A stretch of 64,000 nt of DNA. Origin: a virus. The stretch lies in the IMG/VR virus record IMGVR_UViG_3300025425_000010, positions 9,748 through 73,747 of that record; one strand, given 5' to 3'. The notes beneath the pieces are model-generated. The model saw only the letters and a list, made by a program, of their open reading frames with translations. It made no database searches and was not told where the DNA came from. Numbering within the stretch: position 1 is the first letter of the stretch; the number at the start of each line of letters is the position of its first letter. The position numbers and the translations under genes were made by a program. This document shows, in pieces, positions 1 through 64,000 of this stretch.

Positions 1-131
1 ACTTGCATCTGTCTTTCTTCAAGAATATAAGGTGTCATTGACCCCTCAATCGAATCTCCAATAGATTCTAGTGTAGTTGTTGGAATGCCTACACTGGTAG
101 CATATTTTTTAAAATCTTTTCCGTAATCCAT
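1..131 (-). CDS. clpP: ATP-dependent Clp protease proteolytic subunit, N-terminal part (runs off the window)
   Basis: Manual translation from ATG at 131: MDYGKDFKKYATSVGIPTTTLESIGDSIEGSMTPYILEERQMQ. This matches the MDYGKxF..YA...SMTPYIxEERQ N-terminus of Bacteroidota ClpP. Confidence 0.75.
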   Translation of the reverse strand, partial: MDYGKDFKKYATSVGIPTTTLESIGDSIEGSMTPYILEERQMQ

Positions 132-154
132 TTAATTTATTTTTAATAGTTCTC

Positions 155-550
155 TCAGTATATTCCGTTTTCATCAAATAGTTTATCTAATTGTTGCCAA
201 TCTACCATTTTAGAGTCAACATGAAACCCATCTCTCAATGGAATACCAGGTGAAATATCATCTATATACATGGAAATCATGTTTTTATGAGGAGTCTTCC
301 ACGGCAAAGGCATTATCTTAGAAGATTGTATAGAATCTAATTTTAAATCATAGTATGGATTTCTTTCAATGAAATATACTGATAATTCAAGAGTCCCATC
401 ATCACAATCGGCTCTATATGTATTCAATACAATAGTGTGTCCGGCATTTTTAAGTTTTTCGACTACATTAAATGATCTAGGGTTTATTTTACCGATTAAT
501 GGATAACAATGTTCTACCAACGTACCATCGAAGTCTAGGTATATTATCAT
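155..550 (-). CDS. HAD-superfamily phosphatase (BT0820-like)
   Basis: N-terminal IYLDFDGT motif I and YIDD motif IV. Confidence 0.75.
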   Translation of the reverse strand: MIIYLDFDGTLVEHCYPLIGKINPRSFNVVEKLKNAGHTIVLNTYRADCDDGTLELSVYFIERNPYYDLKLDSIQSSKIMPLPWKTPHKNMISMYIDDISPGIPLRDGFHVDSKMVDWQQLDKLFDENGIY

Positions 551-582
551 ATAACATTATAGATAGTAACGCCCGATAAGTT

Positions 583-1119
583 TTAAATAAGATTATTAAA
601 TTTAGATTGAATGAATTTTAAATCACTATAGTGTTTACGATTACCAATATCACCAATTATCTTCTTATTTTCCATTATTGATAATGGATTATCAATAACA
701 AGGTCTTTATAGACAATTTTCTCAATTTCAGTTTCTTCAAATATATCTATATGGAAATTTTCAAAGAATTGATACCATTTTGGTATATACATAACAGAAC
801 CCAAATACCCACTGTCGTTTTCTATAAAATCATAACTATCTCTATGTGAGAAGTTGAATTTTTTAATATCAGAATTCATTATATCTAAATCACCAACCGT
901 TCTATCTAAAAGACCGAATAAGTATAATGCCATCGAGCCAGTTATAGCTTTACCATTATGTGTTTCCTTATAAACTTTATACTCTCTGGACTTTTTAAAT
1001 TTCTCATATCTCTCATTTTCAACACCTATCACATATTCACCAAGTGCCAGTTTTATCTTGATATTACGCATGGTCATTTCATATCCACTATCATATTCAT
1101 TATCAGTACTCATAATCAT
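583..1119 (-). CDS. Putative nucleotidyltransferase-fold protein
   Basis: ITGSMAL...GDLDI (GS...DxD) motif. Confidence 0.5.
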   Translation of the reverse strand: MIMSTDNEYDSGYEMTMRNIKIKLALGEYVIGVENERYEKFKKSREYKVYKETHNGKAITGSMALYLFGLLDRTVGDLDIMNSDIKKFNFSHRDSYDFIENDSGYLGSVMYIPKWYQFFENFHIDIFEETEIEKIVYKDLVIDNPLSIMENKKIIGDIGNRKHYSDLKFIQSKFNNLI

Positions 1120-1163
1120 TTATATTGTTCAAGGTATTTATCAAATTCTCTTATTATAAAATA

Positions 1164-1508
1164 TTAGTCGAGTATGTCCTTCAGTTGCATATCTCTAACT
1201 TTCTGTCTTATTACCTCATCACCCAAACCATCTTCTATTAATTTCAAAACTATGTTAAGTTTGTCTTTAACTATTTTATAACGATCCGAATTAATAATTT
1301 GTGACTCAATAGAATTACCCCTCCAAAGAACTTCCATTCGAGTTTCCTGAGCACCATCAACCGGAAAAATTATAGAATTAATATTCTTCATATAGGCATC
1401 CATAAATCCTTTTATTTTTTCCTCGGCTTTAAGACGACCAAGACCATTCACATTTATGTATACGACAAATATTGGTTTTTCTAAATTTAACTCTGTTTCT
1501 TCATTCAT
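1164..1508 (-). CDS. Hypothetical protein with C-terminal RxxxLxxIL tag
   Basis: ORF; ends RDMQLKDILD. Confidence 0.6.
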   Translation of the reverse strand: MNEETELNLEKPIFVVYINVNGLGRLKAEEKIKGFMDAYMKNINSIIFPVDGAQETRMEVLWRGNSIESQIINSDRYKIVKDKLNIVLKLIEDGLGDEVIRQKVRDMQLKDILD

Positions 1509-1722
1509 TTAATATCTCAATTAATTTTTTATTCCTATCACATCTATCAAATAGTATTTTACCGAATAACGTTAGTGATGCATTTGCCTTACTACCAATT
1601 ATTATACCCTTATCGTGTAGTTTATCAGCAATGTCAGGCCACTGTTCTTTCATTTCCATGAAGTTCAAAGTACCATCTATAGATTTTCTAAAAATTTTTA
1701 TATGACGGAACGTAAAACACAC
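1501..1722 (-). CDS. Hypothetical protein with C-terminal tag (start uncertain)
   Basis: Ends RNKKLIEILNE; overlaps the start of the next gene. Confidence 0.5.
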   Translation of the reverse strand: MCFTFRHIKIFRKSIDGTLNFMEMKEQWPDIADKLHDKGIIIGSKANASLTLFGKILFDRCDRNKKLIEILNE

Positions 1723-1929
1723 AAGTCTTTAGCTTGTGTGATGTAAGTGACATAAAAAATAAACAAAAAGGGGAGGATGTTAATATAATATATAATATGT
1801 CTGGGTTGAGGGACCAATTTCGGACTTTAAACAAAAAGGCGTTCTCGTTCAAATCTTTAGTTTGTGTGTAGTTCATATATAGTGATATAATTTTAATTTG
1901 TAAAGGTTTATAAAAAAGTACTAAATAAT

Positions 1930-2199
1930 ATGGATATTAAGAAGTTTAAACAGTTTTTCGAAGACGGTGACGGTGGTGGCGGTGATGGGGGTGGTGTTGG
2001 TATGGCCAATGCTACAACTGCTGGTATGGGCCCTATTGTATCAGCACAGCCAGGTACACTTCCCGGAACAACTGGAACGGAAGGATCAGGTGATATAGGA
2101 GTAACATTTAAGAAAAAGAAGAGAAAAAAGGGTGATGTTGGTGAAGTTTCTGATTTAAGAGATTTAAAGGATGAGGAAGGTATTGAGGAAGTAGATTAA
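1930..2199 (+). CDS. Gly-rich small protein with capsid-targeting-like leader
   Basis: MDIKKFKQFFED leader, low-complexity body. Confidence 0.6.
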   Translation: MDIKKFKQFFEDGDGGGGDGGGVGMANATTAGMGPIVSAQPGTLPGTTGTEGSGDIGVTFKKKKRKKGDVGEVSDLRDLKDEEGIEEVD

Positions 2200-2208
2200 A
2201 CGAAAGAA

Positions 2209-2271
2209 ATGAAACATTTAAAGAAATTTAACGAAACGAATATTGTTATGAGTGTGGATTATCTCCGATAA
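2209..2271 (+). pseudogene. Leader-only remnant or micro-ORF (MKHLKKFNETNIVMSVDYLR)
   Basis: Manual translation; carries the MKHLKKFNE leader, then stops after 20 aa. Confidence 0.4.
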
Positions 2272-2303
2272 TAGGTTATGTATTTGGATAAAGTTGGTTT
2301 ATC

Positions 2304-2966
2304 TCAGAAACACTTGATTCCGGGAATTTTCAATTCTTCACCCAATATAAGTAACATTCGGATAGAATATTGTACAATGCCAAGGTCGTGTGTGAATGGG
2401 AAGTGTCCATCACATCCATCATATACAGGTGAGTATGATGAGACCTCTTTATCATTTATATCAGATATGAGTCTTTGTAATGTTGGTCTTTCACAAACAG
2501 TGTGTTTGCCAATTTTCTGTGGATGTTTGGTAACGTCAGTGAATGTATTAGTAACCAATCCTGCTTTAGTTGCTATACTCTCACCATCTTTCAATCCCCA
2601 TGATTTTGTTATACACTCAACATCAAGTTCTGAATAAGTTCTATATATTCTCACACCAGGACGTACCTCATTACGATATTTATCAACATATTTCTTTTCA
2701 TTGAAGAATATAACGAAGTCAGCGTTTTCGGCCTGTATGTATATTATTTTACCTCTTTTACATCCATCAACTACACCAGCAGTTGCATTATGTAATTCCA
2801 GTGTCGTTTTGTAATTTTCTTGACGGGTTTTGTTTGGATCAAAAACATATCCGGCTTTTTTTAAAATTGCATGAATATCTCCCAGAGAATCTGTTATCTC
2901 TTTTACTTGTTTTTTCAAACTGTTGTGAAATATTCGGATTGTTCTTTCTATGTCGTAATAGTCCAT
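2304..2966 (-). CDS. Hypothetical protein
   Basis: 220-aa ORF directly behind a TACATTTG promoter element (2971-2978). Confidence 0.65.
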   Translation of the reverse strand: MDYYDIERTIRIFHNSLKKQVKEITDSLGDIHAILKKAGYVFDPNKTRQENYKTTLELHNATAGVVDGCKRGKIIYIQAENADFVIFFNEKKYVDKYRNEVRPGVRIYRTYSELDVECITKSWGLKDGESIATKAGLVTNTFTDVTKHPQKIGKHTVCERPTLQRLISDINDKEVSSYSPVYDGCDGHFPFTHDLGIVQYSIRMLLILGEELKIPGIKCF

Positions 2967-2986
2967 ATATCAAATGTACGAATAAT

Positions 2987-3910
2987 TTATGTAATATACC
3001 AACCAACTTTGGCATCTTGATTTATTCTGAAATAGTCGGCTAGTAACGGAATCTCCTCACTATCAATTTTATCATTAAATTTCTCACAATCACTACTTAT
3101 TATAACAGCTTTACTCCCATCACCAAGTATAACCATCTTATCGAATGACCTATCACTAACCATGTAAGAGTATAATATCTTAACTATTTCCTTTCTAAGT
3201 TTGTGAAAGTCTAAATAGGCAAAATCAAATAGGTGTTCTACATCGTGTCTATTATCATCAAGAGCTCTTAAATAATCACCAATGAATAATTTTCGATCTT
3301 CCAATGAAAGTTTCATAAGTTCTTCTTGCCAGTGTTCTTGGTGTCGGGCCTTTTCTAACTCAACGGCTGGGATATTTACTTTATGTGCTATGTTTGGTTT
3401 GAGCCCATATTGTAAAACCAGTTTATTAGTTCGTCTTAGGAATTCGGTACCAGTTACTTTACCATTTATCCTGACCTCTTGGCCTTTTATCTCAACGTTT
3501 TCACCATCTATAAGTAAATCGCCTCGTGAGGCTTTATATATCAGTGGTGATATGAAGATGAACATTAACTCACCCTCACCAGAAGCTGAGTTAGGTGTTC
3601 CTAATCCAACACTCCTCAATCTCCAAAGTGATTTAGTAAAATCTATCCACTTGGGTGTTATGTAATCATCTATATTCCCGCCTTCTTTGAAAAATGATAT
3701 ATCGAAAACTTTATTGTTTTCTACATCAGATATGAAGTTTTTTATTTGAAATAGTGTATCTTCTGATACTTCGCCATAAAACCTTACTATGGATCCAATT
3801 AAGGAATCTATTATACTATCTTTCTTCTTTTCATGTGAAACTTCTTTTAATATCGACATATTGTAACAGTGTTCGAGAAGAGTATTTTCAAGTTCTTTTA
3901 CTATATTCAT
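2987..3910 (-). CDS. Putative PD-(D/E)xK nuclease-fold protein
   Basis: GEGE....RGDLLIDGENVEIKG motif. Confidence 0.5.
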   Translation of the reverse strand: MNIVKELENTLLEHCYNMSILKEVSHEKKKDSIIDSLIGSIVRFYGEVSEDTLFQIKNFISDVENNKVFDISFFKEGGNIDDYITPKWIDFTKSLWRLRSVGLGTPNSASGEGELMFIFISPLIYKASRGDLLIDGENVEIKGQEVRINGKVTGTEFLRRTNKLVLQYGLKPNIAHKVNIPAVELEKARHQEHWQEELMKLSLEDRKLFIGDYLRALDDNRHDVEHLFDFAYLDFHKLRKEIVKILYSYMVSDRSFDKMVILGDGSKAVIISSDCEKFNDKIDSEEIPLLADYFRINQDAKVGWYIT

Positions 3911-4256
3911 ATAAATCTCCGAGTGTAGGCTTAGTTTCTTTTTCTACTCCCAACACTCTTTCTATCTGTTTTTTTCGAAAAGTTTGCTTATCGTATATAG
4001 AATCCATATCAATCTCTGATAACCTAGGGTGTCTTGGGTTCCGCAATCGTCTTCCTCCCCATTTATCATTTTCGTATGATGGACTAATATTTTTATCAAC
4101 ATATTTATATCTAATTTCACGACAAAGTGAATCGTTTTCATCATCTAAAGACCAAGCCGCATAATCATAAGGACCATCACGATAACCATCATATATATTA
4201 CCGTATTCGTCTATTCCCTCGTCAATAATTTCACGGATTTTCACTTTATACTTCAT
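3888..4256 (-). CDS. Hypothetical protein with near-C-terminal tag
   Basis: RKKQIERVL near the end; TATATTTG promoter element at 4265-4272. Confidence 0.55.
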   Translation of the reverse strand: MKYKVKIREIIDEGIDEYGNIYDGYRDGPYDYAAWSLDDENDSLCREIRYKYVDKNISPSYENDKWGGRRLRNPRHPRLSEIDMDSIYDKQTFRKKQIERVLGVEKETKPTLGDLYEYSKRT

Positions 4257-4310
4257 AATAAATACAAATATAAATAAAACATTTGACTTATATATTTAAA
4301 TATATAGTAT

Positions 4311-5214
4311 ATGTTGTATAATTACAAACAATTCATAAATGAGTCCAGACAAGATATAGATTCTATATGTCAGAAGTATGGTATAAAGAACTACACGATT
4401 AATGAGGATGGATCAATTGATGTTGACGGAGATGTTAATATACCTAATTGGGAATTGGTAGAATTACCCATCAAATTTGGAAATGTTAGTGGTGGTTTCA
4501 ATTGTTCTAATAATAAATTGGTTTTGTTAGAGGGTGCTCCATCTAGTGTTGATGGTGCTTTTTAGTTGTTATAATAATGAATTGACTTCGTTAGAGGGTT
4601 GTCCATCTAGTGTAGGTGGTGGTTTCTTTTGTTCTCGTAATAAATTGATTTTGTTAGAGGGAGCTCCATCTAGTGTTGATGGTGATTTCTATTGTTATAA
4701 TAATGAATTAACTTCGTTAGAGGGAGGACCATCAACTGTAGGTGGTGATTTCCATTGTTCTGATAATGAATTGACTTCGTTAGAGGGAGGACCATCAACT
4801 GTTGGTGGTAATTTCTATTGTTCTGGTAATAAATTAACTTCGTTAGAGGGAGCTCCATCTAGTGTTGATGGTCATTTCGGTTGTGCTTATAATAAATTGA
4901 CTTCGTTAGAGGGAGGACCATCAACTGTTGGTGGTGATTTCCTTTGTTCTGATAATAAATTAATCACATTAGAAGGATTCCCAACCTTGTTTAGACTAAC
5001 AACAAAAATTAATATTTCTCATAACCCAGTTAGAGAGGTGTATGAATTGTTCAGTGATTTGAAGGCAATTGAATATATGAACGAGACTGGTTGTATAAAT
5101 ACTGACACAATGGAGGTATATTACATTGCTCTATTGGATGTTTGGGAATACAGCGGTATGGAAATAGTAAAACCAGAGAATATTAAACTTAGACATTATA
5201 CATTGGTCTATTAA
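4311..5214 (+). pseudogene. LRR-like repeat protein, copy 1 (frameshifted at about 4559-4563)
   Basis: ORFs 4311-4565 and 4534-5214 join if one T is removed from the T5 run in GCTTTTTAG. Seven 21-aa repeats. N- and C-caps are homologous to copy 3. Confidence 0.75.
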
Positions 5215-6580
5215 TATATAGTGTATGTTATATAAGTATAGAGAATTCATAAATGAGTCCAGACAGGATATAGATTCTATTTGTCAGAAGTATAATATAA
5301 TAAACTATACAGTTAATGAGGATGGATCCATTGATGTTGATGGAAATGTTGATTTATCTAATCGGGAATTGATAGAATTACCGCTTAGATTTAGAAATGT
5401 TGGTGGTAATTTCGATTGTTCTGATAATAAATTGACTTCGTTGGAGGGAGCTCCAACATCTGTTGATGGTAATTTCTATTGTTCTGATAATGAATTGACT
5501 TCGTTGGAGGGAGCTCCATCTAGTGTTGATGGTGCTTTCGATTGTTCTGATAATGAATTGACTTCGTTAGAGGGAGGTCCATCTAGTGTTGGTGGTAATT
5601 TCAATTGTTATAATAATGGATTGACTTCGTTGGATGGTTGCCCATCTAGTGTTGATGGTGATTTCGATTGTTCTGGTAATAAATTGACTTCGTTGGAGGG
5701 AACATTGGTCTATTAATATATAGTGTATGTTATATAAGTATAGAGAATTCATAAATGAGTCCAGACAGGATATAGATTCTATTTGTCAGAAGTATAATAT
5801 AAAGAACTACATAATAAATGAAGATGGATCAATTGATGTTGACGGAGATGTTGATTTATCTAATCGGGAATTGATAGAATTACCGCTTAAATTTAGAAAT
5901 GTTAGTGGTTATTTCTATTGTCGAAATAATAAATTGACTTCGTTGGAGGGAGCTCCAACATCTGTTGATGGTAATTTCTATTGTTATAGGAATAAATTGA
6001 CTTCGTTGGAAGGAGCTCCATCTAGTGTTGGTGGTGATTTCAATTGTTCTGGTAATGGATTGACTTCGTTGGAGGGTTGTCCATCTAGTGTTGATGGTAA
6101 TTTCGATTGTTCTGATAATGAATTGACTTCGTTAGAGGGAGGTCCATCTAGTGTTGGTGGTAATTTCAATTGTTATAATAATGGATTGACTTCGTTGGAT
6201 GGTTGCCCATCTAGTGTTGGTGGTGATTTCAATTGTTCTGGTAATGGATTGACTTCGTTGGAGGGTTGTCCATCTAGTGTTAGTGGTGATTTTAGTTGTT
6301 TTTTCAATAAATTGACTTCGTTGGAGGGAGCTCCATCTACTGTTGATGGTAATTTCTATTGTTATAATAATGGATTGACTTCGTTGGAGGGAGCTCCATC
6401 TAGTGTTGGTGGTGATTTCTATTGTCGAAATAATGAATTGACTTCGTTGGAGGGAGCTCCATCTAGTGTTGATGGTAATTTCAATTGTTCTGATAATGAA
6501 TTGACTTCGTTAGAGGGAGGTCCATCTAGTGTTGGTGGTGATTTCTATTGTTCTGGTAATAAATTGACTTCGTTGGAGGG
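4500..6580 (+). repeat. 63-bp coding tandem repeats; exact 101-bp repeat (5200-5300 = 5702-5802) and exact 119-bp repeat (5536-5654 = 6101-6219)
   Basis: Direct sequence comparison. Confidence 0.9.
5225..5716 (+). CDS. LRR-like repeat protein, copy 2 (C-cap deleted)
   Basis: Four full 21-aa LTSLEGxPSSVxGxFxCxxN repeats, then jumps straight to the terminal TLVY. Confidence 0.75.
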   Translation: MLYKYREFINESRQDIDSICQKYNIINYTVNEDGSIDVDGNVDLSNRELIELPLRFRNVGGNFDCSDNKLTSLEGAPTSVDGNFYCSDNELTSLEGAPSSVDGAFDCSDNELTSLEGGPSSVGGNFNCYNNGLTSLDGCPSSVDGDFDCSGNKLTSLEGTLVY

Positions 6581-6818
6581 ATTCCCAACCTTATTTAGAC
6601 CAACAATGGTAATTGATATTTCTGATAGCCCAGTTAAGGAGGTGTATGATTTATTTAGTGATTTGAAGGCAATTGAATATATAAACGAGACTGGTTGTAT
6701 AAATAAAGATACGATGGAGGTATATTACATTGCTCTATTGGATGTTTGGGAATACAGCGGTATGGAAATAGTAAAACCAGAGAATATTAAACTAGAACAT
6801 TACACACTGGTTGTGTAG
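5727..6818 (+). CDS. LRR-like repeat protein, copy 3 (intact)
   Basis: MLYKYREFINES leader, ten full 21-aa repeats, C-cap. Confidence 0.85.
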   Translation: MLYKYREFINESRQDIDSICQKYNIKNYIINEDGSIDVDGDVDLSNRELIELPLKFRNVSGYFYCRNNKLTSLEGAPTSVDGNFYCYRNKLTSLEGAPSSVGGDFNCSGNGLTSLEGCPSSVDGNFDCSDNELTSLEGGPSSVGGNFNCYNNGLTSLDGCPSSVGGDFNCSGNGLTSLEGCPSSVSGDFSCFFNKLTSLEGAPSTVDGNFYCYNNGLTSLEGAPSSVGGDFYCRNNELTSLEGAPSSVDGNFNCSDNELTSLEGGPSSVGGDFYCSGNKLTSLEGFPTLFRPTMVIDISDSPVKEVYDLFSDLKAIEYINETGCINKDTMEVYYIALLDVWEYSGMEIVKPENIKLEHYTLVV

Positions 6819-6819
6819 A

Positions 6820-7170
6820 TTAGTGATCTAAGTATATCATATACTTCTCCTCATCATTCAAATTTATCTGTAATGTTTCTTCCTTGTGTCCAGTAGTGAA
6901 TCTAATAACTACGAGGTTCATGATACCAACATCTTTATCGGTTTCTCCTAGGATATCATCCAATAGAACACTTCGTACATCTGTCTTACTCATTTTAGGA
7001 CCCACTTCAATAGTTAATTCTATATCAATATTAATCCTCTTATCTACGAATGTGTGTATAAGGTTTGTGTACATAGACTCGTTACGTCTCTGTGTCTTAT
7101 ATAGAAATAGTGAGAATATAACTAATCGTTTAATGTAGTTATGTCTAATTAGTTGAAAATTTAAATTCAT
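6820..7170 (-). CDS. Hypothetical protein
   Basis: ORF; internal RSVLLDDIL tag-like segment. Confidence 0.45.
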   Translation of the reverse strand: MNLNFQLIRHNYIKRLVIFSLFLYKTQRRNESMYTNLIHTFVDKRINIDIELTIEVGPKMSKTDVRSVLLDDILGETDKDVGIMNLVVIRFTTGHKEETLQINLNDEEKYMIYLDH

Positions 7171-7208
7171 ATTACATATATTAAATTAATGATCCGTACA
7201 TTACCAAG

Positions 7209-7565
7209 ATGGGTATGTGTATAATAGATATAATTAATAAAGTAATATACACACTCTTTGTGGCTGTGGGTGGTAATTTTTATTTGAATTGGCTGCTGGT
7301 AACTAACCCAACATCAAAAAATCCACTTATTAAGTGGTGTTGGGGTGTTATGTGTTGTAACAGCACATGGAATGTTAGAGATAGATATATTGATGCTTAT
7401 GTTTATGGTGTAATACACATAATAGGATGTGTTTTTATGATTTATTCTGGTGGGTTTTGGACAATTTGTAATTTCGTTATAAATGTCTATCCAATACTAG
7501 TTCAGTTATATATAGGTTTCAGATGTTATCGAATAATGCAGTATAAGAAATTACGATCTAAGTAA
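7209..7565 (+). CDS. Hypothetical membrane protein
   Basis: Hydrophobic segments. Confidence 0.55.
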   Translation: MGMCIIDIINKVIYTLFVAVGGNFYLNWLLVTNPTSKNPLIKWCWGVMCCNSTWNVRDRYIDAYVYGVIHIIGCVFMIYSGGFWTICNFVINVYPILVQLYIGFRCYRIMQYKKLRSK

Positions 7566-7796
7566 TTTCTTCAACCTGAGTTCACGTATCTCTTCCTTAT
7601 TCATCAATTTCTTATAAGTTTCTGAACAAACAGGACATGTCGATTTCTTTCGGTGTCTATTGGATCGATTTCGATAAATGTCTGATACATCCCTAAGACA
7701 TTCTGGACAGAACTTATTATCGGGATTCGTTAATATTGGTAGTGTTGTCCAAGTATAATTGATACCAAAGTGCCTTTCGAAAATTTTATAATCCAT
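7551..7796 (-). CDS. Zn-ribbon small protein with C-terminal tag
   Basis: CPEC and CPVC; ends RELRLKKLLRS. Confidence 0.65.
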   Translation of the reverse strand: MDYKIFERHFGINYTWTTLPILTNPDNKFCPECLRDVSDIYRNRSNRHRKKSTCPVCSETYKKLMNKEEIRELRLKKLLRS

Positions 7797-7798
7797 TT

Positions 7799-7996
7799 TT
7801 ATTTCTTTAATATTGTTTTTAGTTTTAAATCTCTTACTTCGGATTTTATTAATGTGTCTCCTTTGTTAAAATATTTCCGACAGTCCAGACACTGGTAATC
7901 CGAAACCATAGAGTATTGATTAAATGACACCACCAAACTATCACGGTAACAATGAGGACAATATCTATCTTCTGTACTTAGTGTTTTTGTAATCAT
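7799..7996 (-). CDS. Zn-ribbon small protein with C-terminal tag
   Basis: CPHC and CLDC; ends RDLKLKTILKK. Confidence 0.65.
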   Translation of the reverse strand: MITKTLSTEDRYCPHCYRDSLVVSFNQYSMVSDYQCLDCRKYFNKGDTLIKSEVRDLKLKTILKK

Positions 7997-8208
7997 GTCA
8001 ATAGTTCCTTTAACTTGAATTCTCTCACAGTAGCTTTAGTTAATGATTTATATATGGGAAAACTTATTGAGCAATCCATACACACATAAGCACTAAACAA
8101 AGTGAATCCACCATATTCACTAGTTAGGTTATTACTATAACACTCTGGACAATATCTAGATTTCCTTTTATCATCTAAATCACCTTCTGGATATATTCTT
8201 CCACTCAT
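7993..8208 (-). CDS. Zn-ribbon small protein with C-terminal tag
   Basis: CPEC and CMDC; ends REFKLKELLT. Confidence 0.65.
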   Translation of the reverse strand: MSGRIYPEGDLDDKRKSRYCPECYSNNLTSEYGGFTLFSAYVCMDCSISFPIYKSLTKATVREFKLKELLT

Positions 8209-8215
8209 AGGTTTA

Positions 8216-8404
8216 TTACATTCTGTCTAATATAGTAATGGCAATGAAGAAAAAACCAACAACTATTGTAAATATTGATGCTGATATAAAAGCCAATCGG
8301 AAGGTGGCGTATGCATATCCAAAAGGAAGACCTATAAGTGTGAATATAAGGAAAAATATCACATATATTGAGATAATTCGTAATGTATTTCTTAGTCGTT
8401 TCAT
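8216..8404 (-). CDS. Small two-TM membrane protein
   Basis: Two hydrophobic helices. Confidence 0.55.
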   Translation of the reverse strand: MKRLRNTLRIISIYVIFFLIFTLIGLPFGYAYATFRLAFISASIFTIVVGFFFIAITILDRM

Positions 8405-8922
8405 AGTTTTGTTTTTATTACTTTTAATATCGTATCTATATCATATGGGCTTGTCAAGACTGTGTGATCTATATTATTCTCTGATAATAAACTCTCATAT
8501 ATTTGATCCACTTTTTTAGCATTTTCTAAGGTTTGTGTTCGGCCATTCTGAACATACTCGAAGCTTCTCTCTAGATAGAAAGCCAAATTATTCATTTTAT
8601 TATACTCACACAAGACAAGATCTGTGAAATATGGATTGTTTCCGTTGTAATAGACAATAGAATTTAATAAAGGTGAGTCAGTTATTATGACATCGACTTT
8701 ATCAATTAATCGATGTGTTCGTTGATGTTGTTTTCCGAAGATATATAGTTGGTTTTCAATCTTTTTAAAAGACTCCTCCCATACTACTTCTTTGACATAC
8801 TCCGGTGCCATCTCAACATCGATTCCGTCCATTTTCATTCTAGCAAATAGATTTGCACATAGTGTTGATTTTCCAGTACCTGGACCACCGAATAAGCTGA
8901 TAATAAGTGTTTTTTCATTCAT
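8401..8922 (-). CDS. P-loop kinase/ATPase (AAA_28, NadR-like)
   Basis: GGPGTGKST Walker A and IITDSPLL. Confidence 0.75.
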   Translation of the reverse strand: MNEKTLIISLFGGPGTGKSTLCANLFARMKMDGIDVEMAPEYVKEVVWEESFKKIENQLYIFGKQHQRTHRLIDKVDVIITDSPLLNSIVYYNGNNPYFTDLVLCEYNKMNNLAFYLERSFEYVQNGRTQTLENAKKVDQIYESLLSENNIDHTVLTSPYDIDTILKVIKTKL

Positions 8923-9078
8923 ATACTATATATACGATAAATAATGGCATAAGATTTTAAAAAACTGAAAAATTATATTTCCGGAAGGTGATTTCATTTA
9001 AATTATCAAGAAATATAGTAAAAATATACTAGAGACTGTGTGTTTACTTATATATACATGTAAATAAATGTACCTATT

Positions 9079-9243
9079 ATGAAGAATAAGTTATTAAATG
9101 TAAGAATACCTGAGAAGTTGTTAAATGACTATAAAGAGTTTTGTGAGGAGAATACTTTCACGATGTCTAAGAGAATTCGTAAATTGATGGAGAATGATAT
9201 TAATAAGTGGAAGGAATATAGAGCGGCTAAACTACTTAAGTAA
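9079..9243 (+). CDS. Ribbon-helix-helix DNA-binding protein (not in ORF track)
   Basis: Manual translation MKNKLLNVRIPEKLLNDYKEFCEENTFTMSKRIRKLMEND..., an RHH pattern. Confidence 0.65.
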   Translation: MKNKLLNVRIPEKLLNDYKEFCEENTFTMSKRIRKLMENDINKWKEYRAAKLLK

Positions 9244-9510
9244 TTTTTCCAATTTTTTGTTACGAAATTCAGATTCACTCAACAGTTCGTCTTCATATAC
9301 AAATTTTGAATTAGTTGATGTATTGTCTATGGGTATGATGTGATATTCACAACATTTATCACCGGGGTAACATTGAGCACTATGTATGGTATATTTAAAA
9401 CCACGATAAAAAACCACGGACTTTATTCCGAATTTAACACTAACATACGATTTTTCATACTCTTCATCACTACCTCCCGTACCAATAAATTTCCTTTGTA
9501 ACCAACTCAC
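9232..9510 (-). CDS. Hypothetical protein with C-terminal tag
   Basis: Ends RNKKLEKLLK; related to 10114-10344 (EY.I...KFVYE.E). Confidence 0.6.
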   Translation of the reverse strand: MSWLQRKFIGTGGSDEEYEKSYVSVKFGIKSVVFYRGFKYTIHSAQCYPGDKCCEYHIIPIDNTSTNSKFVYEDELLSESEFRNKKLEKLLK

Positions 9511-10127
9511 TTTTTGAGTATGCTATTTAATTTAACATCTCTCATAACTGCTTTCAACCAACCTTCTGATGGTTTTGGTTCTTCACCATCTACGTCCAAT
9601 ACCCACATATCACCTTCTTTAAAATGATCACACCCATTGGCGTTATATTTACCAGAAGTTAAACTAGTTTCATCAAATATATCAGCATAACATCCATAAT
9701 CGGTGGATTCCACGGTGTAGTTGGAGTACCCTCGATCCTGTGAGTAATATCTTGAGCAATCTTCACAACTTTTTAACGGAGTATTGTTTAATAAATCGAT
9801 ATCGATTTTTATTTGCTCGATTGGATTTATGTTTGATAACTTATCTCTCAATTTTTTGATGAATAAGATTTTGACTTCTTCATCAACAATTATCGGGGTT
9901 TGTAATCTATCCACGGTGTGTATTTCGGTACATAGTGCTCCATTATATTCGGAAACAGATGCTATGGATTTATACTCATATCTACTCCACCCAGTACCTA
10001 CACATAAATAACATGACCAAAGACCTTCTTCCAAAGTATCTAGTTCGAATTGAACATTGACAGTAGGGTAACCATTTTTAGATGATAAACCCTTTCCCTT
10101 TACTCTCTTTGCCTTAATTACTTTCAT
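9507..10127 (-). CDS. Divergent riboflavin kinase-like domain fused to a Cys-rich domain, with C-terminal tag
   Basis: VKGKG...GYPTVN, EIH..D, FIKKLR...QIKID resemble the flavokinase G.PTAN/E.H/QI..D motifs. Ends RDVKLNSILKK. Confidence 0.55.
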   Translation of the reverse strand: MKVIKAKRVKGKGLSSKNGYPTVNVQFELDTLEEGLWSCYLCVGTGWSRYEYKSIASVSEYNGALCTEIHTVDRLQTPIIVDEEVKILFIKKLRDKLSNINPIEQIKIDIDLLNNTPLKSCEDCSRYYSQDRGYSNYTVESTDYGCYADIFDETSLTSGKYNANGCDHFKEGDMWVLDVDGEEPKPSEGWLKAVMRDVKLNSILKK

Positions 10128-10344
10128 TTAATAATTCGTGTAGTCGTTTGTTACGTACATTTTTAACCAATTCTACCTCAGATTCATATACAAATTTAAT
10201 CCTAACCGTGTCACTGGACATCACAATCTTATACTCAATTATATCATTAACTAAGAGTACTTCATTTATACACCACTGGGTATTATTATGAAAGACAAAA
10301 TCTTCCTTAGTATATAATGCTCTTATGTAGGGTATATCATTCAT
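10114..10344 (-). CDS. Hypothetical protein with C-terminal tag
   Basis: Ends RNKRLHELLNESN. Confidence 0.6.
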   Translation of the reverse strand: MNDIPYIRALYTKEDFVFHNNTQWCINEVLLVNDIIEYKIVMSSDTVRIKFVYESEVELVKNVRNKRLHELLNESN

Positions 10345-10381
10345 AGTACTTATTTAAGTATTCTCTATTGTCGTTGATTAC

Positions 10382-11122
10382 TCATCTTCTAAATACCTCC
10401 ACTAATTTCATAGAACTTTTCCGAAGTTCAATATATTGAATAAACCTGTGACGGTGTTCTTCAAGAGCCTCTAAGTCAGAATCACCTATTGTACCTCTCA
10501 ATAACATATTTTTGAGTTCTGGGTAGTTCTTGATGATACCGTTCTTAGTATATGAATCACTTTCATATCCATCAATGAGTGAGAACACTTGTCCAAACTG
10601 AAAGCTAAGAACTTTATAGATATCTTCGATTTTATCTTTTTTACCAGGAAAATCGGTCATTTTAGTATAGTCAATCTTCTTAATGACTTTCAATTTCATA
10701 AGAGCATCACCACGTAGAGCCTTCTTTATTTCGACCCTCATATCAGTTCTCGAATAAAATGTTATAAGGAACCGACACACTCGAATTACCTTCTCGTTGA
10801 TATCCCTCTCAACACTAGATTTTATAGGGTTGTCGAAGTATTGCCTATGGTTGTCGTAGGTGTAGAATAGAACATTACTCAACTCATCTTTCGTACCTTT
10901 AAAACAATCGATTAATTGATTACCATCCACACCACCAAATACACCAATGTTGCAGTTTAATGGTTTCCCCGTTAATAGCTTTTTAGACAACTTGTCATTC
11001 CAGTGTTTACAGATTTCGTGTGCATCATCTATGTTTCGTGGTATCTCATCAACGGACACAAGAACATCATAGTCTTGTGAGTTTTCGGATCCAAATAAAT
11101 AGAAAGGTGTTTTCGTATCCAT
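10382..11122 (-). CDS. Putative nucleotidyltransferase
   Basis: YLFGS..SQDYDVLV (GS..DxD) motif. Confidence 0.55.
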   Translation of the reverse strand: MDTKTPFYLFGSENSQDYDVLVSVDEIPRNIDDAHEICKHWNDKLSKKLLTGKPLNCNIGVFGGVDGNQLIDCFKGTKDELSNVLFYTYDNHRQYFDNPIKSSVERDINEKVIRVCRFLITFYSRTDMRVEIKKALRGDALMKLKVIKKIDYTKMTDFPGKKDKIEDIYKVLSFQFGQVFSLIDGYESDSYTKNGIIKNYPELKNMLLRGTIGDSDLEALEEHRHRFIQYIELRKSSMKLVEVFRR

Positions 11123-11171
11123 TAAACAAATATACTAAATAATACATATAATACATAAATTATTATTAACT

Positions 11172-11654
11172 ATGGAAAATTTGAATATTATTGAGATAAA
11201 TGACACACATAGGGAAGAAGTAATTAACATATTCAAAAATACGTTTGGGGAAAGTCAATGGAATGGTTGGTTAGAACTTGAATTGAAAGAAGCTGTTTTT
11301 AATGGTAATAGCTACTATAAAATTGACCTGTATGGTATAGTCATAAATGGTAGTATAGTATCGGTGGCTGGAATTGCTGACGGTATGTTCCTGGATAGTA
11401 TTAAAACACTTAGATTGGGAGCTACATTACCAGAATTTACTAAAAGAGGGTTTATGGACACATTGGTTCAATATAGATTGAACTTATTGAAAGCTAAAGG
11501 ATATGCAGGTGTTTTGGTTAGTACAATGTTTCCACATAGGTATACCAAGTATGGGTTTTCACTCATACAGAGTAGTGATTCTTACAAGGCGCTATACCTT
11601 GATATGGAAAATCTTAATATTTCCCATATATCAAATGTACGGAAAATTATTTAA
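11172..11654 (+). CDS. GNAT family acetyltransferase
   Basis: ATLPEFTKRGFM acetyl-CoA motif A and YTKYGF motif B. Confidence 0.7.
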   Translation: MENLNIIEINDTHREEVINIFKNTFGESQWNGWLELELKEAVFNGNSYYKIDLYGIVINGSIVSVAGIADGMFLDSIKTLRLGATLPEFTKRGFMDTLVQYRLNLLKAKGYAGVLVSTMFPHRYTKYGFSLIQSSDSYKALYLDMENLNISHISNVRKII

Positions 11655-11683
11655 TCTCTCAGTATTTTTAAAGACATATTATT

Positions 11684-12004
11684 TCATACGTCTTCGATAT
11701 TAAACCCCAAAGAATCGATTCGTTTTTCAGAACGTGATTTCAATTCATCATCTATGAATTTCTTCTTCTCCTTAAATATACTAATTCTATTCTTTTCTGA
11801 ATTTTTCAAATCATAATATATACCCTCATCTTCTTCTCTACTATCCCAAACACCACCAAGTGATTCTTCACCGGTTTCATCATCAAGTACTACCTCTAAA
11901 CCAAGTCCGAGTGGATGTAAAAACCTTCTGTTCAATTCTTGAAGATATCCCTTCTCACGGAATTCTTTAATATCTATGCGTTTAATATCTGTTGATTTTC
12001 TCAT
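11684..12004 (-). CDS. Hypothetical protein
   Basis: ORF, co-oriented operon. Confidence 0.6.
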   Translation of the reverse strand: MRKSTDIKRIDIKEFREKGYLQELNRRFLHPLGLGLEVVLDDETGEESLGGVWDSREEDEGIYYDLKNSEKNRISIFKEKKKFIDDELKSRSEKRIDSLGFNIEDV

Positions 12005-12017
12005 CTTGTTCTATTTT

Positions 12018-12260
12018 TTAGTAATTAATTCTATTCGGCTTCAATTTACCAGACATAACATCATCCATCATTTTTGGATGATAATCATCCAGTAATTTTT
12101 TTCGTGTAACATTCCATCCAACCGGTGGTATTGTATAATCTTCAAAATATGTGTATCTGATCATGCCACAAAGGCTTTCACCAGCACCCTTAATATCACC
12201 ATTAAGTTCTACTTCAAACTCACCATCACCAATATGTTTTACTATGTAGTTATCTTCCAT
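12018..12260 (-). CDS. Hypothetical protein
   Basis: ORF, co-oriented operon. Confidence 0.5.
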   Translation of the reverse strand: MEDNYIVKHIGDGEFEVELNGDIKGAGESLCGMIRYTYFEDYTIPPVGWNVTRKKLLDDYHPKMMDDVMSGKLKPNRINY

Positions 12261-12270
12261 TAGTAGTTCA

Positions 12271-13131
12271 TTAGTAGTTCATTATAAGTACTTCAGTCGA
12301 TTTATTGACTGGCTTACCTTTTTTGGCTCCTGATATCTTATGAAATTCTTTCTCTACCCATCGATACTTATCCTTTGGGAAAAACTCTTCTAGTTCCGGG
12401 AAGTAATAGTATGATAATGACCAACGAGCTTCTAGTTTCTTCATACAGTCAGCAAGTCTCTCATGTGTGTGTAATCCGAACTCGTGGTTAGAGTAATAAT
12501 TCTCTTTTGTGAAATATGGTGGGTCAAGGTAAAAATAAGCTCCTGGACCGTCATATTGTAACATCAACTTCTCAAAGTCCATACATTCAACATGTGTGAT
12601 TTTATCAAAGTGACGTTTCAGACTCTTACCGTGATTACTGAAATTCAGTTTTCTCGAAAAGGCTCCAAACTTACAGTTGTATTTACCCCTAAGATCAATG
12701 AACTTAGCCGTCTCAGGTTTTGACCCAGAGAACACTTGACCGAGTACATAAGCGTACTTCATGGCCGTTTGGAAATCAGGGTTCTCAACATCTAAGATAA
12801 GTTCTTTACCGAAAATCTCTTTCTGATACTCATAGAACCACTCAGGGTACTTGGGATCAGTAACATCTTCATGCCTCTCCTGATACTTCTGATTAGCCAA
12901 ATGAGGATAAAATTTCTCATACTGCCTAACAGCAGCAAAGATGTTGGCATTTAATGGATTGAAATCGTTATAAATAACATCCTTCAAATTTGTGTATTGT
13001 TCTAAGTCCATTTCATAATAGAGGTTGAACATGCCACCAAACGGCTCACAGTAAGTTTCAATATCCTTTGGGATAAACTCATCTATCCATTTGCCGATCT
13101 TACCGCGTTTACTACCTATGTATGAAATCAT
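12271..13131 (-). CDS. dam: DNA adenine methyltransferase (D12/Dam-like)
   Basis: SYIGSK, YCEPFGG, IYNDFN and YLDPPY motifs. Confidence 0.9.
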   Translation of the reverse strand: MISYIGSKRGKIGKWIDEFIPKDIETYCEPFGGMFNLYYEMDLEQYTNLKDVIYNDFNPLNANIFAAVRQYEKFYPHLANQKYQERHEDVTDPKYPEWFYEYQKEIFGKELILDVENPDFQTAMKYAYVLGQVFSGSKPETAKFIDLRGKYNCKFGAFSRKLNFSNHGKSLKRHFDKITHVECMDFEKLMLQYDGPGAYFYLDPPYFTKENYYSNHEFGLHTHERLADCMKKLEARWSLSYYYFPELEEFFPKDKYRWVEKEFHKISGAKKGKPVNKSTEVLIMNY

Positions 13132-13808
13132 TTCTTTCTGTATTTAGTTTTTGTTATACTTATGTTATATGCTTCTTCAAAGATAAGTTGCTTTCGTTTG
13201 AGAAAAAACTTGGAATCTTTATATAAATAATCGTATAGTGTTTCAATATCTTTATATCCTGACCAGCCGATGTACTTATAGTTCTCAGGACCATAAGGTT
13301 TATTTAAATTTATACTAATTTCTCGATTTAAGTGTGTATTTAAGTCATTTATGAATGGAAAACTAGCTGATATTATCCGAACATCACCTCTTTTATGACC
13401 TTCACGACCCTTTCTATTTTCTTTCTTTATCCTAACACAACCATCTCCATCGAAATATCCTCGGATGAAATGACGATATAATGTTTTGTCTTTTAGTTTG
13501 GGAAATTGTAATGTGAATGTCTTATTAGAATGTACTCCTAAATTAATAAGATCGGATTTCATCTTCTTACTCGATATACCTATCTCACATATATCTTTCC
13601 GTTTGGAGCTATGCCATATATCACCCTCGAATTCCACACACTTTGAGAAGGATTCCAATACTTCGATATCTTTGTTATTTATTTTAATTGTCAATTTGTT
13701 ACGATTCTTAGCAACACTCCCATCAGCCATTAAGAACCCAAGGAAGTATGCCTTATGTTCTGAATCGATATTTTCGAAGTAATTTTGGTTAAATTCTATT
13801 CTCTTCAT
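13128..13808 (-). CDS. LAGLIDADG homing endonuclease
   Basis: YFLGFLMADG and FIRGYFDGDG motifs. Confidence 0.85.
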   Translation of the reverse strand: MKRIEFNQNYFENIDSEHKAYFLGFLMADGSVAKNRNKLTIKINNKDIEVLESFSKCVEFEGDIWHSSKRKDICEIGISSKKMKSDLINLGVHSNKTFTLQFPKLKDKTLYRHFIRGYFDGDGCVRIKKENRKGREGHKRGDVRIISASFPFINDLNTHLNREISINLNKPYGPENYKYIGWSGYKDIETLYDYLYKDSKFFLKRKQLIFEEAYNISITKTKYRKK

Positions 13809-13883
13809 AAAGTAACCTTTGTTCTTTTTTTGTATATAACGTATATATAGAAAGAATCCCGGCCCCTTTAGGTGCCAATAATT

Positions 13884-14075
13884 ATGAGTAGAGAAAGGAA
13901 AATAACAGATACGCAGGCCACTCAGTATGCTGAGGGCCGAAAACAGTACAACAGTGATAAGTCGTTAGTTCAGATACGTAAGGAGACTCACGTTAGGTTG
14001 AAGGCTTATTGTAAGGAGAATGGTATATCGATTATCGATTATTTGGATGAGTTGATTGGTAAGGGAATCTCTTAG
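13884..14075 (+). CDS. Ribbon-helix-helix-like small regulator
   Basis: SLVQIRKETHVRLKAYCKENGISIIDYLDELI pattern; divergent from the endonuclease gene. Confidence 0.55.
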   Translation: MSRERKITDTQATQYAEGRKQYNSDKSLVQIRKETHVRLKAYCKENGISIIDYLDELIGKGIS

Positions 14076-14395
14076 TCGTGGTACTGTTTACTCTTACGGT
14101 TGATTACGGCCAATATCATATTATATTCAATGAACATGACATCCCTGGTCCTTCTGAGGCATTATCGAGTCTGGAAGGTTTGTAAAAATCTCTAACCATT
14201 TGGATGGCTTCATCGAAGTTACCTTCTGTTAATAGAGGTTCAATTTGGTCGGCAATTATTTTGTTCAATTTCACACCAATTTCATCAATGTGATTATAGT
14301 ACTCCAAACATTTTTTTCATTTCATCGACAATGTTTAAGTCTTCGATTGGTTCATCTGATTCGTTGAATCTTTTTATATGTTTTCTCTCTGCCAT
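14073..14395 (-). pseudogene. Leader-bearing protein with homopolymer frameshifts
   Basis: MAERKHIKRFNES... (ATG 14395) joins ORF 14116-14307 if the A7 run (14311-14317) is A6. A second indel near 14144 would extend it to about 14073. Confidence 0.45.
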
Positions 14396-14440
14396 GTTCT
14401 ATATATTAAAAGAATTTTACTTATTTTCTTTACGACTGGT

Positions 14441-14911
14441 TTAGGTCAATATTTTACTAATATGATTGAAGCATTCCTTAACCTCCGGTCTATTCATAAT
14501 TTCAGACTTGTTATTTTCCCATAATTCGTCACATTGTCTTTTTACTTGTGGAACACGGGTGTAGACTTCCATTATATAGTCGGTGTATTCGGATTCTTTC
14601 TTATGTAATGTGAATAAATGGTTTATATGGTAATTCAGATAGCTAGCTAATATTTCCTGTTCGTAAAGTCGTTGTGAGAGTTTATCTATTGTGTATTCAG
14701 TACCAATTTCTGGGTATCCAAGGTTTGGTAGTTGTCTTTCTTCTTCAGTAGCAACTAACCAATGGCATATCTCGTGTGTTAGTGATGTCCAATTACCAGC
14801 GTATATTTTATCATCGGTTTGTTTAAAACATATATCGCCAAGTCTGGTCCTTTTACCAGTAGTGTAATATACGAGAGGTATTAGTAGTTCGAGATATGTA
14901 CCTACTAGTTT
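14441..14911 (-). CDS. HExxH protein resembling EF-P hydroxylase EpmC/YfcM (no ATG/GTG/TTG start upstream of the motif)
   Basis: Manual translation: 156 open codons containing THEICHWLVATEEERQLPNLG, in frame right after the TAA of 14912-15109. Confidence 0.5.
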   Translation of the reverse strand, partial: KLVGTYLELLIPLVYYTTGKRTRLGDICFKQTDDKIYAGNWTSLTHEICHWLVATEEERQLPNLGYPEIGTEYTIDKLSQRLYEQEILASYLNYHINHLFTLHKKESEYTDYIMEVYTRVPQVKRQCDELWENNKSEIMNRPEVKECFNHISKILT

Positions 14912-15109
14912 TTAATTGAAATTGTTATCGGCCTTAATTAATGTGAGCTTATCTGATTCGACTTTCCACATCCCGGCACAAAAGTATTCTTCTAAATTTG
15001 ATTCGTATAATTCTTCGGCTTTTTCTAAACTGAGGAATGTTAAGTCAATAATGTCGAGTAGGTCTATACCATACTCATTTCCGGGTAATACGAGGTATTT
15101 GTCTTCCAT
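14912..15109 (-). CDS. Hypothetical protein
   Basis: ORF; its 5' end is duplicated 240 bp upstream. Confidence 0.5.
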   Translation of the reverse strand: MEDKYLVLPGNEYGIDLLDIIDLTFLSLEKAEELYESNLEEYFCAGMWKVESDKLTLIKADNNFN

Positions 15110-15113
15110 GTCG

Positions 15114-15287
15114 TTATTTCAAAGACTTCGTATAATTCCCTCCTTTTATGTGGAAGTAACATGCGGGTATAGCAAGTAGTAGAACGACAAACGTGAAGAA
15201 AATTGTATATTGTGTAGTAAATTCCAATATTAAAAATATAATTTGTAATGTGTTGAAAAAGAATCCTATTTTTTTGTATTTATTCAT
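15114..15287 (-). CDS. Small membrane protein (57 aa, not in ORF track)
   Basis: MNKYKKIGFFFNTLQIIFLILEF...FVVLLLAIPACY, lying between 40-bp direct repeats. Confidence 0.5.
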   Translation of the reverse strand: MNKYKKIGFFFNTLQIIFLILEFTTQYTIFFTFVVLLLAIPACYFHIKGGNYTKSLK

Positions 15288-15352
15288 TTTATCATATTTA
15301 ATTTTATACCATACTTATTTCCGGGTAATACGAGGTATTTGTCTCTCATTAT

Positions 15353-15931
15353 CTATTCACCTTCTTGAACTTCTTTAATCTTATCTCGGTACATAGCAGC
15401 AGTTACATAATCTTCGATAAGAAGTGCTTCATCCAACATTCGTTGCATGTCTTCTATTGAGAGTATATTACCTTTTTTTGTAGAACTGTTTGATGTTTGT
15501 TCTTCCGGAATAATATTACCATCAGTATCTATTTCCATACCAATTTGGTCGAGTACTTCTTCTTGTGCGTATAAAGGACACTCGAATGCTAGTGATAAGG
15601 CAATGCCGTCACCAGCGGTGCAATCTATAATTCTAGACTCGATGCCATTAGAGACAACTATTCTAGCGTAAAAAATACCAGCTAGTAATTTATAAATTTC
15701 AACCTCTTGGCAATCCATATCGAATTCTACACAGACGGATTGTACGAGTTCGTGAGTGAAAGGTCTTGGTGATTCCATACCCTCTACTTTAAGAGCTATA
15801 AATTGAGCATCATTTGTTTTTATGATAATTGGTAATTTACGTGATCCATTTTGTTCAGCAAGAATACATATATATGATCCTATTTGACTCTGTGAGTATT
15901 GTAGTCCGAAAACTTTAACTTCTCTTTTCAT
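15353..15931 (-). CDS. Bifunctional nuclease family (DUF151) protein with C-terminal UVR domain
   Basis: LPIII..AQFIA..PRPFTHEL...GIFYARI...DGIAL; EDYVTAAMYRDKI UVR motif. Confidence 0.85.
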   Translation of the reverse strand: MKREVKVFGLQYSQSQIGSYICILAEQNGSRKLPIIIKTNDAQFIALKVEGMESPRPFTHELVQSVCVEFDMDCQEVEIYKLLAGIFYARIVVSNGIESRIIDCTAGDGIALSLAFECPLYAQEEVLDQIGMEIDTDGNIIPEEQTSNSSTKKGNILSIEDMQRMLDEALLIEDYVTAAMYRDKIKEVQEGE

Positions 15932-15965
15932 GTCTGTTCTATATTATATTAATCTATTAGTTTTA

Positions 15966-15995
15966 CAAATATACGAATTAATCTCGTACATACAA
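15966..15995 (-). promoter_or_regulatory. Bacteroidota-type primary sigma promoter (TTG-N19-TATATTTG)
   Basis: Matches the -33/-7 consensus; upstream of the DUF151 gene. Confidence 0.7.
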
Positions 15996-15999
15996 TGTT

Positions 16000-16662
16000 T
16001 TAATCTTGTAAGAGTAAATCAGCAGCACTCGTGCTACAAAATCCCAGTGGCTTACAAAACACTCGATAGTCAAGCCCTCTCAGCCATGGAGCATAAGCCT
16101 TGTATGTAGCATAAGATTTATTTACTTGTTTCTTACCTCTTTGGTTTATAGTAAATTCTTTGGGATTATAGTCCAAGTGTATATCAACTAGTTTGAATTC
16201 TTTCTCCTTTTCGAATGGTGTGAGAGCCATATTATCTATAAATTTCTCTACTTGATGTCCTTCAACCCAATCGTTTTCACCCTCACATTTCTGTAAATGG
16301 AACTTATATCTCTTTCTTTCGGTTTCATCTAAATCTTCTCGTATGTACTCACCGGTTAATTCTTCGTTCAAATATTCAGCAATTTCATAAGCATAAACTG
16401 ATTCTTGATAGAGTCTTTCTTCATTATCTCGTATCTTATCTTTTCTTTCTCTGAAGAAAACAACATGAGCACCGTTACGGATATCTTTGTTGTGCATCAT
16501 TATAGTACATGCATAGACTGTCTTTCTACGTTTCTGTATGGAATCACATCCAACGGATATGGTTGTACCAGGCTCGTTCTTTAGGAAGTCTTTCAAGTAC
16601 TCTACTATGTCAGTGATTTTATCTCCTCCAAATTTCTTAAAACTGTCTTTATACCTACTCAT
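16000..16662 (-). CDS. RNase H-like YkuK (DUF458) protein
   Basis: VGCDS, RLYQE, IHLDYN and AADLL motifs. Confidence 0.8.
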   Translation of the reverse strand: MSRYKDSFKKFGGDKITDIVEYLKDFLKNEPGTTISVGCDSIQKRRKTVYACTIMMHNKDIRNGAHVVFFRERKDKIRDNEERLYQESVYAYEIAEYLNEELTGEYIREDLDETERKRYKFHLQKCEGENDWVEGHQVEKFIDNMALTPFEKEKEFKLVDIHLDYNPKEFTINQRGKKQVNKSYATYKAYAPWLRGLDYRVFCKPLGFCSTSAADLLLQD

Positions 16663-16868
16663 TACATTACATCTATTTTTAATATAGAATTACTAATTAC
16701 TTGTGGTGGTATTACAACATGACCACCATCTTCTGTTACCATCTCGAATCCACTTTTATAGTAGTCTTTCGATGCTTCGGTGAGTCCATCAAGTTCGGGT
16801 TTTGTCATTTCAAGAACGTCACCTTTAAACTCACCGAGTTCAGAAATAATTCTAATTCTAACTTTCAT
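16662..16868 (-). CDS. Hypothetical protein
   Basis: ORF, translationally coupled. Confidence 0.55.
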   Translation of the reverse strand: MKVRIRIISELGEFKGDVLEMTKPELDGLTEASKDYYKSGFEMVTEDGGHVVIPPQVISNSILKIDVM

Positions 16869-16881
16869 TTAGAAGTATACT

Positions 16882-16916
16882 AAAAAAGGGGGTCTTTGTT
16901 TACAAAGACCCCCTTT
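16882..16916. terminator. Intrinsic terminator hairpin
   Basis: AAAAAAGGGGGTCTTTGT-TT-ACAAAGACCCCCTTT after the AAA gene. Confidence 0.85.
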
Positions 16917-16938
16917 AATTCGATATGTTACGAGTAGA

Positions 16939-18066
16939 TTACTTATTGTTAATCTCGTGGATTGTTTTAAGAACTTCACGGAAATTCAAAAGGAATTTTC
17001 TCAACTTATTACCAGTTACATCGTAGTTGTTATCTACAAGGAACAAAAGGTAACCAGTCAATTCATCTTCACCAACTGTATTCAAGAACTCAACACAATT
17101 TTCAAGTTGTTTGGGGGTGAGTTCATTGAGATCCAACTCTTTAAGTGAGTTAAGAAGTTCTGATTTCTTATCTCGGTTGTATCTCTCAATGTCTTTCTTA
17201 ACCTTTTTGTAGTTGTTCAAAACATCTTGGATGCTGATGTTCAACATATCCTCACAGTACTGGATGTATTTCATTGCGGAAACTCCAACATAAGAACCAG
17301 CGAGGTTTTTCAACATCGGAAGGAAAGTTCGTGCCGAAGCGTCTTTTCCATAGTTCTTAATGATAAACTCACTCATCATCGTCCAAGATCGTGGAGATGC
17401 GTAAGCTGTATAGGTTGAATCATCGGTCGGATCAACATACAACTTCTCAGGGTGAGCTTTCAAATAACTAACAATTGTACTATGTACATTGTTCTCAGCA
17501 AAATTCTCAATCCACTCAAGGATTCCCAGTGTGTGTTTAACGTGAATCAATCGGTTGTTAAGAGCTGAATCGAACTCTTCAACATCAGTACCATCTTCGT
17601 CACCAAGGTTACCTGATGCCATCATAAGAACGTTATTATTGAACGAGAAGTTCGTACCAATCTCACGTTCAAGTAAGATTTGAAGAGCTGCGTTACGAAC
17701 GGCTTGTGTAGCTCTGTTCAACTCTTCAAAGTGTATGATAGTTGGTTGCTTGTTAGCATCATCAGCCCATCGTGGAACAACGTGGTCAAGAACCTTCTTA
17801 CCATCGATTTCACTCACATTTGGAAACAGACCTACATCAGTCTCATCAACCATTGACAATCTAATGTCCATGTATCGAAATCCCATTTTTTCAGCAATTG
17901 ATCGAGCAATTGCTGATTTTGCTACACCAGGTTTTGCCGTGATGAAAAGTACACCATACTTAGCCCACATTGTACGAAAATACAACTCTTCTTTTTGGGT
18001 TAGTGTTTTCAAGTGTTCAGCGAACGGTTGTTCTTCAATCATTGTTTTATCTTTTTCTTCACTCAT
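16939..18066 (-). CDS. MoxR-like AAA+ ATPase
   Basis: AKPGVAKS Walker A variant, HFEELNRA Walker B, ASGN sensor, ALNNR arginine finger, SPRSW. Confidence 0.85.
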   Translation of the reverse strand: MSEEKDKTMIEEQPFAEHLKTLTQKEELYFRTMWAKYGVLFITAKPGVAKSAIARSIAEKMGFRYMDIRLSMVDETDVGLFPNVSEIDGKKVLDHVVPRWADDANKQPTIIHFEELNRATQAVRNAALQILLEREIGTNFSFNNNVLMMASGNLGDEDGTDVEEFDSALNNRLIHVKHTLGILEWIENFAENNVHSTIVSYLKAHPEKLYVDPTDDSTYTAYASPRSWTMMSEFIIKNYGKDASARTFLPMLKNLAGSYVGVSAMKYIQYCEDMLNISIQDVLNNYKKVKKDIERYNRDKKSELLNSLKELDLNELTPKQLENCVEFLNTVGEDELTGYLLFLVDNNYDVTGNKLRKFLLNFREVLKTIHEINNK

Positions 18067-18187
18067 CTTTTTTTTGTTTAGTGATTGTTATTAATTATTA
18101 CTTTACAAATATTACTTTATTATTAAACTACTTATTTTTGTTAGAATATTTCCATTTTATTTTTTTGTGGGTTAGTATTTGTTTATT

Positions 18188-18385
18188 TTAATTATCTTGT
18201 GATATTATATCCTCATGAAGTTCTTTCACCAATTTCATATATGTCTTCATAATATCATAGACCTCTTTTGGTATATCGCTAACTGTATTGTGGTCGATGA
18301 TTTCCAACAGAATGACTTTTCTTTCTTCGTCATTGGATGCTGTTTCTAATTTCTCAGTGTATTCTTTAACGTTTAATTTTTCCAT
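18188..18385 (-). CDS. Hypothetical protein
   Basis: ORF behind a consensus promoter. Confidence 0.55.
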   Translation of the reverse strand: MEKLNVKEYTEKLETASNDEERKVILLEIIDHNTVSDIPKEVYDIMKTYMKLVKELHEDIISQDN

Positions 18386-18406
18386 ATTGTTTGAATTAAT
18401 TCTTTA

Positions 18407-18439
18407 CAAATATACGGATAACTTTTCGTTACGGCCAAA
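18407..18439 (-). promoter_or_regulatory. Bacteroidota-type promoter (TTTG-N21-TATATTTG)
   Basis: Consensus match. Confidence 0.75.
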
Positions 18440-18444
18440 CTTTT

Positions 18445-18822
18445 TTATAATTTATTTTCCAGTATGTATATTTTGACATCATTTGTGTGTAAAATATCAT
18501 ATTTCACACCATCAACATCGGTTTCATTTAGTGTCCAATTGGGTTGTGTAGTTGGATTATATTTAATCTCTTGGTCTTTTTCGTCAGTTAATGACTCTTT
18601 ATTGACCACATCTACGATATTACATTCAATCCAAGCACAAACTGTCTTGTGTGCTCCTTTGAAAATATTCTTAGCGGTTTTCTTATTATTATGTAGTTTA
18701 CAATCAAACATAATAAGTGTTACTTCGGAAGGGTTGTGATATGTGGGTTTATTATTATCATCTCGTATCTGCCATTTCTTATAATTGGCTCCTCGACCTA
18801 GATTAAATCTCACTTTATACAT
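18445..18822 (-). CDS. Hypothetical protein
   Basis: ORF in operon. Confidence 0.6.
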   Translation of the reverse strand: MYKVRFNLGRGANYKKWQIRDDNNKPTYHNPSEVTLIMFDCKLHNNKKTAKNIFKGAHKTVCAWIECNIVDVVNKESLTDEKDQEIKYNPTTQPNWTLNETDVDGVKYDILHTNDVKIYILENKL

Positions 18823-19163
18823 TGTGGTTTTGGTCCTTTACCGTGTTTTTTGAAGAAATCTAGAGCTTCTTCTCCATAAATTGTAATACCATCGCTCGCA
18901 TGTTCTGAGAATGATGCATATGGTTCTGATGTTGGTTCATCGATGCCGTGTCCACAACAAGCGTGAAATACTCCGGGAAGGTTATTGATGCATGGATCGT
19001 GTTTATCATCAGTCATTAAAAATTTACAAGATGGACAATATCGTTTATCATCTCTACTAATGGGTTCGTGTGTGTCTTGGTAACGCCATATACATTCCTC
19101 ACAATCAGCATCAATGTATATTTTGTGGCCGAAATAGTGTGCTTTGGCTTTATATTCCATCAC
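18810..19163 (-). CDS. Cys/His-rich hypothetical protein
   Basis: CPSC...HDPC...ACCGHG. Confidence 0.6.
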   Translation of the reverse strand: MMEYKAKAHYFGHKIYIDADCEECIWRYQDTHEPISRDDKRYCPSCKFLMTDDKHDPCINNLPGVFHACCGHGIDEPTSEPYASFSEHASDGITIYGEEALDFFKKHGKGPKPQCIK

Positions 19164-19348
19164 CTATTTTTTAGAATTTCTTTATATTCTGTCATTATCT
19201 TATCAAATAATGGTTCGTCTAAATCCTTAAGTGAATTTATTAATTTACCAATTCTTGATTTTTTAGGAGTTAATTTACCCTCACCGATACTTACCATTTT
19301 CTGACGTATTGTGGATTCGAGCTTAATTAGTTGTTTTTCGTTTGACAT
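19160..19348 (-). CDS. Hypothetical protein
   Basis: ORF in operon. Confidence 0.55.
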   Translation of the reverse strand: MSNEKQLIKLESTIRQKMVSIGEGKLTPKKSRIGKLINSLKDLDEPLFDKIMTEYKEILKNR

Positions 19349-19389
19349 ATTTCTTCTAAGTGAAAATGTCCTAAAAGTTTATTTATTAA

Positions 19390-19863
19390 TTACTTGATTA
19401 AATTCTGATCTATTTTGGATATTTCACTTAGAATTGGATTTCTCTGTAATGTTATTTCAAATTCCCTAGGAAAATTAAGTCTACTATCTATTGTATGTTG
19501 CCATTGAACCATATCATAATTAGCATCTACTTCTACTAGGAATAACTCTTCATAATCATTTAACTCTATACCAATTGATTCATACCAAGGCTTTTCGTAT
19601 AATCTTTCTATATATGATGTGTCTAAATAGTGATTACCAAGTTTATCAACATCAATATCATCTATTGATTCTACTTGTAGGACACGATATAACTTGAAAT
19701 CCCCAAAGAATTCGAAGAATTCGTGTTGGAAGAAATAATCTAACTCATCAACAGCATCTACATAATAATTATGACCAGCGTGATGGTCTTTAGCATGTTC
19801 ATATGCCCAATCTTTCAATGCCTGTTGTTCTATATGGTTCTCAAAAAATTGAAGATGTTTCAT
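19390..19863 (-). CDS. Leader-bearing protein, possible ADP-ribosyltransferase fold
   Basis: Start reassigned to MKHLQFFEN; KLYR and REFEI (ExE) motifs. Confidence 0.4.
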   Translation of the reverse strand: MKHLQFFENHIEQQALKDWAYEHAKDHHAGHNYYVDAVDELDYFFQHEFFEFFGDFKLYRVLQVESIDDIDVDKLGNHYLDTSYIERLYEKPWYESIGIELNDYEELFLVEVDANYDMVQWQHTIDSRLNFPREFEITLQRNPILSEISKIDQNLIK

Positions 19864-19879
19864 ACGTGTGTATATAATT

Positions 19880-20125
19880 TTAGTAATCTGAGAAATAATC
19901 TCCCATATCATCATCATCTTCGAAGTCTGATGATGGTATTACGTTCTTTTCGTGGAAAAATTCGATTAGTAATCGTTCATCGTATTCTGATATGTCCGAA
20001 ATACTCAGTTCGAAAGTGTATTGGTCCATCATACTCCACATAACTTCTAATTCATCTAGGTATTCGATAACACCCTCTTCATCTAAACACTCATCAAGTG
20101 AATAATATCTGTATAATCTCTTCAT
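19880..20125 (-). CDS. Acidic hypothetical protein
   Basis: ORF. Confidence 0.55.
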   Translation of the reverse strand: MKRLYRYYSLDECLDEEGVIEYLDELEVMWSMMDQYTFELSISDISEYDERLLIEFFHEKNVIPSSDFEDDDDMGDYFSDY

Positions 20126-20137
20126 AACTCAATCTCC

Positions 20138-20887
20138 TCAATTTTTTTCACGTAGAAACTCGATAATATCAGTCATTGGTAGTCTTTTTCGGTTATCCTC
20201 ATCGATGTATCGATTGGTAACTGTCATTTTAACACCGGATTGACCCTCAATAAGACCTACTCGTATTAGGTTATCATCTACCTTAATAAGTATGTGATCA
20301 TCCTTCAATGAGATTGGTATTATATCTTTATCTGGATTCTCGTCCCAGTTATCTATTTCTTTTAAAAAGTGGAAATTTTCTTTTTCCATGAATTTTTGCT
20401 TAAACATGTCAATGAACTTGCTTCTTTTTTTCATAACCTTGTCTTTTGGTTGTCCGAAAACATCTTTGTGCTTGAATCCGATTGTTATGTGGAAATCGTG
20501 TTTTTTCAAAGCATATCGGTTTCTGATGGCAGTAAGTTTATCAGATTTACCCACAACAAAGTAAGTAGTGTTAGTTCCGTTCGTTGCTGTACCGAGGCCC
20601 ATAAGTTTAAGATCATCAATTTCATAGGTGAATAACTTACTTACTTGTTCGACAAATTCGGACATACCAATCTCTTTACCAAGTGCTACATAGTCACCAG
20701 CATTGATTATGGTCATGTGGTGTCCATTTTCATCACGTTTTTGTTGGTTTCCAACATATTCGTCATAATCATCACCGAGGTGTTCTTTTAATTCGCTCAA
20801 AAATGTTTGTATAAGACTTTTATCGAATTTAATTCCAATATAATTAAATCCTATTACGTCTTTAACGTGTGTTAAGTAAGTTACCAT
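20138..20887 (-). CDS. 2H phosphoesterase (Swiss-Army-Knife RNA repair type)
   Basis: HMTI and HITIGF motifs; adjacent to the CCA enzyme. Confidence 0.75.
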   Translation of the reverse strand: MVTYLTHVKDVIGFNYIGIKFDKSLIQTFLSELKEHLGDDYDEYVGNQQKRDENGHHMTIINAGDYVALGKEIGMSEFVEQVSKLFTYEIDDLKLMGLGTATNGTNTTYFVVGKSDKLTAIRNRYALKKHDFHITIGFKHKDVFGQPKDKVMKKRSKFIDMFKQKFMEKENFHFLKEIDNWDENPDKDIIPISLKDDHILIKVDDNLIRVGLIEGQSGVKMTVTNRYIDEDNRKRLPMTDIIEFLREKN

Positions 20888-20891
20888 ATTA

Positions 20892-21497
20892 TTATTTATT
20901 AGAAATGAAAGTTCGAAAATCGGCAATATTACGTTTGGATATCTCTTGACCAAGTTCTCTACCCTGTTCCCACCCCTGATCGATGAGTTTTTTACCCCAA
21001 TTTGTTGGTTGGTATTTTAAGAAATTCTTGTGTAAATCACCAAATCCTTCTACTCTAATCCATTCGATTAAGTCAGATTCCTTGATATTCTCTACGTCCA
21101 AGTTCTTCTTATTTAGTTCATTTTTAAGTTTAACAGCGTTATCCTCTGTTAGATTACTTAATTTTAACAGGAATTCAATCGTATCGGCCGTGTCACCATC
21201 AATCTTGTAATTCTTAGTCAGTTTCTTACTGAGACCATTAGTGTCCTCATTTTTGAATAGGTTAGTAAGACAAACATTAAAACTAGTTGTTTCGATGAGG
21301 TCGGTGTTTATGTTTGATCCTGGAAATACAAATTCAAACAATCCGAAATCGGTAAAATATTGTAAGTACTTGTTGTAATCGTTAGCTTGTACCCATGCCT
21401 TTTTCATCTCATCATAAATACGCTCACTGGATAATCCAGTTATCATGTAACCATATTTCTTTATAGCTGTTTTGGTATCTCTGTTAATTTCTCCCAT
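20892..21497 (-). CDS. cca: CCA-adding enzyme / poly(A) polymerase, C-terminal fragment
   Basis: TKTAIK...LSSERIYDEMKK continues the family sequence after RFACR; C-terminal GxELG tail. Confidence 0.75.
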   Translation of the reverse strand: MGEINRDTKTAIKKYGYMITGLSSERIYDEMKKAWVQANDYNKYLQYFTDFGLFEFVFPGSNINTDLIETTSFNVCLTNLFKNEDTNGLSKKLTKNYKIDGDTADTIEFLLKLSNLTEDNAVKLKNELNKKNLDVENIKESDLIEWIRVEGFGDLHKNFLKYQPTNWGKKLIDQGWEQGRELGQEISKRNIADFRTFISNK

Positions 21498-22336
21498 ATT
21501 ATCTTATCGAGTATTTTTTTATCCTTATGTATTTCATTTTCCCACAAAAATAGGAATTTTATTTCATTTTCGTTTAGATATGATATTTTTACTTTATCAC
21601 GTTTTACATTTTTCAATTGCACTTCATTTAATTCATTAAAAAATTCTGTGTTCCCGTGCCAATAGTCTCCCTGACATTCAATTACAAAATTAAATTGGGG
21701 TATAAAGAAATCGAATACAAATTTTTTGAATCTTAATTGTTTTATATATTCAATATTCATTTTTTTGAGTGTGTTTTCAACTATTATTTCAATTTTGGTA
21801 TCTTTTTTAATTTTATTAGCAGCTAATGTCATCCTACCAATTACTTCGTCTTGTTCATCTTTTGTATATGAATTCCAAATTTTTTTTCGAGTTTTTGATT
21901 GATTTAGACTCATTTCATATATCTTTTTTGAGGAATATTTATCTAATCCTTTATTCCAAGGGGTCTTACCATACATACCATTATTTTTACCCTTAGTGTC
22001 CAAATCTCCATTATTGTGGCGGTTTTTCATAATTTTAGATAATTTAATGGATGCTTTCTTAATACGTTCACTATTTTTCTTAGTAAGACCTATATTTGGT
22101 CCTTTTCTACCATACATACCATTCTTTGTTCCAGAATTTAACCGGCTTTTGATAATGTATTTTTGTTCTGGTGAGTGCCTAAGTTTCAATTTATTGATTT
22201 TTAGTCGAATTGCTGATTTAGTTCTATGATGAAATTTTTCAACATACTTCCCAAATAGTTCAGATAATGATAACCCATTAAATTCATAGCACAATCTAAG
22301 ATAATCTTCTTCCTCTTTGGTCCAATAAATTCTCAT
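21461..22336 (-). mobile_element. Free-standing homing endonuclease (NUMOD3-like repeats plus DUF559/Vsr-like nuclease) inserted in cca
   Basis: Two KNNGMYGK-type repeats; FDFF...IECQGDYWH...D..K...LWE. Confidence 0.8.
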
Positions 22337-22410
22337 ATTTATAAATCATTTCCTTATATATTAAAATAATATACCAGAAAACCCATTACATACACAATGC
22401 CTCTTAATTA

Positions 22411-23004
22411 CTATCTACAAGCAAATCGTAGAGTTCTTAATATTCGAAGGGGGTCTTCTTCTATTCTAAGTTTTGGATCACCAATCATTCGTATAACTCC
22501 ATTTTTCAAATCAGTATATCCACCAACAAGGTCTATTATCTTTCGAGTTCTTAGATCAAAAAACATCCCATTTATGGTCAAATCTCTTCGAGTAACGTCT
22601 TCTTCGATAGTAACACCCAGTTTAACCTCAGGGTTTCTACCTTTTGATATATCTTGTCTGAATGTAGCTATCTCAACACCCTCTGGTTGATCATCTGTGA
22701 ATACTACAACGACACCAAATGCCTCACCTTGTAGTTGTGTTCTATATCCTTTGAGAATCGCCATAACTTCATCTGGTAGAGCATCTGTTGCAACGTCAAA
22801 GTCTTTGGGGTCATGTCCTGTAATGAAATCTCGTACTGATCCACCTACGAGGTATAGATTCTTACCAGCTTTGGTGAATAGTTTCGTAATCTCTTTTATG
22901 GAGTTTGGTACAATTTCATAAAGGCCATCAGCCTCGATTGGAATAAGAGCTACATTATTTTCCATAGATTCAACAAATATATGAAAATTATTTATCATCT
23001 TCAT
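22411..23004 (-). CDS. cca: CCA-adding enzyme / poly(A) polymerase, N-terminal catalytic head
   Basis: VGGSVRD, DFDVAT, EIATFR, RRDLTIN and EDPLRILR motifs. Confidence 0.9.
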   Translation of the reverse strand: MKMINNFHIFVESMENNVALIPIEADGLYEIVPNSIKEITKLFTKAGKNLYLVGGSVRDFITGHDPKDFDVATDALPDEVMAILKGYRTQLQGEAFGVVVVFTDDQPEGVEIATFRQDISKGRNPEVKLGVTIEEDVTRRDLTINGMFFDLRTRKIIDLVGGYTDLKNGVIRMIGDPKLRIEEDPLRILRTLRFACR

Positions 23005-23009
23005 ATTAA

Positions 23010-23447
23010 CTACACATCAGCTAAAGGCTGATGTGTTTCTACGTCACAAGCACGATGTAACCATCCACTTTGTGTGACGCTGGGTTTGTTCCTCAACCCA
23101 AAATTTCTTATATTTTTAGCAGCATTTATATCTCTATCGTGATTGGTTCCACATTTACAAGTCCATTCCCGGTCATTTAAAGATAATTCTTTATTGATAA
23201 CTCCACAATTAGAACACGTTTTACTGGATGGGTCAAATCTACCAATAACGGATAGATTTTTACCATACAATTTACATTTATATTCCAACATTGACCTGAA
23301 ATCAAACCAACCCATATCTTTAGCTCCTTCTGTTTCTATTTTATCTGCTCTACGACCATGTTTTATTTTACGAGCATATTCAGATGCTTTAACTAATTTC
23401 TCTGGTGATAACTCCTCATATGTCTTTATATATCTTAAATTGTCCAT
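23010..23447 (-). mobile_element. Chimera: phage leader peptide fused to the C-terminal part of IS200/IS605 TnpB, with right-end hairpin
   Basis: W..FRSMLEYK, PSSKTCSNCG, WTCKCGTNHDRDINAAKNI; hairpin CACATCAGC-N5-GCTGATGTG at 23013-23035. Confidence 0.8.
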
Positions 23448-24196
23448 TTTAATTTGTTTATATTTAATTTATCTATTAGTTTGGAAACATCTTTTGGATC
23501 CATTCCATAATCAATAAGTATATCTAATTCACTGAATGCATTTTCTATGTGAGAAGTTTCGTCATTTTTATATGAGTTTATAGACAGATAATGTATTCTT
23601 CTACCGAAAATATTAGCTAGTGTTGATTTGAATTTCTTAGCTTCTTTTCGGCTGCTGAATTTAACAGAACCATATTCACCGTCAAAGATATCGATTCCAC
23701 TTAGATTGAAATGGTCAATACCAACTTTAAAATCGATTGTAAATGTGTTTATGTTATGATATCCCAATTCTAAATCATCCATTAGAAATTCAGCATCATC
23801 ACCTTTATAATCATCAAATAGGTGATTTATATATTTTTCGGTTGGAATAAGTAATAGATGGAAATATAGATTGATATATTCTCTAAAATCATCTTCTGTA
23901 TCATATTGTTCAACGGTCATATCCTTATCAAATATAATTATGAAATTAAAATTACCGTTATCTTCGAAGTCATAATCTGCCAATCCGTCCGGGATGGTAA
24001 CTCCTAATGTACCGAATTGTGCATATTTTTTCCTAAGTTTTTCTGATTCTACTAGTACTTTTTTCTTAATTTCTATGTATGAATGTGAAATCAATCTAGC
24101 GCCTCTTTCTTGATGTCCAAGTTCTCGAAGTTGCCTACCAGCTTTCCTATAAATACCAGAACTAATTTCTTCGTTGAATTTTCTAAGGTGTTTCAT
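23435..24196 (-). CDS. Leader-bearing hypothetical protein
   Basis: Start reassigned to MKHLRKFNEE; TATATA motif upstream. Confidence 0.65.
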   Translation of the reverse strand: MKHLRKFNEEISSGIYRKAGRQLRELGHQERGARLISHSYIEIKKKVLVESEKLRKKYAQFGTLGVTIPDGLADYDFEDNGNFNFIIIFDKDMTVEQYDTEDDFREYINLYFHLLLIPTEKYINHLFDDYKGDDAEFLMDDLELGYHNINTFTIDFKVGIDHFNLSGIDIFDGEYGSVKFSSRKEAKKFKSTLANIFGRRIHYLSINSYKNDETSHIENAFSELDILIDYGMDPKDVSKLIDKLNINKLKWTI

Positions 24197-24230
24197 GTTT
24201 TCAATATCTATTTTCAATATATATATTAAT

Positions 24231-24470
24231 ATGAGATTCTTAAAAACGTTTGAAGGCTTTAAAGTAAATAATATAGAACACAGTGATATCATAAAGGTTA
24301 TTAAAAACAGAGGTCGTTTGTATGCAAGTTCGATAAAGGATTTATCAGATGCTGACCCGAAAGAGCCATTGGTACCTGTGAGTGTTGATAATGATGGACT
24401 TATAACTGTTTTATACGATAGTGGTGAGTATGAGGTTAGTCTTGATAATGTGGATAGGATTGAATTTTAA
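24231..24470 (+). CDS. Leader-bearing hypothetical protein
   Basis: Start reassigned to MRFLKTFEGF. Confidence 0.6.
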   Translation: MRFLKTFEGFKVNNIEHSDIIKVIKNRGRLYASSIKDLSDADPKEPLVPVSVDNDGLITVLYDSGEYEVSLDNVDRIEF

Positions 24471-24481
24471 ATAATAATAAT

Positions 24482-24850
24482 ATGGAACACCTGAGAAAAT
24501 TTAATGAAGATAATGGTATATCTGAAAGAAACTCGTTATTATTCTCCGATTGAGATGAATTGATTTCTGAGGATTTCGATAAGATACATAGTAGTGGTAG
24601 AAATGTATATATGGTCGATACTGATTATAAAATAAAAGTAGTTCCTGATTATAAAGCACTGAAAAATTTCACAGTTTTTGGTGGGAAAAATGTAGAACCA
24701 GCTGAACTATTTAAATATTTACTTTTTGTTGAGAGTAGTAAAATTGAGAATATGCAGAAGATGATTGATAGTGTAATGGATATTAAGAAAGCTTATGATG
24801 ATAAAATCAGAGAACAGCTTAATCACGTATTATACCTATCACAACAATAA
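24482..24850 (+). pseudogene. Leader-bearing protein with in-frame TGA at 24551-24553
   Basis: MEHLRKFNED...FSD*DELISEDF... is in frame with ORF 24560-24850. Confidence 0.6.
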
Positions 24851-24918
24851 TAATCTTAACATCAAACCTCTGAAGTAAAGGATATTTTTGTATAAAATAT
24901 CTAACTGTTAAGATATGG

Positions 24919-26808
24919 TTAATTTGTTAATAATTCAAATTTCATTTTACCACAATCATATATTCTTAGGTGTCCTGACTCTTTCATATATTGTGATTCC
25001 GTCATACTCACTTCTAATTTTAATTTGGATTTCCGGTATGAGGATTTGTGTTTTCTTTTCCCATTAATTATGTAGGAATAATCTGGTTTGGATTCAGATA
25101 TTTTATCGAATCCCAGTTTTTTATATAGGTTACCGTTACTCCAGCTCATATCGGCATAACTTATAATACGTTCAGCTTTATTCATATCTATGAAATGTTT
25201 GAGTAGTTTTGATGCACCACCAACTATAGTATGTTCCGATTTATTACAGAAACGTGAAAGATTCCACCCACTTTCTAACATTTTTTTGCGGCCTTCTGAT
25301 TTATCGAATGTCATTATACTAACCAACTCACCATCACAAATTAACCCCAGTGATTTCTTAATAGTCTTGTTATATCCCTGTATATGGTTGTTATTCAAGA
25401 ATTCACGTATGATATTGTTATCGAATAATTCGATAATATCACATTTCCTGGCAAATATTCGGGTTGTTGTCTTGATTAACATATTGGATATCATTGACTT
25501 TTGTATAACATTCTTATATATCCACTCATCTTCCCATATATGTATTATGCGTATGTCCCTATCTAGAAAATGTTTAGTCTTTTTTTGGTGATAGTTCCTG
25601 TCCTTATTCGCCTCTGAATGCCAGTATAATCCATTATACTCAAAACCTATTTTAAGTGCTGGTAGGTAAATATCTATCTCCAAACCATCACGATATGATT
25701 GTATGATTTCACCGTCATAAATTGATGATATAAATTCAAATAGTTCCTGTTCTCTGATGGATATAGTATTCTTAATAGGATGGCACACCGTACACATTGG
25801 TAAATTTTGTTTTTTTCTACTGAAATAGTTATCAGTGTGTATTTCAAAATTGTGTTCCTTATCACAACGAAAAAGAGAAATTCTACTTCCTATATAGGAA
25901 ATATATACATCATCACTACCTATTATGGTATTTTCTTTACGGAAAATATCACTTGATGTGTTGTTTGTTGTGCCAAATTTTTCTACATTATTTACTTCTC
26001 GTATATTTTTAATATCGTTGTTCTGTATTGGATATTCAAATCCATACCTTTCTAGATTTGTTACACGTATCCGTTTCTTTATGATGTCTGACTTTAATGG
26101 GTTATCTACATTATAATTACTCAGTAGTGTTTCTTTGGATTTTTTCTGTATCTCATTGGATAATAGTGGTGATCTATATCCATACCTTTCTAAATTGGTT
26201 TCAATAATCTTTTGCTTGACCTCATCGGATTTTGATGGGGTTTCAAAACCATACCTTTCTAGATTAGTTTTCTTAGATTTATCTCTAACTACATCAGATT
26301 GTAGTGACCACTCAACACCATATTTACCCAGGTTAGTTTTTTTCACTTTGTCTTTATATTCATCTGTTTTAGTGAAATTATCAACACCATACCTTTCTAG
26401 ATTAGTTTCAATTATTTTATCCTTCACCATATCACTCTGAAACGAGTGACTAACTCCATACCTTTCTACATTTGTATTTATTCGATTTTTTTTAACAGAT
26501 TCTAATTGTGATATGTTGTTAGCACCAGTAGTTTCCCTGAGGATTTGTCTTCTTTTAACATCACCACATTTATGAGAACAACAGAACAAACCCCCTTTTA
26601 AAATGCTTCTATTGTATAATTTGTATGTGATGTCTACATCATTCTCACAAATATCACACTTGGCTCTTATAATTGAATTTGATCCGTGTGTGAGTTCTTC
26701 GACTTTAACTTCGATAATATCACCAGAAACAACAATATATCCGATATTATTAAAATGTTTTTTGTTTTGTGGGAATATCTTAATGTGTATTGTTTTGGTT
26801 AATATCAT
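24919..26808 (-). CDS. Hef-like homing endonuclease family protein (ERYG repeats, Zn finger, Vsr-like nuclease, GNAT-like C-domain), paralog 1
   Basis: TNLERYG repeats; EIDIYLP..GFEYNGLYWH..IHIWED; ARKC..NHIQG..SRFC..SYAD..YDCG. Confidence 0.75.
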   Translation of the reverse strand: MILTKTIHIKIFPQNKKHFNNIGYIVVSGDIIEVKVEELTHGSNSIIRAKCDICENDVDITYKLYNRSILKGGLFCCSHKCGDVKRRQILRETTGANNISQLESVKKNRINTNVERYGVSHSFQSDMVKDKIIETNLERYGVDNFTKTDEYKDKVKKTNLGKYGVEWSLQSDVVRDKSKKTNLERYGFETPSKSDEVKQKIIETNLERYGYRSPLLSNEIQKKSKETLLSNYNVDNPLKSDIIKKRIRVTNLERYGFEYPIQNNDIKNIREVNNVEKFGTTNNTSSDIFRKENTIIGSDDVYISYIGSRISLFRCDKEHNFEIHTDNYFSRKKQNLPMCTVCHPIKNTISIREQELFEFISSIYDGEIIQSYRDGLEIDIYLPALKIGFEYNGLYWHSEANKDRNYHQKKTKHFLDRDIRIIHIWEDEWIYKNVIQKSMISNMLIKTTTRIFARKCDIIELFDNNIIREFLNNNHIQGYNKTIKKSLGLICDGELVSIMTFDKSEGRKKMLESGWNLSRFCNKSEHTIVGGASKLLKHFIDMNKAERIISYADMSWSNGNLYKKLGFDKISESKPDYSYIINGKRKHKSSYRKSKLKLEVSMTESQYMKESGHLRIYDCGKMKFELLTN

Positions 26809-28118
26809 GGTATTTACGTGAGTGTTTTAACCTATATATATAAAAGTGGATGATTAGTTTCCATTTATGTCCTAGGTGGAACGATAGTATCTAATATATA
26901 AAGAAAATGTATATGTATTATGATATTAGATGAATATGTGAAAGTAGAGTTGGTGAATAGGAACTATAAAAAATTATCAAGTAAGTATGGTCTCAAAGAT
27001 GTATCAGTTGGTGATATTGTTGAAATACCAATTAATAAATTATCTAAATCATCACACTACATGGTTAATGTATCCTGTGATTATTGTGATATTAATTTAG
27101 AGGTTCCGTTTAAACGGTATAATAAGAGTACTGAGGTTATTGATAAATACTCATGTTCGAATAAGGATTGCTCAAACCAAAAGATTAAAGATGTCTGTCA
27201 AGAAAAATATGGTGTCGATAATCCCTTCCAATCCAAAAATGTTAAAAAGAAGATTAAAGAAACCATGTTGTATAAATATGGAGTTGAACACCCAATGTTT
27301 TTAGAAGAAACAAAAGGGAAAATAAAAGATACTTGTTTGGAAAGGTATGGTGTTGATAACTATACTAAAACCGATGAATATAAAGTAAAAACAAAGGAAA
27401 CAAATTTGGAGAGATATGGTGTGGAGTGGGCTATGCAATCGGATGTTATCAAAGAACGATCCAAGAAGTCCAGTCTGAAGATATATGGAGTAGACCACCC
27501 ACACAAATCGAAAGTGGTAAGGGATAAATTTATAGAAACCAACATGAATAATTGTGGGTTTCCTACAAATCTAATGTGTCCAGATAATATTGAACAAGTT
27601 AAACATACAAACTTGGATAGATATGGGGTTGAGTATCCACTACAGTCGGAAGAAATTAAAGATAAAATAAAAATTACTTGTTTAGAAAGATATGGGGTTG
27701 ATAATCCATTAAAAAGTAAATTGGTTAGAGATAAAATGTATAATACAAATATTGAAAGATATGGTAATAAATATGTAAGTATGAGTCCTGTTGTACGTAG
27801 TAATTTTAAAATGTGTTGTGATGATAATTATATTAAATACCTCGGTAATAATTATTCTTCATTTAAATGTTATAAAGGTCATAATTTCAAAATATCAACA
27901 AATAATTACTACGGTAGGATGAGTTATGGAACTGTACTTTGTACTGAATGTTATCCAATCGGTGATACTGTTTCTATAAATGAGCAAGAAGTTTATAATT
28001 ATATCAAAGAAATTTATGATGGTGAAATCATACAATCATATCGTGATGGTTTGGAGATAGATATTTACCTACCAGCACTTAAAATAGGTTTTGAGTATAA
28101 TGGATTATACTGGCATTC
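25616..28118. repeat. Perfect 98-bp inverted repeat (25616-25713 / 28021-28118)
   Basis: Reverse-complement comparison; encodes GEIIQSYRDGLEIDIYLPALKIGFEYNGLYWH in both genes. Confidence 0.9.
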
Positions 28119-28806
28119 GGATAAATACAAAGATAAAAACTACCATTCGGATAAAACCAAGTTTTTCAAAGAACGAGGAATACGTATAATACACATCTGG
28201 GAAGATGATTGTGTGTTGAAACGTAATATTATAAAGAGTCAAATATCCAATATGGTAGGTTTAGTTGTTAATAAGGTATATGGTAGGACGTGTGTAATAA
28301 AGGAGTTAGTGGATATTAAGATGTGTAGGAAGTTTTTGGATGATAACCATATACAAGGATTTGTACCATCCACACTGAAACTTGGACTATTTTATAGTGG
28401 TGAATTGGTTAGTATAATGACATTTGATAAGTTTGAAGGGCGGAAGAAAATGGAAGAAAATGGGTGGACATTATCCCGGTTTTGTTCTAAAATTGATTAT
28501 AGTGTAATTGGTGGGTTTACAAAATTACTCAATAATTTTATAAAAATATATAACCCAATTAGAATTGTGAGTTATTCTGATAATGATTGGAGTCTGGGTG
28601 GTATATATGAAACATCTGGTTTCTCAAAAGTGTCTGATGTACCCATAGACTATAAATACATAATAGATGGTGTTCGTGTGAATAAGTCAAAATTTAGAAA
28701 ATCTAACTTACCAGGGGATTTATCGGAATCTCAGTACATGTCTAGTAATGGTATTCTACGAGTCTATAATTGTGGTAAAAGTAAATATGAGATGATATTA
28801 TCTTAA
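26920..28806 (+). CDS. Hef-like homing endonuclease family protein, paralog 2
   Basis: Same architecture; divergent from paralog 1. Confidence 0.75.
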   Translation: MILDEYVKVELVNRNYKKLSSKYGLKDVSVGDIVEIPINKLSKSSHYMVNVSCDYCDINLEVPFKRYNKSTEVIDKYSCSNKDCSNQKIKDVCQEKYGVDNPFQSKNVKKKIKETMLYKYGVEHPMFLEETKGKIKDTCLERYGVDNYTKTDEYKVKTKETNLERYGVEWAMQSDVIKERSKKSSLKIYGVDHPHKSKVVRDKFIETNMNNCGFPTNLMCPDNIEQVKHTNLDRYGVEYPLQSEEIKDKIKITCLERYGVDNPLKSKLVRDKMYNTNIERYGNKYVSMSPVVRSNFKMCCDDNYIKYLGNNYSSFKCYKGHNFKISTNNYYGRMSYGTVLCTECYPIGDTVSINEQEVYNYIKEIYDGEIIQSYRDGLEIDIYLPALKIGFEYNGLYWHSDKYKDKNYHSDKTKFFKERGIRIIHIWEDDCVLKRNIIKSQISNMVGLVVNKVYGRTCVIKELVDIKMCRKFLDDNHIQGFVPSTLKLGLFYSGELVSIMTFDKFEGRKKMEENGWTLSRFCSKIDYSVIGGFTKLLNNFIKIYNPIRIVSYSDNDWSLGGIYETSGFSKVSDVPIDYKYIIDGVRVNKSKFRKSNLPGDLSESQYMSSNGILRVYNCGKSKYEMILS

Positions 28807-28807
28807 T

Positions 28808-28843
28808 AAAAAGTGGATGGTCAGTTACCCGACCATCCACTTA
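28808..28843. terminator. Intrinsic terminator hairpin between convergent genes
   Basis: AAGTGGATGGTC-N9-GACCATCCACTT. Confidence 0.8.
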
Positions 28844-28865
28844 CAAACAAACACAAACCAAATTC

Positions 28866-30350
28866 TTAGTGAGTTTCTTCGAGTACGATTTGTTTAACAC
28901 CCTTCTTGGAGTTATGTGAGATTGGCATCTCAACACCCACAGAGATCATAAGTACTCGACCATTTACTTTGGAAAGGTCCAAAGTGTCAGTATATCCGTC
29001 ACTCAAAACTACAGTGTTGAACTCGTTGTAGTGTTCAACTACGTAATCTATTGAAGGTTGAATTACAGTACCACCAAGACCTTTAATCTTCATAGTTTCA
29101 AGTTGTCTTTTCTTCTTGAACTTCTGTACCCATTTGACATCGGTATCACCTTGGATGAAGTTAATTTCGATATCGTTTTGGTACACATAATTCAATACTC
29201 GTTCAAAAGTACCTTGACCACCCATTGATCCTGATGTATCAAGTATAACGTTGATAGTAGTCTTTACTTTACGGTTACCTTTAAGACCATTGATACCTCT
29301 TCTGTTAATTTTGGTAATAGTCTTATGTTTCTTGGTACCGAAGATTTGGTTAGAGATGGTACGTTTGATTTCTTTCAAGTAATCTTTACGTTTCTTCTGA
29401 AGTCTATTCAGAGTTGTTTCGATATTACCGGAAGCCAATCCACGAGCTGCTAATCGATCCATTACATCACGTACCATTGTCTCTCTCATTTCTTCTGGAA
29501 CTTCGTCAGTCATGTGTGAATCGAGGTATTGTCCTTCATTCTTCTCCATGTCTGAGAAGATTTGTTCTTTCGACCAAGTATCCATTGAACCATTACCTGA
29601 TGGATTCTGACCATAAGGACCATATGATGGTTTTCCTTTGGAGTCTTTACCACCCTCGTTACCAGTTCCGTTACAGTCTGGACATGGTGATCCACTACCT
29701 TCTCCTTGTCCTTCACCACCTTCTCCTTGTCCTTCACCTTTTTCGCCAGAATCAGATGGTTTCTCACCACTACCATCACAAGTTTCACACTTGGCTTGAT
29801 CCTCATCTTTTTCGTTCTGTTCTTGTTCCCACTTGTCTTTTTCTTCTCTCAACCAAGTGTAAAGTTCTTCAAAGATAAGTTTACCAGTATATTCTTTTGG
29901 TAGAAACAAAGCCATGTTCTTACCTGATTCATCTTTTGGAACTTCAACGAAGTTGTGTGAGATATCTTCCCAAATGATGTGATTGATAATCATATCCTGA
30001 GCGATGTTCGACAACTTGTGATCATACTGACCAGTAATCGTTCTTCGTGGGTGTCTAAACAATAAGTGGAAATCTTCGTGTAATGTTACGAAATTAACTT
30101 CTTTCTGTGACATGTTCTGTAAGAACTTCGGTGAGTAGTAGAAGTTCATACCTTTTGTAGTAACATTCACACCACATGTTGGTATGCTGTTAGTTTCGTG
30201 AAAATTGACATTCAAGTTAAACTCACCGTAGTAAGGTAGATTGACTTTCGTATCAATTAACATTTCTTGAATCGATGTTAAAAGTTTTTCGTGGATGTTT
30301 TTGTTTATAATCATATCTTTCTTATTATGTTTTATTGATTTGTTTAACAA
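28866..30350 (-). CDS. DUF2201 metallopeptidase-like plus VWA-like domain protein (MoxR partner); start probably 30314
   Basis: LHEDFH (HExxH), ILDTSGSMG MIDAS, GLGGT, LSDGY; internal CxxCxGxG pair. Confidence 0.85.
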   Translation of the reverse strand: MLNKSIKHNKKDMIINKNIHEKLLTSIQEMLIDTKVNLPYYGEFNLNVNFHETNSIPTCGVNVTTKGMNFYYSPKFLQNMSQKEVNFVTLHEDFHLLFRHPRRTITGQYDHKLSNIAQDMIINHIIWEDISHNFVEVPKDESGKNMALFLPKEYTGKLIFEELYTWLREEKDKWEQEQNEKDEDQAKCETCDGSGEKPSDSGEKGEGQGEGGEGQGEGSGSPCPDCNGTGNEGGKDSKGKPSYGPYGQNPSGNGSMDTWSKEQIFSDMEKNEGQYLDSHMTDEVPEEMRETMVRDVMDRLAARGLASGNIETTLNRLQKKRKDYLKEIKRTISNQIFGTKKHKTITKINRRGINGLKGNRKVKTTINVILDTSGSMGGQGTFERVLNYVYQNDIEINFIQGDTDVKWVQKFKKKRQLETMKIKGLGGTVIQPSIDYVVEHYNEFNTVVLSDGYTDTLDLSKVNGRVLMISVGVEMPISHNSKKGVKQIVLEETH

Positions 30351-30440
30351 AGATAGTTAATATTACCAACTATCATAATTTATATACAACTATTACGGAG
30401 AATTTATATTTAATATATATTAAAAAGTAATTATGTTAAT

Positions 30441-32123
30441 ATGATATTTGATAATAGTATTGAAATTAAAATAACTAAGCGTAATATTGAACACTTCTCT
30501 ATGTACTACAGAGATATAAAATTAAGGGATATAATTGATGTTTCTCCGGAAAATTTACAGAAAAATAGTAATATAAGAATAAATGTTTTATGTGATGTGT
30601 GTGGTATCTCTAATAACATTAAGAACCAGGCGTATACTAAGAATATAAATTCATGTAAATCTAATCCAATTTATACATGTGATAAATGTTCACATATTAA
30701 AAATAAAGCCAGTTGTTTGGAGGTTTATGGTGAGGACCATTATTCTAAAACTGATGAGTGGAAGGATCGGACAAGAAAGACTTGTTTGGAAAAATATGGT
30801 GAGGATCATTATTCTAAAACTGATGAGTGGTCTAAGAGATTTGAAGAGACTTGTTTGGAGAAGTATGGGGTTGAAAACCCATTTATGGATTCTAAAAAAA
30901 TAAGAGAATCTTTCAATAGTAAGTATGGAGTTGACCACCCATCACAGGTTACTGAAATACATGAACGTATTAAGAGTAGTAATAAAACATCAACCGGGTA
31001 TGAGAGTCCGTTATCCTCCCCAGAGATAAGGAGTCGTATTAATACTACAATGTTGCGTAAGTATGGTTCTATAATACCATATAAGTCGGAAGATATTAGG
31101 TCAAGGTTAGTGGTGTGTAAGAATAAAAATTATTTAAATTATATAAGTGATAATATATCACTGTTTAAGTGTGATAATGGATGTGATCACAATTTTGAAA
31201 TGGAATCTTATATGTATCATAATCGTTTACGTGGTGGTGTTCATTTATGTACAGTATGTAACCCAATTGGGGATTCGGTGTCAATAAAGGAGAAGGAGTT
31301 GTTTGAGTATATATCATCAATATATAGTGGTGAAATTATAAGATCATATCGAGATGGTTTGGAGATTGATATCTATTTGCCGGAATTGAATATTGGATTT
31401 GAATTTAATGGATTGTACTGGCACTCTGAAAAATATAAAGATAAAAATTACCACCTAGATAAAACTAACCATTTCAAGGAAAAGGGTATTCGTATAATAC
31501 ACATCTGGGAAGATGATTGGGTGAATAAGACAGATATACTTAAAAGCCAAATATCTAATATGGTTGGTGAGACAAATACTAGGATATTTGCTAGAAAATG
31601 TGAAGTCCGTGTGGTAGGTAGTAAATTATCTAATATTTTTCTATATGATAACCACATACAGGGTGGTGATAAGAGTGTTGTTAAATTGGGTTTGTTTTGT
31701 GATGGTGATATGGTATCTATTATGACATTTAATAAATTCGAGGGTAGAAACAAGATGGGTTTTGGTGAATGGAACCTGTCGAGGTTTTGTAATGTGAAAA
31801 ATTATTCGGTTGTTGGTGGATCGTCTAAATTATTATCATATTTCATAAAGGAGAATGTAGTTTCCCGTATAATAAGTTATGCTGATGCTGATTGGTCAGT
31901 TGGTAATTTATATAAGGTAATGTGTTTTGAAAAATCTCATCATAGTAACCCAGATTATAAATATGTTATTGATGGTGTTCGTAATCACAAACAGAATTAT
32001 AAGAAGAAGAACCTTGGTATATCAGGTCAAGCCATAACCGAGTCAGTATATATGAGAAGTAAAGGTTATTACCGAATATGGGATTGTGGGAAAATAAAAT
32101 TTACAAAACATGTATCTACATAA
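30441..32123 (+). CDS. Hef-like homing endonuclease family protein, paralog 3
   Basis: Same architecture; CLEKYGEDHYSKTDEW repeat. Confidence 0.75.
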   Translation: MIFDNSIEIKITKRNIEHFSMYYRDIKLRDIIDVSPENLQKNSNIRINVLCDVCGISNNIKNQAYTKNINSCKSNPIYTCDKCSHIKNKASCLEVYGEDHYSKTDEWKDRTRKTCLEKYGEDHYSKTDEWSKRFEETCLEKYGVENPFMDSKKIRESFNSKYGVDHPSQVTEIHERIKSSNKTSTGYESPLSSPEIRSRINTTMLRKYGSIIPYKSEDIRSRLVVCKNKNYLNYISDNISLFKCDNGCDHNFEMESYMYHNRLRGGVHLCTVCNPIGDSVSIKEKELFEYISSIYSGEIIRSYRDGLEIDIYLPELNIGFEFNGLYWHSEKYKDKNYHLDKTNHFKEKGIRIIHIWEDDWVNKTDILKSQISNMVGETNTRIFARKCEVRVVGSKLSNIFLYDNHIQGGDKSVVKLGLFCDGDMVSIMTFNKFEGRNKMGFGEWNLSRFCNVKNYSVVGGSSKLLSYFIKENVVSRIISYADADWSVGNLYKVMCFEKSHHSNPDYKYVIDGVRNHKQNYKKKNLGISGQAITESVYMRSKGYYRIWDCGKIKFTKHVST

Positions 32124-32187
32124 ACAATCCATGTTATTATTTGTGTAATTCGTATGTAAGATATATAAAAATAAACAAAAACAAATT

Positions 32188-32703
32188 ATGGAACAAAGTA
32201 AAAAAGACAGGTTAAGTGAAATTGGTGAATTGTTGTTTAAAGAAGGAGCATTCTTCTCAAAAATGCCAGAAGATGAGCAGGATTTATTCGCTGAGGGTCT
32301 TGAATTATTCGCTAGGTTGGGAGCTGAGAGAGTTTGGTATGAGAAAAATTGTGAAGGTGGTTCTACTGAATCAGATAATGGTTCTACTGAATCAGATAAT
32401 TTATCTGATGCTCTCAAAGAAGCTATTCAGTTTGTTAGAGGTGGATTTAACATAAATGTTAATGTTACACCGAATTCTAATTATCCAGAAAATAATTCTG
32501 AATGTGGTGGTGATGTATATGATAAAGAAGAGATGATTAATGATGGTTCTTACGACCCGATATATAAAACTGAAGAAGAGTTTATGTATGGTGATGTTGG
32601 TAAGATGTATAATATCAATGATGAATTTTTGAGCCCAGATGAGGAATTTGCTGATAAAAAACCATTGGATGATAAGTCTATTGATGAGGTTAAGGGTGAA
32701 TAA
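32188..32703 (+). CDS. Acidic hypothetical protein
   Basis: ORF; GSTESDN tandem duplication. Confidence 0.6.
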   Translation: MEQSKKDRLSEIGELLFKEGAFFSKMPEDEQDLFAEGLELFARLGAERVWYEKNCEGGSTESDNGSTESDNLSDALKEAIQFVRGGFNINVNVTPNSNYPENNSECGGDVYDKEEMINDGSYDPIYKTEEEFMYGDVGKMYNINDEFLSPDEEFADKKPLDDKSIDEVKGE

Positions 32704-32741
32704 CCATTGGATGATAAACTTTAATCTGTAGAAAAATTGTT

Positions 32742-32777
32742 AAAAAAAAGGGGATTCTATTTTGAATCCCCTTTTTT
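32742..32777. terminator. Bidirectional intrinsic terminator
   Basis: A-tract-GGGGATTC-N6-GAATCCCC-T-tract. Confidence 0.9.
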
Positions 32778-32799
32778 GTTTTTATATAATTGAGAGTTT

Positions 32800-34890
32800 T
32801 TATGCCTTGTCTACTTCAAGGATATTATCCAGTTTGATATTTCTGATAGCTTGTAGTGGGTAACTGAAGTCTTCGTTCAGGCTAACGATGTTAGTACCTT
32901 CTGGGAAGTTAAGACCCACAGCCACATCTTGGTCACCAAACTTAACATTCTGATGATTGATGAAATTAGTCTCATCGAAGTCAATGAAGTATTCTCCGGT
33001 ATCTAATCCACGAGCCAGTACTTGAACATCACCAGTGAAGTTTGGAATGATTACACCCGTTAAGAATCCCTCACAATCTACAAATTCATTTTTATGGGTA
33101 ATAAGCATCTTATCGTACTCATCAAGTGATAGAATATTAATAAACCCGGATGTGTATATTTCTCTTAATGGAACACCACCAACATATAAATCACAACTGG
33201 TTTCATCATCATCAATCTCAATATCTGATGATCCAATTGGACCACAAGCATCAATAATAACAATTGTTTCTTTTTCATAAGTACGAAATTTTCTAGCATC
33301 AAACCTAGGATTTTTAACTTCACTGGGAACTTCTAAATATTCAACAGTGTCTTCGGTTGGTGTTTCATCAACTGGATCAGGACCACTTGTTTCACTGTTG
33401 TAAGAAGGAGAACCACATAGTTCATCATACTCAGGACTCTGTTTGAACCCAAGTTTAATCATTTTATCAACTAGTAAGTGCCATTCCATTTCACCCTGAT
33501 AAGTGAATTCGTTTTTTTCACTCAATTGAATTTGACCATTGCCACTGTTATCGATTCCCATTACGAGTCTGATTATATCATCAGCAACCATTGATGTGTT
33601 TTCGTATACATCTTCGTAGTCGATTTTTATTGTATAAGAACCTTGTTTAAGTGCTTCAATCACACCCGGTAGATTCAATTTTAGAATCGGTGCCAGTTTG
33701 GTAAGAACTTCAATGGTCTTATCATCCATATCAATATCTGTTTTACTCTGTGTTGATACGTAGAATACACATCCATTTTCTTCCAATGGTGGTTCGAGTG
33801 AGTCAAGTCTAGCGTTGAGTATCGATAAATCCTCATCACCTTTATCTAATTGACTCTGTGCTGTTTTTATTGTGAAGTTGTGTTTCTGCTTGTCTTTTAG
33901 TAACTTATCAACTCTGTTCTTCAGTTCAAGTAGTTTGTTGTCTTTGTTTTCTTGAAACGACTCATCGATCATTTCTTGATAGACAGTTTTTGGTTTTTCT
34001 TCAACAACTGTTTCTTCAACAACTGTTTCTTCATCAGCTACTGTTTCTTCATCAGCTACTGTTTCTTTCACTTCTTCGGTATCGGTTGATTCATCATCAA
34101 ATAAATCCAACAAGTTAGATAAATTACTCTTAGCTTTTGTTGATACTACTGGCTCTTCTTCATTGAATAGTGCTTGAAGTGCATCGTATGGTTTTTCTTC
34201 TGTGGTAACTTCCAAATACACAAACTGATTCTTGTGTTCTTCACCAGCAGTGAATTTCAATGATGGGATAACCGTTTTATCAGTATATAGTGTAGTTTTT
34301 CTTTCAACAATATCGATTAGAAGTCTTCCCAACATTGCCTCATCACATAAGTTTGTACCTTCAACTTCTTCGAAATCAACAGTACTATTATCACGAATTG
34401 TCAATTTGAGTACTACATCTTCTAACATACCGCTCAACTCTTTACCTTCGATATAGGCAATTTTTGTGTGAAGTCTTCGGTTACCTTGTTTTGCTACGAT
34501 AAAGTTGATCAACTCTTTATTTGTTGTGAATTGACCAATAACTGGTTCTTTTACTTCTTCAACCTCATCATTTGTGATTAGTTCTCGTGAATGACCTTCT
34601 GACGTTTCTCCTCTCATTTCAAACAACTGACACATTTCGTCAGTTCCGGGAACTTTGAAGTTTTCCTCAGATTCAGCAACACTGAGAGCATCTTTGAGGT
34701 ATTTAACTGTATCGAATTTCTCGAAGTGTTCTTTATCCTTATCAGATATTTCAACTTTCAACGTCCTATCCTTCTGTATAGTAACGTTAAATGTTTTACC
34801 TTTAAGGTTTTTCTTTCTAACAAGAGCCCCATCCATTTCGGCTGTCATTAGTGTTTGACCTTTTTGTGTTTGAAAATTTTTGTATTCCAT
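32800..34890 (-). CDS. Large acidic coiled-coil protein with C-terminal tag
   Basis: 696 aa; ETVADE repeats; ends RNIKLDNILEVDKA. Confidence 0.7.
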   Translation of the reverse strand: MEYKNFQTQKGQTLMTAEMDGALVRKKNLKGKTFNVTIQKDRTLKVEISDKDKEHFEKFDTVKYLKDALSVAESEENFKVPGTDEMCQLFEMRGETSEGHSRELITNDEVEEVKEPVIGQFTTNKELINFIVAKQGNRRLHTKIAYIEGKELSGMLEDVVLKLTIRDNSTVDFEEVEGTNLCDEAMLGRLLIDIVERKTTLYTDKTVIPSLKFTAGEEHKNQFVYLEVTTEEKPYDALQALFNEEEPVVSTKAKSNLSNLLDLFDDESTDTEEVKETVADEETVADEETVVEETVVEEKPKTVYQEMIDESFQENKDNKLLELKNRVDKLLKDKQKHNFTIKTAQSQLDKGDEDLSILNARLDSLEPPLEENGCVFYVSTQSKTDIDMDDKTIEVLTKLAPILKLNLPGVIEALKQGSYTIKIDYEDVYENTSMVADDIIRLVMGIDNSGNGQIQLSEKNEFTYQGEMEWHLLVDKMIKLGFKQSPEYDELCGSPSYNSETSGPDPVDETPTEDTVEYLEVPSEVKNPRFDARKFRTYEKETIVIIDACGPIGSSDIEIDDDETSCDLYVGGVPLREIYTSGFINILSLDEYDKMLITHKNEFVDCEGFLTGVIIPNFTGDVQVLARGLDTGEYFIDFDETNFINHQNVKFGDQDVAVGLNFPEGTNIVSLNEDFSYPLQAIRNIKLDNILEVDKA

Positions 34891-34931
34891 GTATTTTTTT
34901 AGTTTTCTTGTTTAGACTACGAATGTATGGA

Positions 34932-35276
34932 TTATTTCTCGGTATTCAATACTTTACTTAGTTTTATTTGCCTTATTTCTTGTAGTGTGTATATTTTGGG
35001 TATTCTTTCATCTGATTGTGATTCTCTAGAAAGTTCATTATATATTTCCTCATTTTCACTACTGGCATTCATTTCGTCTATGTAATGAGAAAGGTTCCTG
35101 AAGTTCTTTTCAACAGCATAATTCCATTCTCCATCATATTTAGATATACAGATTACTAATAATGTTTTTATTTCTGTGTCGGTTAATTCTAACTTAATAT
35201 CCTTTATTTCTTCGATTGACCAGTTCTTATATAAGTGTAGGTAATTTTCAACTATATTCTCGTATTCAGTATTCAT
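34932..35276 (-). CDS. Hypothetical protein with C-terminal tag
   Basis: Ends RQIKLSKVLNTEK. Confidence 0.6.
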   Translation of the reverse strand: MNTEYENIVENYLHLYKNWSIEEIKDIKLELTDTEIKTLLVICISKYDGEWNYAVEKNFRNLSHYIDEMNASSENEEIYNELSRESQSDERIPKIYTLQEIRQIKLSKVLNTEK

Positions 35277-35570
35277 CTATTTTACTTTTTTTGTGTATCT
35301 AAATCGGAAATCATGCATGTATAATTTACTACCATCTATACCCTCACCAAAGAAGAAACTTCTTTCTGAGTTGAATTTAACAATTACGGAAGGTTCGTGT
35401 ACTCTTTTTTCGATTACCGTCAAATCTGTTGATATTTTGTGTTTATGAAAGAATTTAACATAATCACCATCAAACCAACAATGTGTCAGTATATCTCCAA
35501 CATTTATTTCTTCTCCATTAAAATCTTTCGGTTTAACTATACCATCACCGCCTTTAAAACGCATTTTCAT
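35277..35570 (-). CDS. YopX-like small protein
   Basis: KDFNGEEINVGDIL motif. Confidence 0.5.
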   Translation of the reverse strand: MKMRFKGGDGIVKPKDFNGEEINVGDILTHCWFDGDYVKFFHKHKISTDLTVIEKRVHEPSVIVKFNSERSFFFGEGIDGSKLYMHDFRFRYTKKVK

Positions 35571-35613
35571 TTTTAAAATTTTTAAGTAAATTCATGTAAC
35601 ATCATGATAACTT

Positions 35614-36078
35614 TTATAACTCTAATAATATAAGAAGTTTTATTTTCCTTTGCATTTCTTCATTGGATAACATTTTTTCGATGTATTTATTAATTACTGG
35701 ATGTACTACACACTTAATATCTTTCAATTCGACCATTGGACAAATAATATTCTCAAATTCTTTTTTGAAATTATCAAAACTATTACTCTGTAAAATTATC
35801 TTCCAATTATACATCCAATAGATAACATTCCAACCCAAGGATTCAATTTCTGCTTCTTCTATCAACCATAAATTAATCCATTTCTGTATTTTTTCATTCT
35901 CAAGACATTTTAACTTATATTTCTTCGATAAATCTTTATTGTAGACTCCGATTATGTAGTCGAATTTTTCAACTATGTAATGTAAGGAATGTGTATTTTC
36001 ACAATCCTCAAATACTAGACCGAACCTAAATACATTATTTAATTGTTCTCTTGTCAAAACCAGTAATCTCGTTTCCAT
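35614..36078 (-). CDS. Hypothetical protein with C-terminal tag
   Basis: Ends RKIKLLILLEL. Confidence 0.55.
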   Translation of the reverse strand: METRLLVLTREQLNNVFRFGLVFEDCENTHSLHYIVEKFDYIIGVYNKDLSKKYKLKCLENEKIQKWINLWLIEEAEIESLGWNVIYWMYNWKIILQSNSFDNFKKEFENIICPMVELKDIKCVVHPVINKYIEKMLSNEEMQRKIKLLILLEL

Positions 36079-36641
36079 CGTTTAGCATTGAATCCGTATA
36101 ATTTTATGAATAAACATAATCCGAGAAATGCTCCTGATAAGTGTGCAATGTGTCCGATACCATCAAATCCTTGAAATGTGTGAAATATTTCTAATACAAC
36201 AATTATATAGAATATTAGTTTAAATGGTATTCCAAAGAAGAATTTCATTGTTGGTTGTAGTAACACAGCCATTGTCAAAATTCCAAATAATGCTCCTGAT
36301 GCTCCAATAAGACCTATACCAGTAGAGTTGAATAGTAACTGAACTATTCCTGATAATGCACCGAATATTAAATAAGTAATTAAGAATTTTCTTGATCCAA
36401 GAGCCTGTTCGACAACGGGAGCAAAAAATAGTAATGTTAGCATATTACCAAAAAGATGCATCCATCCACCATGTAAGAAAACATGACCAACCCATTGTAT
36501 TGGATTCAGTAATTGTGAAAGTGTAAATGTTCCGTATAGTAAGGCTCCGAGTGTAGTGAAGTGTGATAGTAAAAAGAGTATAATATTCAAATAGAATAAC
36601 CTCTTGACATAATAAGTTCCTGTAAAGTAACCTGTTCTCAT
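36054..36641 (-). CDS. Rhomboid intramembrane serine protease
   Basis: FLHGGWMHLFGNM, GASGA and HIAHLSGA motifs. Confidence 0.9.
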   Translation of the reverse strand: MRTGYFTGTYYVKRLFYLNIILFLLSHFTTLGALLYGTFTLSQLLNPIQWVGHVFLHGGWMHLFGNMLTLLFFAPVVEQALGSRKFLITYLIFGALSGIVQLLFNSTGIGLIGASGALFGILTMAVLLQPTMKFFFGIPFKLIFYIIVVLEIFHTFQGFDGIGHIAHLSGAFLGLCLFIKLYGFNAKRWKRDYWF

Positions 36642-36703
36642 ATTTTTGTTTGTTAATAATTAGTTAGGGACACATTAAAACGATGTGCTAACACGTAATA
36701 TAA

Positions 36704-36943
36704 TTAATGCTTAGTTATGTACGCACCAAATAGTTTTAAGCCAATAGCCCAATAACCCCATCTGAAACCAATTGCATAAGCAAAACCCAAGTTGTTCATT
36801 TGTTCTTTGTCAGCCTGTCCAAATACTAAACTTGGTGTTATTCCAAAATCTAAGTCTTTAGGTTTTTGCTTTAATCCGTTTAGGTAAAATGGGCTTATTT
36901 TGTATTTCGTTTTCATGAACTTGTGTGTTTTACGTTCCGTCAT
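36704..36943 (-). CDS. Hypothetical protein (start uncertain)
   Basis: ORF. Confidence 0.4.
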   Translation of the reverse strand: MTERKTHKFMKTKYKISPFYLNGLKQKPKDLDFGITPSLVFGQADKEQMNNLGFAYAIGFRWGYWAIGLKLFGAYITKH

Positions 36944-37074
36944 ATAAAGTTTTGTATTTTTAATCCGCACTAATCATATTACTATTCGTATTAGACATAA
37001 GGCATTGTGCATTTATTGACCGTCAATGTATCATCTGTTTTGATATGTTCTTCTATTTTTCTGTATCATACTCA

Positions 37075-37106
37075 CAAATATAGTCGATTATATCTTAATT
37101 ACCAAA
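37075..37106 (-). promoter_or_regulatory. Bacteroidota-type promoter (TTTG-N20-TATATTTG)
   Basis: Consensus match. Confidence 0.7.
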
Positions 37107-37113
37107 ACCTAAA

Positions 37114-38883
37114 TCACCATTTCTTAATAAAATCAGACAATTCTTCAATATAGATGTCTTTGGGTTTCTTCTTTTTCATTTCTACCAGTTCAATCTTCTT
37201 CAGTTTGATATTTTCCTTTATCTTATCATAGTTCTCTTTGGTTAAGTTATGTATAGGAATTCGTAAAAGATAGTCATATGATCCATCTATTTTATCTAAC
37301 TTGTTTTTTGATATCATCTTCTCAATATCTACCTTCTTTCGGTTGTTAACAATTATATCACCTTTGATTATCAATGAAATGAATTTAGACCTATTATCCA
37401 TAACCCTCAACTCACTAGTTAATTCACTAACGATGTTTTTCTTACGAACATCATACCATTTTAATCGAAAATCTACGAAATATGTGATAATATCTTTAAC
37501 ATTCTCGAATATAAGTAATTTACCATGTTCATCTAGTGTATTGTATAATTCGTGAAAACTTTCTTCTAATTTGAAAACTTTAATCAATTTTATATCAGAT
37601 AATTCGGCCAAATCTTTACGGCTCATCTTTATAACATAGTTGATATTATCCTTACAATTATCTTCATAAGATAGTATAATTCCATCAGATATAAGCTTTT
37701 CTAAGATATTTTCATATTTTTCATAAGTCATAGAGGGTGGTAACTCTGTTATATTCAATGTGGTCGTGTTAACTTTTTGATATGTACCTCTAACAATCCA
37801 TGATTTATGTTTCTCTGGATCATTTTCATATGTACCTTTAAACCCATTAATACTTGGAGGTATATTCTTAACCTTACCTTTTTTCAAGTAGTTTAAGCAA
37901 GCCTTAGACACATCAATTATATCACGATTTAGTATCATTGATTTAAAACCAACGGCTATACCACCCCCACCATTAACGAGAATCATTGGTATTATAGGTA
38001 GTAAGTATTTTGGCTCAATTTTCTCACCTTCTTCTATCTGATTATCTAATAGATTATTATCTCTGTATATTTTTCGATAATTACCATTGAGCTTAGTACC
38101 GATATATCTCGGTGCTCCAGCATCAGGTGATCTCAATGAACCAAATTGTCCATCTTCGTCCAGTAAGGGAGCATTGTTTTTAAAACTCTGAGCCATGCTG
38201 GTGATGGCACTAGATAGTGATGAATTATGAGTTATTATCATTGATTTTTTACCAATGATGAAATTGTGATGTTCATCAACTGTTATATCATAAAATTTTT
38301 CTGGTTTATTTAATTTTATTCTGTTAATTTTATTTATTCGGCATAGGTTTTCTTTCTTGAAATTTTCAATATTATCAGTTTCTATCAGATTTTTGGCCTC
38401 CACCCATCCTCTATCCGTTAGAAATGGGTGATTTGATGTACATGATATTATTTCACCGGATTCTAATTCAATTTCATATTTATCATTGGTTATATTCCCT
38501 ACCCTTGGGGAGTGTCCCCTACCTTCACAAAATATTTTCCTCACCTCATCATAGCAAGTTACATTAAATGATTGGTTTGGGTAATTCTCAAACCAATCAC
38601 CAATAGTTATATATGTACCATCAGTTAATAATATCTCAGTTGAAAAATCTAAACAATCACCATGATGGTACATACAATCACTGGCTACTTTACCAGCCAA
38701 CTGAAATATCTTGAGTGGTTTCTCCAACCCTGATTTCCACACTTTTGATGAGATGTATATTATCTTTCTCTGTACAGGCTTTAATCCATCGACCATTGAT
38801 GCAATGGCTCTTGATTCGAGAGAATACATTGCAAATTCTTTATATTCCTCACTTAAGAAGTTTTCTATTTTCTTATTTTTCAT
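37114..38883 (-). CDS. Type IIA DNA topoisomerase, A/gp52-like subunit, intein-containing
   Basis: DGLKPVQRK, YHHGD, GQFGS..APRYI (catalytic Tyr), GIAVG, ITELP. Confidence 0.92.
   Translation of the reverse strand: MKNKKIENFLSEEYKEFAMYSLESRAIASMVDGLKPVQRKIIYISSKVWKSGLEKPLKIFQLAGKVASDCMYHHGDCLDFSTEILLTDGTYITIGDWFENYPNQSFNVTCYDEVRKIFCEGRGHSPRVGNITNDKYEIELESGEIISCTSNHPFLTDRGWVEAKNLIETDNIENFKKENLCRINKINRIKLNKPEKFYDITVDEHHNFIIGKKSMIITHNSSLSSAITSMAQSFKNNAPLLDEDGQFGSLRSPDAGAPRYIGTKLNGNYRKIYRDNNLLDNQIEEGEKIEPKYLLPIIPMILVNGGGGIAVGFKSMILNRDIIDVSKACLNYLKKGKVKNIPPSINGFKGTYENDPEKHKSWIVRGTYQKVNTTTLNITELPPSMTYEKYENILEKLISDGIILSYEDNCKDNINYVIKMSRKDLAELSDIKLIKVFKLEESFHELYNTLDEHGKLLIFENVKDIITYFVDFRLKWYDVRKKNIVSELTSELRVMDNRSKFISLIIKGDIIVNNRKKVDIEKMISKNKLDKIDGSYDYLLRIPIHNLTKENYDKIKENIKLKKIELVEMKKKKPKDIYIEELSDFIKKW
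38224..38655 (-). mobile_element. Mini-intein (144 aa, no endonuclease)
   Basis: Begins CLDFSTEIL; block B CTSNHPFLT; block F/G YDITVDEHHNF..ITHN followed by Ser. Confidence 0.9.
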
Positions 38884-38938
38884 ATTTAGGTATCACATCC
38901 ATTATAGACATATTGTTTATTTATATATATAATATAGT

Positions 38939-40765
38939 ATGTTACTTAATTTAAAAATGAAAATCATTGTAAATCCGAATTCAAGGATATATTATAATTC
39001 TATTGGTTATGAGTGTGTTAATTATGAGGAGATTGAAATCAATATCATTGAATTACCGAAAGGGTCTAATATTGAAATTGATGTATGTTGTGATATATGT
39101 AATTTTGGTAAAAAATTAAAATATAATAGTTATTATAAAAATACTAATGGAAATACTACTATTTATACTTGTAAGAAATGTTCACATATAAAATCGAAAA
39201 AAACCTGTTTAGAACGATATGGTGATGAAAATTATACAAATAAGGAACAATCGAAAAAAACCTGTTTAGAACGATATGGTGATGAAAATTATACAAATAG
39301 GAAACAATCGAAAAAAACCTGTTTAGAACGATATGGTGTGGATAATGTCTCTAAATTGGATAATGTGAAAAAAAAGAAGATAGAATCGAATCTCATTAAT
39401 TGGGGTGTTGAGAATGTTTTCCAATCAAATATCATAAAACTTAAAATATACAATACTATACAAGACAAATATGGAACAGATACATATATAAAATCATTGG
39501 ATTTTAAACAGAAATATATGAAATTCTGTGATAAACATGGAGTTGATCATTATTCACAAACAGATGAATTCAAACGGAAGTTCGAAAAAACATGTTTATA
39601 TAGATGGGGGTATAAGACTAATTTAATGAATGATGATATTAAAAAAAGAATTGCTTTGACAAATACAATGAAATATGGATTTGAAAATCACATGATGAAT
39701 ACAACTCAATCATTTAAGGTAGCACAGACCATGATAAATAAGAGGAAAACTTATTATGAATCGTTGGGGTATGAAATGATTGATTATAATTTCGAAAGTA
39801 GAAATTATACATTAATAAAAAAAGATTGTGGTCATGAGTTTAATATAACACATGATTTATTTAGGAGTCGTATAAAATATGGAAATAATTCTTGTTTACA
39901 ATGTTATCCAAAAAATGATATGTCTTCTATTAAAGAGAAAAAATTGGGGGAATTTATCAGTACTATTTCAGATAACGTAATTTATAATTCGAGGAAAATA
40001 TTAAATGGTAAAGAATTGGATGCTTATTTACCAAATAATGGATTGGCTATTGAGTTTAATGGACTTTATTGGCATTCTGATGTTTTTAAGGGAAAATCAT
40101 ATCATTATGATAAAACTATATCATGTAATGATATAGGGGTTGATCTCATGCATATTTGGGAAGATGATTGGGATAATAGAACTGAAATCGTTAAATCAAT
40201 AATAAGATATAGAACTGGTAATATTCATAATAAGATATATGCGAGGAAATGTGAAATTATTGAAATATCAAATAAAGAGAGTAACGTTTTTTTAAATAAA
40301 AATCATATACAGGGTGGTGTGAATGCTGGTAAATGTATATCTCTTAAATATAAGGGTGATATTGTATCTGTCATGACTTTTGGAAAAAGGAATATAAATT
40401 CAAAGCCAAACACTGAATTATTGAGATTTTGTAATAGGATAAATTGTAATGTTGTTGGATCATCTTCTAAAATGTTTAAACATTTTATAAAGAATAATGA
40501 TTTTTCGAAAATAATTTCGTACTCGGATATTTCACTATTTAATGGGGGTGTATATGAGAAATTGGGATTTGAAAATTGTGGAAAGACTTCCTTGAATTAT
40601 TATTGGACAGATTTATATAAAAGGTATCATAGGTTCAATTTTAATAAGAAAAAATTAATAAAAAGGGGATATGATAAAAACAAAACGGAAAATGAAATAA
40701 TGTCTTCATTGGGATATTATAAAATATGGTCTTGTGGTCAAATAAGATGGGAATATAGTAAATGA
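38939..40765 (+). CDS. Hef-like homing endonuclease family protein, paralog 4
   Basis: Tandem SKKTCLERYGDENYTN repeats; ELDAYLP..EFNGLYWH..HIWED. Confidence 0.75.
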   Translation: MLLNLKMKIIVNPNSRIYYNSIGYECVNYEEIEINIIELPKGSNIEIDVCCDICNFGKKLKYNSYYKNTNGNTTIYTCKKCSHIKSKKTCLERYGDENYTNKEQSKKTCLERYGDENYTNRKQSKKTCLERYGVDNVSKLDNVKKKKIESNLINWGVENVFQSNIIKLKIYNTIQDKYGTDTYIKSLDFKQKYMKFCDKHGVDHYSQTDEFKRKFEKTCLYRWGYKTNLMNDDIKKRIALTNTMKYGFENHMMNTTQSFKVAQTMINKRKTYYESLGYEMIDYNFESRNYTLIKKDCGHEFNITHDLFRSRIKYGNNSCLQCYPKNDMSSIKEKKLGEFISTISDNVIYNSRKILNGKELDAYLPNNGLAIEFNGLYWHSDVFKGKSYHYDKTISCNDIGVDLMHIWEDDWDNRTEIVKSIIRYRTGNIHNKIYARKCEIIEISNKESNVFLNKNHIQGGVNAGKCISLKYKGDIVSVMTFGKRNINSKPNTELLRFCNRINCNVVGSSSKMFKHFIKNNDFSKIISYSDISLFNGGVYEKLGFENCGKTSLNYYWTDLYKRYHRFNFNKKKLIKRGYDKNKTENEIMSSLGYYKIWSCGQIRWEYSK

Positions 40766-40977
40766 ACTACAGTATTGTGTATAATGGACTACAACATTAT
40801 GAATCGTGTGACTTTTTCGGAGGTGATACTGGATTTAAAAAAAGGAAAATTCTAGATAATATAAAAAGAGAATATTGTAATAATAATAATATACGATTGG
40901 AGGTAATATCATATTATTATAATAGCATTAAAAGAATTAAAGAAAAATTAATTAAGATATTTAATGAAAAAAATTGA
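40762..40977 (+). pseudogene. C-terminal remnant of another Vsr/DUF559-like endonuclease
   Basis: YNGLQHY..FFGG..DNIKREYC..NNIRL..ISY. Confidence 0.6.
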
Positions 40978-42808
40978 AGACAGATATAAAAAATTAGATG
41001 AAATATCACATCTACTATTAAGACCATCCATGTATATTGGATCAATTAAAACACAAACTTTAAAGAAATATGTTTTGGATGATGGTAAAATGATTCAAAA
41101 AGAAATTACCTATAGTCCTGGATTTTTAAAATTATTTGATGAAATTATAATGAACTCAATCGATGAGAGTAAGAGAATTCGAACCAAACTGAATATTATA
41201 AAAATAAATATAGATTTGGATACTAATAATATATCTATATATGATAATGGTGGAATGCCTGTCGTAAAACACAAGGAATATAAGGAATGGATACCTGAAC
41301 TTGTATTTTCTTCATTTAGGGCTGGATCCAACTTTAATGAAGATGAATCAAGAACTTGGGCAGGAACTAACGGTGTTGGATCAGTTATTACTAATGTATT
41401 TTCCAAAAAATTCAAAATAACAACATGTGATGGTAAGAATAAATTCTCACAAACATTCTCAGATAACATGGGAAAGAGGTCAAAACCATCAGTATCCAAG
41501 TCCAAAAAGGGACACACTGAAATATCATATATTACAGATTTTGAAAAATTCGGAATGAAGAAGATTGACCAATATCATTTACTTATTATACAAAAAAGGA
41601 TAATTGATATTGCTGGATGTAATCCCAAACTCAAAATATATTTCAATGGTGATCTATTTCCAATAAAAACCTTTGAGGATTATATAAAGTTATATAATAG
41701 TGATGTGTTATTTGAGGAGAATAAACAGAAAACATGGTCTATCGGGTTGTGTGTATCGGGAGAAGGATTTCAACAAATATCATTCGTCAATTCCATTGAA
41801 ACGTATGATGGTGGGTCACATGTGGATTATGTATTGAACCAGATATTATCAAAGGTTCGAGAACATTTCAAGAAAAAATACAAAGTCGATGTAAAGCCAT
41901 CTGAAATAAAAAATCATCTAATGTTTTTTCTTGATGCGGAGGTTATTAATCCAAGTTTTAATTCACAAACAAAAGAGAAATTAATTACAGAGTCTAAAGA
42001 TTTTGGAACAGAATATATAGTTAGTGATAAGTTAATTAAATCAATACTTGATTCAGAGATAGTTGAATCAATACTAGACTGGATATCACGTAAGAAAATA
42101 GCTGATGAAAATAAATTAGCTAGGAATTTGAATAAGAGTCTTCTTAAGAAGAAAGTAGATAAACTCATCGATGCTAAGGGTAAAACTCGTTGGAAATGTA
42201 GTCTTGGAATTTTTGAGGGGGATTCAGCCACCTCGGCATTTCGTAAATATAGAACACCCGAAACGATGGGTGCTTTCGCCTTGAAGGGTAAGTTTATGAA
42301 TGTTACTGACATATCGAGTGATAAATTCGTTAATAATGCCGAGGTAGTCAATTTGATGGGTGCTATTGGGTTGAAATTGGGTAAAGAGCCAGAACTTAAA
42401 AATCTTAGGTATGGTAGAATATTGATATATTCTGATGCTGATGTTGATGGTAGTTCGATTACAGCACTACTTATTAACTTTTTTTACCGTTACTGGCCCA
42501 AACTATTTGACATGAATATGATATATAAAGTAGAAACTCCCATAGTAGTTGCTAGTAAGAAAGGTAGTAAAACGAAATCTTTATTCTACACACAAGATGA
42601 ATACAAATCTTGGTTGAAGAAGGTTAATATTTCGAACTGGGAGGTTAAGTATAAGAAGGGTCTGGCTGCATTGGTTGATGATGAGTATAATGAAATTATA
42701 AACAAACCTCGATTAGTCAGAATAGATTCAACTAAGAAGTCAGAGGATTATTTGGACATTTGGTTCGGTAAAGACTCTGACCTTAGAAAAAAAGAAATGT
42801 TGAAATAA
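40964..42808 (+). CDS. Type IIA DNA topoisomerase, B/gp39+60-like subunit
   Basis: LRPSMYIGS, EIIMNSID, DNGG, GTNGVG, EGDSA and DADVDG motifs. Confidence 0.95.
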   Translation: MKKIEDRYKKLDEISHLLLRPSMYIGSIKTQTLKKYVLDDGKMIQKEITYSPGFLKLFDEIIMNSIDESKRIRTKLNIIKINIDLDTNNISIYDNGGMPVVKHKEYKEWIPELVFSSFRAGSNFNEDESRTWAGTNGVGSVITNVFSKKFKITTCDGKNKFSQTFSDNMGKRSKPSVSKSKKGHTEISYITDFEKFGMKKIDQYHLLIIQKRIIDIAGCNPKLKIYFNGDLFPIKTFEDYIKLYNSDVLFEENKQKTWSIGLCVSGEGFQQISFVNSIETYDGGSHVDYVLNQILSKVREHFKKKYKVDVKPSEIKNHLMFFLDAEVINPSFNSQTKEKLITESKDFGTEYIVSDKLIKSILDSEIVESILDWISRKKIADENKLARNLNKSLLKKKVDKLIDAKGKTRWKCSLGIFEGDSATSAFRKYRTPETMGAFALKGKFMNVTDISSDKFVNNAEVVNLMGAIGLKLGKEPELKNLRYGRILIYSDADVDGSSITALLINFFYRYWPKLFDMNMIYKVETPIVVASKKGSKTKSLFYTQDEYKSWLKKVNISNWEVKYKKGLAALVDDEYNEIINKPRLVRIDSTKKSEDYLDIWFGKDSDLRKKEMLK

Positions 42809-43257
42809 TGTCATTACTACACCATGGCGGTTCATTTTTTTCTCCGCTAGTACATAATAATCAATATGAGTTTGACCTTATCGATACGGATAATGATATT
42901 TTTATATCTAGTATGTGGCCGAATAAGATAAAGTATGTGTCTAGAAAAAAAAGAGACCGAATAAAACTATCATACCTCATAAAAGAGAAAGATTTACAAA
43001 AATCACCAATATCAACTCTATTTAAGAATATATTTTCTGGATTATTAAGCATATGTGATGATAAAGGATTAGTAATTCATCATGAATTATTATACATGGA
43101 GTTCCATAGTTCCGAAGTGAATATGTTTGGTGATCATATTGGTATTCTGACCTTTGATGTAATCTTCGAAATAACGAAAACTGAATTAATTGATTTAGAT
43201 TATAAACTTAATCGTGAAAAACTCATAAGAAAGTATAAATTAGATAAGTTAATTTGA
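42808..43257 (+). CDS. Hypothetical protein with C-terminal tag
   Basis: Ends RKYKLDKLI. Confidence 0.55.
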   Translation: MSLLHHGGSFFSPLVHNNQYEFDLIDTDNDIFISSMWPNKIKYVSRKKRDRIKLSYLIKEKDLQKSPISTLFKNIFSGLLSICDDKGLVIHHELLYMEFHSSEVNMFGDHIGILTFDVIFEITKTELIDLDYKLNREKLIRKYKLDKLI

Positions 43258-43267
43258 TTATCACTAA

Positions 43268-43588
43268 ATGATCAGAGACCGACAGTGGAGAAGACATATT
43301 AAAGAGATGTCACAAAGGCGTAATTATACGGTATATAGACGCTTTTATAACTATTATGATATTAATGGTGTTAGGCGAGAACACCCTCATTGGTTTGAGT
43401 GTATAGGTGATAAATCCTTTCATGGTAGTCCACACAGTAGGTATAATGTTAAATATTCACCAAATACACTTGGGAAATATAGAGATTATAAAAAAAAGAA
43501 TGGTGGGTTTTCTACTGGGTTGAGGGAGAAAGATAAAATTATGTATAAGAATATTATAGAAGACATACTTTATGAAATGGGAAGATAG
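43268..43588 (+). CDS. Basic hypothetical protein
   Basis: ORF in operon. Confidence 0.55.
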   Translation: MIRDRQWRRHIKEMSQRRNYTVYRRFYNYYDINGVRREHPHWFECIGDKSFHGSPHSRYNVKYSPNTLGKYRDYKKKNGGFSTGLREKDKIMYKNIIEDILYEMGR

Positions 43589-44117
43589 ATATGTAGATGG
43601 ACCTGATTACACCATTAAAGACGATGTTGTTTTTGTTCTTAAGAATTTCGTACAGATAACCTTGTTCCGTAAAATTGATGATAAACGTGTTCAGGTTTCT
43701 TTTGATAGAAGAGTAGTAAATTTTATTAAGAGAGAGATTTTACACCTTATTAAACACGATGTAGAATTTGAATTTATATCACCTATGATGTTTGATCCTA
43801 AGTTTATGAGAAGAGATTATGATATTATATACAGGGAAAATTTGAGAAATATGTTAGAGAACTATCGATTCAAAACATTCTTTCTATTTTTCAAAAAGCA
43901 TAATATTAATTTTATGTCAAAATTAGTAATTTATGTAAATGAAACAGACACTCATCAAATATTTGATGAGGAATTTGATAAGGTCAACAAGTCAGTACAA
44001 AAAGCCCATCAGGATTGGTTTTATAATGGTCCTGTTACCTATTTGGATTCGGAAGAAATCCGTGATTTTTTTTCATCGTTTAAACGGAATATGAAATTAA
44101 CACAGATACTTTTATGA
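43572..44117 (+). CDS. Hypothetical protein with C-terminal tag
   Basis: Ends RNMKLTQILL. Confidence 0.6.
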   Translation: MKWEDRYVDGPDYTIKDDVVFVLKNFVQITLFRKIDDKRVQVSFDRRVVNFIKREILHLIKHDVEFEFISPMMFDPKFMRRDYDIIYRENLRNMLENYRFKTFFLFFKKHNINFMSKLVIYVNETDTHQIFDEEFDKVNKSVQKAHQDWFYNGPVTYLDSEEIRDFFSSFKRNMKLTQILL

Positions 44118-45046
44118 AATGGAATACGAATTTAGTTGAGTTATGGAATGATGATATTCGGTTGCGAAGAGATGGAAAACTTCGTGATTTACTCGATAAG
44201 GGTAGTCTTGAATTACCCAAGGGTAGTCCATACATCGACCAAACCACTTTAAGATCAACAGATAATTTCGAATATAATGAGTTGGAAGTTGATGAGATGC
44301 TTAAAGTATTTAGTAATTTCGATAGATTGATTGAGAACCATATAACCATAGAAAATTCTAAAATTAAACTAAGGGGATATCAGAAGGATATGCTTGATAA
44401 ATTACACTTATCTTCGTTTGAAATTGTATGTCATTCTCGACAACTTGGTATGTCTATGATGTTGAGGTTATATATATTACGTTGTGTGTGTGTGGGAAAA
44501 GATGTTGTGGTTATATGTAATAATAATTTTGTGAGAGTTGATGATATAAAGAAATTTAAAGAATTATTAGAAAGCCTACCATATTACATGCAACCGGCTT
44601 TGAAATCTCGTAGTAAGAATAATTTCATATTTTATAAATCGAAGGTTGTTTTTACGAACAGTACCCTTGGGCATGAGGAAACGACTGTTATGATATTTTC
44701 AGATGCTGCTTTCAATACTAAATTTCAACTACAATTTGAGAAAACCGTGACAATTAGAAGGGTTTCTATTAAAAAAGATTTACAAACAATGGTATTTTCC
44801 GGATCGAACATAGGTTCGTATTTCAATAAGTTTTTCCTTTTTGAAAAAAATAATCCGTGGAATACTAGCTATTCAAATTTCAATAGAACAATTTTAACAC
44901 ATAACGTAGTTACTCGTAAAGAAAATTGGGAAGATAATCTACGTGGAATCATTGGTGATAAACAGTTTCTCATTCAATATTCTTGTTGTATGGATGAAAA
45001 AATATTAAATAGATACGATGTGCTTAGAAATATCTTAAACAAATGA
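44114..45046 (+). CDS. Degenerate terminase large subunit ATPase-like protein
   Basis: KLRGYQ (Q motif), SRQLGMS (vs RQxGKT), LPYYMQP, FSDAAF (vs DEAAF), FLIQY.C; no nuclease domain. Confidence 0.65.
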   Translation: MKWNTNLVELWNDDIRLRRDGKLRDLLDKGSLELPKGSPYIDQTTLRSTDNFEYNELEVDEMLKVFSNFDRLIENHITIENSKIKLRGYQKDMLDKLHLSSFEIVCHSRQLGMSMMLRLYILRCVCVGKDVVVICNNNFVRVDDIKKFKELLESLPYYMQPALKSRSKNNFIFYKSKVVFTNSTLGHEETTVMIFSDAAFNTKFQLQFEKTVTIRRVSIKKDLQTMVFSGSNIGSYFNKFFLFEKNNPWNTSYSNFNRTILTHNVVTRKENWEDNLRGIIGDKQFLIQYSCCMDEKILNRYDVLRNILNK

Positions 45047-45203
45047 CTTAAAATACCTTATGAACTACACCAGTATATACTTCTCCCTTTTAAACTTTTT
45101 TCAAAAACTAATATATAATTAATCAATTGTGTCTTTTATCACACACACACTTCGTGATGAGTGTGTTTTACGACACGTTATATAAAAAGAAAACATAATT
45201 GAT

Positions 45204-46181
45204 ATGTTACTTAATTTAATATTAGATGGAAACTACATTTTATCAAAACTAGTGTTCACATTACACAAAAATAACCTATTATATGGAGCTCTTGACCAAG
45301 CGTTGGAGAATTCATTTAAAAACTACCGTAAATGGTATCCATTTCATCAAATCTACTTGGTTAGTGATTCAAAAGAGAAGTCATGGAGAAAACAACTTAA
45401 TAACAAATATAAAGATACTCGTAAGAAAGATTCCGCCATCGATTGGGGGTTTGTATATGATACATATAATGCCTTTAAAGAAAGGCGTAATTTGATAAAA
45501 GTACTTGAATATCCTAGAGTTGAGGGTGATGATTGGATTGCTTTGATTTGTGAAAAAACTAACCTAAGAGGAGAATCAAATCTTATTGTAACAAATGACC
45601 ATGATATAAAACAATTATTAAGATTTAATTTGAATGAGGGTTGGATGAATTTTATGTCAAATGAAATGTATAATAATAAGAATATTTTCATGCCTAAGAA
45701 CTACAAGATGTTGTTATCACAAGTCCGTGATAAGCCAAATGAAGATATATTCAATATGAATGATGATTCTACATTTTTAAAATTATGTGAAGATTTATCA
45801 AAGAAATACAAAACAAACGAAGTTGATTGGACTCAATCACTAGTCACTAAGATAATTTCTGGTGATGTATCTGATAATATAAAATCGGTGTATGTTTCTA
45901 AAACCTCCACTGGGAAGGTGAGAGGTATCGGTGCAACTGGTGCTCAGACTATATTTGGTCAGTATATTAGAGAGTTTGGTGAAATAGATATGGAAGACCC
46001 AGACTTGGCTGAGAACATAGGTGACATAATCTGTGAGAAGAAGAAGATATCAAAAACTGAGATTGTTAATATATCAAAAAGAGTTGAAGAGAACAGGAAA
46101 ATGGTTCAGTTGAGAACTGAATTCTTCCCAGTTGATATTAGAGATGTGTTAGAAGAAAAATGGACCAATGTAGATGCTTAA
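45204..46181 (+). CDS. T4-type RNase H / 5'-3' exonuclease
   Basis: ILDGN, SWRK..YK..R, EGDDWIA, NDHDIKQL and GDVSDNI motifs. Confidence 0.88.
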   Translation: MLLNLILDGNYILSKLVFTLHKNNLLYGALDQALENSFKNYRKWYPFHQIYLVSDSKEKSWRKQLNNKYKDTRKKDSAIDWGFVYDTYNAFKERRNLIKVLEYPRVEGDDWIALICEKTNLRGESNLIVTNDHDIKQLLRFNLNEGWMNFMSNEMYNNKNIFMPKNYKMLLSQVRDKPNEDIFNMNDDSTFLKLCEDLSKKYKTNEVDWTQSLVTKIISGDVSDNIKSVYVSKTSTGKVRGIGATGAQTIFGQYIREFGEIDMEDPDLAENIGDIICEKKKISKTEIVNISKRVEENRKMVQLRTEFFPVDIRDVLEEKWTNVDA

Positions 46182-46500
46182 CATTGATAGCTGGGAACAA
46201 TTTGTCACACAATTGTATGGACTCACCAATACTAAATTGATTAAATTTACAGCATATTATATAAGTTCATCAAGTGGTTTTACTAAAGGTAATATGATTC
46301 TACTACATAGTAAATTTGATATGATTAGAAAGACTCCTATACCACTAGATGGTGAGGTGTTGGAGAGTTCTGAGTTGTTAGAATGGGATTCTTTTATAAC
46401 ATATGACCAACTTTTTGATATTTTTCCAATAGAATTCCTTGAAAAGTATGATATGATGATGGTACGTAACTGGAAGATTAAAAAACTTATTGATGAGTAA
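46174..46500 (+). CDS. Hypothetical protein with C-terminal tag
   Basis: Ends RNWKIKKLIDE. Confidence 0.55.
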   Translation: MLNIDSWEQFVTQLYGLTNTKLIKFTAYYISSSSGFTKGNMILLHSKFDMIRKTPIPLDGEVLESSELLEWDSFITYDQLFDIFPIEFLEKYDMMMVRNWKIKKLIDE

Positions 46501-46885
46501 TTTACTAGAAATAACAAATTCTATATTCAAATATAGATCAAATTGGTCTAAAATAACCGATGAGGATAAAGAAAAGAACGCTTTCATAATTAATAGGTTT
46601 CTGTCGAAGACATACCCTAGACGAGCTATGATGCTCAATCTCAAAACACAAAATCTAGTAAGTACTATGAATATATGGTACTACTTCATGGCTGATGAAC
46701 GATATCCAAAAGATTTTTGGTCTAAATCACCTAAAATAAAGGATAATATTGTTGGGAAAGATAAACAGTTATTGATTGAAAAATTACAACTGGATAAGAA
46801 AGAAGACCTTGAATACTTAATCGAACATCATCCAGACCTAATTAAAGAAGAACTTAAATGGTTAAAGAAAAATAAAAGAAATTAA
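46493..46885 (+). CDS. Clamp loader small subunit (gp62)-like
   Basis: FIINRFLS...AMMLN pattern; replication gene context. Confidence 0.5.
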   Translation: MSNLLEITNSIFKYRSNWSKITDEDKEKNAFIINRFLSKTYPRRAMMLNLKTQNLVSTMNIWYYFMADERYPKDFWSKSPKIKDNIVGKDKQLLIEKLQLDKKEDLEYLIEHHPDLIKEELKWLKKNKRN

Positions 46886-46914
46886 ACTAAAATTATAAAC
46901 TGAATAGAAGAAAT

Positions 46915-47457
46915 ATGGATAATACAAGAAATATGCAATGGTACGCCATTAAGACACAAAATAGTAAAGAAGTATTTGTACTCGAAAGAATCAAATCCGA
47001 ACTTGATGGAGATGGATTGGCTTATGTGCTGGGTGAATCAATAATACCTATGGAGAAAAACCTATCTATTAAAGGTGGTAAAAAGGTTATTAAAGATAAA
47101 ATCGTGATGCCAGGATACATTTTCTTAGAGACTACGGCAACCGGAGAAGTTAATAGGGTTATGAGAAACATCACTGGTGCTGGTGGATTTTTAAAGGGTA
47201 GAGATGGTCGAATTGAAAGGATGAGACAGATAGAGGTTGATAAACTTTTCAAAGACCACAAAGAAGAACAAGAATTAGACATCTCTAGTCTTTACATCGT
47301 TGATGAGAAAGTGAAAGTAACAGACGGAGCTTTTTCAACATTCATAGGTAAAGTAACCGATGTTGATTCTAATCAACAGAAATTGAAACTACAAATTGAG
47401 ATTTTTGGTAGAGTAACTGATATTGAGTTAAATTTTGAACAAGTAGAGAAAACATAA
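46915..47457 (+). CDS. nusG: Transcription termination/antitermination factor NusG
   Basis: WYAI, MPGYIFLE, KOW motif VKVTDGAFSTFIGKV, IFGRVTDIEL. Confidence 0.92.
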   Translation: MDNTRNMQWYAIKTQNSKEVFVLERIKSELDGDGLAYVLGESIIPMEKNLSIKGGKKVIKDKIVMPGYIFLETTATGEVNRVMRNITGAGGFLKGRDGRIERMRQIEVDKLFKDHKEEQELDISSLYIVDEKVKVTDGAFSTFIGKVTDVDSNQQKLKLQIEIFGRVTDIELNFEQVEKT

Positions 47458-47501
47458 ATGTGTCTAAAATTTAATATGTAAACATAAATAGAAATTGTGT
47501 T

Positions 47502-47843
47502 ATGTTGATTATTAAAAAGAAGCAAGATTTGAGAGGTCGTAGATTTGGTAGACTTGAGGTTATTGAATTAATTGAGTTTGATGAAAGTCATAAACGTAAC
47601 CATAAATGGCTTACTAATTGTGATTCCAAACCGTCATGTGTTAAAAAAACAAGAACTAAGAATACTCAGGAAATTATCTATAATGGTATTGATAGGGTAG
47701 ATAATGAAATTGGTTATGAAATTGGGAATGTCGTGCCTTGTTGTAAAATGTGTAATATATCGAAACATGCGTATCATGTTGATGAATTTTATGAATGGGT
47801 AGTTAGTGTATATAATAATTTGAAGAGTAAAGAAATAATATGA
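47502..47843 (+). pseudogene. Internally deleted HNH homing endonuclease
   Basis: DLRGRRFGRLEV N-motif joined to GIDRVDN..GY..GNVVPCC..CN. Confidence 0.55.
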
Positions 47844-48601
47844 TGTTGGTATCTATTAATAAAGTATATGGTAATTGTAAGGTATTATCACCTGATGGTG
47901 AACTTATGTTTCTGTGTCGTGAGAAAAAGGTTAATTGGTATTTGAAAAGGGAATTGGCTTATACGGTTGATGATAATCCTATCACAATACAATTGAATTT
48001 TGAGCCGAATGGTAAAGGTTACCATGGTAGTGATTGGGGTTTGTCCGAAATGCATAACAGATGTGTTAATTGTGGTGAAGGTGATAAAATTAATAGACAT
48101 CATGTGGTGCCTTATTGCTATCGTAAATTCTTCACAACTAAATTAAAGTCACATAATTCACATGATGTATTACTGATGTGCCCGGATTGCCATGATGCGT
48201 ATGAGAGAAAGGCTGATGTTCTAAAATTGAAGTTATCTAAGATATATGATTCTCCTTTATCGGGATCGAATATTTTTGATAGAGAGAGTTCAAAGATGAA
48301 AAGATTGGTTAGTTGTATCGTAAATCACTCTAATGATATTCCTGATGAAAAACTAAAAGAGATAAAACAAAATATACTAAATAACTACGGTTGGAAACGA
48401 CTTACAAATAAGAGAATTGATTGGATTAATTCAATAAAGACTCATCGGAATTTAAAGACTCATGGTGAGATGGTGTGTGAGAAGATAGATGATTATCAAG
48501 TATTTATAAAAATGTGGAGAACTCATTTTGTGAATAATAATACTTGTGAGTATTTGCCAGAGAATTGGTCAATAGATTATGAACATATTGTACAGAAATG
48601 A
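47840..48601 (+). CDS. HNH-like protein resembling the C-terminal domain of eukaryotic EXD2
   Basis: YGNC...SPDG...WYL...FEP.G...NRCVNCG...HHVVP..YRK.F...KSHNSHDVLLMCPDCH. Confidence 0.7.
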   Translation: MMLVSINKVYGNCKVLSPDGELMFLCREKKVNWYLKRELAYTVDDNPITIQLNFEPNGKGYHGSDWGLSEMHNRCVNCGEGDKINRHHVVPYCYRKFFTTKLKSHNSHDVLLMCPDCHDAYERKADVLKLKLSKIYDSPLSGSNIFDRESSKMKRLVSCIVNHSNDIPDEKLKEIKQNILNNYGWKRLTNKRIDWINSIKTHRNLKTHGEMVCEKIDDYQVFIKMWRTHFVNNNTCEYLPENWSIDYEHIVQK

Positions 48602-49134
48602 AAAAAAAAGAAAAAAAAGAAAAATTGTTAGTATCGTCTCTCGATAGTTATAGAGAGAAACGAATACATAGAGTTGATAGAAATTGTTTAAGTTCGTTGA
48701 AGATACTGTTTTATAATTCGAAACTTGATAGTAATACATCGATTGCTTGTCTTCACCCAAAGTACTGGTGGGATAGTATAATCGATGTTTTTTATGATAA
48801 CGTTACTTATGTCCAGTGTGACTTCGATGTGGCTATGGAAAAATTAGTACCAGATACTAAATCATCTGAAGTATATTATCGACAGGTTACTACTAATTAT
48901 GTCTGTGAAAATATTGATTTCGATACAATCGATGAGATGTGTCTATGGTTCAAAAAGAACAAATTTAACAACATATCTTTATATCGGATGGTTAAAAAAG
49001 TTGATATGCAGATATTGAAAGAATGGTATAGTGTAACGTATACATTCATAGTAGATAAACAAGAATCTAGAAATAATAAGATAGAACACATTATGGATAA
49101 TGGTGAAGCTGATTATGAAAATTTACCATTTTAA
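48598..49134 (+). CDS. Hypothetical protein with near-C-terminal tag
   Basis: RNNKIEHIM, then an acidic tail ending LPF. Confidence 0.55.
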   Translation: MKKKEKKEKLLVSSLDSYREKRIHRVDRNCLSSLKILFYNSKLDSNTSIACLHPKYWWDSIIDVFYDNVTYVQCDFDVAMEKLVPDTKSSEVYYRQVTTNYVCENIDFDTIDEMCLWFKKNKFNNISLYRMVKKVDMQILKEWYSVTYTFIVDKQESRNNKIEHIMDNGEADYENLPF

Positions 49135-49440
49135 TAAAATAAAAATAAAATGGAATTAAATCAAAATTATCCTTACATTTACAAAAACTAAAACAATAAA
49201 TATGAAAAATTTATTAATAGTACTAGCATTAACATCATTCACGTTCATAGGGTGTGAGGAAAGAGAGATGGGAACACCTAATCAGAATCAACAAAATTAT
49301 AGTATCACCCGGTGTTGATATCAATATCTAACATATATGAGTTCGTTCTTATATGCTCGTTCATCGAATAATTATAAGGGTAATAGTACGAACGCTAGTA
49401 GATTGAGAGCTATTGTGAATGATATTAAGATAATAGACGT

Positions 49441-49956
49441 TTAAATAATCTTGTCAAGTTTATTGTTTCTGCTTGATTTAAGGTCTATACATCCATCCCA
49501 CTCATTAACATTTTCTATTTTACTCATTAATATTTGTTTATCATTAACATAGTCTTTTATTTTCTCACTTATTAGTTTTTGGAAATCCGTATCGTCTGTA
49601 TATTTTGATGAGTTGCTAATAACTTTAGACGTAAATAATCCTATTTTAATGATACTAAACGTATATTTTGTGTAGACCATCCATAAATCATCACACGAAT
49701 CGCCTTTTATTTTCTTAAATCTATTTTTGAGAATTATGGCTTGTAAAAACAGGAAAGGTGTTCCGTAACCTTTGGGTCCAGCAGGTAAGATGGCAATACC
49801 AGTTAATATGAGAAATATTACAAGATATGATATAATACCTACAATTAACTGAGATGCTAATGGTATTTCTAGTTGAGCCATTAGATAACTAATCCATATT
49901 ATGTGTGTTAAATAGTATAGTAGGGATGTGAGCATATGTATGTTTAAATCTTTCAT
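49441..49956 (-). CDS. Membrane protein with C-terminal tag
   Basis: TM helices; ends RNNKLDKII. Confidence 0.6.
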   Translation of the reverse strand: MKDLNIHMLTSLLYYLTHIIWISYLMAQLEIPLASQLIVGIISYLVIFLILTGIAILPAGPKGYGTPFLFLQAIILKNRFKKIKGDSCDDLWMVYTKYTFSIIKIGLFTSKVISNSSKYTDDTDFQKLISEKIKDYVNDKQILMSKIENVNEWDGCIDLKSSRNNKLDKII

Positions 49957-50013
49957 CTTGTAAATATAGTGGAAAATTTCAAAATATAGTAATTTATTTT
50001 CAATATATAGTAT

Positions 50014-50598
50014 ATGGATATTTTAAAATATAGTGAATTTATTACTGAGAATTACCAAGACTCACCAGAAGAGTATATAAAAAATGCTCTTGTTAAAATC
50101 CAGAAACGGGTCGAAGGTCTTTTTGCCGAGCAAGAGGATGATGGTACCGAAGATGGTGATGAAGAGAATGATGAGGAAGTAATGACTATTGGTCAGGCAA
50201 TGAAAAAAGGTGAGGAGAAAGAAAAAAAGAATTCCAAAATGTCATTAACTGATATGGGTCTTCGGTTAGAGTCTTCGGAATCTAGTAATTATTCTGCTAT
50301 TTTAGATAATGTTAGTATGAAATTCTCTGATGAGGATGGATGGTATAGTCTGTTCATAGGTATCTCACTCGAAGAAGCAAAGCCAGAAGATAGTGAGAAA
50401 GATTTCTCTGATGAAGATATAAAGGAATGTTCGGTTAAATTTAAGAAGTATAATCTCGATGATAATCTTGTTGGTGTAATTGGACCAAGAACTGTTAAAT
50501 GTGATGATGTGAATGAGGAAATGCTTGTAAATCTAAAAATTGAATTGGATGAAGATTCTGGTGGTGAGAATGAAGGCATAGGAATAGAGACTGAGTAA
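50014..50598 (+). CDS. Acidic leader-bearing protein
   Basis: MDILKYSEFITE leader; AATATATAG upstream. Confidence 0.65.
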   Translation: MDILKYSEFITENYQDSPEEYIKNALVKIQKRVEGLFAEQEDDGTEDGDEENDEEVMTIGQAMKKGEEKEKKNSKMSLTDMGLRLESSESSNYSAILDNVSMKFSDEDGWYSLFIGISLEEAKPEDSEKDFSDEDIKECSVKFKKYNLDDNLVGVIGPRTVKCDDVNEEMLVNLKIELDEDSGGENEGIGIETE

Positions 50599-50615
50599 CG
50601 ATACATATATATTAC

Positions 50616-51107
50616 ATGAGTTATAATGTAGTGACAAATACTAAGGTAATGAGAGACTTCAAAAAGAGTCCAAATTTCAGAACCAATCTTGGTCTTGTAA
50701 ATACTGTTGAGAAAAATGGTGATCGGGTTTATAATGAACGAGATAAATTCTCTTATTTCTACAATACTAGATATTCGACAACTACATTCGGTCAGGGTAA
50801 TGTTGGTGATATAATGTTTTATGTTGACCATTATATCAAAAAGGATCAAATCGCCATTTATAAAAACTCAGAAGAATTCATATTTGATTACAATCCTGTG
50901 ATTGTTATGGAAAAGGGTATTAATTTTTATTTAGGACATCTATTGAAAGAGATAGAAACTAAATTAGATAAGAAATCAATTAAGGATGAGGAAGAAAGGT
51001 TGGAAAAACTTAAAGATAAAACTGACGCTGGTAAATTGACTATGAATCCGGGCCAAGTCAAGTATGCTGACTTAGAAGCATATATAAAAGAGAAAAGAAA
51101 TTTATAA
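50616..51107 (+). CDS. Hypothetical protein
   Basis: ORF. Confidence 0.6.
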   Translation: MSYNVVTNTKVMRDFKKSPNFRTNLGLVNTVEKNGDRVYNERDKFSYFYNTRYSTTTFGQGNVGDIMFYVDHYIKKDQIAIYKNSEEFIFDYNPVIVMEKGINFYLGHLLKEIETKLDKKSIKDEEERLEKLKDKTDAGKLTMNPGQVKYADLEAYIKEKRNL

Positions 51108-51143
51108 GTAGTATTCTACTCGGTTACCTTAAAAGGTTCCATT

Positions 51144-51395
51144 TCATATAACTAACATTCTTAGTAGGTGGTTGTGTAATTCTTCTTTAACATCGTCTTC
51201 CAGGGAATCTAAATCATACTCTATATTTAGAGTTCTTTCGAAGGTATGTAAGTATACCTCATCAACATCTCTATCCCACTCAATTGAATCAAATCTATAT
51301 TCTCCTATTTGTACCTCAATGACAACTTCATCGAAAGTTATTCCTAACATAAGGACGAGAGCTTTTATTTTGGTTTTTAAGTTAGTTTTTTCCAT
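51144..51395 (-). CDS. Hypothetical protein
   Basis: ORF. Confidence 0.5.
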   Translation of the reverse strand: MEKTNLKTKIKALVLMLGITFDEVVIEVQIGEYRFDSIEWDRDVDEVYLHTFERTLNIEYDLDSLEDDVKEELHNHLLRMLVI

Positions 51396-51513
51396 AATTA
51401 AGATAAAGTCCTTATATTTGTATATATTATATAAATGAAGTCAAATTTAAACATATCTAATCATACGTATAACTTTTACTTTATAGAAATTGTATGTACT
51501 AAATAACCAATAA

Positions 51514-52437
51514 TTAAACGGCACCAATACCACCACATTTCATTCTATTCAATTTGTCCCATCCATTTGAGATGTAAGATTCAAGTATTTTACCTTCTAG
51601 TATAGAGGCATCATGAACATCTATATAATTTGTTAGTTTTTTGAAGGTGGGTAATTTACCAATTTTCTCAATATGTTTATAGACAGCACTTTTTTTAATA
51701 TTTTTTGAGTGAGTGTGTTCTTTTATACGCATTTCATAATTATATGTTAATCCGATATAAACATAATTATCATCAAATTCCGCGGAATATATACACCTTA
51801 GATGTCTATTACCTCTTTTTATCATATGTGAGCATATATCATCTATCCAATTATTTTTAACACTACACCTAAATATACTACCAGAATTATCTCTAAACTC
51901 AGTTCGGTTTTTGTATCTCAAAGCTTCTTCTACACATACTTCCTTTGTGTAATTATAATATCTACTTGGTAAGTAATTCAGAAAATCCCAATTATTTTTG
52001 ATACTCACCGCATATGCTGTTGGAGAACTATTTTTAAAATCTATCCTTTTCACATACTTCTCAGCTTCCTCTTTACATTTTTCATATGTCCAATATCCAA
52101 GATGTTTCGTATGTCGTCTATTCATATGAGATGTTAATTCAGTATACCAACCATGTTTTTTAGAAGCATTATGTGCTGAAATGGAATCATTTCTGAAACT
52201 TACTAAATTCGAATATTTAGAAGCCTCCTCTTTACATTTTTCATATGTCCAGTACCCATAACTTTTAATATTATTGGAATTAATTATCATATGTGAGCAG
52301 ATTTCGGAGAACCAATTATTATTCCGAGAACTATTGTATGCTCCTTTACCTAGTTTCTGAAACTCTGTTTTACTTTTATATTTCAAAGCTTCTTCTTTAC
52401 ATTTTTCATGTGTCCAGTACCCTTTACATTTCCTCAT
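51514..52437 (-). CDS. GIY-YIG homing endonuclease with N-terminal YWTxEKCKEEA repeats
   Basis: Four repeats plus CIY...YVYIGLT...RIKEH; start reassigned to MRKCKG. Confidence 0.8.
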   Translation of the reverse strand: MRKCKGYWTHEKCKEEALKYKSKTEFQKLGKGAYNSSRNNNWFSEICSHMIINSNNIKSYGYWTYEKCKEEASKYSNLVSFRNDSISAHNASKKHGWYTELTSHMNRRHTKHLGYWTYEKCKEEAEKYVKRIDFKNSSPTAYAVSIKNNWDFLNYLPSRYYNYTKEVCVEEALRYKNRTEFRDNSGSIFRCSVKNNWIDDICSHMIKRGNRHLRCIYSAEFDDNYVYIGLTYNYEMRIKEHTHSKNIKKSAVYKHIEKIGKLPTFKKLTNYIDVHDASILEGKILESYISNGWDKLNRMKCGGIGAV

Positions 52438-52513
52438 ATGATATATATTGAATTTCAAATACATATTTTTGATAAGTGTTATTAATAACCCATCTTCTTT
52501 ATATTTTAAAAAA

Positions 52514-52544
52514 TTTGGTATTGTGTGTGAAATACATATCTTTG
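52514..52544 (+). promoter_or_regulatory. Bacteroidota-type promoter (TTTG-N19-TATCTTTG); near-leaderless transcript
   Basis: Consensus match ending 4 nt before the ATG at 52549. Confidence 0.75.
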
Positions 52545-52548
52545 TAGT

Positions 52549-53697
52549 ATGTTTAGATTGAGAATTCCTACATATGATGATGCTAAAAATATAGTCAGTG
52601 AAAAGGGTAATACTATTTTTTACGAAATTAAACACAAGATAAATGGTGTTAATTTATCAGTATTTAATTATAGATATCCATCATACACTGATTTTTTAGA
52701 TAATGATGTGGATTTCCGAGAAATGAGGGGGCTTACCTTTGTTTTTAATGATGATGGGTCGTATAAAAGGTACGTATTGTTGAAAAAGTTCTGGAACATA
52801 AATCAAGTCCCGGAGTCAATGTATGATATGGTTAAGGATTATAAACTACTATCATCATATAATAAAGAGGATGGTTCTGTTATATCTTTTATAAAAATAA
52901 ATGAGGAGATTATACCAAAGTCAAAAATGGGATTTGATAATGATCAAGTAATAAAATCAGGTATTGTGTATAATTCGAATAGAAATATCAAACAATTTGT
53001 GGAATATTGCTTCGATAATGATATTGTATCTATCTGGGAATATGTTTCGTTTAAAAATAAAATAGTACTTGATTATGATAAAGATAACTTGATATTATTG
53101 AGATTGAGGGATAATAAAACCGGTGATTATATAGATATAGAGGAATATCGAAATATGGGGTTTGATGTCGCTGAACAAGACAATATCACTATTGAAGATG
53201 CTATGTTAACATTTCCAAACATTGTTGATAAAGAGGGTACAGTTTTTACTTTACAATCTCCTAATGGTGAAAAGGTAATGGTGAAGAAGAAAACTGATTG
53301 GTATTTACTAAGGCATAATTTATTAACAAATGATATTAACAAAGAGAACTATGTTATACACTCTATTTTAGACAACACCATTGATGATATAATATCTCAG
53401 TTAGAAACAACCGATATTACTAAAAGAGAATTTATAGAAGATATACAAAATATTGTTAATTTCAAAATATCTATGACGGTGCGTGAAGTGAAAGAATTTC
53501 TCAAAAAATACGAGGGTGATAAGAAGTCGTTTTCCTTAGAATATGGAAAGCATCCATTATTTCACTTTGCTATTGGTTATGTTAATGGTATCGACCTTTT
53601 TGAGATGGTAACACTTTTCTTTTCTAAGAAGACAAGTAAATTACACAATGCTCAGAAATGGTTAGAAAAATCAAGAGATGAATATGAGAAAAGCTAA
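52549..53697 (+). CDS. RNA ligase 1 (T4 Rnl1-like)
   Basis: EMRGL, KKFWN, KEDGS motif I, EYVS..N.IV, EG.V, VKKK. Confidence 0.88.
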   Translation: MFRLRIPTYDDAKNIVSEKGNTIFYEIKHKINGVNLSVFNYRYPSYTDFLDNDVDFREMRGLTFVFNDDGSYKRYVLLKKFWNINQVPESMYDMVKDYKLLSSYNKEDGSVISFIKINEEIIPKSKMGFDNDQVIKSGIVYNSNRNIKQFVEYCFDNDIVSIWEYVSFKNKIVLDYDKDNLILLRLRDNKTGDYIDIEEYRNMGFDVAEQDNITIEDAMLTFPNIVDKEGTVFTLQSPNGEKVMVKKKTDWYLLRHNLLTNDINKENYVIHSILDNTIDDIISQLETTDITKREFIEDIQNIVNFKISMTVREVKEFLKKYEGDKKSFSLEYGKHPLFHFAIGYVNGIDLFEMVTLFFSKKTSKLHNAQKWLEKSRDEYEKS

Positions 53698-54031
53698 TTT
53701 CAATTTGATAACTTCCGAAACCTGTAAAGATTGTAGGAATTTCATTTGGTATAAATCCAATCGGGATTTCAATGTACCATATAATCATTTTGAGGAAGGT
53801 AGAATTAACAGTGGGATAGTTGAAATAGTTTGTGGTGATGTGTTTGGTATGGCTCAAATGGATTTCCAAATATACTCATCTGTTGTGGAATGTTCAGAAG
53901 TGATGTTATTCAATGATAAGTTATCACCTGTATTTTTATCGAGGGATCTTCTTGAATTAAATAGTAGTCATTTTACAGATATTACTAAAGTGTATCTACG
54001 TAACCATAAGTTAGACCAGTTGTTGAGGTAA
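53684..54031 (+). CDS. Hypothetical protein with C-terminal tag
   Basis: Ends RNHKLDQLLR. Confidence 0.55.
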   Translation: MRKANFNLITSETCKDCRNFIWYKSNRDFNVPYNHFEEGRINSGIVEIVCGDVFGMAQMDFQIYSSVVECSEVMLFNDKLSPVFLSRDLLELNSSHFTDITKVYLRNHKLDQLLR

Positions 54032-54059
54032 TCCGTAGTGTCCTATTAATATATAGGAT

Positions 54060-54965
54060 ATGTACTTAGTTAAATATGATGAATTTTTATTAGAAACCTA
54101 TCAGAATGAATTTAATATGATAAATGAATCTAAAATTGACTTACGTAGTAAATTTATTAAGCTATTGAAATTATCTTTGTCTAAGAGTTATAAATATCGT
54201 AGGAAAATACTTGTGTATGGTGTTGCCTCTCTCATTGCTGTTTCCGGTGTTTCCGTTGTATCGTCTTTATTTGCTAATGATAGTGATGTTAAGAGATTGG
54301 CCGATGATGCAGGTGTAACCGAAGTTATAGGTCAGGAAATCGAGAAGATGGAAAAGATACCGGTTATAAATACAGGACCAATCGAAACGGATTCAATTGA
54401 AATGCCTAAGGTTAAGAAAAAAGTTATTAGTGGTGATAGATCATGGGTAATGAGTAAATCTCCGAGTAATATGAGACTTTCACAGAAGGGATGGGACTAT
54501 ATCCGCCACGAAGAAGGTTCTACTAAAAGAAAGGGACAACCAGTTTTGAAAGCTTATAGTATAGGTGATGGTATGATAACTGTTGGTTGGGGTCATGCTG
54601 AAAAGGTTGAGAAATCAAAATTCGAGGTCGGTGATGTTATTACAATGGATCAAGCACAAGATTTCTTGAAGAAAGACCTTACTGTTGCTGCCGATGGAGT
54701 TAGGCGTATATTGAAGAGATGGGAGGATGAGTATATTGATGTGTATCTATCACAGGATCAATTTGATGTACTTGTATCATTAGCTTATAATTCTGGTGTG
54801 GGTGCGTTAAATCGTAGTTCGGTTATGAGGCAAGTTAAAAGAGGAAATATCGAGAAAGCTGGTAAGAAATTGAAATCTTGGAGAGTTAATAAGAAATTTC
54901 CTGGATTACAGACTAGGAGAAATTTAGAATATAAACAGTTTATGTCATATCAGACATTTTCTTAA
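54060..54965 (+). CDS. GH24 lysozyme with N-terminal leader and hydrophobic segment
   Basis: HEEG..AY..GDG..TVGWGH, QFDVLVSLAYNSG, GLQTRR; leader MYLVKYDEFLLE...MINES. Confidence 0.88.
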   Translation: MYLVKYDEFLLETYQNEFNMINESKIDLRSKFIKLLKLSLSKSYKYRRKILVYGVASLIAVSGVSVVSSLFANDSDVKRLADDAGVTEVIGQEIEKMEKIPVINTGPIETDSIEMPKVKKKVISGDRSWVMSKSPSNMRLSQKGWDYIRHEEGSTKRKGQPVLKAYSIGDGMITVGWGHAEKVEKSKFEVGDVITMDQAQDFLKKDLTVAADGVRRILKRWEDEYIDVYLSQDQFDVLVSLAYNSGVGALNRSSVMRQVKRGNIEKAGKKLKSWRVNKKFPGLQTRRNLEYKQFMSYQTFS

Positions 54966-55008
54966 TATATAAATTTGGTAAATTAAACTTTTGTTGTATC
55001 TTTACAGT

Positions 55009-55296
55009 ATGAAAATACTAAAAACAAAACAAGAGAAGAAAGTAGAGTCTATTGAGAAATCAGGCGACTCCTTTAAAATAATCTGTGATAAGGTTGGAGA
55101 ATTTGGAAAACTGACCATAGAATTTGATCGTTCCGACTTCAAGAAAAACATGTCAACCACTTTTGGATTCGGTTTCCAAGATATGAAACGAGAACATCGT
55201 TTGACTATCACTGAATGTATCAAGAAATATGATGTGAAATTTGCACCGATTTTTGGTGGTAGTTTAGGACTTGAAGTGACGATTACTAAAAAGTGA
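55009..55296 (+). CDS. Hypothetical protein
   Basis: ORF behind TTTG-N19-TATCTTTA. Confidence 0.55.
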   Translation: MKILKTKQEKKVESIEKSGDSFKIICDKVGEFGKLTIEFDRSDFKKNMSTTFGFGFQDMKREHRLTITECIKKYDVKFAPIFGGSLGLEVTITKK

Positions 55297-55559
55297 GAGA
55301 ACTTTTCGCTTTAACTATATTAAGGTTTATTAATCTTGGATTCCGGACATCGGCTAATGGTCGAAATCCGGAATTCAAATCTTTACAGAATTCTAAGGGT
55401 CATACGATTTATGTCGGACAAGAGTTAGATTGTGTTAGTGTATCAGCAAATAAGGTATCACGTAGATGTGTGAAACAATCAATTACCGATATCAGTCAAT
55501 TGAAGGATGTAGTCGATATATTGAAGACAAAACTTAAATGTGACGATTTAGAAACTTAA
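55293..55559 (+). CDS. Hypothetical protein
   Basis: ORF, translationally coupled. Confidence 0.45.
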   Translation: MRELFALTILRFINLGFRTSANGRNPEFKSLQNSKGHTIYVGQELDCVSVSANKVSRRCVKQSITDISQLKDVVDILKTKLKCDDLET

Positions 55560-55694
55560 ATATGAAAATACTTGGAAAATATAAAGATTACTACGATTAC
55601 CTACAGGGTATATATGATGTTGATCCATTATTAGTTCTTGATAGAAGGTAATAAATGTAAATTATAATAAATCTGCCTAAATTTGATAGTTTTA

Positions 55695-55725
55695 TTTGTT
55701 TATTGAATAAACTTTACTATCTTTG
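55695..55725 (+). promoter_or_regulatory. Bacteroidota-type promoter (TTTG-N19-TATCTTTG) upstream of the tRNA-like gene
   Basis: Consensus match. Confidence 0.75.
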
Positions 55726-55743
55726 AAGTGTATAATGAAATAA

Positions 55744-55826
55744 GCTCCTTGATGATTTGAAGTGGAAGTGGTGAAGCGTCTGGGTCCTAACCCAGTTATC
55801 ACGAGGTTCGAACCCTCCTGGGAGCA
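55744..55826 (+). tRNA. Atypical tRNA-like gene; anticodon loop TCCTAA (contains CTA); no encoded CCA
   Basis: Acceptor GCTCCT/GGGAGC, anticodon stem CTGGG/CCCAG, T-arm GAGG-TTCGAAC-CCTC. The D region is enlarged and the loop is 6 nt. Confidence 0.65.
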
Positions 55827-55873
55827 CAGTAAGAATGAAAGTTAATATATAAACCAGTAAAAAACAATACATT

Positions 55874-56254
55874 ATGAAAAACACATAGATTGATTCCAAA
55901 TTTAAAGAAACAAAACTAGTCACGATTACCCGTACTGACTTTGAAAACTTCGGATACACTGTTCCACAGACAGGCCATTCCTTGGCTGACTTTGCTTATG
56001 AATTCCCTGAGGAGTTTAGGCACTGGAAAGAAACATCCAACTCTATTATATGCTTGGGTTGTAAGTCTGAACCAGAACTACTAAAACTTTACGAGAAATT
56101 ATCACAACTGACGAATACGGTCAAATTCTACGAACCTGACGTTGATGAGTGGACATCTATTTGCCTTATGGGTACTACCGAAGTACGTAAGAAACTGTCA
56201 CATCTTCCTTTATTAAAACCAAAAAACTTCAAGAGATATGAAAGAATTGATTGA
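55874..56254 (+). CDS. Peptidyl-tRNA hydrolase 2-like protein with in-frame TAG at codon 5
   Basis: MKNT*IDSKFKETKLVTITRTD...QTGHS...W..SNSIICL..FYEPD..TSIC..LPLL. The conserved N-terminal strand and Q..H lie upstream of the ORF-track TTG start. Confidence 0.7.
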
Positions 56255-56675
56255 GAATAGAAGACAGAACCTTATCAAGATGGGTAAAATTAAGAATGAT
56301 GTTGCATCATCTACTGATCGGATTAGAAAGATATTGATACCGATAACAAATACGATGAGAGATATTGAACGTGATATGGTATCTAAATTCAATAGTAGCC
56401 GAATAAGTTGTGGAGAACCATTATATCCGGTACGAACTTTATTTGACATCGATAGGATATCCGTTAGTGGTAATTTGATAAAAATAAAGGTATCAGATTA
56501 TCATTGTGGTTCGTTAGATAGATATACCATAAAAGTCCCATTGAAATATTTGGATATGTCATATGGTGAATTGGTATTATCACACACTGAATGGGTGGAA
56601 CGGGAATTTGAACGAAGGGTGAATATTTATAAAGGTCTGAAACGAAATAAGAAAATTAAAAAAATATTAAACTGA
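56238..56675 (+). CDS. Hypothetical protein with C-terminal tag
   Basis: Ends RNKKIKKILN. Confidence 0.6.
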   Translation: MKELIENRRQNLIKMGKIKNDVASSTDRIRKILIPITNTMRDIERDMVSKFNSSRISCGEPLYPVRTLFDIDRISVSGNLIKIKVSDYHCGSLDRYTIKVPLKYLDMSYGELVLSHTEWVEREFERRVNIYKGLKRNKKIKKILN

Positions 56676-56688
56676 TAAAAACAACAAA

Positions 56689-56937
56689 ATGGAAAAAATC
56701 GAACTGTTGAATCGTAAATTGGAATTGGCTACTCAAAAAATGAAAATAGCCCAGAACTGGAATTATAAAAACTACGTATCTGATGAAGCAGCATTGGAAG
56801 CATTGGTTCAGTTAAGGAATTCTGGGTCTAGGCTTCATAGTGATGAATTTAGATTGGTTCCAGTGTATGTCTTACCAAAATCAGAAATAAGAAAAATAAC
56901 AATAAGTAAAATAATAAAAAAAGAAGAAAAATTATGA
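56689..56937 (+). CDS. Hypothetical protein with tag-like C-terminus
   Basis: RKITISKII. Confidence 0.5.
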   Translation: MEKIELLNRKLELATQKMKIAQNWNYKNYVSDEAALEALVQLRNSGSRLHSDEFRLVPVYVLPKSEIRKITISKIIKKEEKL

Positions 56938-57296
56938 AAACAAAAGAATTAATTAAAATGTTACAAGAAGCCGATCCTGGTGGAGAAACACACGTTCGTA
57001 TGAATGGTGGTATTCCGAAGTACGCTCACCTTTTACCAGGTTATTATGATGGGTCATATGACTATTTAGATGATGATGGTAATTGGGTCAGTTCGACTGA
57101 AGGAGTTAAACTAGACATCTATACAATGGATATATGGGATTTTGTGGAACAACACGAAGACCTTGATTGGGAAGTTGTTAAATCAAAATTTAAATTTGAG
57201 ATGGGTAATATGGAAGACAATTGTCGAGTTGAATCACTATTGAGTCGAGCCAAAGATGCTTATGATGAAATGAAGCGTATAGATGAAGAAATATAA
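56934..57296 (+). CDS. Hypothetical protein
   Basis: MKTKELIKMLQEADP start; PGYYDG. Confidence 0.6.
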   Translation: MKTKELIKMLQEADPGGETHVRMNGGIPKYAHLLPGYYDGSYDYLDDDGNWVSSTEGVKLDIYTMDIWDFVEQHEDLDWEVVKSKFKFEMGNMEDNCRVESLLSRAKDAYDEMKRIDEEI

Positions 57297-57318
57297 AACA
57301 AAAATTAAAACAAAAATT

Positions 57319-57645
57319 ATGAAAAATTTTACAAAAGAAGTACAGGATTATTTAGAAAAAGTAAGTCGCCACACCTACCAAAGTGGAGATAGATACATGA
57401 AACTCATTATTGGTGATGATGTGTATAAGGTAATTGAATGGTCGAAACGACTTGATAAATATGTCATTCGAGAAATAAATGTTGCTCAGAATATCAAATG
57501 GTATGGTGAAAACGCTAAGTGTGTTACCTCACATGACTCATTCTTGAATAAGCCAAGTATGTATGGTGATAAATACTCCGGTATTCGTCAGACTAAATAT
57601 GTTAAAAGTGAAATTGCTGATATTATGAAAGAATTGGATTTGTAA
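57319..57645 (+). CDS. Hypothetical protein
   Basis: ORF. Confidence 0.55.
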   Translation: MKNFTKEVQDYLEKVSRHTYQSGDRYMKLIIGDDVYKVIEWSKRLDKYVIREINVAQNIKWYGENAKCVTSHDSFLNKPSMYGDKYSGIRQTKYVKSEIADIMKELDL

Positions 57646-57667
57646 TAGTTCGATTATTTCACTATAT

Positions 57668-57970
57668 TTGTTAAATGATGGTTTGATATACTTCATAATT
57701 ATTTTGTTGAGTTTGTTGGTTTTGTCAGCTCTAATATCATTCACGATTTTCATAAAACGTGCTCATGAGAGTATGTTGGTAAAGCATCAGGCAATTGATA
57801 AATGGGAATCTTTTGTGGAGGAGCATATAGGTTATACAGACTCGATAACTAATTTATCTGATAAACTTAAATACTTAGAGCGTTTAAGTAGTGTGTATTT
57901 CCCAGTAGGTGATATGGATTCGTTTGTAGAATATTGTGATAAACTCGATGTTATACGTCAAGAAATATGA
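57668..57970 (+). CDS. Membrane-anchored hypothetical protein
   Basis: N-terminal TM; promoter TTTG-N20-TATATTTG at 57639-57670 overlaps the listed start, so the true start may lie slightly downstream. Confidence 0.5.
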   Translation: MLNDGLIYFIIILLSLLVLSALISFTIFIKRAHESMLVKHQAIDKWESFVEEHIGYTDSITNLSDKLKYLERLSSVYFPVGDMDSFVEYCDKLDVIRQEI

Positions 57971-58050
57971 TGATTATCACAATATAGTTCCTGAGATGAG
58001 TAAGAATAGTAGATATAGGAAGATATTCGGTCTGTTGGAAAGTGGTGATG

Positions 58051-58590
58051 TTAAGAATCCTTGATGTCTAATTTTACTTTCTCACCATTAACCTTAGAAT
58101 AGATTATCTCTTTGGGAGTAACTTCTACCTCGACACCTTTTAGTAACTCAATATATTTATCACATTTATCAGTTTTTAGATAGGCTATGGTGAGGTGTGG
58201 TTTGTAGTCTGGGAAATTACTGGTGTGTGGTAGTTCTTTCAAACTCTTGTTGGTTTCATGTAACCATTCGGCTTCGGCTTCAAATTTGAGTACTGAATAT
58301 CCATCACTATCGAAACACGATGCATTTTTGAGTTTTATTGATGTGTATTCTTTTACTTTGGATTTATCCATCACATCATCATCCTTTACATCATCGTGTA
58401 GTCCGAATAGTAGTGTTACGTGTGGTTCATCCTCTAATCCGAATGAATCATCCTCTGGATCTTCATAGATATCATCCTCATCAATTGAGTTGTGTATCAT
58501 CTCTATAAACGGTAGTTCGAAATGTACCATAGAACATCCAAATTCATTCTTTCTACCCTCATTTATCATACTTGTGAATTTCTTTATCAT
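58051..58590 (-). CDS. 2H phosphoesterase (Acb1/gp57B-like) with leader
   Basis: PHVTL and PHLTI motifs; leader MIKKFTSMINE. Confidence 0.8.
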   Translation of the reverse strand: MIKKFTSMINEGRKNEFGCSMVHFELPFIEMIHNSIDEDDIYEDPEDDSFGLEDEPHVTLLFGLHDDVKDDDVMDKSKVKEYTSIKLKNASCFDSDGYSVLKFEAEAEWLHETNKSLKELPHTSNFPDYKPHLTIAYLKTDKCDKYIELLKGVEVEVTPKEIIYSKVNGEKVKLDIKDS

Positions 58591-58604
58591 TTCGGTTATT
58601 ATAT

Positions 58605-59516
58605 TTATTGTGTGTTGTTTTCTTGTCGGGCTACTACCATTTCTACGAATTGTTTAAATTGAACTTCTTCGATTCCTATAAACTCACCATCGGACCATAT
58701 TTCTCTATTGGATTGTTCCATAGTTTCTTGTGTTATTAATCGGTACCCAAGTTTATCAAAGTCTAATGTTTCTGATAGAAATTGGAATAGTGGTTTATCA
58801 CTATGATTATTTATCCATTCCTCAATGAGTTCATATTTAACATCCTCACTCTTATATTCAAAATGATTACGACTCCGATTCATTCTTGGTATTTGGTAAT
58901 TTAAAATTATATCTTCTTTGGGTATGTTATCAATTGCAGTACATAATTTCTTAATATTCTCTGGTCGAACCCCACCTTTTATGTATCGTGCCCCATTATC
59001 ACGAGCCGTTATCAGGTTTGTGTCATTTATTTGTGTTACGAATATATTGTCTAATTCATCATCCAAATCACCCATATTCATTGGATGTCGTCCATCACTT
59101 GGTACGTTGGGTAACAGTGTATTCCACATATCATTCTCTGGACACTCGGCTATCTTAGTCCCATTGAAGGGTATCATAATGTAACAATCACCAAAAGTGC
59201 TTGCGTCTTCATTAGAAGTACTCATTATAAAAGAACGATCTCTACTCGGTGCCTTCTCCCACGATGTTAGGTGTGTTATTAAACTATTATAGATATTGGA
59301 ATTGTTGGCACTATATCTCCTTTCGTGTGATTCTGACCCAGCGTGAGCATGAAAAATATGACCTGATGTATAAGTTCCCCTAAATAACATTTTAGAATCT
59401 TCCGAAATCCCCCAGTCCCGACAACTTGATAAATACATATCCACGGCCTCATCCATACTTATCTCGTTGGATCGGCTTTCCTTTCTATATTCCTCAAATA
59501 ATCTTATAAACTTCAT
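58605..59516 (-). CDS. Leader-bearing protein, possible ADP-ribosyltransferase fold
   Basis: Start reassigned to MKFIRLFEEY; LFRG, MSTS..A.TFG and REIW motifs. Confidence 0.45.
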   Translation of the reverse strand: MKFIRLFEEYRKESRSNEISMDEAVDMYLSSCRDWGISEDSKMLFRGTYTSGHIFHAHAGSESHERRYSANNSNIYNSLITHLTSWEKAPSRDRSFIMSTSNEDASTFGDCYIMIPFNGTKIAECPENDMWNTLLPNVPSDGRHPMNMGDLDDELDNIFVTQINDTNLITARDNGARYIKGGVRPENIKKLCTAIDNIPKEDIILNYQIPRMNRSRNHFEYKSEDVKYELIEEWINNHSDKPLFQFLSETLDFDKLGYRLITQETMEQSNREIWSDGEFIGIEEVQFKQFVEMVVARQENNTQ

Positions 59517-59542
59517 CGTACCTACTATATATAAATAATAGT

Positions 59543-59986
59543 ATGTGTGAAACAAATTCGGTATTATGCGAAACATCAAGTATGTCAGATCAAATCATAT
59601 ATAATCTTGATCCAATTAGACGAGCACAGGAGTTAGATTATAATCAGGTCAAAATTGAGACGGTGGAATTTACCTTTTTTGAAGATAAATTATTTCTGGT
59701 GTTATATGATGATATCTCATATTACATAAAACAGTATTTACTTGATTTAGAGAATGATATTTATGATACGAGACATGATATAGTATATGCTTGTCTTGAG
59801 AAGAGATATATTGGATTGGATGTAGAGTTACTTGATAAGATAGCTAATAATTCCAGTACATCACTATCACATGCAATCAATAACGCCTTGGATGAGGTTG
59901 ATAGGATTCTGAAACCATTGGTAATACCTCGTAGGGAACGAAAGGAGAGGGAAGACAAGCTTAATTCGATTCTTCGAGGTGAGTAG
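59543..59986 (+). CDS. Hypothetical protein with C-terminal tag
   Basis: Ends REDKLNSILRGE. Confidence 0.6.
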   Translation: MCETNSVLCETSSMSDQIIYNLDPIRRAQELDYNQVKIETVEFTFFEDKLFLVLYDDISYYIKQYLLDLENDIYDTRHDIVYACLEKRYIGLDVELLDKIANNSSTSLSHAINNALDEVDRILKPLVIPRRERKEREDKLNSILRGE

Positions 59987-60434
59987 TCAACTCATCAATT
60001 AAAACCCTCTGTTGGTCTTCTATCTTATTATAAGCTTTGTCTAGTTTGAAGAATTTAGCTTCATATATTTCATCTCTGTCAAATCTAGATTTCTTTATAT
60101 CCCATCCTTTGAGATACTTCTGTATATCTTCTTTGTTGAGTCTGTATAGATAGGCTGTTAGTTTCTTATCAACACCATTCTTACGGTATTTAGCTTTTAA
60201 CTTGGATTCGAAATTCTTATGTATTTTGATACCAGTTTCTTCTCTGAGTTCGTGTAATGCAGACTTTAAAACGTTGCCCTCAACATGTCCTTTGGGTATA
60301 GACCACTTATTTTTCTGACCTTTAAACTTCTTTGGGCTAACTAGTAATATACGGTCTTCGATTAGTATGATTACACCGGATAGCTTGTGTACTTCTCTTG
60401 ATTTAAACTTTTCATATAACGAGATAAACTCCAT
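59961..60434 (-). CDS. Nudix hydrolase with leader
   Basis: WSIPKGHVE..ALHELREETG; leader MEFISLYEKF. Confidence 0.85.
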   Translation of the reverse strand: MEFISLYEKFKSREVHKLSGVIILIEDRILLVSPKKFKGQKNKWSIPKGHVEGNVLKSALHELREETGIKIHKNFESKLKAKYRKNGVDKKLTAYLYRLNKEDIQKYLKGWDIKKSRFDRDEIYEAKFFKLDKAYNKIEDQQRVLIDELTTHLEESN

Positions 60435-60485
60435 GTTGTATATATCTTAGATTATATATCAACTGTTGTTATATTAATTGATAAA

Positions 60486-61073
60486 TTATAATAATAAATC
60501 ATTCAATTTTCGACCACGAACTATTTGTGTTGGTCCTTCATAATCGGGATATAAATTGTTTGGGTTTCCTAGAAAAGTATAAACATTCTTTTGAATTTCA
60601 TCACTATTTAGTAATTTTTTTGATTTTGTTAATAATTTATTGTTGTATTTGTAGTAATATATACTATTTTCCTCATATACTTTAACGTAATATTTACCTG
60701 ATTGTGCAAGGCAAAAACGTCTATTCCATGGGAAATCATTACTAACCCTCATTAAAAAAAATATTATTGTGGATACAAATATATATAATGATATAAACAC
60801 TTGACGAATAGTATGCTCAATTATGGTGAATGAATTACTTTCAGGGTCTAAGTATCCTATGGATTTTTCAGTGATTTTTATTTTATTGTTTAGGTTATAG
60901 GCAATGTATTCAACACCACTCAGATTATGTGTAAATTCACCAACGACATCATATTTATGTGGTTGTTTGGATGATTTTAGTAGTATTATTGAGCAAATTA
61001 ATATACTTAAAATCGTTAAAACCTTACCCCAGTTATAATGTAAGAAATATTTTAAGAAGTGTAGTCTTTTCAT
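60486..61073 (-). CDS. Two-TM membrane protein with C-terminal tag
   Basis: Ends RGRKLNDLLL. Confidence 0.6.
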   Translation of the reverse strand: MKRLHFLKYFLHYNWGKVLTILSILICSIILLKSSKQPHKYDVVGEFTHNLSGVEYIAYNLNNKIKITEKSIGYLDPESNSFTIIEHTIRQVFISLYIFVSTIIFFLMRVSNDFPWNRRFCLAQSGKYYVKVYEENSIYYYKYNNKLLTKSKKLLNSDEIQKNVYTFLGNPNNLYPDYEGPTQIVRGRKLNDLLL

Positions 61074-61202
61074 TCTTGTTCAGTAATTCCAACTAAGTAT
61101 TTCTTGATATCATCGCTAGTTACCTTAGAAAAAGGAATCCCGGTAGCCTCAGATACTTCTTCTATTATTTTTTTCATGTTGCTCATGTTGTGAATATAAG
61201 GA

Positions 61203-61544
61203 TTATTTTAAAATTTCTGTTAATTTTTTATCTCGATAGTATGGTTTAAGGCCCATAGGTACACCTTTTAATAGATATTTTCTCATTCTCGTACCAAGTG
61301 GTTTAGAACCATGATTTACATCGAATAGTATTTTTGACGTACCCTCATACACATCAATAACATTGTCTAGATTTACCCAGTATATGATTGTTTCATCGTG
61401 TAGTGTTGCTTGGCTACTACCATCGGATAATCTATCTATAACCCATCCATTAAATTGATCCAATGGCATTATCACATTGAATTGAGTTACTTCTTTCATA
61501 TAATCGAAAGAGAATGAATAGATATCACCCGGATTATATTTCAT
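61203..61544 (-). CDS. Hypothetical protein with C-terminal tag
   Basis: Ends RDKKLTEILK. Confidence 0.6.
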   Translation of the reverse strand: MKYNPGDIYSFSFDYMKEVTQFNVIMPLDQFNGWVIDRLSDGSSQATLHDETIIYWVNLDNVIDVYEGTSKILFDVNHGSKPLGTRMRKYLLKGVPMGLKPYYRDKKLTEILK

Positions 61545-61554
61545 AATTGAATTA

Positions 61555-61821
61555 CTATGCACTGAGAGCTGATATTAACAAGAATAAGATAATGCCTATG
61601 ACAAGTGATTGTTTACCCCATTGATTCATTTTCCATATGAAGTCTGAGGTATGACAGGACATTTCATAAGACTGTCCCGTAGATTTAGCATATATCCAGG
61701 TGAGTCCGAGAGTAGCTACTGAGGACACTCCGATTATTATGATAATAACTATCCCGAAAATGAGAGTCAATACGAGAATTATTAATCCAATCTTCCAAAT
61801 CTTACTTAGTAAATTTTCCAT
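61555..61821 (-). CDS. Small membrane protein
   Basis: Hydrophobic helices. Confidence 0.55.
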   Translation of the reverse strand: MENLLSKIWKIGLIILVLTLIFGIVIIIIIGVSSVATLGLTWIYAKSTGQSYEMSCHTSDFIWKMNQWGKQSLVIGIILFLLISALSA

Positions 61822-61851
61822 AGTATAAATGTACGGATAATATACCAACCA

Positions 61852-62373
61852 TCAAAGTCGGATAATCTTATCGTACTTTTCTAACTTAGGGTCGATAGGT
61901 TGAGTTGAATCAATTAACTCTTTCATCAGGTTCTTCTTGATTGATTTCTTCTCGGCTATAAATCGTGATTTGTTTCTTATATCATACTCATCGTCTTCTA
62001 AAATTGGAAAGATAACGGCAATCTTATAGAATTTCTTACTGAAGAAACCTAGGTTAGAACGTCTTCTCTTACCTCTGAGGTTTGTAAAGTCGATAACGGT
62101 GTTCTCACTGGCTTCGTTACATTCTCTCATTTGGTCTTTGACATACTTCTTTATGAATTTCCAGTCAGCTTCTTTCCATGCTCGGTCATAATCACCATCA
62201 CCAACTTTATCGAGTTCGAGTACGAGATTATCTGTTGAGATGTGTCTGAATGTGTCAGGTATTAGAACAGTATTTAAGAAAGTAGTTTTTCCGCTCAATG
62301 GTGGTCCGATAAGGATCATAACATATGGCTTATCTAGTCTTTCTACTAATTTTCTAATTTCTCCTGGATACAT
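61852..62373 (-). CDS. Polynucleotide kinase-like P-loop protein (AAA_33)
   Basis: GPPLSGKTT, ISTD, VIDFTN..RR. Confidence 0.75.
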   Translation of the reverse strand: MYPGEIRKLVERLDKPYVMILIGPPLSGKTTFLNTVLIPDTFRHISTDNLVLELDKVGDGDYDRAWKEADWKFIKKYVKDQMRECNEASENTVIDFTNLRGKRRRSNLGFFSKKFYKIAVIFPILEDDEYDIRNKSRFIAEKKSIKKNLMKELIDSTQPIDPKLEKYDKIIRL

Positions 62374-62395
62374 AACTCTATAAAGGTACTATTTT

Positions 62396-62905
62396 TTAAC
62401 TATATAACCAACTGATGGCGATTATTGTTTTAGCATCCATGAAGAGTTCGGGGTTTAGTTGATCCATCTCTAAATATAATATGTCAATTTCTTCATTCTC
62501 GGAAGCTAATCCACCACCTTCTTCAATCTGATTAGATACTTCACAGTAATATACTGTTAGCTTCTCTGTGTTTCCACCAGGTGATACATAGAATTCGCTT
62601 ATCTTCTCGATGGAGTCGGTTTCATATCCGATTTCTTCTAAGATTTCTCTCTTCATAGCCTCTACTGGATCTTCGCCTGGGTGGTCTAATGTACCAGCAA
62701 CAATCTCAACAACATCTTGTGATGCTCCTGGTCTAAATTGTGATACTAATATGTATCTATCCTTGATAGTGTCATATACTAAGGCTGAAACAGCGTCAGG
62801 TCGTACCATAACTTCACGTTGAACCGTTTCTCCTGATTTTGTTTCTACATCAAGTTCTTCGATTGATAGAAATCCTTTATATTTTACTCTTCTGTTTTTA
62901 ATCAT
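62396..62905 (-). CDS. Nudix hydrolase (ADP-ribose pyrophosphatase-like)
   Basis: QFRP, EIVAG..GE..AMKREILEEIG, SPGG, DAKT. Confidence 0.9.
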   Translation of the reverse strand: MIKNRRVKYKGFLSIEELDVETKSGETVQREVMVRPDAVSALVYDTIKDRYILVSQFRPGASQDVVEIVAGTLDHPGEDPVEAMKREILEEIGYETDSIEKISEFYVSPGGNTEKLTVYYCEVSNQIEEGGGLASENEEIDILYLEMDQLNPELFMDAKTIIAISWLYS

Positions 62906-63285
62906 GTTATTAATCCTTTTAGTGTTTTTTCACGCCTTTGTTGTTTGATAAGTTCTTTACTGAACGCAGATTTTAATATACTGCGTATGTGTATTTTATT
63001 ATTGACAAATCCTTCATTTACTTGAATATATGCACCGGTTTCCGCATCACCAAGATTAAAGTTACAATATACTTCATAATCACTAAATCCAAATATATTT
63101 GAAGAGGATATGAATGGGTATTGTACATTCGTTTTAATAATTGGATCAATTTCTTCTTTTAAATATCTTCTAATTATACCTCTGACTTTCCAACGCTCAT
63201 ATAGTGTTGTTTTGAGTATGATAATACCAACAGTTTCAATAACTAGGTATATGATAGATATTAATATGATATTACTTAGTATCAA
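62902..63285 (-). CDS. Membrane-anchored protein with C-terminal tag
   Basis: Ends REKTLKGLIT. Confidence 0.55.
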   Translation of the reverse strand: MILSNIILISIIYLVIETVGIIILKTTLYERWKVRGIIRRYLKEEIDPIIKTNVQYPFISSSNIFGFSDYEVYCNFNLGDAETGAYIQVNEGFVNNKIHIRSILKSAFSKELIKQQRREKTLKGLIT

Positions 63286-63541
63286 TTGTGTTTTCTTTGC
63301 TTAGTTGTTCAAAGTCATTCTCAAAAAGGTTCTGTCTCATAAACCACTTCTCTGATTTACCAGTTTTTGTAGTAACATTAACTTCCATTATAAACATACC
63401 TTGGTGAACTTACATAAGCATCATCAATTGTAGAACATTTACAGTAATCATTATCATCACACTCACATTCCGTGTGGTTACTTGATTCGTAATCAAATAA
63501 ATATTTTACGTCTATTTTACCTATTTCAATTTTCATAATAA

Positions 63542-63877
63542 TCAAATGTACGTATAATTATCTATCTTTAGTAAATTAACCAGTGTCATATTTCTAAAAG
63601 CTCTCATAATCGCCTCATTAACTTCACCGGTTGTGTGTGTTTTAAATTTATCTATATCGGATATATACATGTCTACATACACTGTTTTGTTGTTAGTGTG
63701 TTCTAATTCAATTGCGTTGGTTACTTCTGTCCAATATCCATTGGTTTTCATTTCTGACTTTAAATATACGTTAGTTTTATTATGTGGTATTCTTTCCCAA
63801 TCCATAACATTTACAGATTCCACATCATTATTGACTCTATTATATTTATAAGTTATTTTATGTAGGTATTTTTCCAT
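63542..63877 (-). CDS. Hypothetical protein with tag-like C-terminus
   Basis: RNMTLVNLL. Confidence 0.55.
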   Translation of the reverse strand: MEKYLHKITYKYNRVNNDVESVNVMDWERIPHNKTNVYLKSEMKTNGYWTEVTNAIELEHTNNKTVYVDMYISDIDKFKTHTTGEVNEAIMRAFRNMTLVNLLKIDNYTYI

Positions 63878-63896
63878 GTTTTTGTTTTAAAAATGA

Positions 63897-64000
63897 GAAG
63901 TGGGTGAGCTTAATCGGGATCCTGTTCTATCCTAACATTTAACTACATTCCGAAGAATGTCCTCGTTAGAGGTGCCTTAACCCGACCATTATAGTGAAAC
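63897..64000 (-). ncRNA. RNase P RNA-like gene, 3' portion (continues beyond the window)
   Basis: Minus strand reads ...GUCGGGUUAAGGCAC...UAGUUAAAUGUUAGGAUAGAACAGGAUCCCGAUUAAGCUCACCCAC. This resembles rnpB CGGGUAGGCUGC...UAGAUGAAUGA...ACAGAACCCGGCUUA. Confidence 0.55.

Follow-up and report, generated by a model that had tools for sequence, protein, structure and literature searches.

A C-terminal helical tag on unrelated proteins of a huge-phage clade, a candidate lineage-specific address label

In this work, we found that 26 proteins encoded in the window, i.e., the whole 64,000-nucleotide stretch of viral DNA analyzed (IMGVR_UViG_3300025425_000010:9748-73747), carry the same short motif at or near their C-termini. 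Judging from sequence patterns, we consider with modest confidence that this tag is probably a lineage-specific protein address label, in which a docking helix and a carboxylate are recognized by one co-evolving cytoplasmic reader. The conserved face of the helix and the carboxylate that follows it would dock on this common reader, such that the whole early accessory proteome would be handled as one group. A common reader is suggested by the retention of the tag in fast-diverging orthologs, its uniformity within each genome, its difference in sister lineages, and its helical periodicity; co-evolution of reader and tag is suggested because related huge phages use other versions of the tag. As for the type of handling, timed disposal or tethering to an AAA+ protease or adaptor is a tentative possibility, recruitment to a phage-made site is a slightly weaker one, and chaperoning is unlikely. 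The initial annotation had proposed a short linear motif read by one hub; the protein-level motif on unrelated proteins stands, whereas the hubs that it named are unsupported. It also knew of no description of such a tag, and none was found in the literature searched.

Occurrence and C-terminal enrichment of the tag

All 26 nonamers listed in the initial annotation were found, each in frame in its ORF. The tag-to-stop distance is 0-2 residues in 18 of them, 3-8 residues in six, 12 residues in the ORF starting at 48598, and 20 residues in that starting at 3888. The strict motif, R-x-x-K-[LI]-x-x-[LIV]-[LIM], is matched by 18 of the 26; the other eight deviate from it, position 4 being Q, R, T or V instead of K.

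On the minus strand, RDMQLKDIL (1170..1196; 114-aa ORF, 1164-1508) and RNKKLIEIL (1510..1536; 73-aa ORF, 1501-1722) have the stop one and two residues after the tag, respectively, and the tag-like RKKQIERVL (3951..3977; ORF 3888-4256) is a weak instance. A tagged cluster (7551-10344) is located downstream of a host-type TAnnTTTG site and contains RELRLKKLL (7560..7586; 81-aa zinc-ribbon protein, 7551-7796), RDLKLKTIL (7808..7834; 65-aa zinc-ribbon protein, 7799-7996), REFKLKELL (7999..8025; 71-aa protein, 7993-8208), RNKKLEKLL (9238..9264; 92-aa protein, 9232-9510), RDVKLNSIL (9516..9542; 206-aa riboflavin-kinase-like protein, 9507-10127), and RNKRLHELL (10129..10155; 76-aa protein, 10114-10344). 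The same strand encodes RNIKLDNIL (32818..32844; 696-aa protein, 32800-34890), RQIKLSKVL (34947..34973; 114-aa protein, 34932-35276), RKIKLLILL (35623..35649; 154-aa protein, 35614-36078), RNNKLDKII as the final residues of a 171-aa membrane protein (49444..49470; 49441-49956), RGRKLNDLL (60492..60518; 195-aa two-pass membrane protein, 60486-61073), RDKKLTEIL (61209..61235; 119-aa protein, 61203-61562), and two weak tags, namely, REKTLKGLI (62908..62934; 127-aa membrane protein with an N-terminal anchor, 62902-63285) and RNMTLVNLL, eight residues before the stop (63569..63595; 111-aa protein, 63542-63877).

On the plus strand, RKYKLDKLI forms the final residues of a 149-aa protein (43228..43254; 42808-43257), followed by RNMKLTQIL (44085..44111; 181-aa protein, 43572-44117), the weak RYDVLRNIL (45011..45037; 310-aa protein, 44114-45046), RNWKIKKLI (46465..46491; 108-aa protein, 46174-46500), RNNKIEHIM before an acidic ...ENLPF end (49069..49095; 178-aa protein, 48598-49134), RNHKLDQLL (53999..54025; 117-aa protein, 53678-54031), RNKKIKKIL (56643..56669; 145-aa protein, 56238-56675), the weak RKITISKII (56890..56916; 82-aa protein, 56689-56937), and REDKLNSIL (59948..59974; 147-aa ORF, 59543-59986). 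Two further tags, RGPKLEYLL and RSQKIKGII, are encoded on the same contig upstream of the window, and about 20% of the contig genes are tagged.

Enrichment was counted over the whole 73.7-kb contig, with the last 25 residues of each protein taken as C-terminal. The strict motif occurs at 18 of 2159 C-terminal positions and at two of 19443 internal positions (odds ratio 82, p 1.5e-16), and the control patterns K..K, K..R, and the reversed motif have no C-terminal match on the contig. When the last 25 residues of every protein were shuffled (300 shuffles), the number of tagged genes averaged 0.37 with a maximum of four, compared to 25 observed; the shared C-terminal tag reported initially thus stands against both shuffled and internal-position controls. 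One internal strict match, in a homing-endonuclease paralog (30441), is attributed to chance, as the paralogs align unrelated residues there. The ORF starting at 44114 has a second copy, RDGKLRDLL, at residues 19-27, which fits the strict motif and is kept in the L001 ortholog.

It is quite improbable that the tag has no reader and is a portable structural end-cap that stabilizes or protects the C-termini of newly evolved small proteins, or that the pattern results from AT-rich composition or from a DNA/RNA signal located at the ends of genes. K, I, L, and N are indeed common in AT-rich genomes, and a terminal helix is modeled with high confidence in one family (that of the 43572-44117 protein). 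However, the shuffled and internal controls, as well as genomes of the same or lower GC content, have essentially no matches. The codons vary at every conserved position (AGA/AGG/CGT/CGA/CGG for Arg and TTA/TTG/CTN for Leu), which argues against a DNA/RNA signal and, as already claimed in the initial annotation, places the conservation at the protein level. The composition and DNA-signal versions are thus largely refuted. An invariant Arg would be unnecessary in an end-cap, and a block-wise change from lineage to lineage would not be expected of one.

Carrier proteins, conservation, and gene timing

The carriers were described initially as otherwise unrelated, and BLASTP detected no relationship among their bodies except between the zinc-ribbon proteins at 7799 and 7993. 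The flavokinase-like label of the 9507-10127 protein was confirmed (PF01687, E 5e-7) and the zinc ribbons weakly so; no Pfam match was found for the 44114 ORF, previously called a dead terminase, or for the 696-aa ORF, previously called a coiled coil. Tagged proteins of the relatives form 86 BLAST families, of which about four have any Pfam match. The tagged proteins are small, evolve fast, and hardly ever match a Pfam family, and a G002 homolog exists for 2.2% of the tagged proteins of W02 compared to 14.5% of the untagged ones. Even so, the tag is kept by orthologs at 24-45% identity, including 12 of 15 orthologs of the 696-aa protein (32-46% identity), and conservation is highest at the tag in two family alignments, one of them that of the 114-aa protein at 34932-35276. 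These alignments indicate that purifying selection maintains the tag helix at the protein level.

Membrane segments were found in three tagged proteins (49441-49956, 60486-61073, and 62902-63285). According to the positive-inside rule, the tag is predicted to be cytoplasmic on all three, as are the C-terminal part of the first, the C-terminus of the second, and the C-terminal domain of the third.

By simple motif matching, a late-like promoter motif was found upstream of six of 135 tagged and 214 of 809 untagged genes in W02 (p 5e-10), and of two of 86 and 185 of 887, respectively, in G002; the tagged genes of G004, a sister huge phage with a different tag, show no such depletion. A separate N-terminal leader, located behind AATATATA promoters, resembles the T4 capsid targeting sequence (CTS) and is nearly exclusive with the tag, being present on two of 135 tagged and 57 of 809 untagged W02 proteins, in agreement with the earlier statement that leader proteins lack the tag. 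The tagged genes appear from these motifs to be non-late and accessory in character.

These patterns bear on the idea that the tag is a capsid-loading signal for head-packed, injected proteins, which we regard as very unlikely. In the T4 CTS (internal proteins and Alt), a short terminal peptide is the address shared by unrelated proteins of a single phage, and in encapsulin cargoes and the P22 scaffold, a short C-terminal peptide or helix docks on one protein shell. The P22 coat protein is bound by a basic C-terminal helix, the tag likewise occurs on unrelated small proteins, and huge heads have room for cargo. However, the T4 CTS is N-terminal, on late proteins, and cleaved off, and the phage here has its own CTS-like leader on another set of proteins. 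Encapsulin and P22 cargoes are made together with the shell, whereas late-type promoter motifs are strongly depleted among the tagged genes, and the carriers include integral membrane proteins.

Distribution in related phages and candidate readers

The contig falls within a clade of huge phages with genomes of about 640 kb, in which complete relatives have 86-135 tagged genes (about 9-14% of genes). The tag was found in 131-135 of 944 genes in W02 (p 7e-109) and 85-86 of 973 genes in G002 (640 kb with terminal repeats, 100% complete; p 7e-76). It was absent from about 35 T4-like loci of matching AT richness (24-30% GC), so that the check in related phages suggested initially shows a clade-wide tag. 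G004 (348 kb, 25% GC) has no C-terminal R-tag and 14 internal matches; instead, 67 of its 554 genes, representing 54 BLAST families, end exactly in K-[ML]-G-L-L-COOH, with eight occurrences of this motif elsewhere. Aligned on Lys, the G004 tag has E in place of the invariant R. Other endings in related huge phages are ...L-G-I-COOH (W01) and E-R-K-x-K-I-x-x-I-F. The tag is thus uniform within a genome, and sister lineages use different tags.

Phage ClpP, one of the hubs named initially, would read the tag as a degron that delivers early proteins to a phage-encoded Clp protease, which is very improbable. A bona fide ClpP (PF00574, E 5e-55) is encoded at the left edge of the window, and the tag is at the chain end of early proteins of a short-lived type. 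The clade invests in Clp parts, with ClpP in W01, W02, and G003, a ClpA-like unfoldase in W01, W02, and G004, and ClpS in five of five genomes. The tag also resembles AAA+ C-terminal degrons and tethers (the ssrA tag, MuA-type C-motif 2, and the SspB tail) in being short, portable, and at the chain end, with one reading machine and a nearby carboxylate that matters. However, ClpP was not found in the tag-rich G001 (676 kb, 98% complete) or G002, in both of which ClpA-like AAA_2 matches are also weak (best E about 0.002), and G005 has ClpP at 60% identity, yet its sampled 20-kb locus L075 is tag-free. Compared to AAA+ degrons, which have few substrates, the tag is found on far larger gene shares. 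Its invariant Arg and Lys lie inside the conserved face, its final residue is variable and polar, unlike LAA-type ends, and an unstructured degron would not usually show conservation with a helical period. ClpS is unsupported as the reader, as its N-degron pocket is retained.

A second hub named initially is the MoxR AAA+/VWA-metallopeptidase pair (16939-18066 and 28866-30350), for which the tag would be a client or substrate signal with its carboxylate at the VWA metal site. C-terminal carboxylates bind VWA metal sites in other systems, and the negative charge past the tag helix would suit the MIDAS site. W02, G002, and G004 share the pair as part of their core, its VWA protein has 66-83% identity within the R-tag clade, and its neighbors in several genomes are the tagged gene for the 696-aa protein and a series of tagged genes. 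We nevertheless find this very unlikely, since the pair (40-45% identity) is common to those tag-free T4-like loci. For T4-like jumbo phages, the two proteins have been proposed to act as a chaperone and processing pair in virion assembly (PMC7824862), a role that fits poorly with non-late tagged genes.

The sliding clamp, also among the hubs to be screened, is a very improbable reader. Clamp tails (the PIP box and those of T4/RB69 gp43, gp33, and gp55) resemble the tag in placing one hydrophobic C-terminal peptide, with a motif that varies by lineage, on several unrelated phage proteins for one hub; a tag of this kind would tether accessory proteins to phage DNA. The K-L-G-L-L-COOH ends of G004 and the L-G-I-COOH ends of W01 recall bacterial clamp-binding ends. 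Examples of the latter are QLGLF and QLVLGL. However, the family B polymerase tails (...MDIFGGFK in W02 and ...SSIFDF in G002) are of RB69/T4 type and unlike the tag of the same genome, and the tag fits neither Qxx[LIM]xx[FY][FY] nor QL[SD]LF. Consistent with the initial statement that core enzymes lack the tag at their C-termini, the replication enzymes in the window are untagged, and the carriers are non-replicative ORFans and membrane proteins. No clamp gene was found with Pfam clamp models.

Helix form and self-association

The tag is a helix of about 14 residues, with an S/T-x-x-E cap followed by hydrophobic-R-[D/E/N]-x-K-[L/I]-x-x-[I/L]-[L/I]; the conserved residues (hydrophobic 0, R1, K4, L5, I8, and L9) are all on one helix face. 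A negative charge follows 1-4 residues past the tag, as the chain end (most often one residue on) or as D/E. Among 239 tags, 116 end one residue before the stop, and 77% of the longer tails, compared to 45% expected, have D/E among their first four residues (p 2.5e-8). The position of the tag relative to the chain end is constrained. The tails of up to 20 residues and the conserved N-proximal copy show that a free carboxylate is not an absolute requirement. In structural models, the 34932-35276 protein has a helix at 98-112 preceded by a low-confidence linker, and the 43572-44117 protein has a confident terminal helix at 170-180 (pLDDT about 90), which may pack on its own protein in that family rather than be free.

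Alternatively, the tags may have no separate reader and instead associate with one another, as short helices in antiparallel or bundled arrangement, such that tagged proteins form homo- or hetero-oligomers or one common assembly, although we consider this unlikely. In an antiparallel dimer, the Arg at the start of the amphipathic helix would be paired with the negative charge that follows the helix, and uniformity within genomes with divergence between lineages is also expected of a self-binding module. However, 9-14 residues are very short for a stable bundle, the Glu in place of Arg and the terminal carboxylate of the G004 tag would repel each other in the antiparallel model, and indiscriminate mixing of >100 unrelated proteins has no obvious use. 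SHOCT (PF09851) is a short C-terminal domain suspected of oligomerization and found at the C-terminus of diverse proteins. Its S/T-x-x-E-aromatic ... K ... L-L ending is similar, and we take the tag to resemble its second helix, a likeness that would favor self-association, as would a true SHOCT protein in the same phage. The Pfam model matches none of the 28 tags, however; the first SHOCT helix is absent, and the spacing after Lys is off by one residue. The gene for the one true SHOCT protein is located upstream on the contig.

Shared C-terminal tag of the contig proteins

The source contig is viral, 73.7 kb in length (the window covers bases 9748-73747) and ~32% in G+C content. Its DNA was contained in 24 sequencing runs, all of salt-lake metagenome DNA, with no RNA run among those listed. 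The nearest entries in the phage collection were LR745206 and LR756502, two unannotated huge phages of 635-642 kb, and Lak phages matched more weakly; related contigs are numerous in IMG/VR and reach 676 kb. The gene content includes ClpP, FKBP, a MoxR-type AAA+ ATPase, a metallopeptidase-VWA protein, two type II topoisomerase subunits (one with an intein), flap endonuclease, NusG, RNA ligase, CCA-adding enzyme, a rhomboid protein (36054-36641), lysozyme, and several homing endonucleases. The intein is a HINT/intein splicing domain at residues ~132-220 of the GyrA-like topoisomerase II subunit (37114-38883).

The initial annotation listed 26 otherwise unrelated proteins that end in a common 9-mer, hereafter the tag, and we recovered all 26 peptides in place. 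The strict motif R-x-x-K-[LI]-x-x-[LIV]-[LIM] is found in 18 of them, and the remaining eight have Q, R, T, or V for the Lys. Simple gene calling on the complete contig gave 127 ORFs with 92% coverage. In these, the strict motif occurred 18 times among the 25 C-terminal residues and twice at other positions (odds ratio 82, p = 1.5e-16), and a looser motif occurred 25 times and four times, respectively. Shuffling each set of last 25 residues gave a mean of 0.37 tagged genes and a maximum of four, compared with the 25 observed. The control patterns K..K and K..R and the reversed motif had no occurrence at the C-termini of the contig. The conserved Arg is encoded by AGA, AGG, CGT, CGA, and CGG, and the Leu/Ile positions by at least five codons; this variation places the signal in the protein rather than the DNA, as had been proposed. 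The controls exclude composition, chance, and DNA-level signals, and the pattern reported in the initial annotation is both genuine and strong. Once their final 25 residues are cut off, the carriers are indeed mutually unrelated except for two or three small zinc ribbons, and nearly all of those in the contig have no Pfam match.

A motif profile pooled from 239 tagged proteins of the contig and its relatives extends beyond nine residues. Ahead of the Arg, the preferred residues are S/T/D at -5, E at -2, and a hydrophobic one at -1, which make up a helix capping box, and 68% of the proteins have D, E, or N at position 2. The chain ends exactly one residue past the 9-mer in 116 of the 239 tags, and the residue after the 9-mer is most often K (22%), N (16%), or D (14%). 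Where the tail is longer, acidic residues stand in for the chain end: among tails of at least three residues, 77% have D/E within the first four, compared with 45% expected by composition (p = 2.5e-8; orthologues are counted separately in this figure, and collapsing one repeated tail gives ~73% by hand estimate). The tag is not always at the free end: some tails reach 20 residues, and one copy is N-proximal. A second motif copy, RDGKLRDLL (44168-44194), lies at residues 19-27 of the 310-aa carrier at 44114-45046, and is kept at the same place in the orthologue from the related locus L001.

In our reading of the helical wheel, the preceding hydrophobic residue, K4, I8, R1, L5, and L9 occupy one half and the variable residues occupy the other. 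AlphaFold2 models agree with a helix in two carrier families. In the family of the 114-aa protein at 34932-35276, the tag forms helix 98-112 after a stretch with pLDDT below 50; in that of the 181-aa protein at 43572, it is a terminal helix modeled with confidence over residues 170-180. Both family alignments are best conserved at the tag. A fold search of the 43572 model against the PDB returned no significant match.

Distribution and lineage-specific forms

Syntenic orthologues in two IMG/VR contigs, with GyrB 60% identical, are also tagged. The tag persists in seven carrier families with bodies that are only 24-46% identical, including 12 of 15 members of the family of the 696-aa protein (32800-34890). 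Among 80 related loci fetched around the conserved VWA gene, it was found throughout the huge-phage clade, and the ~35 T4-like loci, which are as AT-rich or more (24-30% G+C), gave zero C-terminal hits. Single proteins with ends resembling R-K-N-K-L-N-N-I-I, such as ...IRKNKLNNIISITES, were seen in three of these T4-like, tag-free loci (L028, L046, and L036) and represent isolated look-alikes outside the clade.

The comparison with related phages that the initial annotation had called for places the tag across the clade, and two of three genomes fetched whole proved to be rich in it. LR745206 (635 kb; hereafter W02) has 131-135 tagged genes among 944 (p = 7e-109), and the huge relative G002 (640 kb, with terminal repeats and CheckV completeness of 100%) has 85-86 among 973 (p = 7e-76), in the variant form E-R-K-x-K-I-x-x-I-F. 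The key result came from the sister genome G004 (348 kb, 25% G+C, VWA 47% identical), a whole-genome negative control with no C-terminal tag of this type and 14 internal matches. Instead, the exact ending [E/N]-[S/A/G]-x-K-[M/L]-G-L-L-COOH (L118-L135) is shared by 67 of its 554 genes, with eight occurrences elsewhere in that genome; a K-[ML]-G-L-L ending is found in one gene of W02 and none of G002. These 67 carriers, too, are small, with a median of 113 aa, and BLAST sorts them into 54 families; aligning their endings on the Lys places Glu at the position of the invariant Arg. LR756502 mostly has a third form, R-D-x-K-L-x-x-L-G-I-COOH. From these forms, the tag is constant across a genome but varies from lineage to lineage. 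A BLASTP comparison for orthologues with one tag type in G004 and the Arg type in the other genomes detected none, as the carriers diverge too rapidly. A word-indexed homologue search with the 114-aa carrier returned only itself.

Carrier proteins and gene context

Genes with the tag of their own lineage make up 9-14% of the genes in the three genomes fetched whole. The carriers are short (median 113-126 aa), and those of the relatives form 86 BLAST families, about four of which have any Pfam hit. A G002 homologue was found by BLASTP for 2.2% of the tagged W02 proteins and 14.5% of the untagged ones; the carriers have a fast turnover. Their genes are clustered, with 40 adjacent tagged pairs in W02 (19 expected) and 24 in G002 (8 expected). 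Stop codons also differ: TGA is used ~2-3 times as often by tagged genes as by others (32% vs. 17% in W02 and 30% vs. 11% in G002), a bias that could stem from ATGA-type overlaps of stop and start codons where genes are tightly arrayed. In the contig, a Bacteroidota-type TAnnTTTG site is located at 11134, upstream of the tagged run at 7551-10344.

Late-type motifs, defined as ATATATA or TATAAATA within 35 nt of the start, are rare upstream of tagged genes. In W02, they precede six of the 135 tagged genes and 214 of the 809 untagged ones (p = 5e-10); in G002, the corresponding numbers are two of 86 and 185 of 887 (p = 2e-6). Taken together, the tag is shown to be a protein-level helix under purifying selection, carried by unrelated fast-evolving proteins with genes that lack late-type motifs.

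A separate set of proteins carries an N-terminal leader. In the window, AATATATA stands exactly 12 nt before the ATG of five such genes (4299-4311, 5213-5225, 5715-5727, 50002-50014, and 54048-54060), and the products of these genes, starting at 4311, 5225, 5727, 50014, and 54060, begin with M-x-Y-K-Y-x-E-F-I/L. The equivalent start in W02, M-K-Y-L-K-x-F-N-E, is found in ~60 proteins. We take this leader to resemble the T4 capsid targeting sequence, MKTYQEFIAE. The leader and the tag are nearly exclusive, as only two of 135 tagged W02 proteins have the leader, compared with 57 of 809 untagged ones (p = 0.011). The T4 signal is N-terminal and belongs to late virion proteins, whereas the tag is C-terminal and a late-like motif is rare upstream of it.

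Three carriers are membrane proteins, and the placement of their basic residues under the positive-inside rule predicts that the tagged end is cytoplasmic. The amphipathic membrane-targeting helices of MinD and FtsA differ from the tag in that they occur on otherwise soluble proteins and have a face that is purely hydrophobic, with basic residues at its flanks, whereas R1 and K4 lie inside the conserved face of the tag and the three carriers above are already integral to the membrane. The rhomboid gene at 36054-36641 led us to consider GlyGly-CTERM/rhombosortase signals as well; these consist of a C-terminal transmembrane segment followed by a basic cluster, but the tags have no hydrophobic segment.

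Known terminal signals and candidate readers

That one terminal peptide on unrelated proteins can be read by one partner is a known principle, exemplified by ssrA-type degrons, clamp-binding tails, the T4 capsid targeting sequence, and encapsulin cargo peptides, to which the tag may be likened. However, the tag fails the defining features of each of these systems. The degrons read by ClpX end in small non-polar residues of the LAA type or in basic then hydrophobic residues (RRKKAI), whereas the tag is most often followed by K, N, or D. Such degrons also lie at the very chain end and require a free carboxylate; about half of the tags stop one residue short of the end, and others have the longer, often acidic tails described above. 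A cognate protease would also be expected to co-occur, and G001 and G002, both complete and tag-bearing, lack the phage-encoded ClpP and ClpA-like proteins.

The phage ClpP, one of the hubs suggested by the initial annotation, is present in three relatives (W01, W02, and G003) but was not found in G001 or G002, and G005 has ClpP with a sampled locus that is free of the tag. On this distribution, ClpP cannot be the general reader, and we rejected it as a universal one. A ClpA-like unfoldase was found in W01, W02, and G004, with only weak matches below the family cut-off in G001 and G002. ClpS was found in all five of the tag-bearing huge-phage genomes tested (W02, 180414-180695; G002, 595409-595705; G004, 32147-32428; and also W01 and G001), and the Bacteroides thetaiotaomicron control genome gave no match. 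The canonical N-D-D...H motif is intact in the phage ClpS, and we take this motif to mark the N-degron pocket. The protein most likely reads N-termini, a role that has been proposed for jumbo-phage ClpS (PMC7824862).

Another suggested hub, MoxR with the VWA-metallopeptidase (16939-18066 and 28866-30350), belongs to the core of all lineages and adjoins tagged genes. It is equally present in tag-free T4-like loci, which leaves this suggestion unsupported; the two proteins have been proposed as a virion-assembly chaperone pair (PMC7824862). A complex prediction with VWA residues 13-494 (42-row alignment), Mg, Zn, and the last 77 residues of the neighboring tagged 696-aa protein (11 rows) scored 0.00, which speaks neither for nor against binding.

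The sliding clamp also appears to be an unlikely reader. The family B polymerases of W02 (130568-131992) and G002 (514604-516571) end in ...MDIFGGFK and ...SSIFDF, respectively. These tails are of the RB69/T4 kind, which bind the clamp, and neither resembles the tag found in its own genome. Where a clamp-binding motif is shared, the replicative polymerase bears it, and the tag consensus R-[DEN]-x-K-[LI]-x-x-[IL]-[LI] does not fit Qxx[LIM]xx[FY][FY], QL[SD]LF, or [ST]LDFL[FY]. The clamp models PF09116, PF02916, and PF02767 gave nothing over the cut-offs in five genomes, but the RB69-like polymerase tail implies a divergent clamp. Of two W02 proteins guessed to be a clamp and a clamp loader, one weakly matches tail-tube/baseplate proteins and the other matches no solved chain.

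The second helix of SHOCT resembles the tag. None of 28 tag fragments matched PF09851, even at E-values of up to 10, and the only match was a 298-aa upstream protein (E = 3e-4); in the G002 and G004 orthologues of the SHOCT-bearing protein, a zinc ribbon end replaces SHOCT. The FKBP, rhomboid, and NusG proteins of the contig had no homologue by BLASTP in either G002 or G004. At the BLASTP level, only 72 W02 proteins have counterparts in both G002 and G004, and those assigned to families are structural or serve in replication or nucleotide metabolism. Among the highly conserved core proteins without annotation, one is a terminase, one is gp32-like, and one is phosducin/thioredoxin-like; the remainder had no hit, and none resembles a peptide reader.

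The general idea of a short linear motif read in common gains support from the selection on the tag, its uniformity within genomes, and its lineage-specific forms. We lean toward a reading in which one helix face and the following carboxylate would dock on one reader that changes along with the tag; such a reader would be cytoplasmic, given the predicted location of the tagged ends of the membrane carriers. The main rival, in which the tags would bind each other, seems to us improbable. Docking on a common reader might lead to timed disposal or tethering to a protease adaptor, which fits the absence of the tag on long-lived enzymes and on virion proteins, its placement at the end of the chain, and the Clp parts that the clade encodes. 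Alternatively, it might recruit the carriers to a phage-made site, which fits a motif that is helical and folded.

A broader proposal, which we regard as possible but doubtful, is that huge phages of this group run a proteome-wide addressing system, in which lineage-own helix tags (R-x-x-K-L-x-x-I-L, ...L-G-I-COOH, E-R-K-x-K-I-x-x-I-F, and K-M-G-L-L-COOH) on non-late accessory proteins would be read by a co-evolving phage-encoded receptor, and the set would be gathered, held, or disposed of at a defined time of infection. If true, such a system would be previously undescribed; our literature searches on the clade name, on shared C-terminal motifs in jumbo phages, and on phage ClpS found no description of the tag. 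As an address label, the tag would offer a single handle on ~100 unassigned proteins per genome in the largest known phages, and its reader, once found, would show how huge phages organize or time their early program. It would also provide a portable, orthogonal peptide-receptor pair with natural lineage variants. Even without a reader, the tag is useful in annotation, as it separates the non-late accessory proteome from virion cargo (with the N-terminal leader) and core enzymes, and its type serves as a lineage marker.

Several other genes of the contig deserve mention. Five paralogous genes for proteins of 560-647 aa (24919-26808, 26920-28806, 30441-32123, and 38939-40765 in the window and 1787-3730 in the related locus L005) share the ending ...Y-R-I-W-D-C-G-K and are homing-endonuclease-like; DUF7487 was found in the product of 30441-32123, the sole one of the five scanned for it. 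Two of these paralogues separate the VWA gene from its usual neighbors, and one separates the two topoisomerase genes. A 145-aa ORF (23010-23447) has a Cas12f1-like TNB domain (E = 8e-24) and aligns at 80% identity with a portion of a 388-aa ORF of G004, so that it is probably a TnpB-type remnant. The 179-aa protein at 58051-58590 matches the anti-CBASS Acb1/2H phosphoesterase families (E = 3e-7), and two NUDIX genes are located nearby (59961-60434 and 62396-62905).

What the first reader, a model, noticed from the sequence alone, without database searches (positions are those of the whole stretch)
55695..56254. PTH2-like gene gated by an amber codon, directly downstream of a CUA-containing tRNA-like gene
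Seen: ATG AAA AAC ACA TAG (55874-55888) follows an AATATATA motif and an A-rich leader, and is in frame with a complete PTH2-like fold. The conserved KLVTITRTD and Q..H elements lie before the first TTG/ATG, so full-length protein needs TAG readthrough or a rare ATT start. About 50 bp upstream is an atypical tRNA whose anticodon loop is TCCTAA. Established: very short minigenes cause peptidyl-tRNA drop-off, which Pth recycles, and prfB uses an early stop for feedback. Inference: a stop-codon sensor in which the hydrolase is made only when amber termination is weak or a suppressor is active. Caveat: the 6-nt loop lacks a canonical U33-CUA arrangement, so the RNA may not decode.
Basis: partly seen in the sequence, partly recalled or inferred. 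Interest (0 to 1): 0.8.

Follow-up and report, generated by a model that had tools for sequence, protein, structure and literature searches.

The report
Amber-gated phage Pth2-like gene, odd tRNA
A salt-lake phage keeps the stop codon UAG as codon 5 of a small tRNA-hydrolase-like gene, right behind an oddly shaped tRNA-like gene carrying the UAG-reading triplet CUA. About 75 diverged phages keep the same stop, so the enzyme is probably made only when that stop is overridden.

Summary
ATG AAA AAC ACA TAG (55874-55888) lies in frame with a PTH2-fold ORF (55889-56254). A tRNA-like gene with CUA in its anticodon arm sits at 55744-55826.

The TAG is not an error or a pseudogene mark:
- 74 of 76 distinct homologous phage loci have ATG, then 0-8 further codons, then TAG at this spot. 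It is never TAA, TGA or a sense codon.
- About 40 loci carry a tRNA(CUA) gene within 2 kb, nearly always upstream on the same strand.
- The ORF behind the TAG is under purifying selection (dN/dS about 0.1).
- Contigs from four other runs give the same sequence.

The contig otherwise uses the standard code. Restart at the ATT is disfavoured, because 20 of 73 homologues have GTA, GTT, AAC or ACA there.

Best reading: an amber-suppression-gated hydrolase paired with a suppressor tRNA.

Particular to this window: the tRNA is a divergent 8/4 cloverleaf. Its anticodon arm closes to a 6-nt or even 4-nt loop and it has no D stem. Whether this copy decodes UAG is doubtful, and the contig is only about 45% of the genome.

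The scan has found the same module before on other DNA. I found no paper describing it. Decoding, the inserted residue and the enzyme's substrate are all untested.

The parts
55718..55725 (+). TATCTTTG, a Bacteroidota-type -7 promoter box (TAnnTTTG) 18 nt ahead of the tRNA-like gene
   Evidence: Read directly. The same TAnnTTTG box stands at about the same distance before the homologous tRNA(CUA) genes of L005, L009, L026, L036, L091 and L095. The consensus itself is from my own knowledge.
55744..55826 (+). Non-canonical tRNA-like gene. It has an 8-position acceptor stem with one U-U mismatch, a 4-bp T stem with loop TTCGAAC, and discriminator A. It has no D stem and no encoded CCA.
   Evidence: CM R1 hit of 34.9 bits, E 2e-6, the only hit in the window. 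The 8/4 cloverleaf is supported in relatives: 94.8% of cells paired and 15 of 22 pairs with compensatory changes. There are five compensatory pair changes between the window and L005 (sequences). Missed by ARAGORN and by Rfam's tRNA model.
55780..55795 (+). Anticodon arm CTGGG-TCCTAA-CCCAG, with CUA at 55787-55789. The loop is 6 nt, or 8 nt (GUCCUAAC) if the G-C pair opens. C stands at the usual U33 position.
   Evidence: The MFE fold closes it further, to a CCUA tetraloop. The relatives L009, L012, L015, L026 and L036 have canonical 7-nt [C/U]UCUAAA loops, and L005 has the 8-nt AUUCUAAC.
55842..55854 (+). TTAATATATAAAC motif between the tRNA-like gene and the ATG, probably a phage promoter or leader element
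   Evidence: Conserved 15-30 nt before the ATG in L005, L009, L026, L036, L043 and L044. AATATATA(G/A) also stands before other genes of the window.
55874..55885 (+). Mini-ORF ATG AAA AAC ACA (Met-Lys-Asn-Thr)
   Evidence: Homologues have 1-9 sense codons here, most often 2.
55886..55888 (+). In-frame TAG (the 'amber gate'), followed by A
   Evidence: TAG in 73 of 74 anchored distinct loci, plus L003. Only L078 and L080 have a plain ATG start. The base after the TAG is A in 57 loci and G in 16, never a pyrimidine. Contigs from four other runs are identical here.
55889..56254 (+). PTH2-fold ORF of 121 codons plus TGA. The full gated ORF is 55874-56254.
   Evidence: Pfam PTH2 E 3.3e-4; phrog_1866 E 1.6e-9; PDB Pth2 profile hits; Foldseek top hits 2zv3, 3erj, 1q7s, 1wn2 and 1xty; dN/dS 0.10 against L005 and 0.155 against L009.

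Best explanation
The ORF 55874-56254 encodes a small PTH2-fold, peptidyl-tRNA-hydrolase-like phage protein. Its synthesis is gated by a UAG at codon 5. Ribosomes start at the ATG. Under normal termination they release only Met-Lys-Asn-Thr. The full protein of about 126 residues is made only if the UAG is decoded as a sense codon, in the zero frame. The most likely decoder is a phage-encoded tRNA with anticodon CUA.

In this family the gene and a tRNA(CUA) gene travel together as a two-part module. In the window the partner is the promoter-equipped, non-canonical 8/4 tRNA-like gene whose end lies 59 nt before the TAG.

Shown here:
- Family-wide retention of TAG, and only TAG.
- Synteny with tRNA(CUA) genes.
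- Purifying selection on the ORF behind the TAG.
- The PTH2 fold.
- Standard code in the rest of the contig.

Inferred:
- That suppression is the mechanism (about 0.6).
- That the window's own odd tRNA is the decoder (about 0.35). Otherwise the decoder would be a second tRNA(CUA) in the roughly 55% of the genome not in hand.
- The inserted residue, which is unknown.
- The purpose. My best guess is that the module ties the supply of a tRNA-recycling or deacylating enzyme to the moment and level at which the phage's suppressor tRNA is active.
For: (1) TAG conservation. 96 homologous loci from IMG/VR, JGI metagenomes, GenBank phages and one MAG contig were examined; 74 are distinct and could be anchored. 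73 of them have ATG, 0-8 further codons, then TAG just before the conserved core. L003 (phage pT24) has it too. TAA and TGA never occur there, although TAA ends 61% of ORFs in this contig.

(2) The codon after the TAG is GTA, GTT, AAC or ACA in 20 of 73 loci, so it cannot generally be a start codon. The base after the TAG is always a purine.

(3) No ATG, GTG or TTG lies between the TAG and the conserved core in the window, or in most loci.

(4) tRNA(CUA) genes lie within 2 kb in about 40 of 76 distinct loci, nearly always upstream on the same strand. 22 are canonical by ARAGORN and 18 are of the 8/4 type by CM.

(5) Of four long GenBank records that lack an adjacent tRNA(CUA), three have one elsewhere: LR745206, LR756502 and pT24.

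(6) The two loci without the gate (L078, L080) have no tRNA(CUA) in their flanks.

(7) dN/dS is 0.10 between the window and L005, the two phages with the odd tRNA, so the ORF is being translated.

(8) The contig is not recoded: 91% coding density under the standard code, TAG ends 13 of 115 ORFs, and no other gene needs TAG read-through.

(9) The tRNA-like gene keeps its helices through five compensatory pair changes against L005, and it keeps a promoter box.

(10) The sequence is reproduced in contigs from four other runs.
Against: - Nothing is experimental. There is no evidence here for the RNA, its charging, or a peptide.
- The window's tRNA-like gene lacks a 7-nt loop, U33 and a D stem. It scores 35 bits where its relatives score 73-93, and its MFE fold buries CUA in a tetraloop.
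- About half of the loci have no tRNA(CUA) within the fetched flanks. I found none at all in LR756504.
- A working amber suppressor would also read through the 13 TAG-terminated phage ORFs and the host's TAG stops. I saw no enrichment of back-up stops behind TAG.
- In mycobacteriophage Alice the codon after the TAG is GTG, which is the annotated start, so a restart is possible in some lineages.
- The 'Q' that database proteins show at this site is a translation of TAG itself. It is not evidence for glutamine.
Confidence: 0.6

Rival explanations
1. The gate is real, but the tRNA-like gene at 55744-55826 is not the decoder. It would be a degenerate or repurposed tRNA-like element, for example an RNase P/Z processing signal that sets the 5' end of the hydrolase mRNA, a decoy, or a regulatory RNA. 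The UAG would then be read by another tRNA(CUA) encoded in the unsequenced part of the phage genome. This rival concerns only the tRNA part and is compatible with amber gating.
For: - The loop is 6 nt (or 4 nt), C replaces U33, there is no D stem, a GAAGTG tandem duplication sits in the D region, and there is one acceptor mismatch.
- The CM score is 35 bits against 73-93 for relatives with canonical loops.
- CheckV puts the contig at 45% complete.
- Some phages carry two tRNA(CUA) genes (L021, L024).
- In LR745206 and LR756502 the tRNA(CUA) lies far from the gene.
Against: - The helices are kept by compensatory changes between the window and L005, and the CUAAC loop segment and the promoter are retained. 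That speaks for a functional RNA with CUA exposed at least some of the time.
- L005 has an open 8-nt loop, and from my own knowledge a yeast mitochondrial tRNA-Thr with an 8-nt loop decodes triplets.
- No second tRNA(CUA) was found in the 74-kb or 132-kb contigs.
Confidence: 0.4
2. Termination followed by restart. The mini-ORF is translated and terminated at the TAG, and the ribosome restarts at the adjacent ATT (55889). The protein then begins with the residue after the stop, and the TAG acts only as a coupling device.
For: - ATT, ATA or ATC follow the TAG in 53 of 73 loci. AUU is a known weak start (infC, from my own knowledge).
- Mycobacteriophage Alice has ATG TAG GTG with the GTG annotated as the start. 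L248 has GTG TAG ATG.
- The window's tRNA looks unfit to decode.
Against: - 20 of 73 loci have GTA, GTT, AAC or ACA after the TAG.
- A restart would work with any stop codon. Yet TAA and TGA never occur at the site, although TAA is the commonest stop and is one transition away from TAG.
- A restart does not explain the linkage to tRNA(CUA) genes.
Confidence: 0.12
3. Read-through that needs no dedicated tRNA and senses RF1. UAG is read only by RF1. If the phage or the infection lowers RF1 activity, near-cognate host tRNAs read the UAG, so the gene reports RF1 status rather than suppressor tRNA.
For: - Exclusive use of TAG fits an RF1-specific mechanism as well as a tRNA(CUA) one.
- About half of the loci have no tRNA(CUA) in their flanks, and none was found in LR756504.
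- The base after the TAG is always a purine, which from my own knowledge is a leaky context.
Against: - Strong synteny with tRNA(CUA) genes, and their presence elsewhere in three of four long genomes.
- No release-factor-like gene is in the contig, but the contig is incomplete.
Confidence: 0.12
4. The phage uses a TAG-reassigned code throughout ('code 15'), and this TAG is just one of many sense TAGs.
For: Recoded phages with tRNA(CUA) are well known (bioRxiv 10.1101/2021.08.26.457843). A gene caller translated this site as Q in some database entries.
Against: - 91% coding density under the standard code, and TAG ends 13 of 115 ORFs.
- No other ORF in 73.7 kb is split by a TAG, apart from one ambiguous TAG-ATG junction.
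- Random recoding would not place the TAG at one fixed site in 74 of 76 homologues.
Confidence: 0.02
5. A pseudogene or a sequencing error.
For: An in-frame stop at codon 5, and no canonical start for another 31 codons.
Against: Identical in contigs from four other runs. TAG is conserved across loci down to about 35% protein identity. dN/dS is about 0.1.
Confidence: 0.01

Closest known systems
Stop-codon-recoded phages with phage-encoded suppressor tRNAs (TAG read as Gln, 'code 15': Lak, crAss-like and others; Borges/Peters et al., bioRxiv 10.1101/2021.08.26.457843)
   Same: A phage tRNA(CUA) together with in-frame TAG in phage genes. The same idea that reading a stop as sense times gene expression in a standard-code host.
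   Different: Here the genome keeps the standard code and uses TAG as a real stop. A single small gene carries one TAG, at a fixed N-terminal site conserved across very distant phages. The client is a tRNA-hydrolase-like gene, not lysis or structural genes.
Orphan suppressor tRNAs of standard-code jumbo phages (Xanthomonas phage XacN1, PMC5852040) and PTH2 genes of jumbo phages (Iyer et al. 2021, PMC7824862)
   Same: Large phages with tRNA(CUA) genes and a PTH2-type hydrolase. The XacN1 authors could not find a client gene for the suppressor. PTH2 is listed as a jumbo-phage translation-rescue gene.
   Different: Neither paper links the two or reports an N-terminal TAG. I did not examine XacN1's own hydrolase; it was not hit by my searches.
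prfB (RF2) autoregulation through an early in-frame UGA
   Same: An early in-frame stop in a translation-factor gene makes its synthesis depend on how well that stop is read.
   Different: prfB needs a +1 frameshift, and its product acts on its own stop. Here the frame is unchanged. Nothing shows that the product acts on UAG decoding.
Lambda bar minigenes and Pth (from my own knowledge)
   Same: A 2-5 codon ORF ending in a stop, placed next to the theme of peptidyl-tRNA hydrolysis.
   Different: bar minigenes are free-standing and toxic when Pth is limiting. Here the mini-ORF is in frame with a hydrolase-like body. Drop-off is untested.
8/4 tRNAs (allo-tRNAs, and phage 8/4 tRNA-His and tRNA-Ser; Mukai et al. 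2017, PMC5389517)
   Same: An acceptor branch of 12 bp split 8+4 instead of 7+5. These are found in phages and some are nonsense suppressors, and they work in bacterial translation.
   Different: No long variable arm. An 8-nt linker with a conserved TTAA motif and a 5-6-bp D stem in relatives. The window's copy also lacks the D stem and a 7-nt anticodon loop.
Rfam RF02956, DUF2693 RNA
   Same: The weak full-length match has a tRNA-like 3' half preceded by a Bacteroidota-type promoter.
   Different: 21.6 bits against a gathering score of 81.3, so it is not a member.

Membership tests
PTH2 peptidyl-tRNA hydrolase (Pfam PF01981) | The PTH2 alpha/beta fold | tested here: met
   AlphaFold model with pLDDT 76.7. 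All Foldseek PDB hits with probability 0.99 or more are Pth2 chains (2zv3, 3erj, 1q7s, 1rlk, 1wn2, 1xty), with TM 0.53-0.66.
PTH2 peptidyl-tRNA hydrolase (Pfam PF01981) | Sequence score above Pfam's curated cut-off | tested here: inconclusive
   The window protein scores 21.3 bits against a cut-off of 23, or 20.8 in the six-frame search. Many relatives carry PF01981 in precomputed tables. A family profile hits PDB Pth2 at E 1.7e-5, but only over the N-terminal two thirds.
PTH2 peptidyl-tRNA hydrolase (Pfam PF01981) | Conserved Pth2 motifs: R.DL...GK..AQ..HA | tested here: inconclusive
   The R.D and Q..H parts are kept; Q27 and H30 are invariant in the family. The Lys of 'GK' aligns with Tyr in the family, and with Gln, Met or Asp in some relatives. 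That this Lys matters for catalysis is from memory and was not checked.
PTH2 peptidyl-tRNA hydrolase (Pfam PF01981) | Hydrolysis of peptidyl-tRNA | not testable with these tools
   Needs an enzyme assay or complementation of a pth(ts) strain.
Canonical elongator tRNA | Acceptor and T arms stacking to 12 bp, with a T loop of the GTTCRA type | tested here: met
   8 acceptor positions (7 paired) plus a 4-bp T stem, with T loop TTCGAAC. The 8/4 split is supported by covariation in relatives.
Canonical elongator tRNA | A 7-nt anticodon loop with U33 and a purine at position 37 | tested here: not met
   The loop is UCCUAA (6 nt) with C at position 33. Alternatives are an 8-nt GUCCUAAC loop or a CCUA tetraloop.
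Canonical elongator tRNA | A D arm | tested here: not met
   No complementary D stem exists in the 28-nt purine-rich D region. The CM alignment marks non-pairs there.
Canonical elongator tRNA | Recognised by tRNA finders | tested here: not met
   ARAGORN finds 0 genes. There is no Rfam tRNA hit.
Canonical elongator tRNA | Processed, CCA-tailed, aminoacylated, and decodes UAG | not testable with these tools
   CCA is not encoded; the 3' end reads A-CAG. No RNA run was listed.
8/4 allo-tRNA (Mukai et al. 2017) | 8-bp acceptor stem, 4-bp T stem and a long variable arm | tested here: not met
   The 8/4 split is met, but the variable region is only 6-7 nt. It is therefore an 8/4 tRNA of another kind.
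TAG-recoded ('code 15') phage | Many genes with in-frame TAG, and TAG not used as a terminator | tested here: not met
   13 of 115 ORFs end in TAG, coding density is 91% under the standard code, and only this gene needs read-through.
prfB-type autoregulation | Programmed frameshift at an early stop, with the product acting on that stop | tested here: not met
   The homology continues in the zero frame and the +1 frame closes after 9 codons. Feedback by the product cannot be tested here.
Rfam RF02956, DUF2693 RNA | Score at or above the gathering threshold | tested here: not met
   21.6 bits against 81.3, E 0.2.

The most novel reading that the evidence does not exclude
The module is a self-contained feedback circuit. 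A phage tRNA(CUA), here in a shape with a non-7-nt anticodon loop that still reads UAG in the triplet frame, licenses synthesis of a PTH2-like enzyme. That enzyme's substrate is the suppressor's own aminoacyl- or peptidyl-tRNA, or the peptidyl-tRNAs that read-through and the mini-ORF generate. Stop-codon read-through during infection is thereby held at a set level in a host that keeps the standard code.
Probability: 0.15. Interest if true: 0.85.

Novelty: new variant of a known kind. Interest (0 to 1): 0.72.

Why it matters
Suppressor tRNAs in phages that otherwise use the standard code have had no known client gene; the authors of the Xanthomonas phage XacN1 paper say so explicitly. A single gene family that keeps a UAG at one fixed N-terminal site, next to tRNA(CUA) genes, would supply that client. 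The phages that keep it include Bacteroidota-type phages, huge uncultured phages and cluster C mycobacteriophages.

It would also be a natural, minimal 'amber switch'. It could be an intermediate on the road to full stop-codon reassignment, or a timer or quality check that ties a tRNA-recycling enzyme to the phage's own tRNA expression.

The window adds a structural point. Its partner RNA is an 8/4 tRNA with a 6- or 8-nt anticodon loop. If that RNA decodes UAG, it widens what a working suppressor can look like. If it does not, it shows the tRNA half of the module being repurposed while the gate is kept.

Cultured carriers exist: Tenacibaculum phage pT24, and Bixzunavirus mycobacteriophages on M. 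smegmatis mc2 155. The question is therefore directly testable.

Tried and rejected
- ARAGORN, with default settings and bacterial code, on the window and the contig: no tRNA. A relaxed intron mode gave only noise.
- Rfam at E up to 10: no tRNA, only a weak DUF2693 RNA hit.
- blastn of the region against GenBank phages: no match.
The DNA of the closest protein relatives (P0001-P0005, 73-79% identity) could not be fetched. I could not see whether they share the odd anticodon loop.
- 'Q' at the TAG position in database proteins: rejected as evidence for glutamine. P0007 equals L088 translated with its TAG read as Q.
- Isotype of the tRNA(CUA) genes by similarity to 170 other phage tRNAs: best matches scatter over Asn, Glu, Arg, Met, Ile, Leu and Cys at 0.67-0.79 identity, so no assignment is possible.
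- Back-up stops behind TAG-terminated ORFs of the contig: no enrichment with n = 13.
- RF-1 family in the contig: none, but the contig is about 45% complete.
- Second tRNA(CUA) in the window's contig or in L005's contig: none found.
- tRNA(CUA) in LR756504: none found by CM or by a pattern scan.
- Pattern scan CTAACCC..GGTTCGA over IMG/VR, looking for more odd-loop relatives: unspecific. Only 1 of 118 loci lay near a PTH2-like gene.
- Single-sequence MFE folds of the tRNAs: not decisive, because even well-supported relatives misfold.
- Quadruplet reading of UAGA by an 8-nt loop (UCUA in L005): rejected as a productive route, because the +1 frame closes after 9 codons.
- Sequencing runs: no RNA holder was listed.
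- Pfam and PHROG searches on neighbouring ORFs and on the TAG-ATG ORF pair: no families, except a lysozyme at 54060-54965.
- Pth2 catalytic residues: I found no open paper stating them.
Full report
**1. What is in the sequence**

The window is AT-rich phage DNA (32% GC). It makes up most of a 73.7-kb IMG/VR record that CheckV rates 45% complete. Salt-lake metagenomes hold the same stretch.

On the + strand, reading:
- TATCTTTG at 55718-55725, a Bacteroidota-type TAnnTTTG box.
- A tRNA-like gene at 55744-55826.
- TTAATATATAAAC at 55842-55854, followed by an A-rich leader.
- ATG AAA AAC ACA TAG ATT at 55874-55891.
- An open frame that runs on to TGA at 56252-56254.

The first ATG, GTG or TTG after the TAG is TTG at 55982, 31 codons in. 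It lies behind the conserved KLVTITR and Q..H segments.

**2. The protein**
- The 121 residues after the TAG match Pfam PTH2 weakly: E 3.3e-4 and 21.3 bits, against a cut-off of 23.
- They match phrog_1866.
- A profile of 26 family members hits solved Pth2 structures at E 1.7e-5.
- An AlphaFold model (pLDDT 76.7) finds only Pth2 chains as confident structural neighbours.

So the fold is PTH2. Activity is open. The Lys of the Pth2 'GK' motif aligns with Tyr, and the C-terminal third does not align at the sequence level. I call it PTH2-like.

**3. The TAG is a conserved feature of the family**

I collected homologous DNA from four sources:
- GenBank phages.
- IMG/VR.
- JGI metagenomes.
- A species-representative genome set. 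Its single hit is a 2.5-kb MAG contig that looks viral.

Of 96 loci, 74 are distinct and could be anchored. In 73 of them an ATG is followed by 0-8 codons and then TAG, in frame, directly before the conserved core. L003 (Tenacibaculum phage pT24) has the same arrangement. Only L078 and L080 start with a plain ATG.

The stop is never TAA or TGA, although TAA ends 70 of 115 ORFs in this contig. It is never a sense codon either. Protein identity among these loci falls to about 35%. Between the window and its nearest relatives synonymous sites are near saturation, while dN/dS is 0.10-0.155.

A neutral or broken codon would not survive this much divergence, and a silent ORF would not stay under purifying selection. 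Contigs from four other runs are identical over the tRNA-like gene and the TAG, which rules out an assembly error.

**4. Suppression or restart**

The codon after the TAG, counted over 73 distinct loci:

| Codon | Loci |
|---|---|
| ATT | 48 |
| GTA | 12 |
| ATA | 4 |
| GTT | 4 |
| AAC | 2 |
| ACA | 2 |
| ATC | 1 |

Twenty of these cannot serve as starts. Only five loci have an ATG before the core. A restart model also gives no reason for using TAG exclusively.

Database proteins show 'Q' at this position. P0007, however, equals L088 translated with its TAG read as Q. That Q comes from the gene caller and is not evidence for glutamine.

The base after the TAG is always a purine: A in 57 loci and G in 16. 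Genuine TAG terminators in this contig are followed by T in 7 of 13 cases. From my own knowledge a following purine favours amber suppression. The next amino acid is also constrained, so this is only suggestive.

**5. The tRNA partner across the family**

ARAGORN finds canonical tRNA(CUA) genes within the fetched flanks of 22 distinct loci. They are nearly always upstream on the same strand, and several lie within 100 nt.

A second class is missed by ARAGORN. It has an 8-bp acceptor stem, a 4-bp T stem, an 8-nt linker with a conserved TTAA, a 5-6-bp D stem and a [C/U]UCUAAA loop. On seven sequences this structure has 94.8% of cells paired and compensatory changes in 15 of 22 pairs. No shuffle and no slid register comes close.

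A covariance model built from these sequences finds further members. Together with the canonical class, about 40 of 76 distinct loci have a tRNA(CUA) nearby.

Four long GenBank records have no adjacent tRNA(CUA). Three of them have one elsewhere:
- LR745206 and LR756502 carry the 8/4 type.
- pT24 carries a canonical one 2.6 kb upstream.
- In LR756504 I found none.

8/4 tRNAs are known, including in phages and as suppressors (PMC5389517). This kind differs in having no long variable arm.

**6. The window's own tRNA-like gene**

The model hits 55744-55829 at 34.9 bits, E 2e-6. It is the only hit in the window and in the contig.

The acceptor stem (7 of 8 positions paired) and the T arm are good. 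The rest is aberrant:
- There is no D stem. The D region is purine-rich and contains a GAAGTG tandem duplication.
- The anticodon arm is CTGGG-TCCTAA-CCCAG, a 6-nt loop with C in place of U33.
- That loop can open to the 8-nt GUCCUAAC, or close to a CCUA tetraloop in the MFE fold.

The closest relative, L005 (77% protein identity), has the 8-nt loop AUUCUAAC and a similarly expanded D region, and scores 35.6 bits. L009 (74% identity) has a regular loop.

Between the window and L005, five pairs changed on both sides while staying paired: three in the acceptor stem, one in the T stem and one in the anticodon stem (sequences). The promoter box is also kept. The RNA is therefore under selection for its structure.

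Whether it decodes UAG I cannot tell. I put that at about 0.35. The alternative is a second tRNA(CUA) in the missing half of the genome, with this copy kept for another role such as mRNA 5' processing.

In L005 the four loop bases UCUA would pair with UAGA. A four-base reading, however, runs into a stop after 9 codons, so that route cannot make the enzyme.

**7. Not a recoded genome**

Under the standard code the contig is 91% coding. TAG ends 13 ORFs, for example 5727-6818, which abuts a convergent gene. No other ORF is interrupted by TAG. The one exception is an ambiguous junction at 35277-35279 on the minus strand, where a 97-aa ORF ends in TAG and an ATG follows in frame.

**8. Literature and earlier notes of this scan**

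Published work I found:
- PTH2 genes in jumbo phages are described (PMC7824862).
- Orphan tRNA(CUA) genes in the standard-code phage XacN1 are described. Their authors found no client gene when they read through ORF-terminal ambers (PMC5852040).
- Recoding as a regulator of late genes has been proposed (bioRxiv 10.1101/2021.08.26.457843).

Four full-text searches turned up no paper that links a conserved N-terminal TAG in PTH2 to the suppressor tRNA.

The scan's own notebook holds many earlier reports of the same module on other genomes. I reached the same reading independently and re-tested it here. What I added here:
- The argument against restart, based on the codon after the TAG and on the identity of the stop codon.
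- The 8/4 covariance model.
- The check on the database 'Q'.
- The anatomy of this window's odd tRNA.

The module also occurs in cluster C mycobacteriophages. In phage Alice the order is ATG TAG GTG, then gp150 'peptidyl-tRNA hydrolase', then tRNA-suppressor(cta) 250 nt downstream. That gives a tractable laboratory system. It is also a case where restart at GTG remains possible.

**9. Verdict**

The gene is an amber-gated PTH2-like gene paired with a tRNA(CUA)-type gene. Nothing about decoding, the inserted residue, the enzyme's substrate or the purpose has been shown.

I rate it a new variant of a known kind, namely phage stop-codon read-through with phage-encoded suppressor tRNAs. Interest is 0.72.

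Noticed in passing
L001 about 1335-1470; L002 about 1363-1480; also L018, L022, L024, L030 and L084-L092: A second TAG-bearing leader lies about 130 nt upstream of the gated gene. It reads ATG ATG TAG ATT/ATC and often runs on to Pro-Pro-stop. Behind it come a long hairpin (CCTCC[T/C]TAA ... TTAAGGAGG or TTGGGG) and a T run, which looks like a transcription attenuator that would sense UAG read-through. The window has no such leader.
   Followed up: partly
L006/L096 about 1199-1264; L008 about 1197-1262; L042; L075: A third shape of CUA-bearing tRNA-like gene, about 66 nt with no D arm, a 7-bp acceptor stem, a 5-bp T stem and a [C/T]TCTAAA loop. It lies about 230 nt upstream of the gated gene with a roughly 60-aa ORF between. 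ARAGORN and my CM both miss it.
   Followed up: partly
window 34932-35570 (- strand): A 97-aa ORF ends in TAG (35277-35279) and the next 114-aa ORF starts with an ATG directly behind it in the same frame. This could be a second read-through client or just two adjacent genes. Neither ORF has a Pfam or PHROG match.
   Followed up: partly
window, e.g. just before the ORF starts at 4311, 5727, 50014 and 54060, and at 55842-55854: AATATATA(G/A) recurs 2-30 nt before start codons. It is probably a phage promoter or leader motif.
   Followed up: no
L107 (Mycobacterium phage Alice, NC_028986.1) 2465-2473 and 3095-3167: gp150 'peptidyl-tRNA hydrolase' is preceded by ATG TAG, with the annotated GTG start directly after the TAG. 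A tRNA-suppressor(cta) lies 250 nt downstream. 206 mycobacteriophage records match this protein.
   Followed up: partly
L003 (Tenacibaculum phage pT24) 1457-2409: The annotated CDS BPT24_235 starts 90 nt inside the region of homology. The real frame begins ATG AAA TAG ATA. The PTH2-like domain is the N-terminal part of a longer protein.
   Followed up: partly
L021 1097-1261; L024 1328-1481: Two tRNA(CUA) genes in tandem. In L021 one is canonical and one is of the 8/4 type.
   Followed up: no
L025 about 1830-1940: A tRNA-like sequence with a large internal insertion lies directly upstream of the gated gene. It may be an intron-bearing tRNA.
   Followed up: no
L106 (Stenotrophomonas phage RAS14) 2024-2809: A distant PTH2-like domain (34% identity) forms the C-terminal part of a 261-aa annotated protein, apparently without the TAG gate.
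   Followed up: no
window 55762-55773: The D region of the tRNA-like gene holds a GAAGTG GAAGTG tandem duplication.
   Followed up: no
window 54060-54965: A phage lysozyme gene (PF00959, E 1.8e-24) lies about 0.8 kb upstream of the module on the same strand.
   Followed up: no
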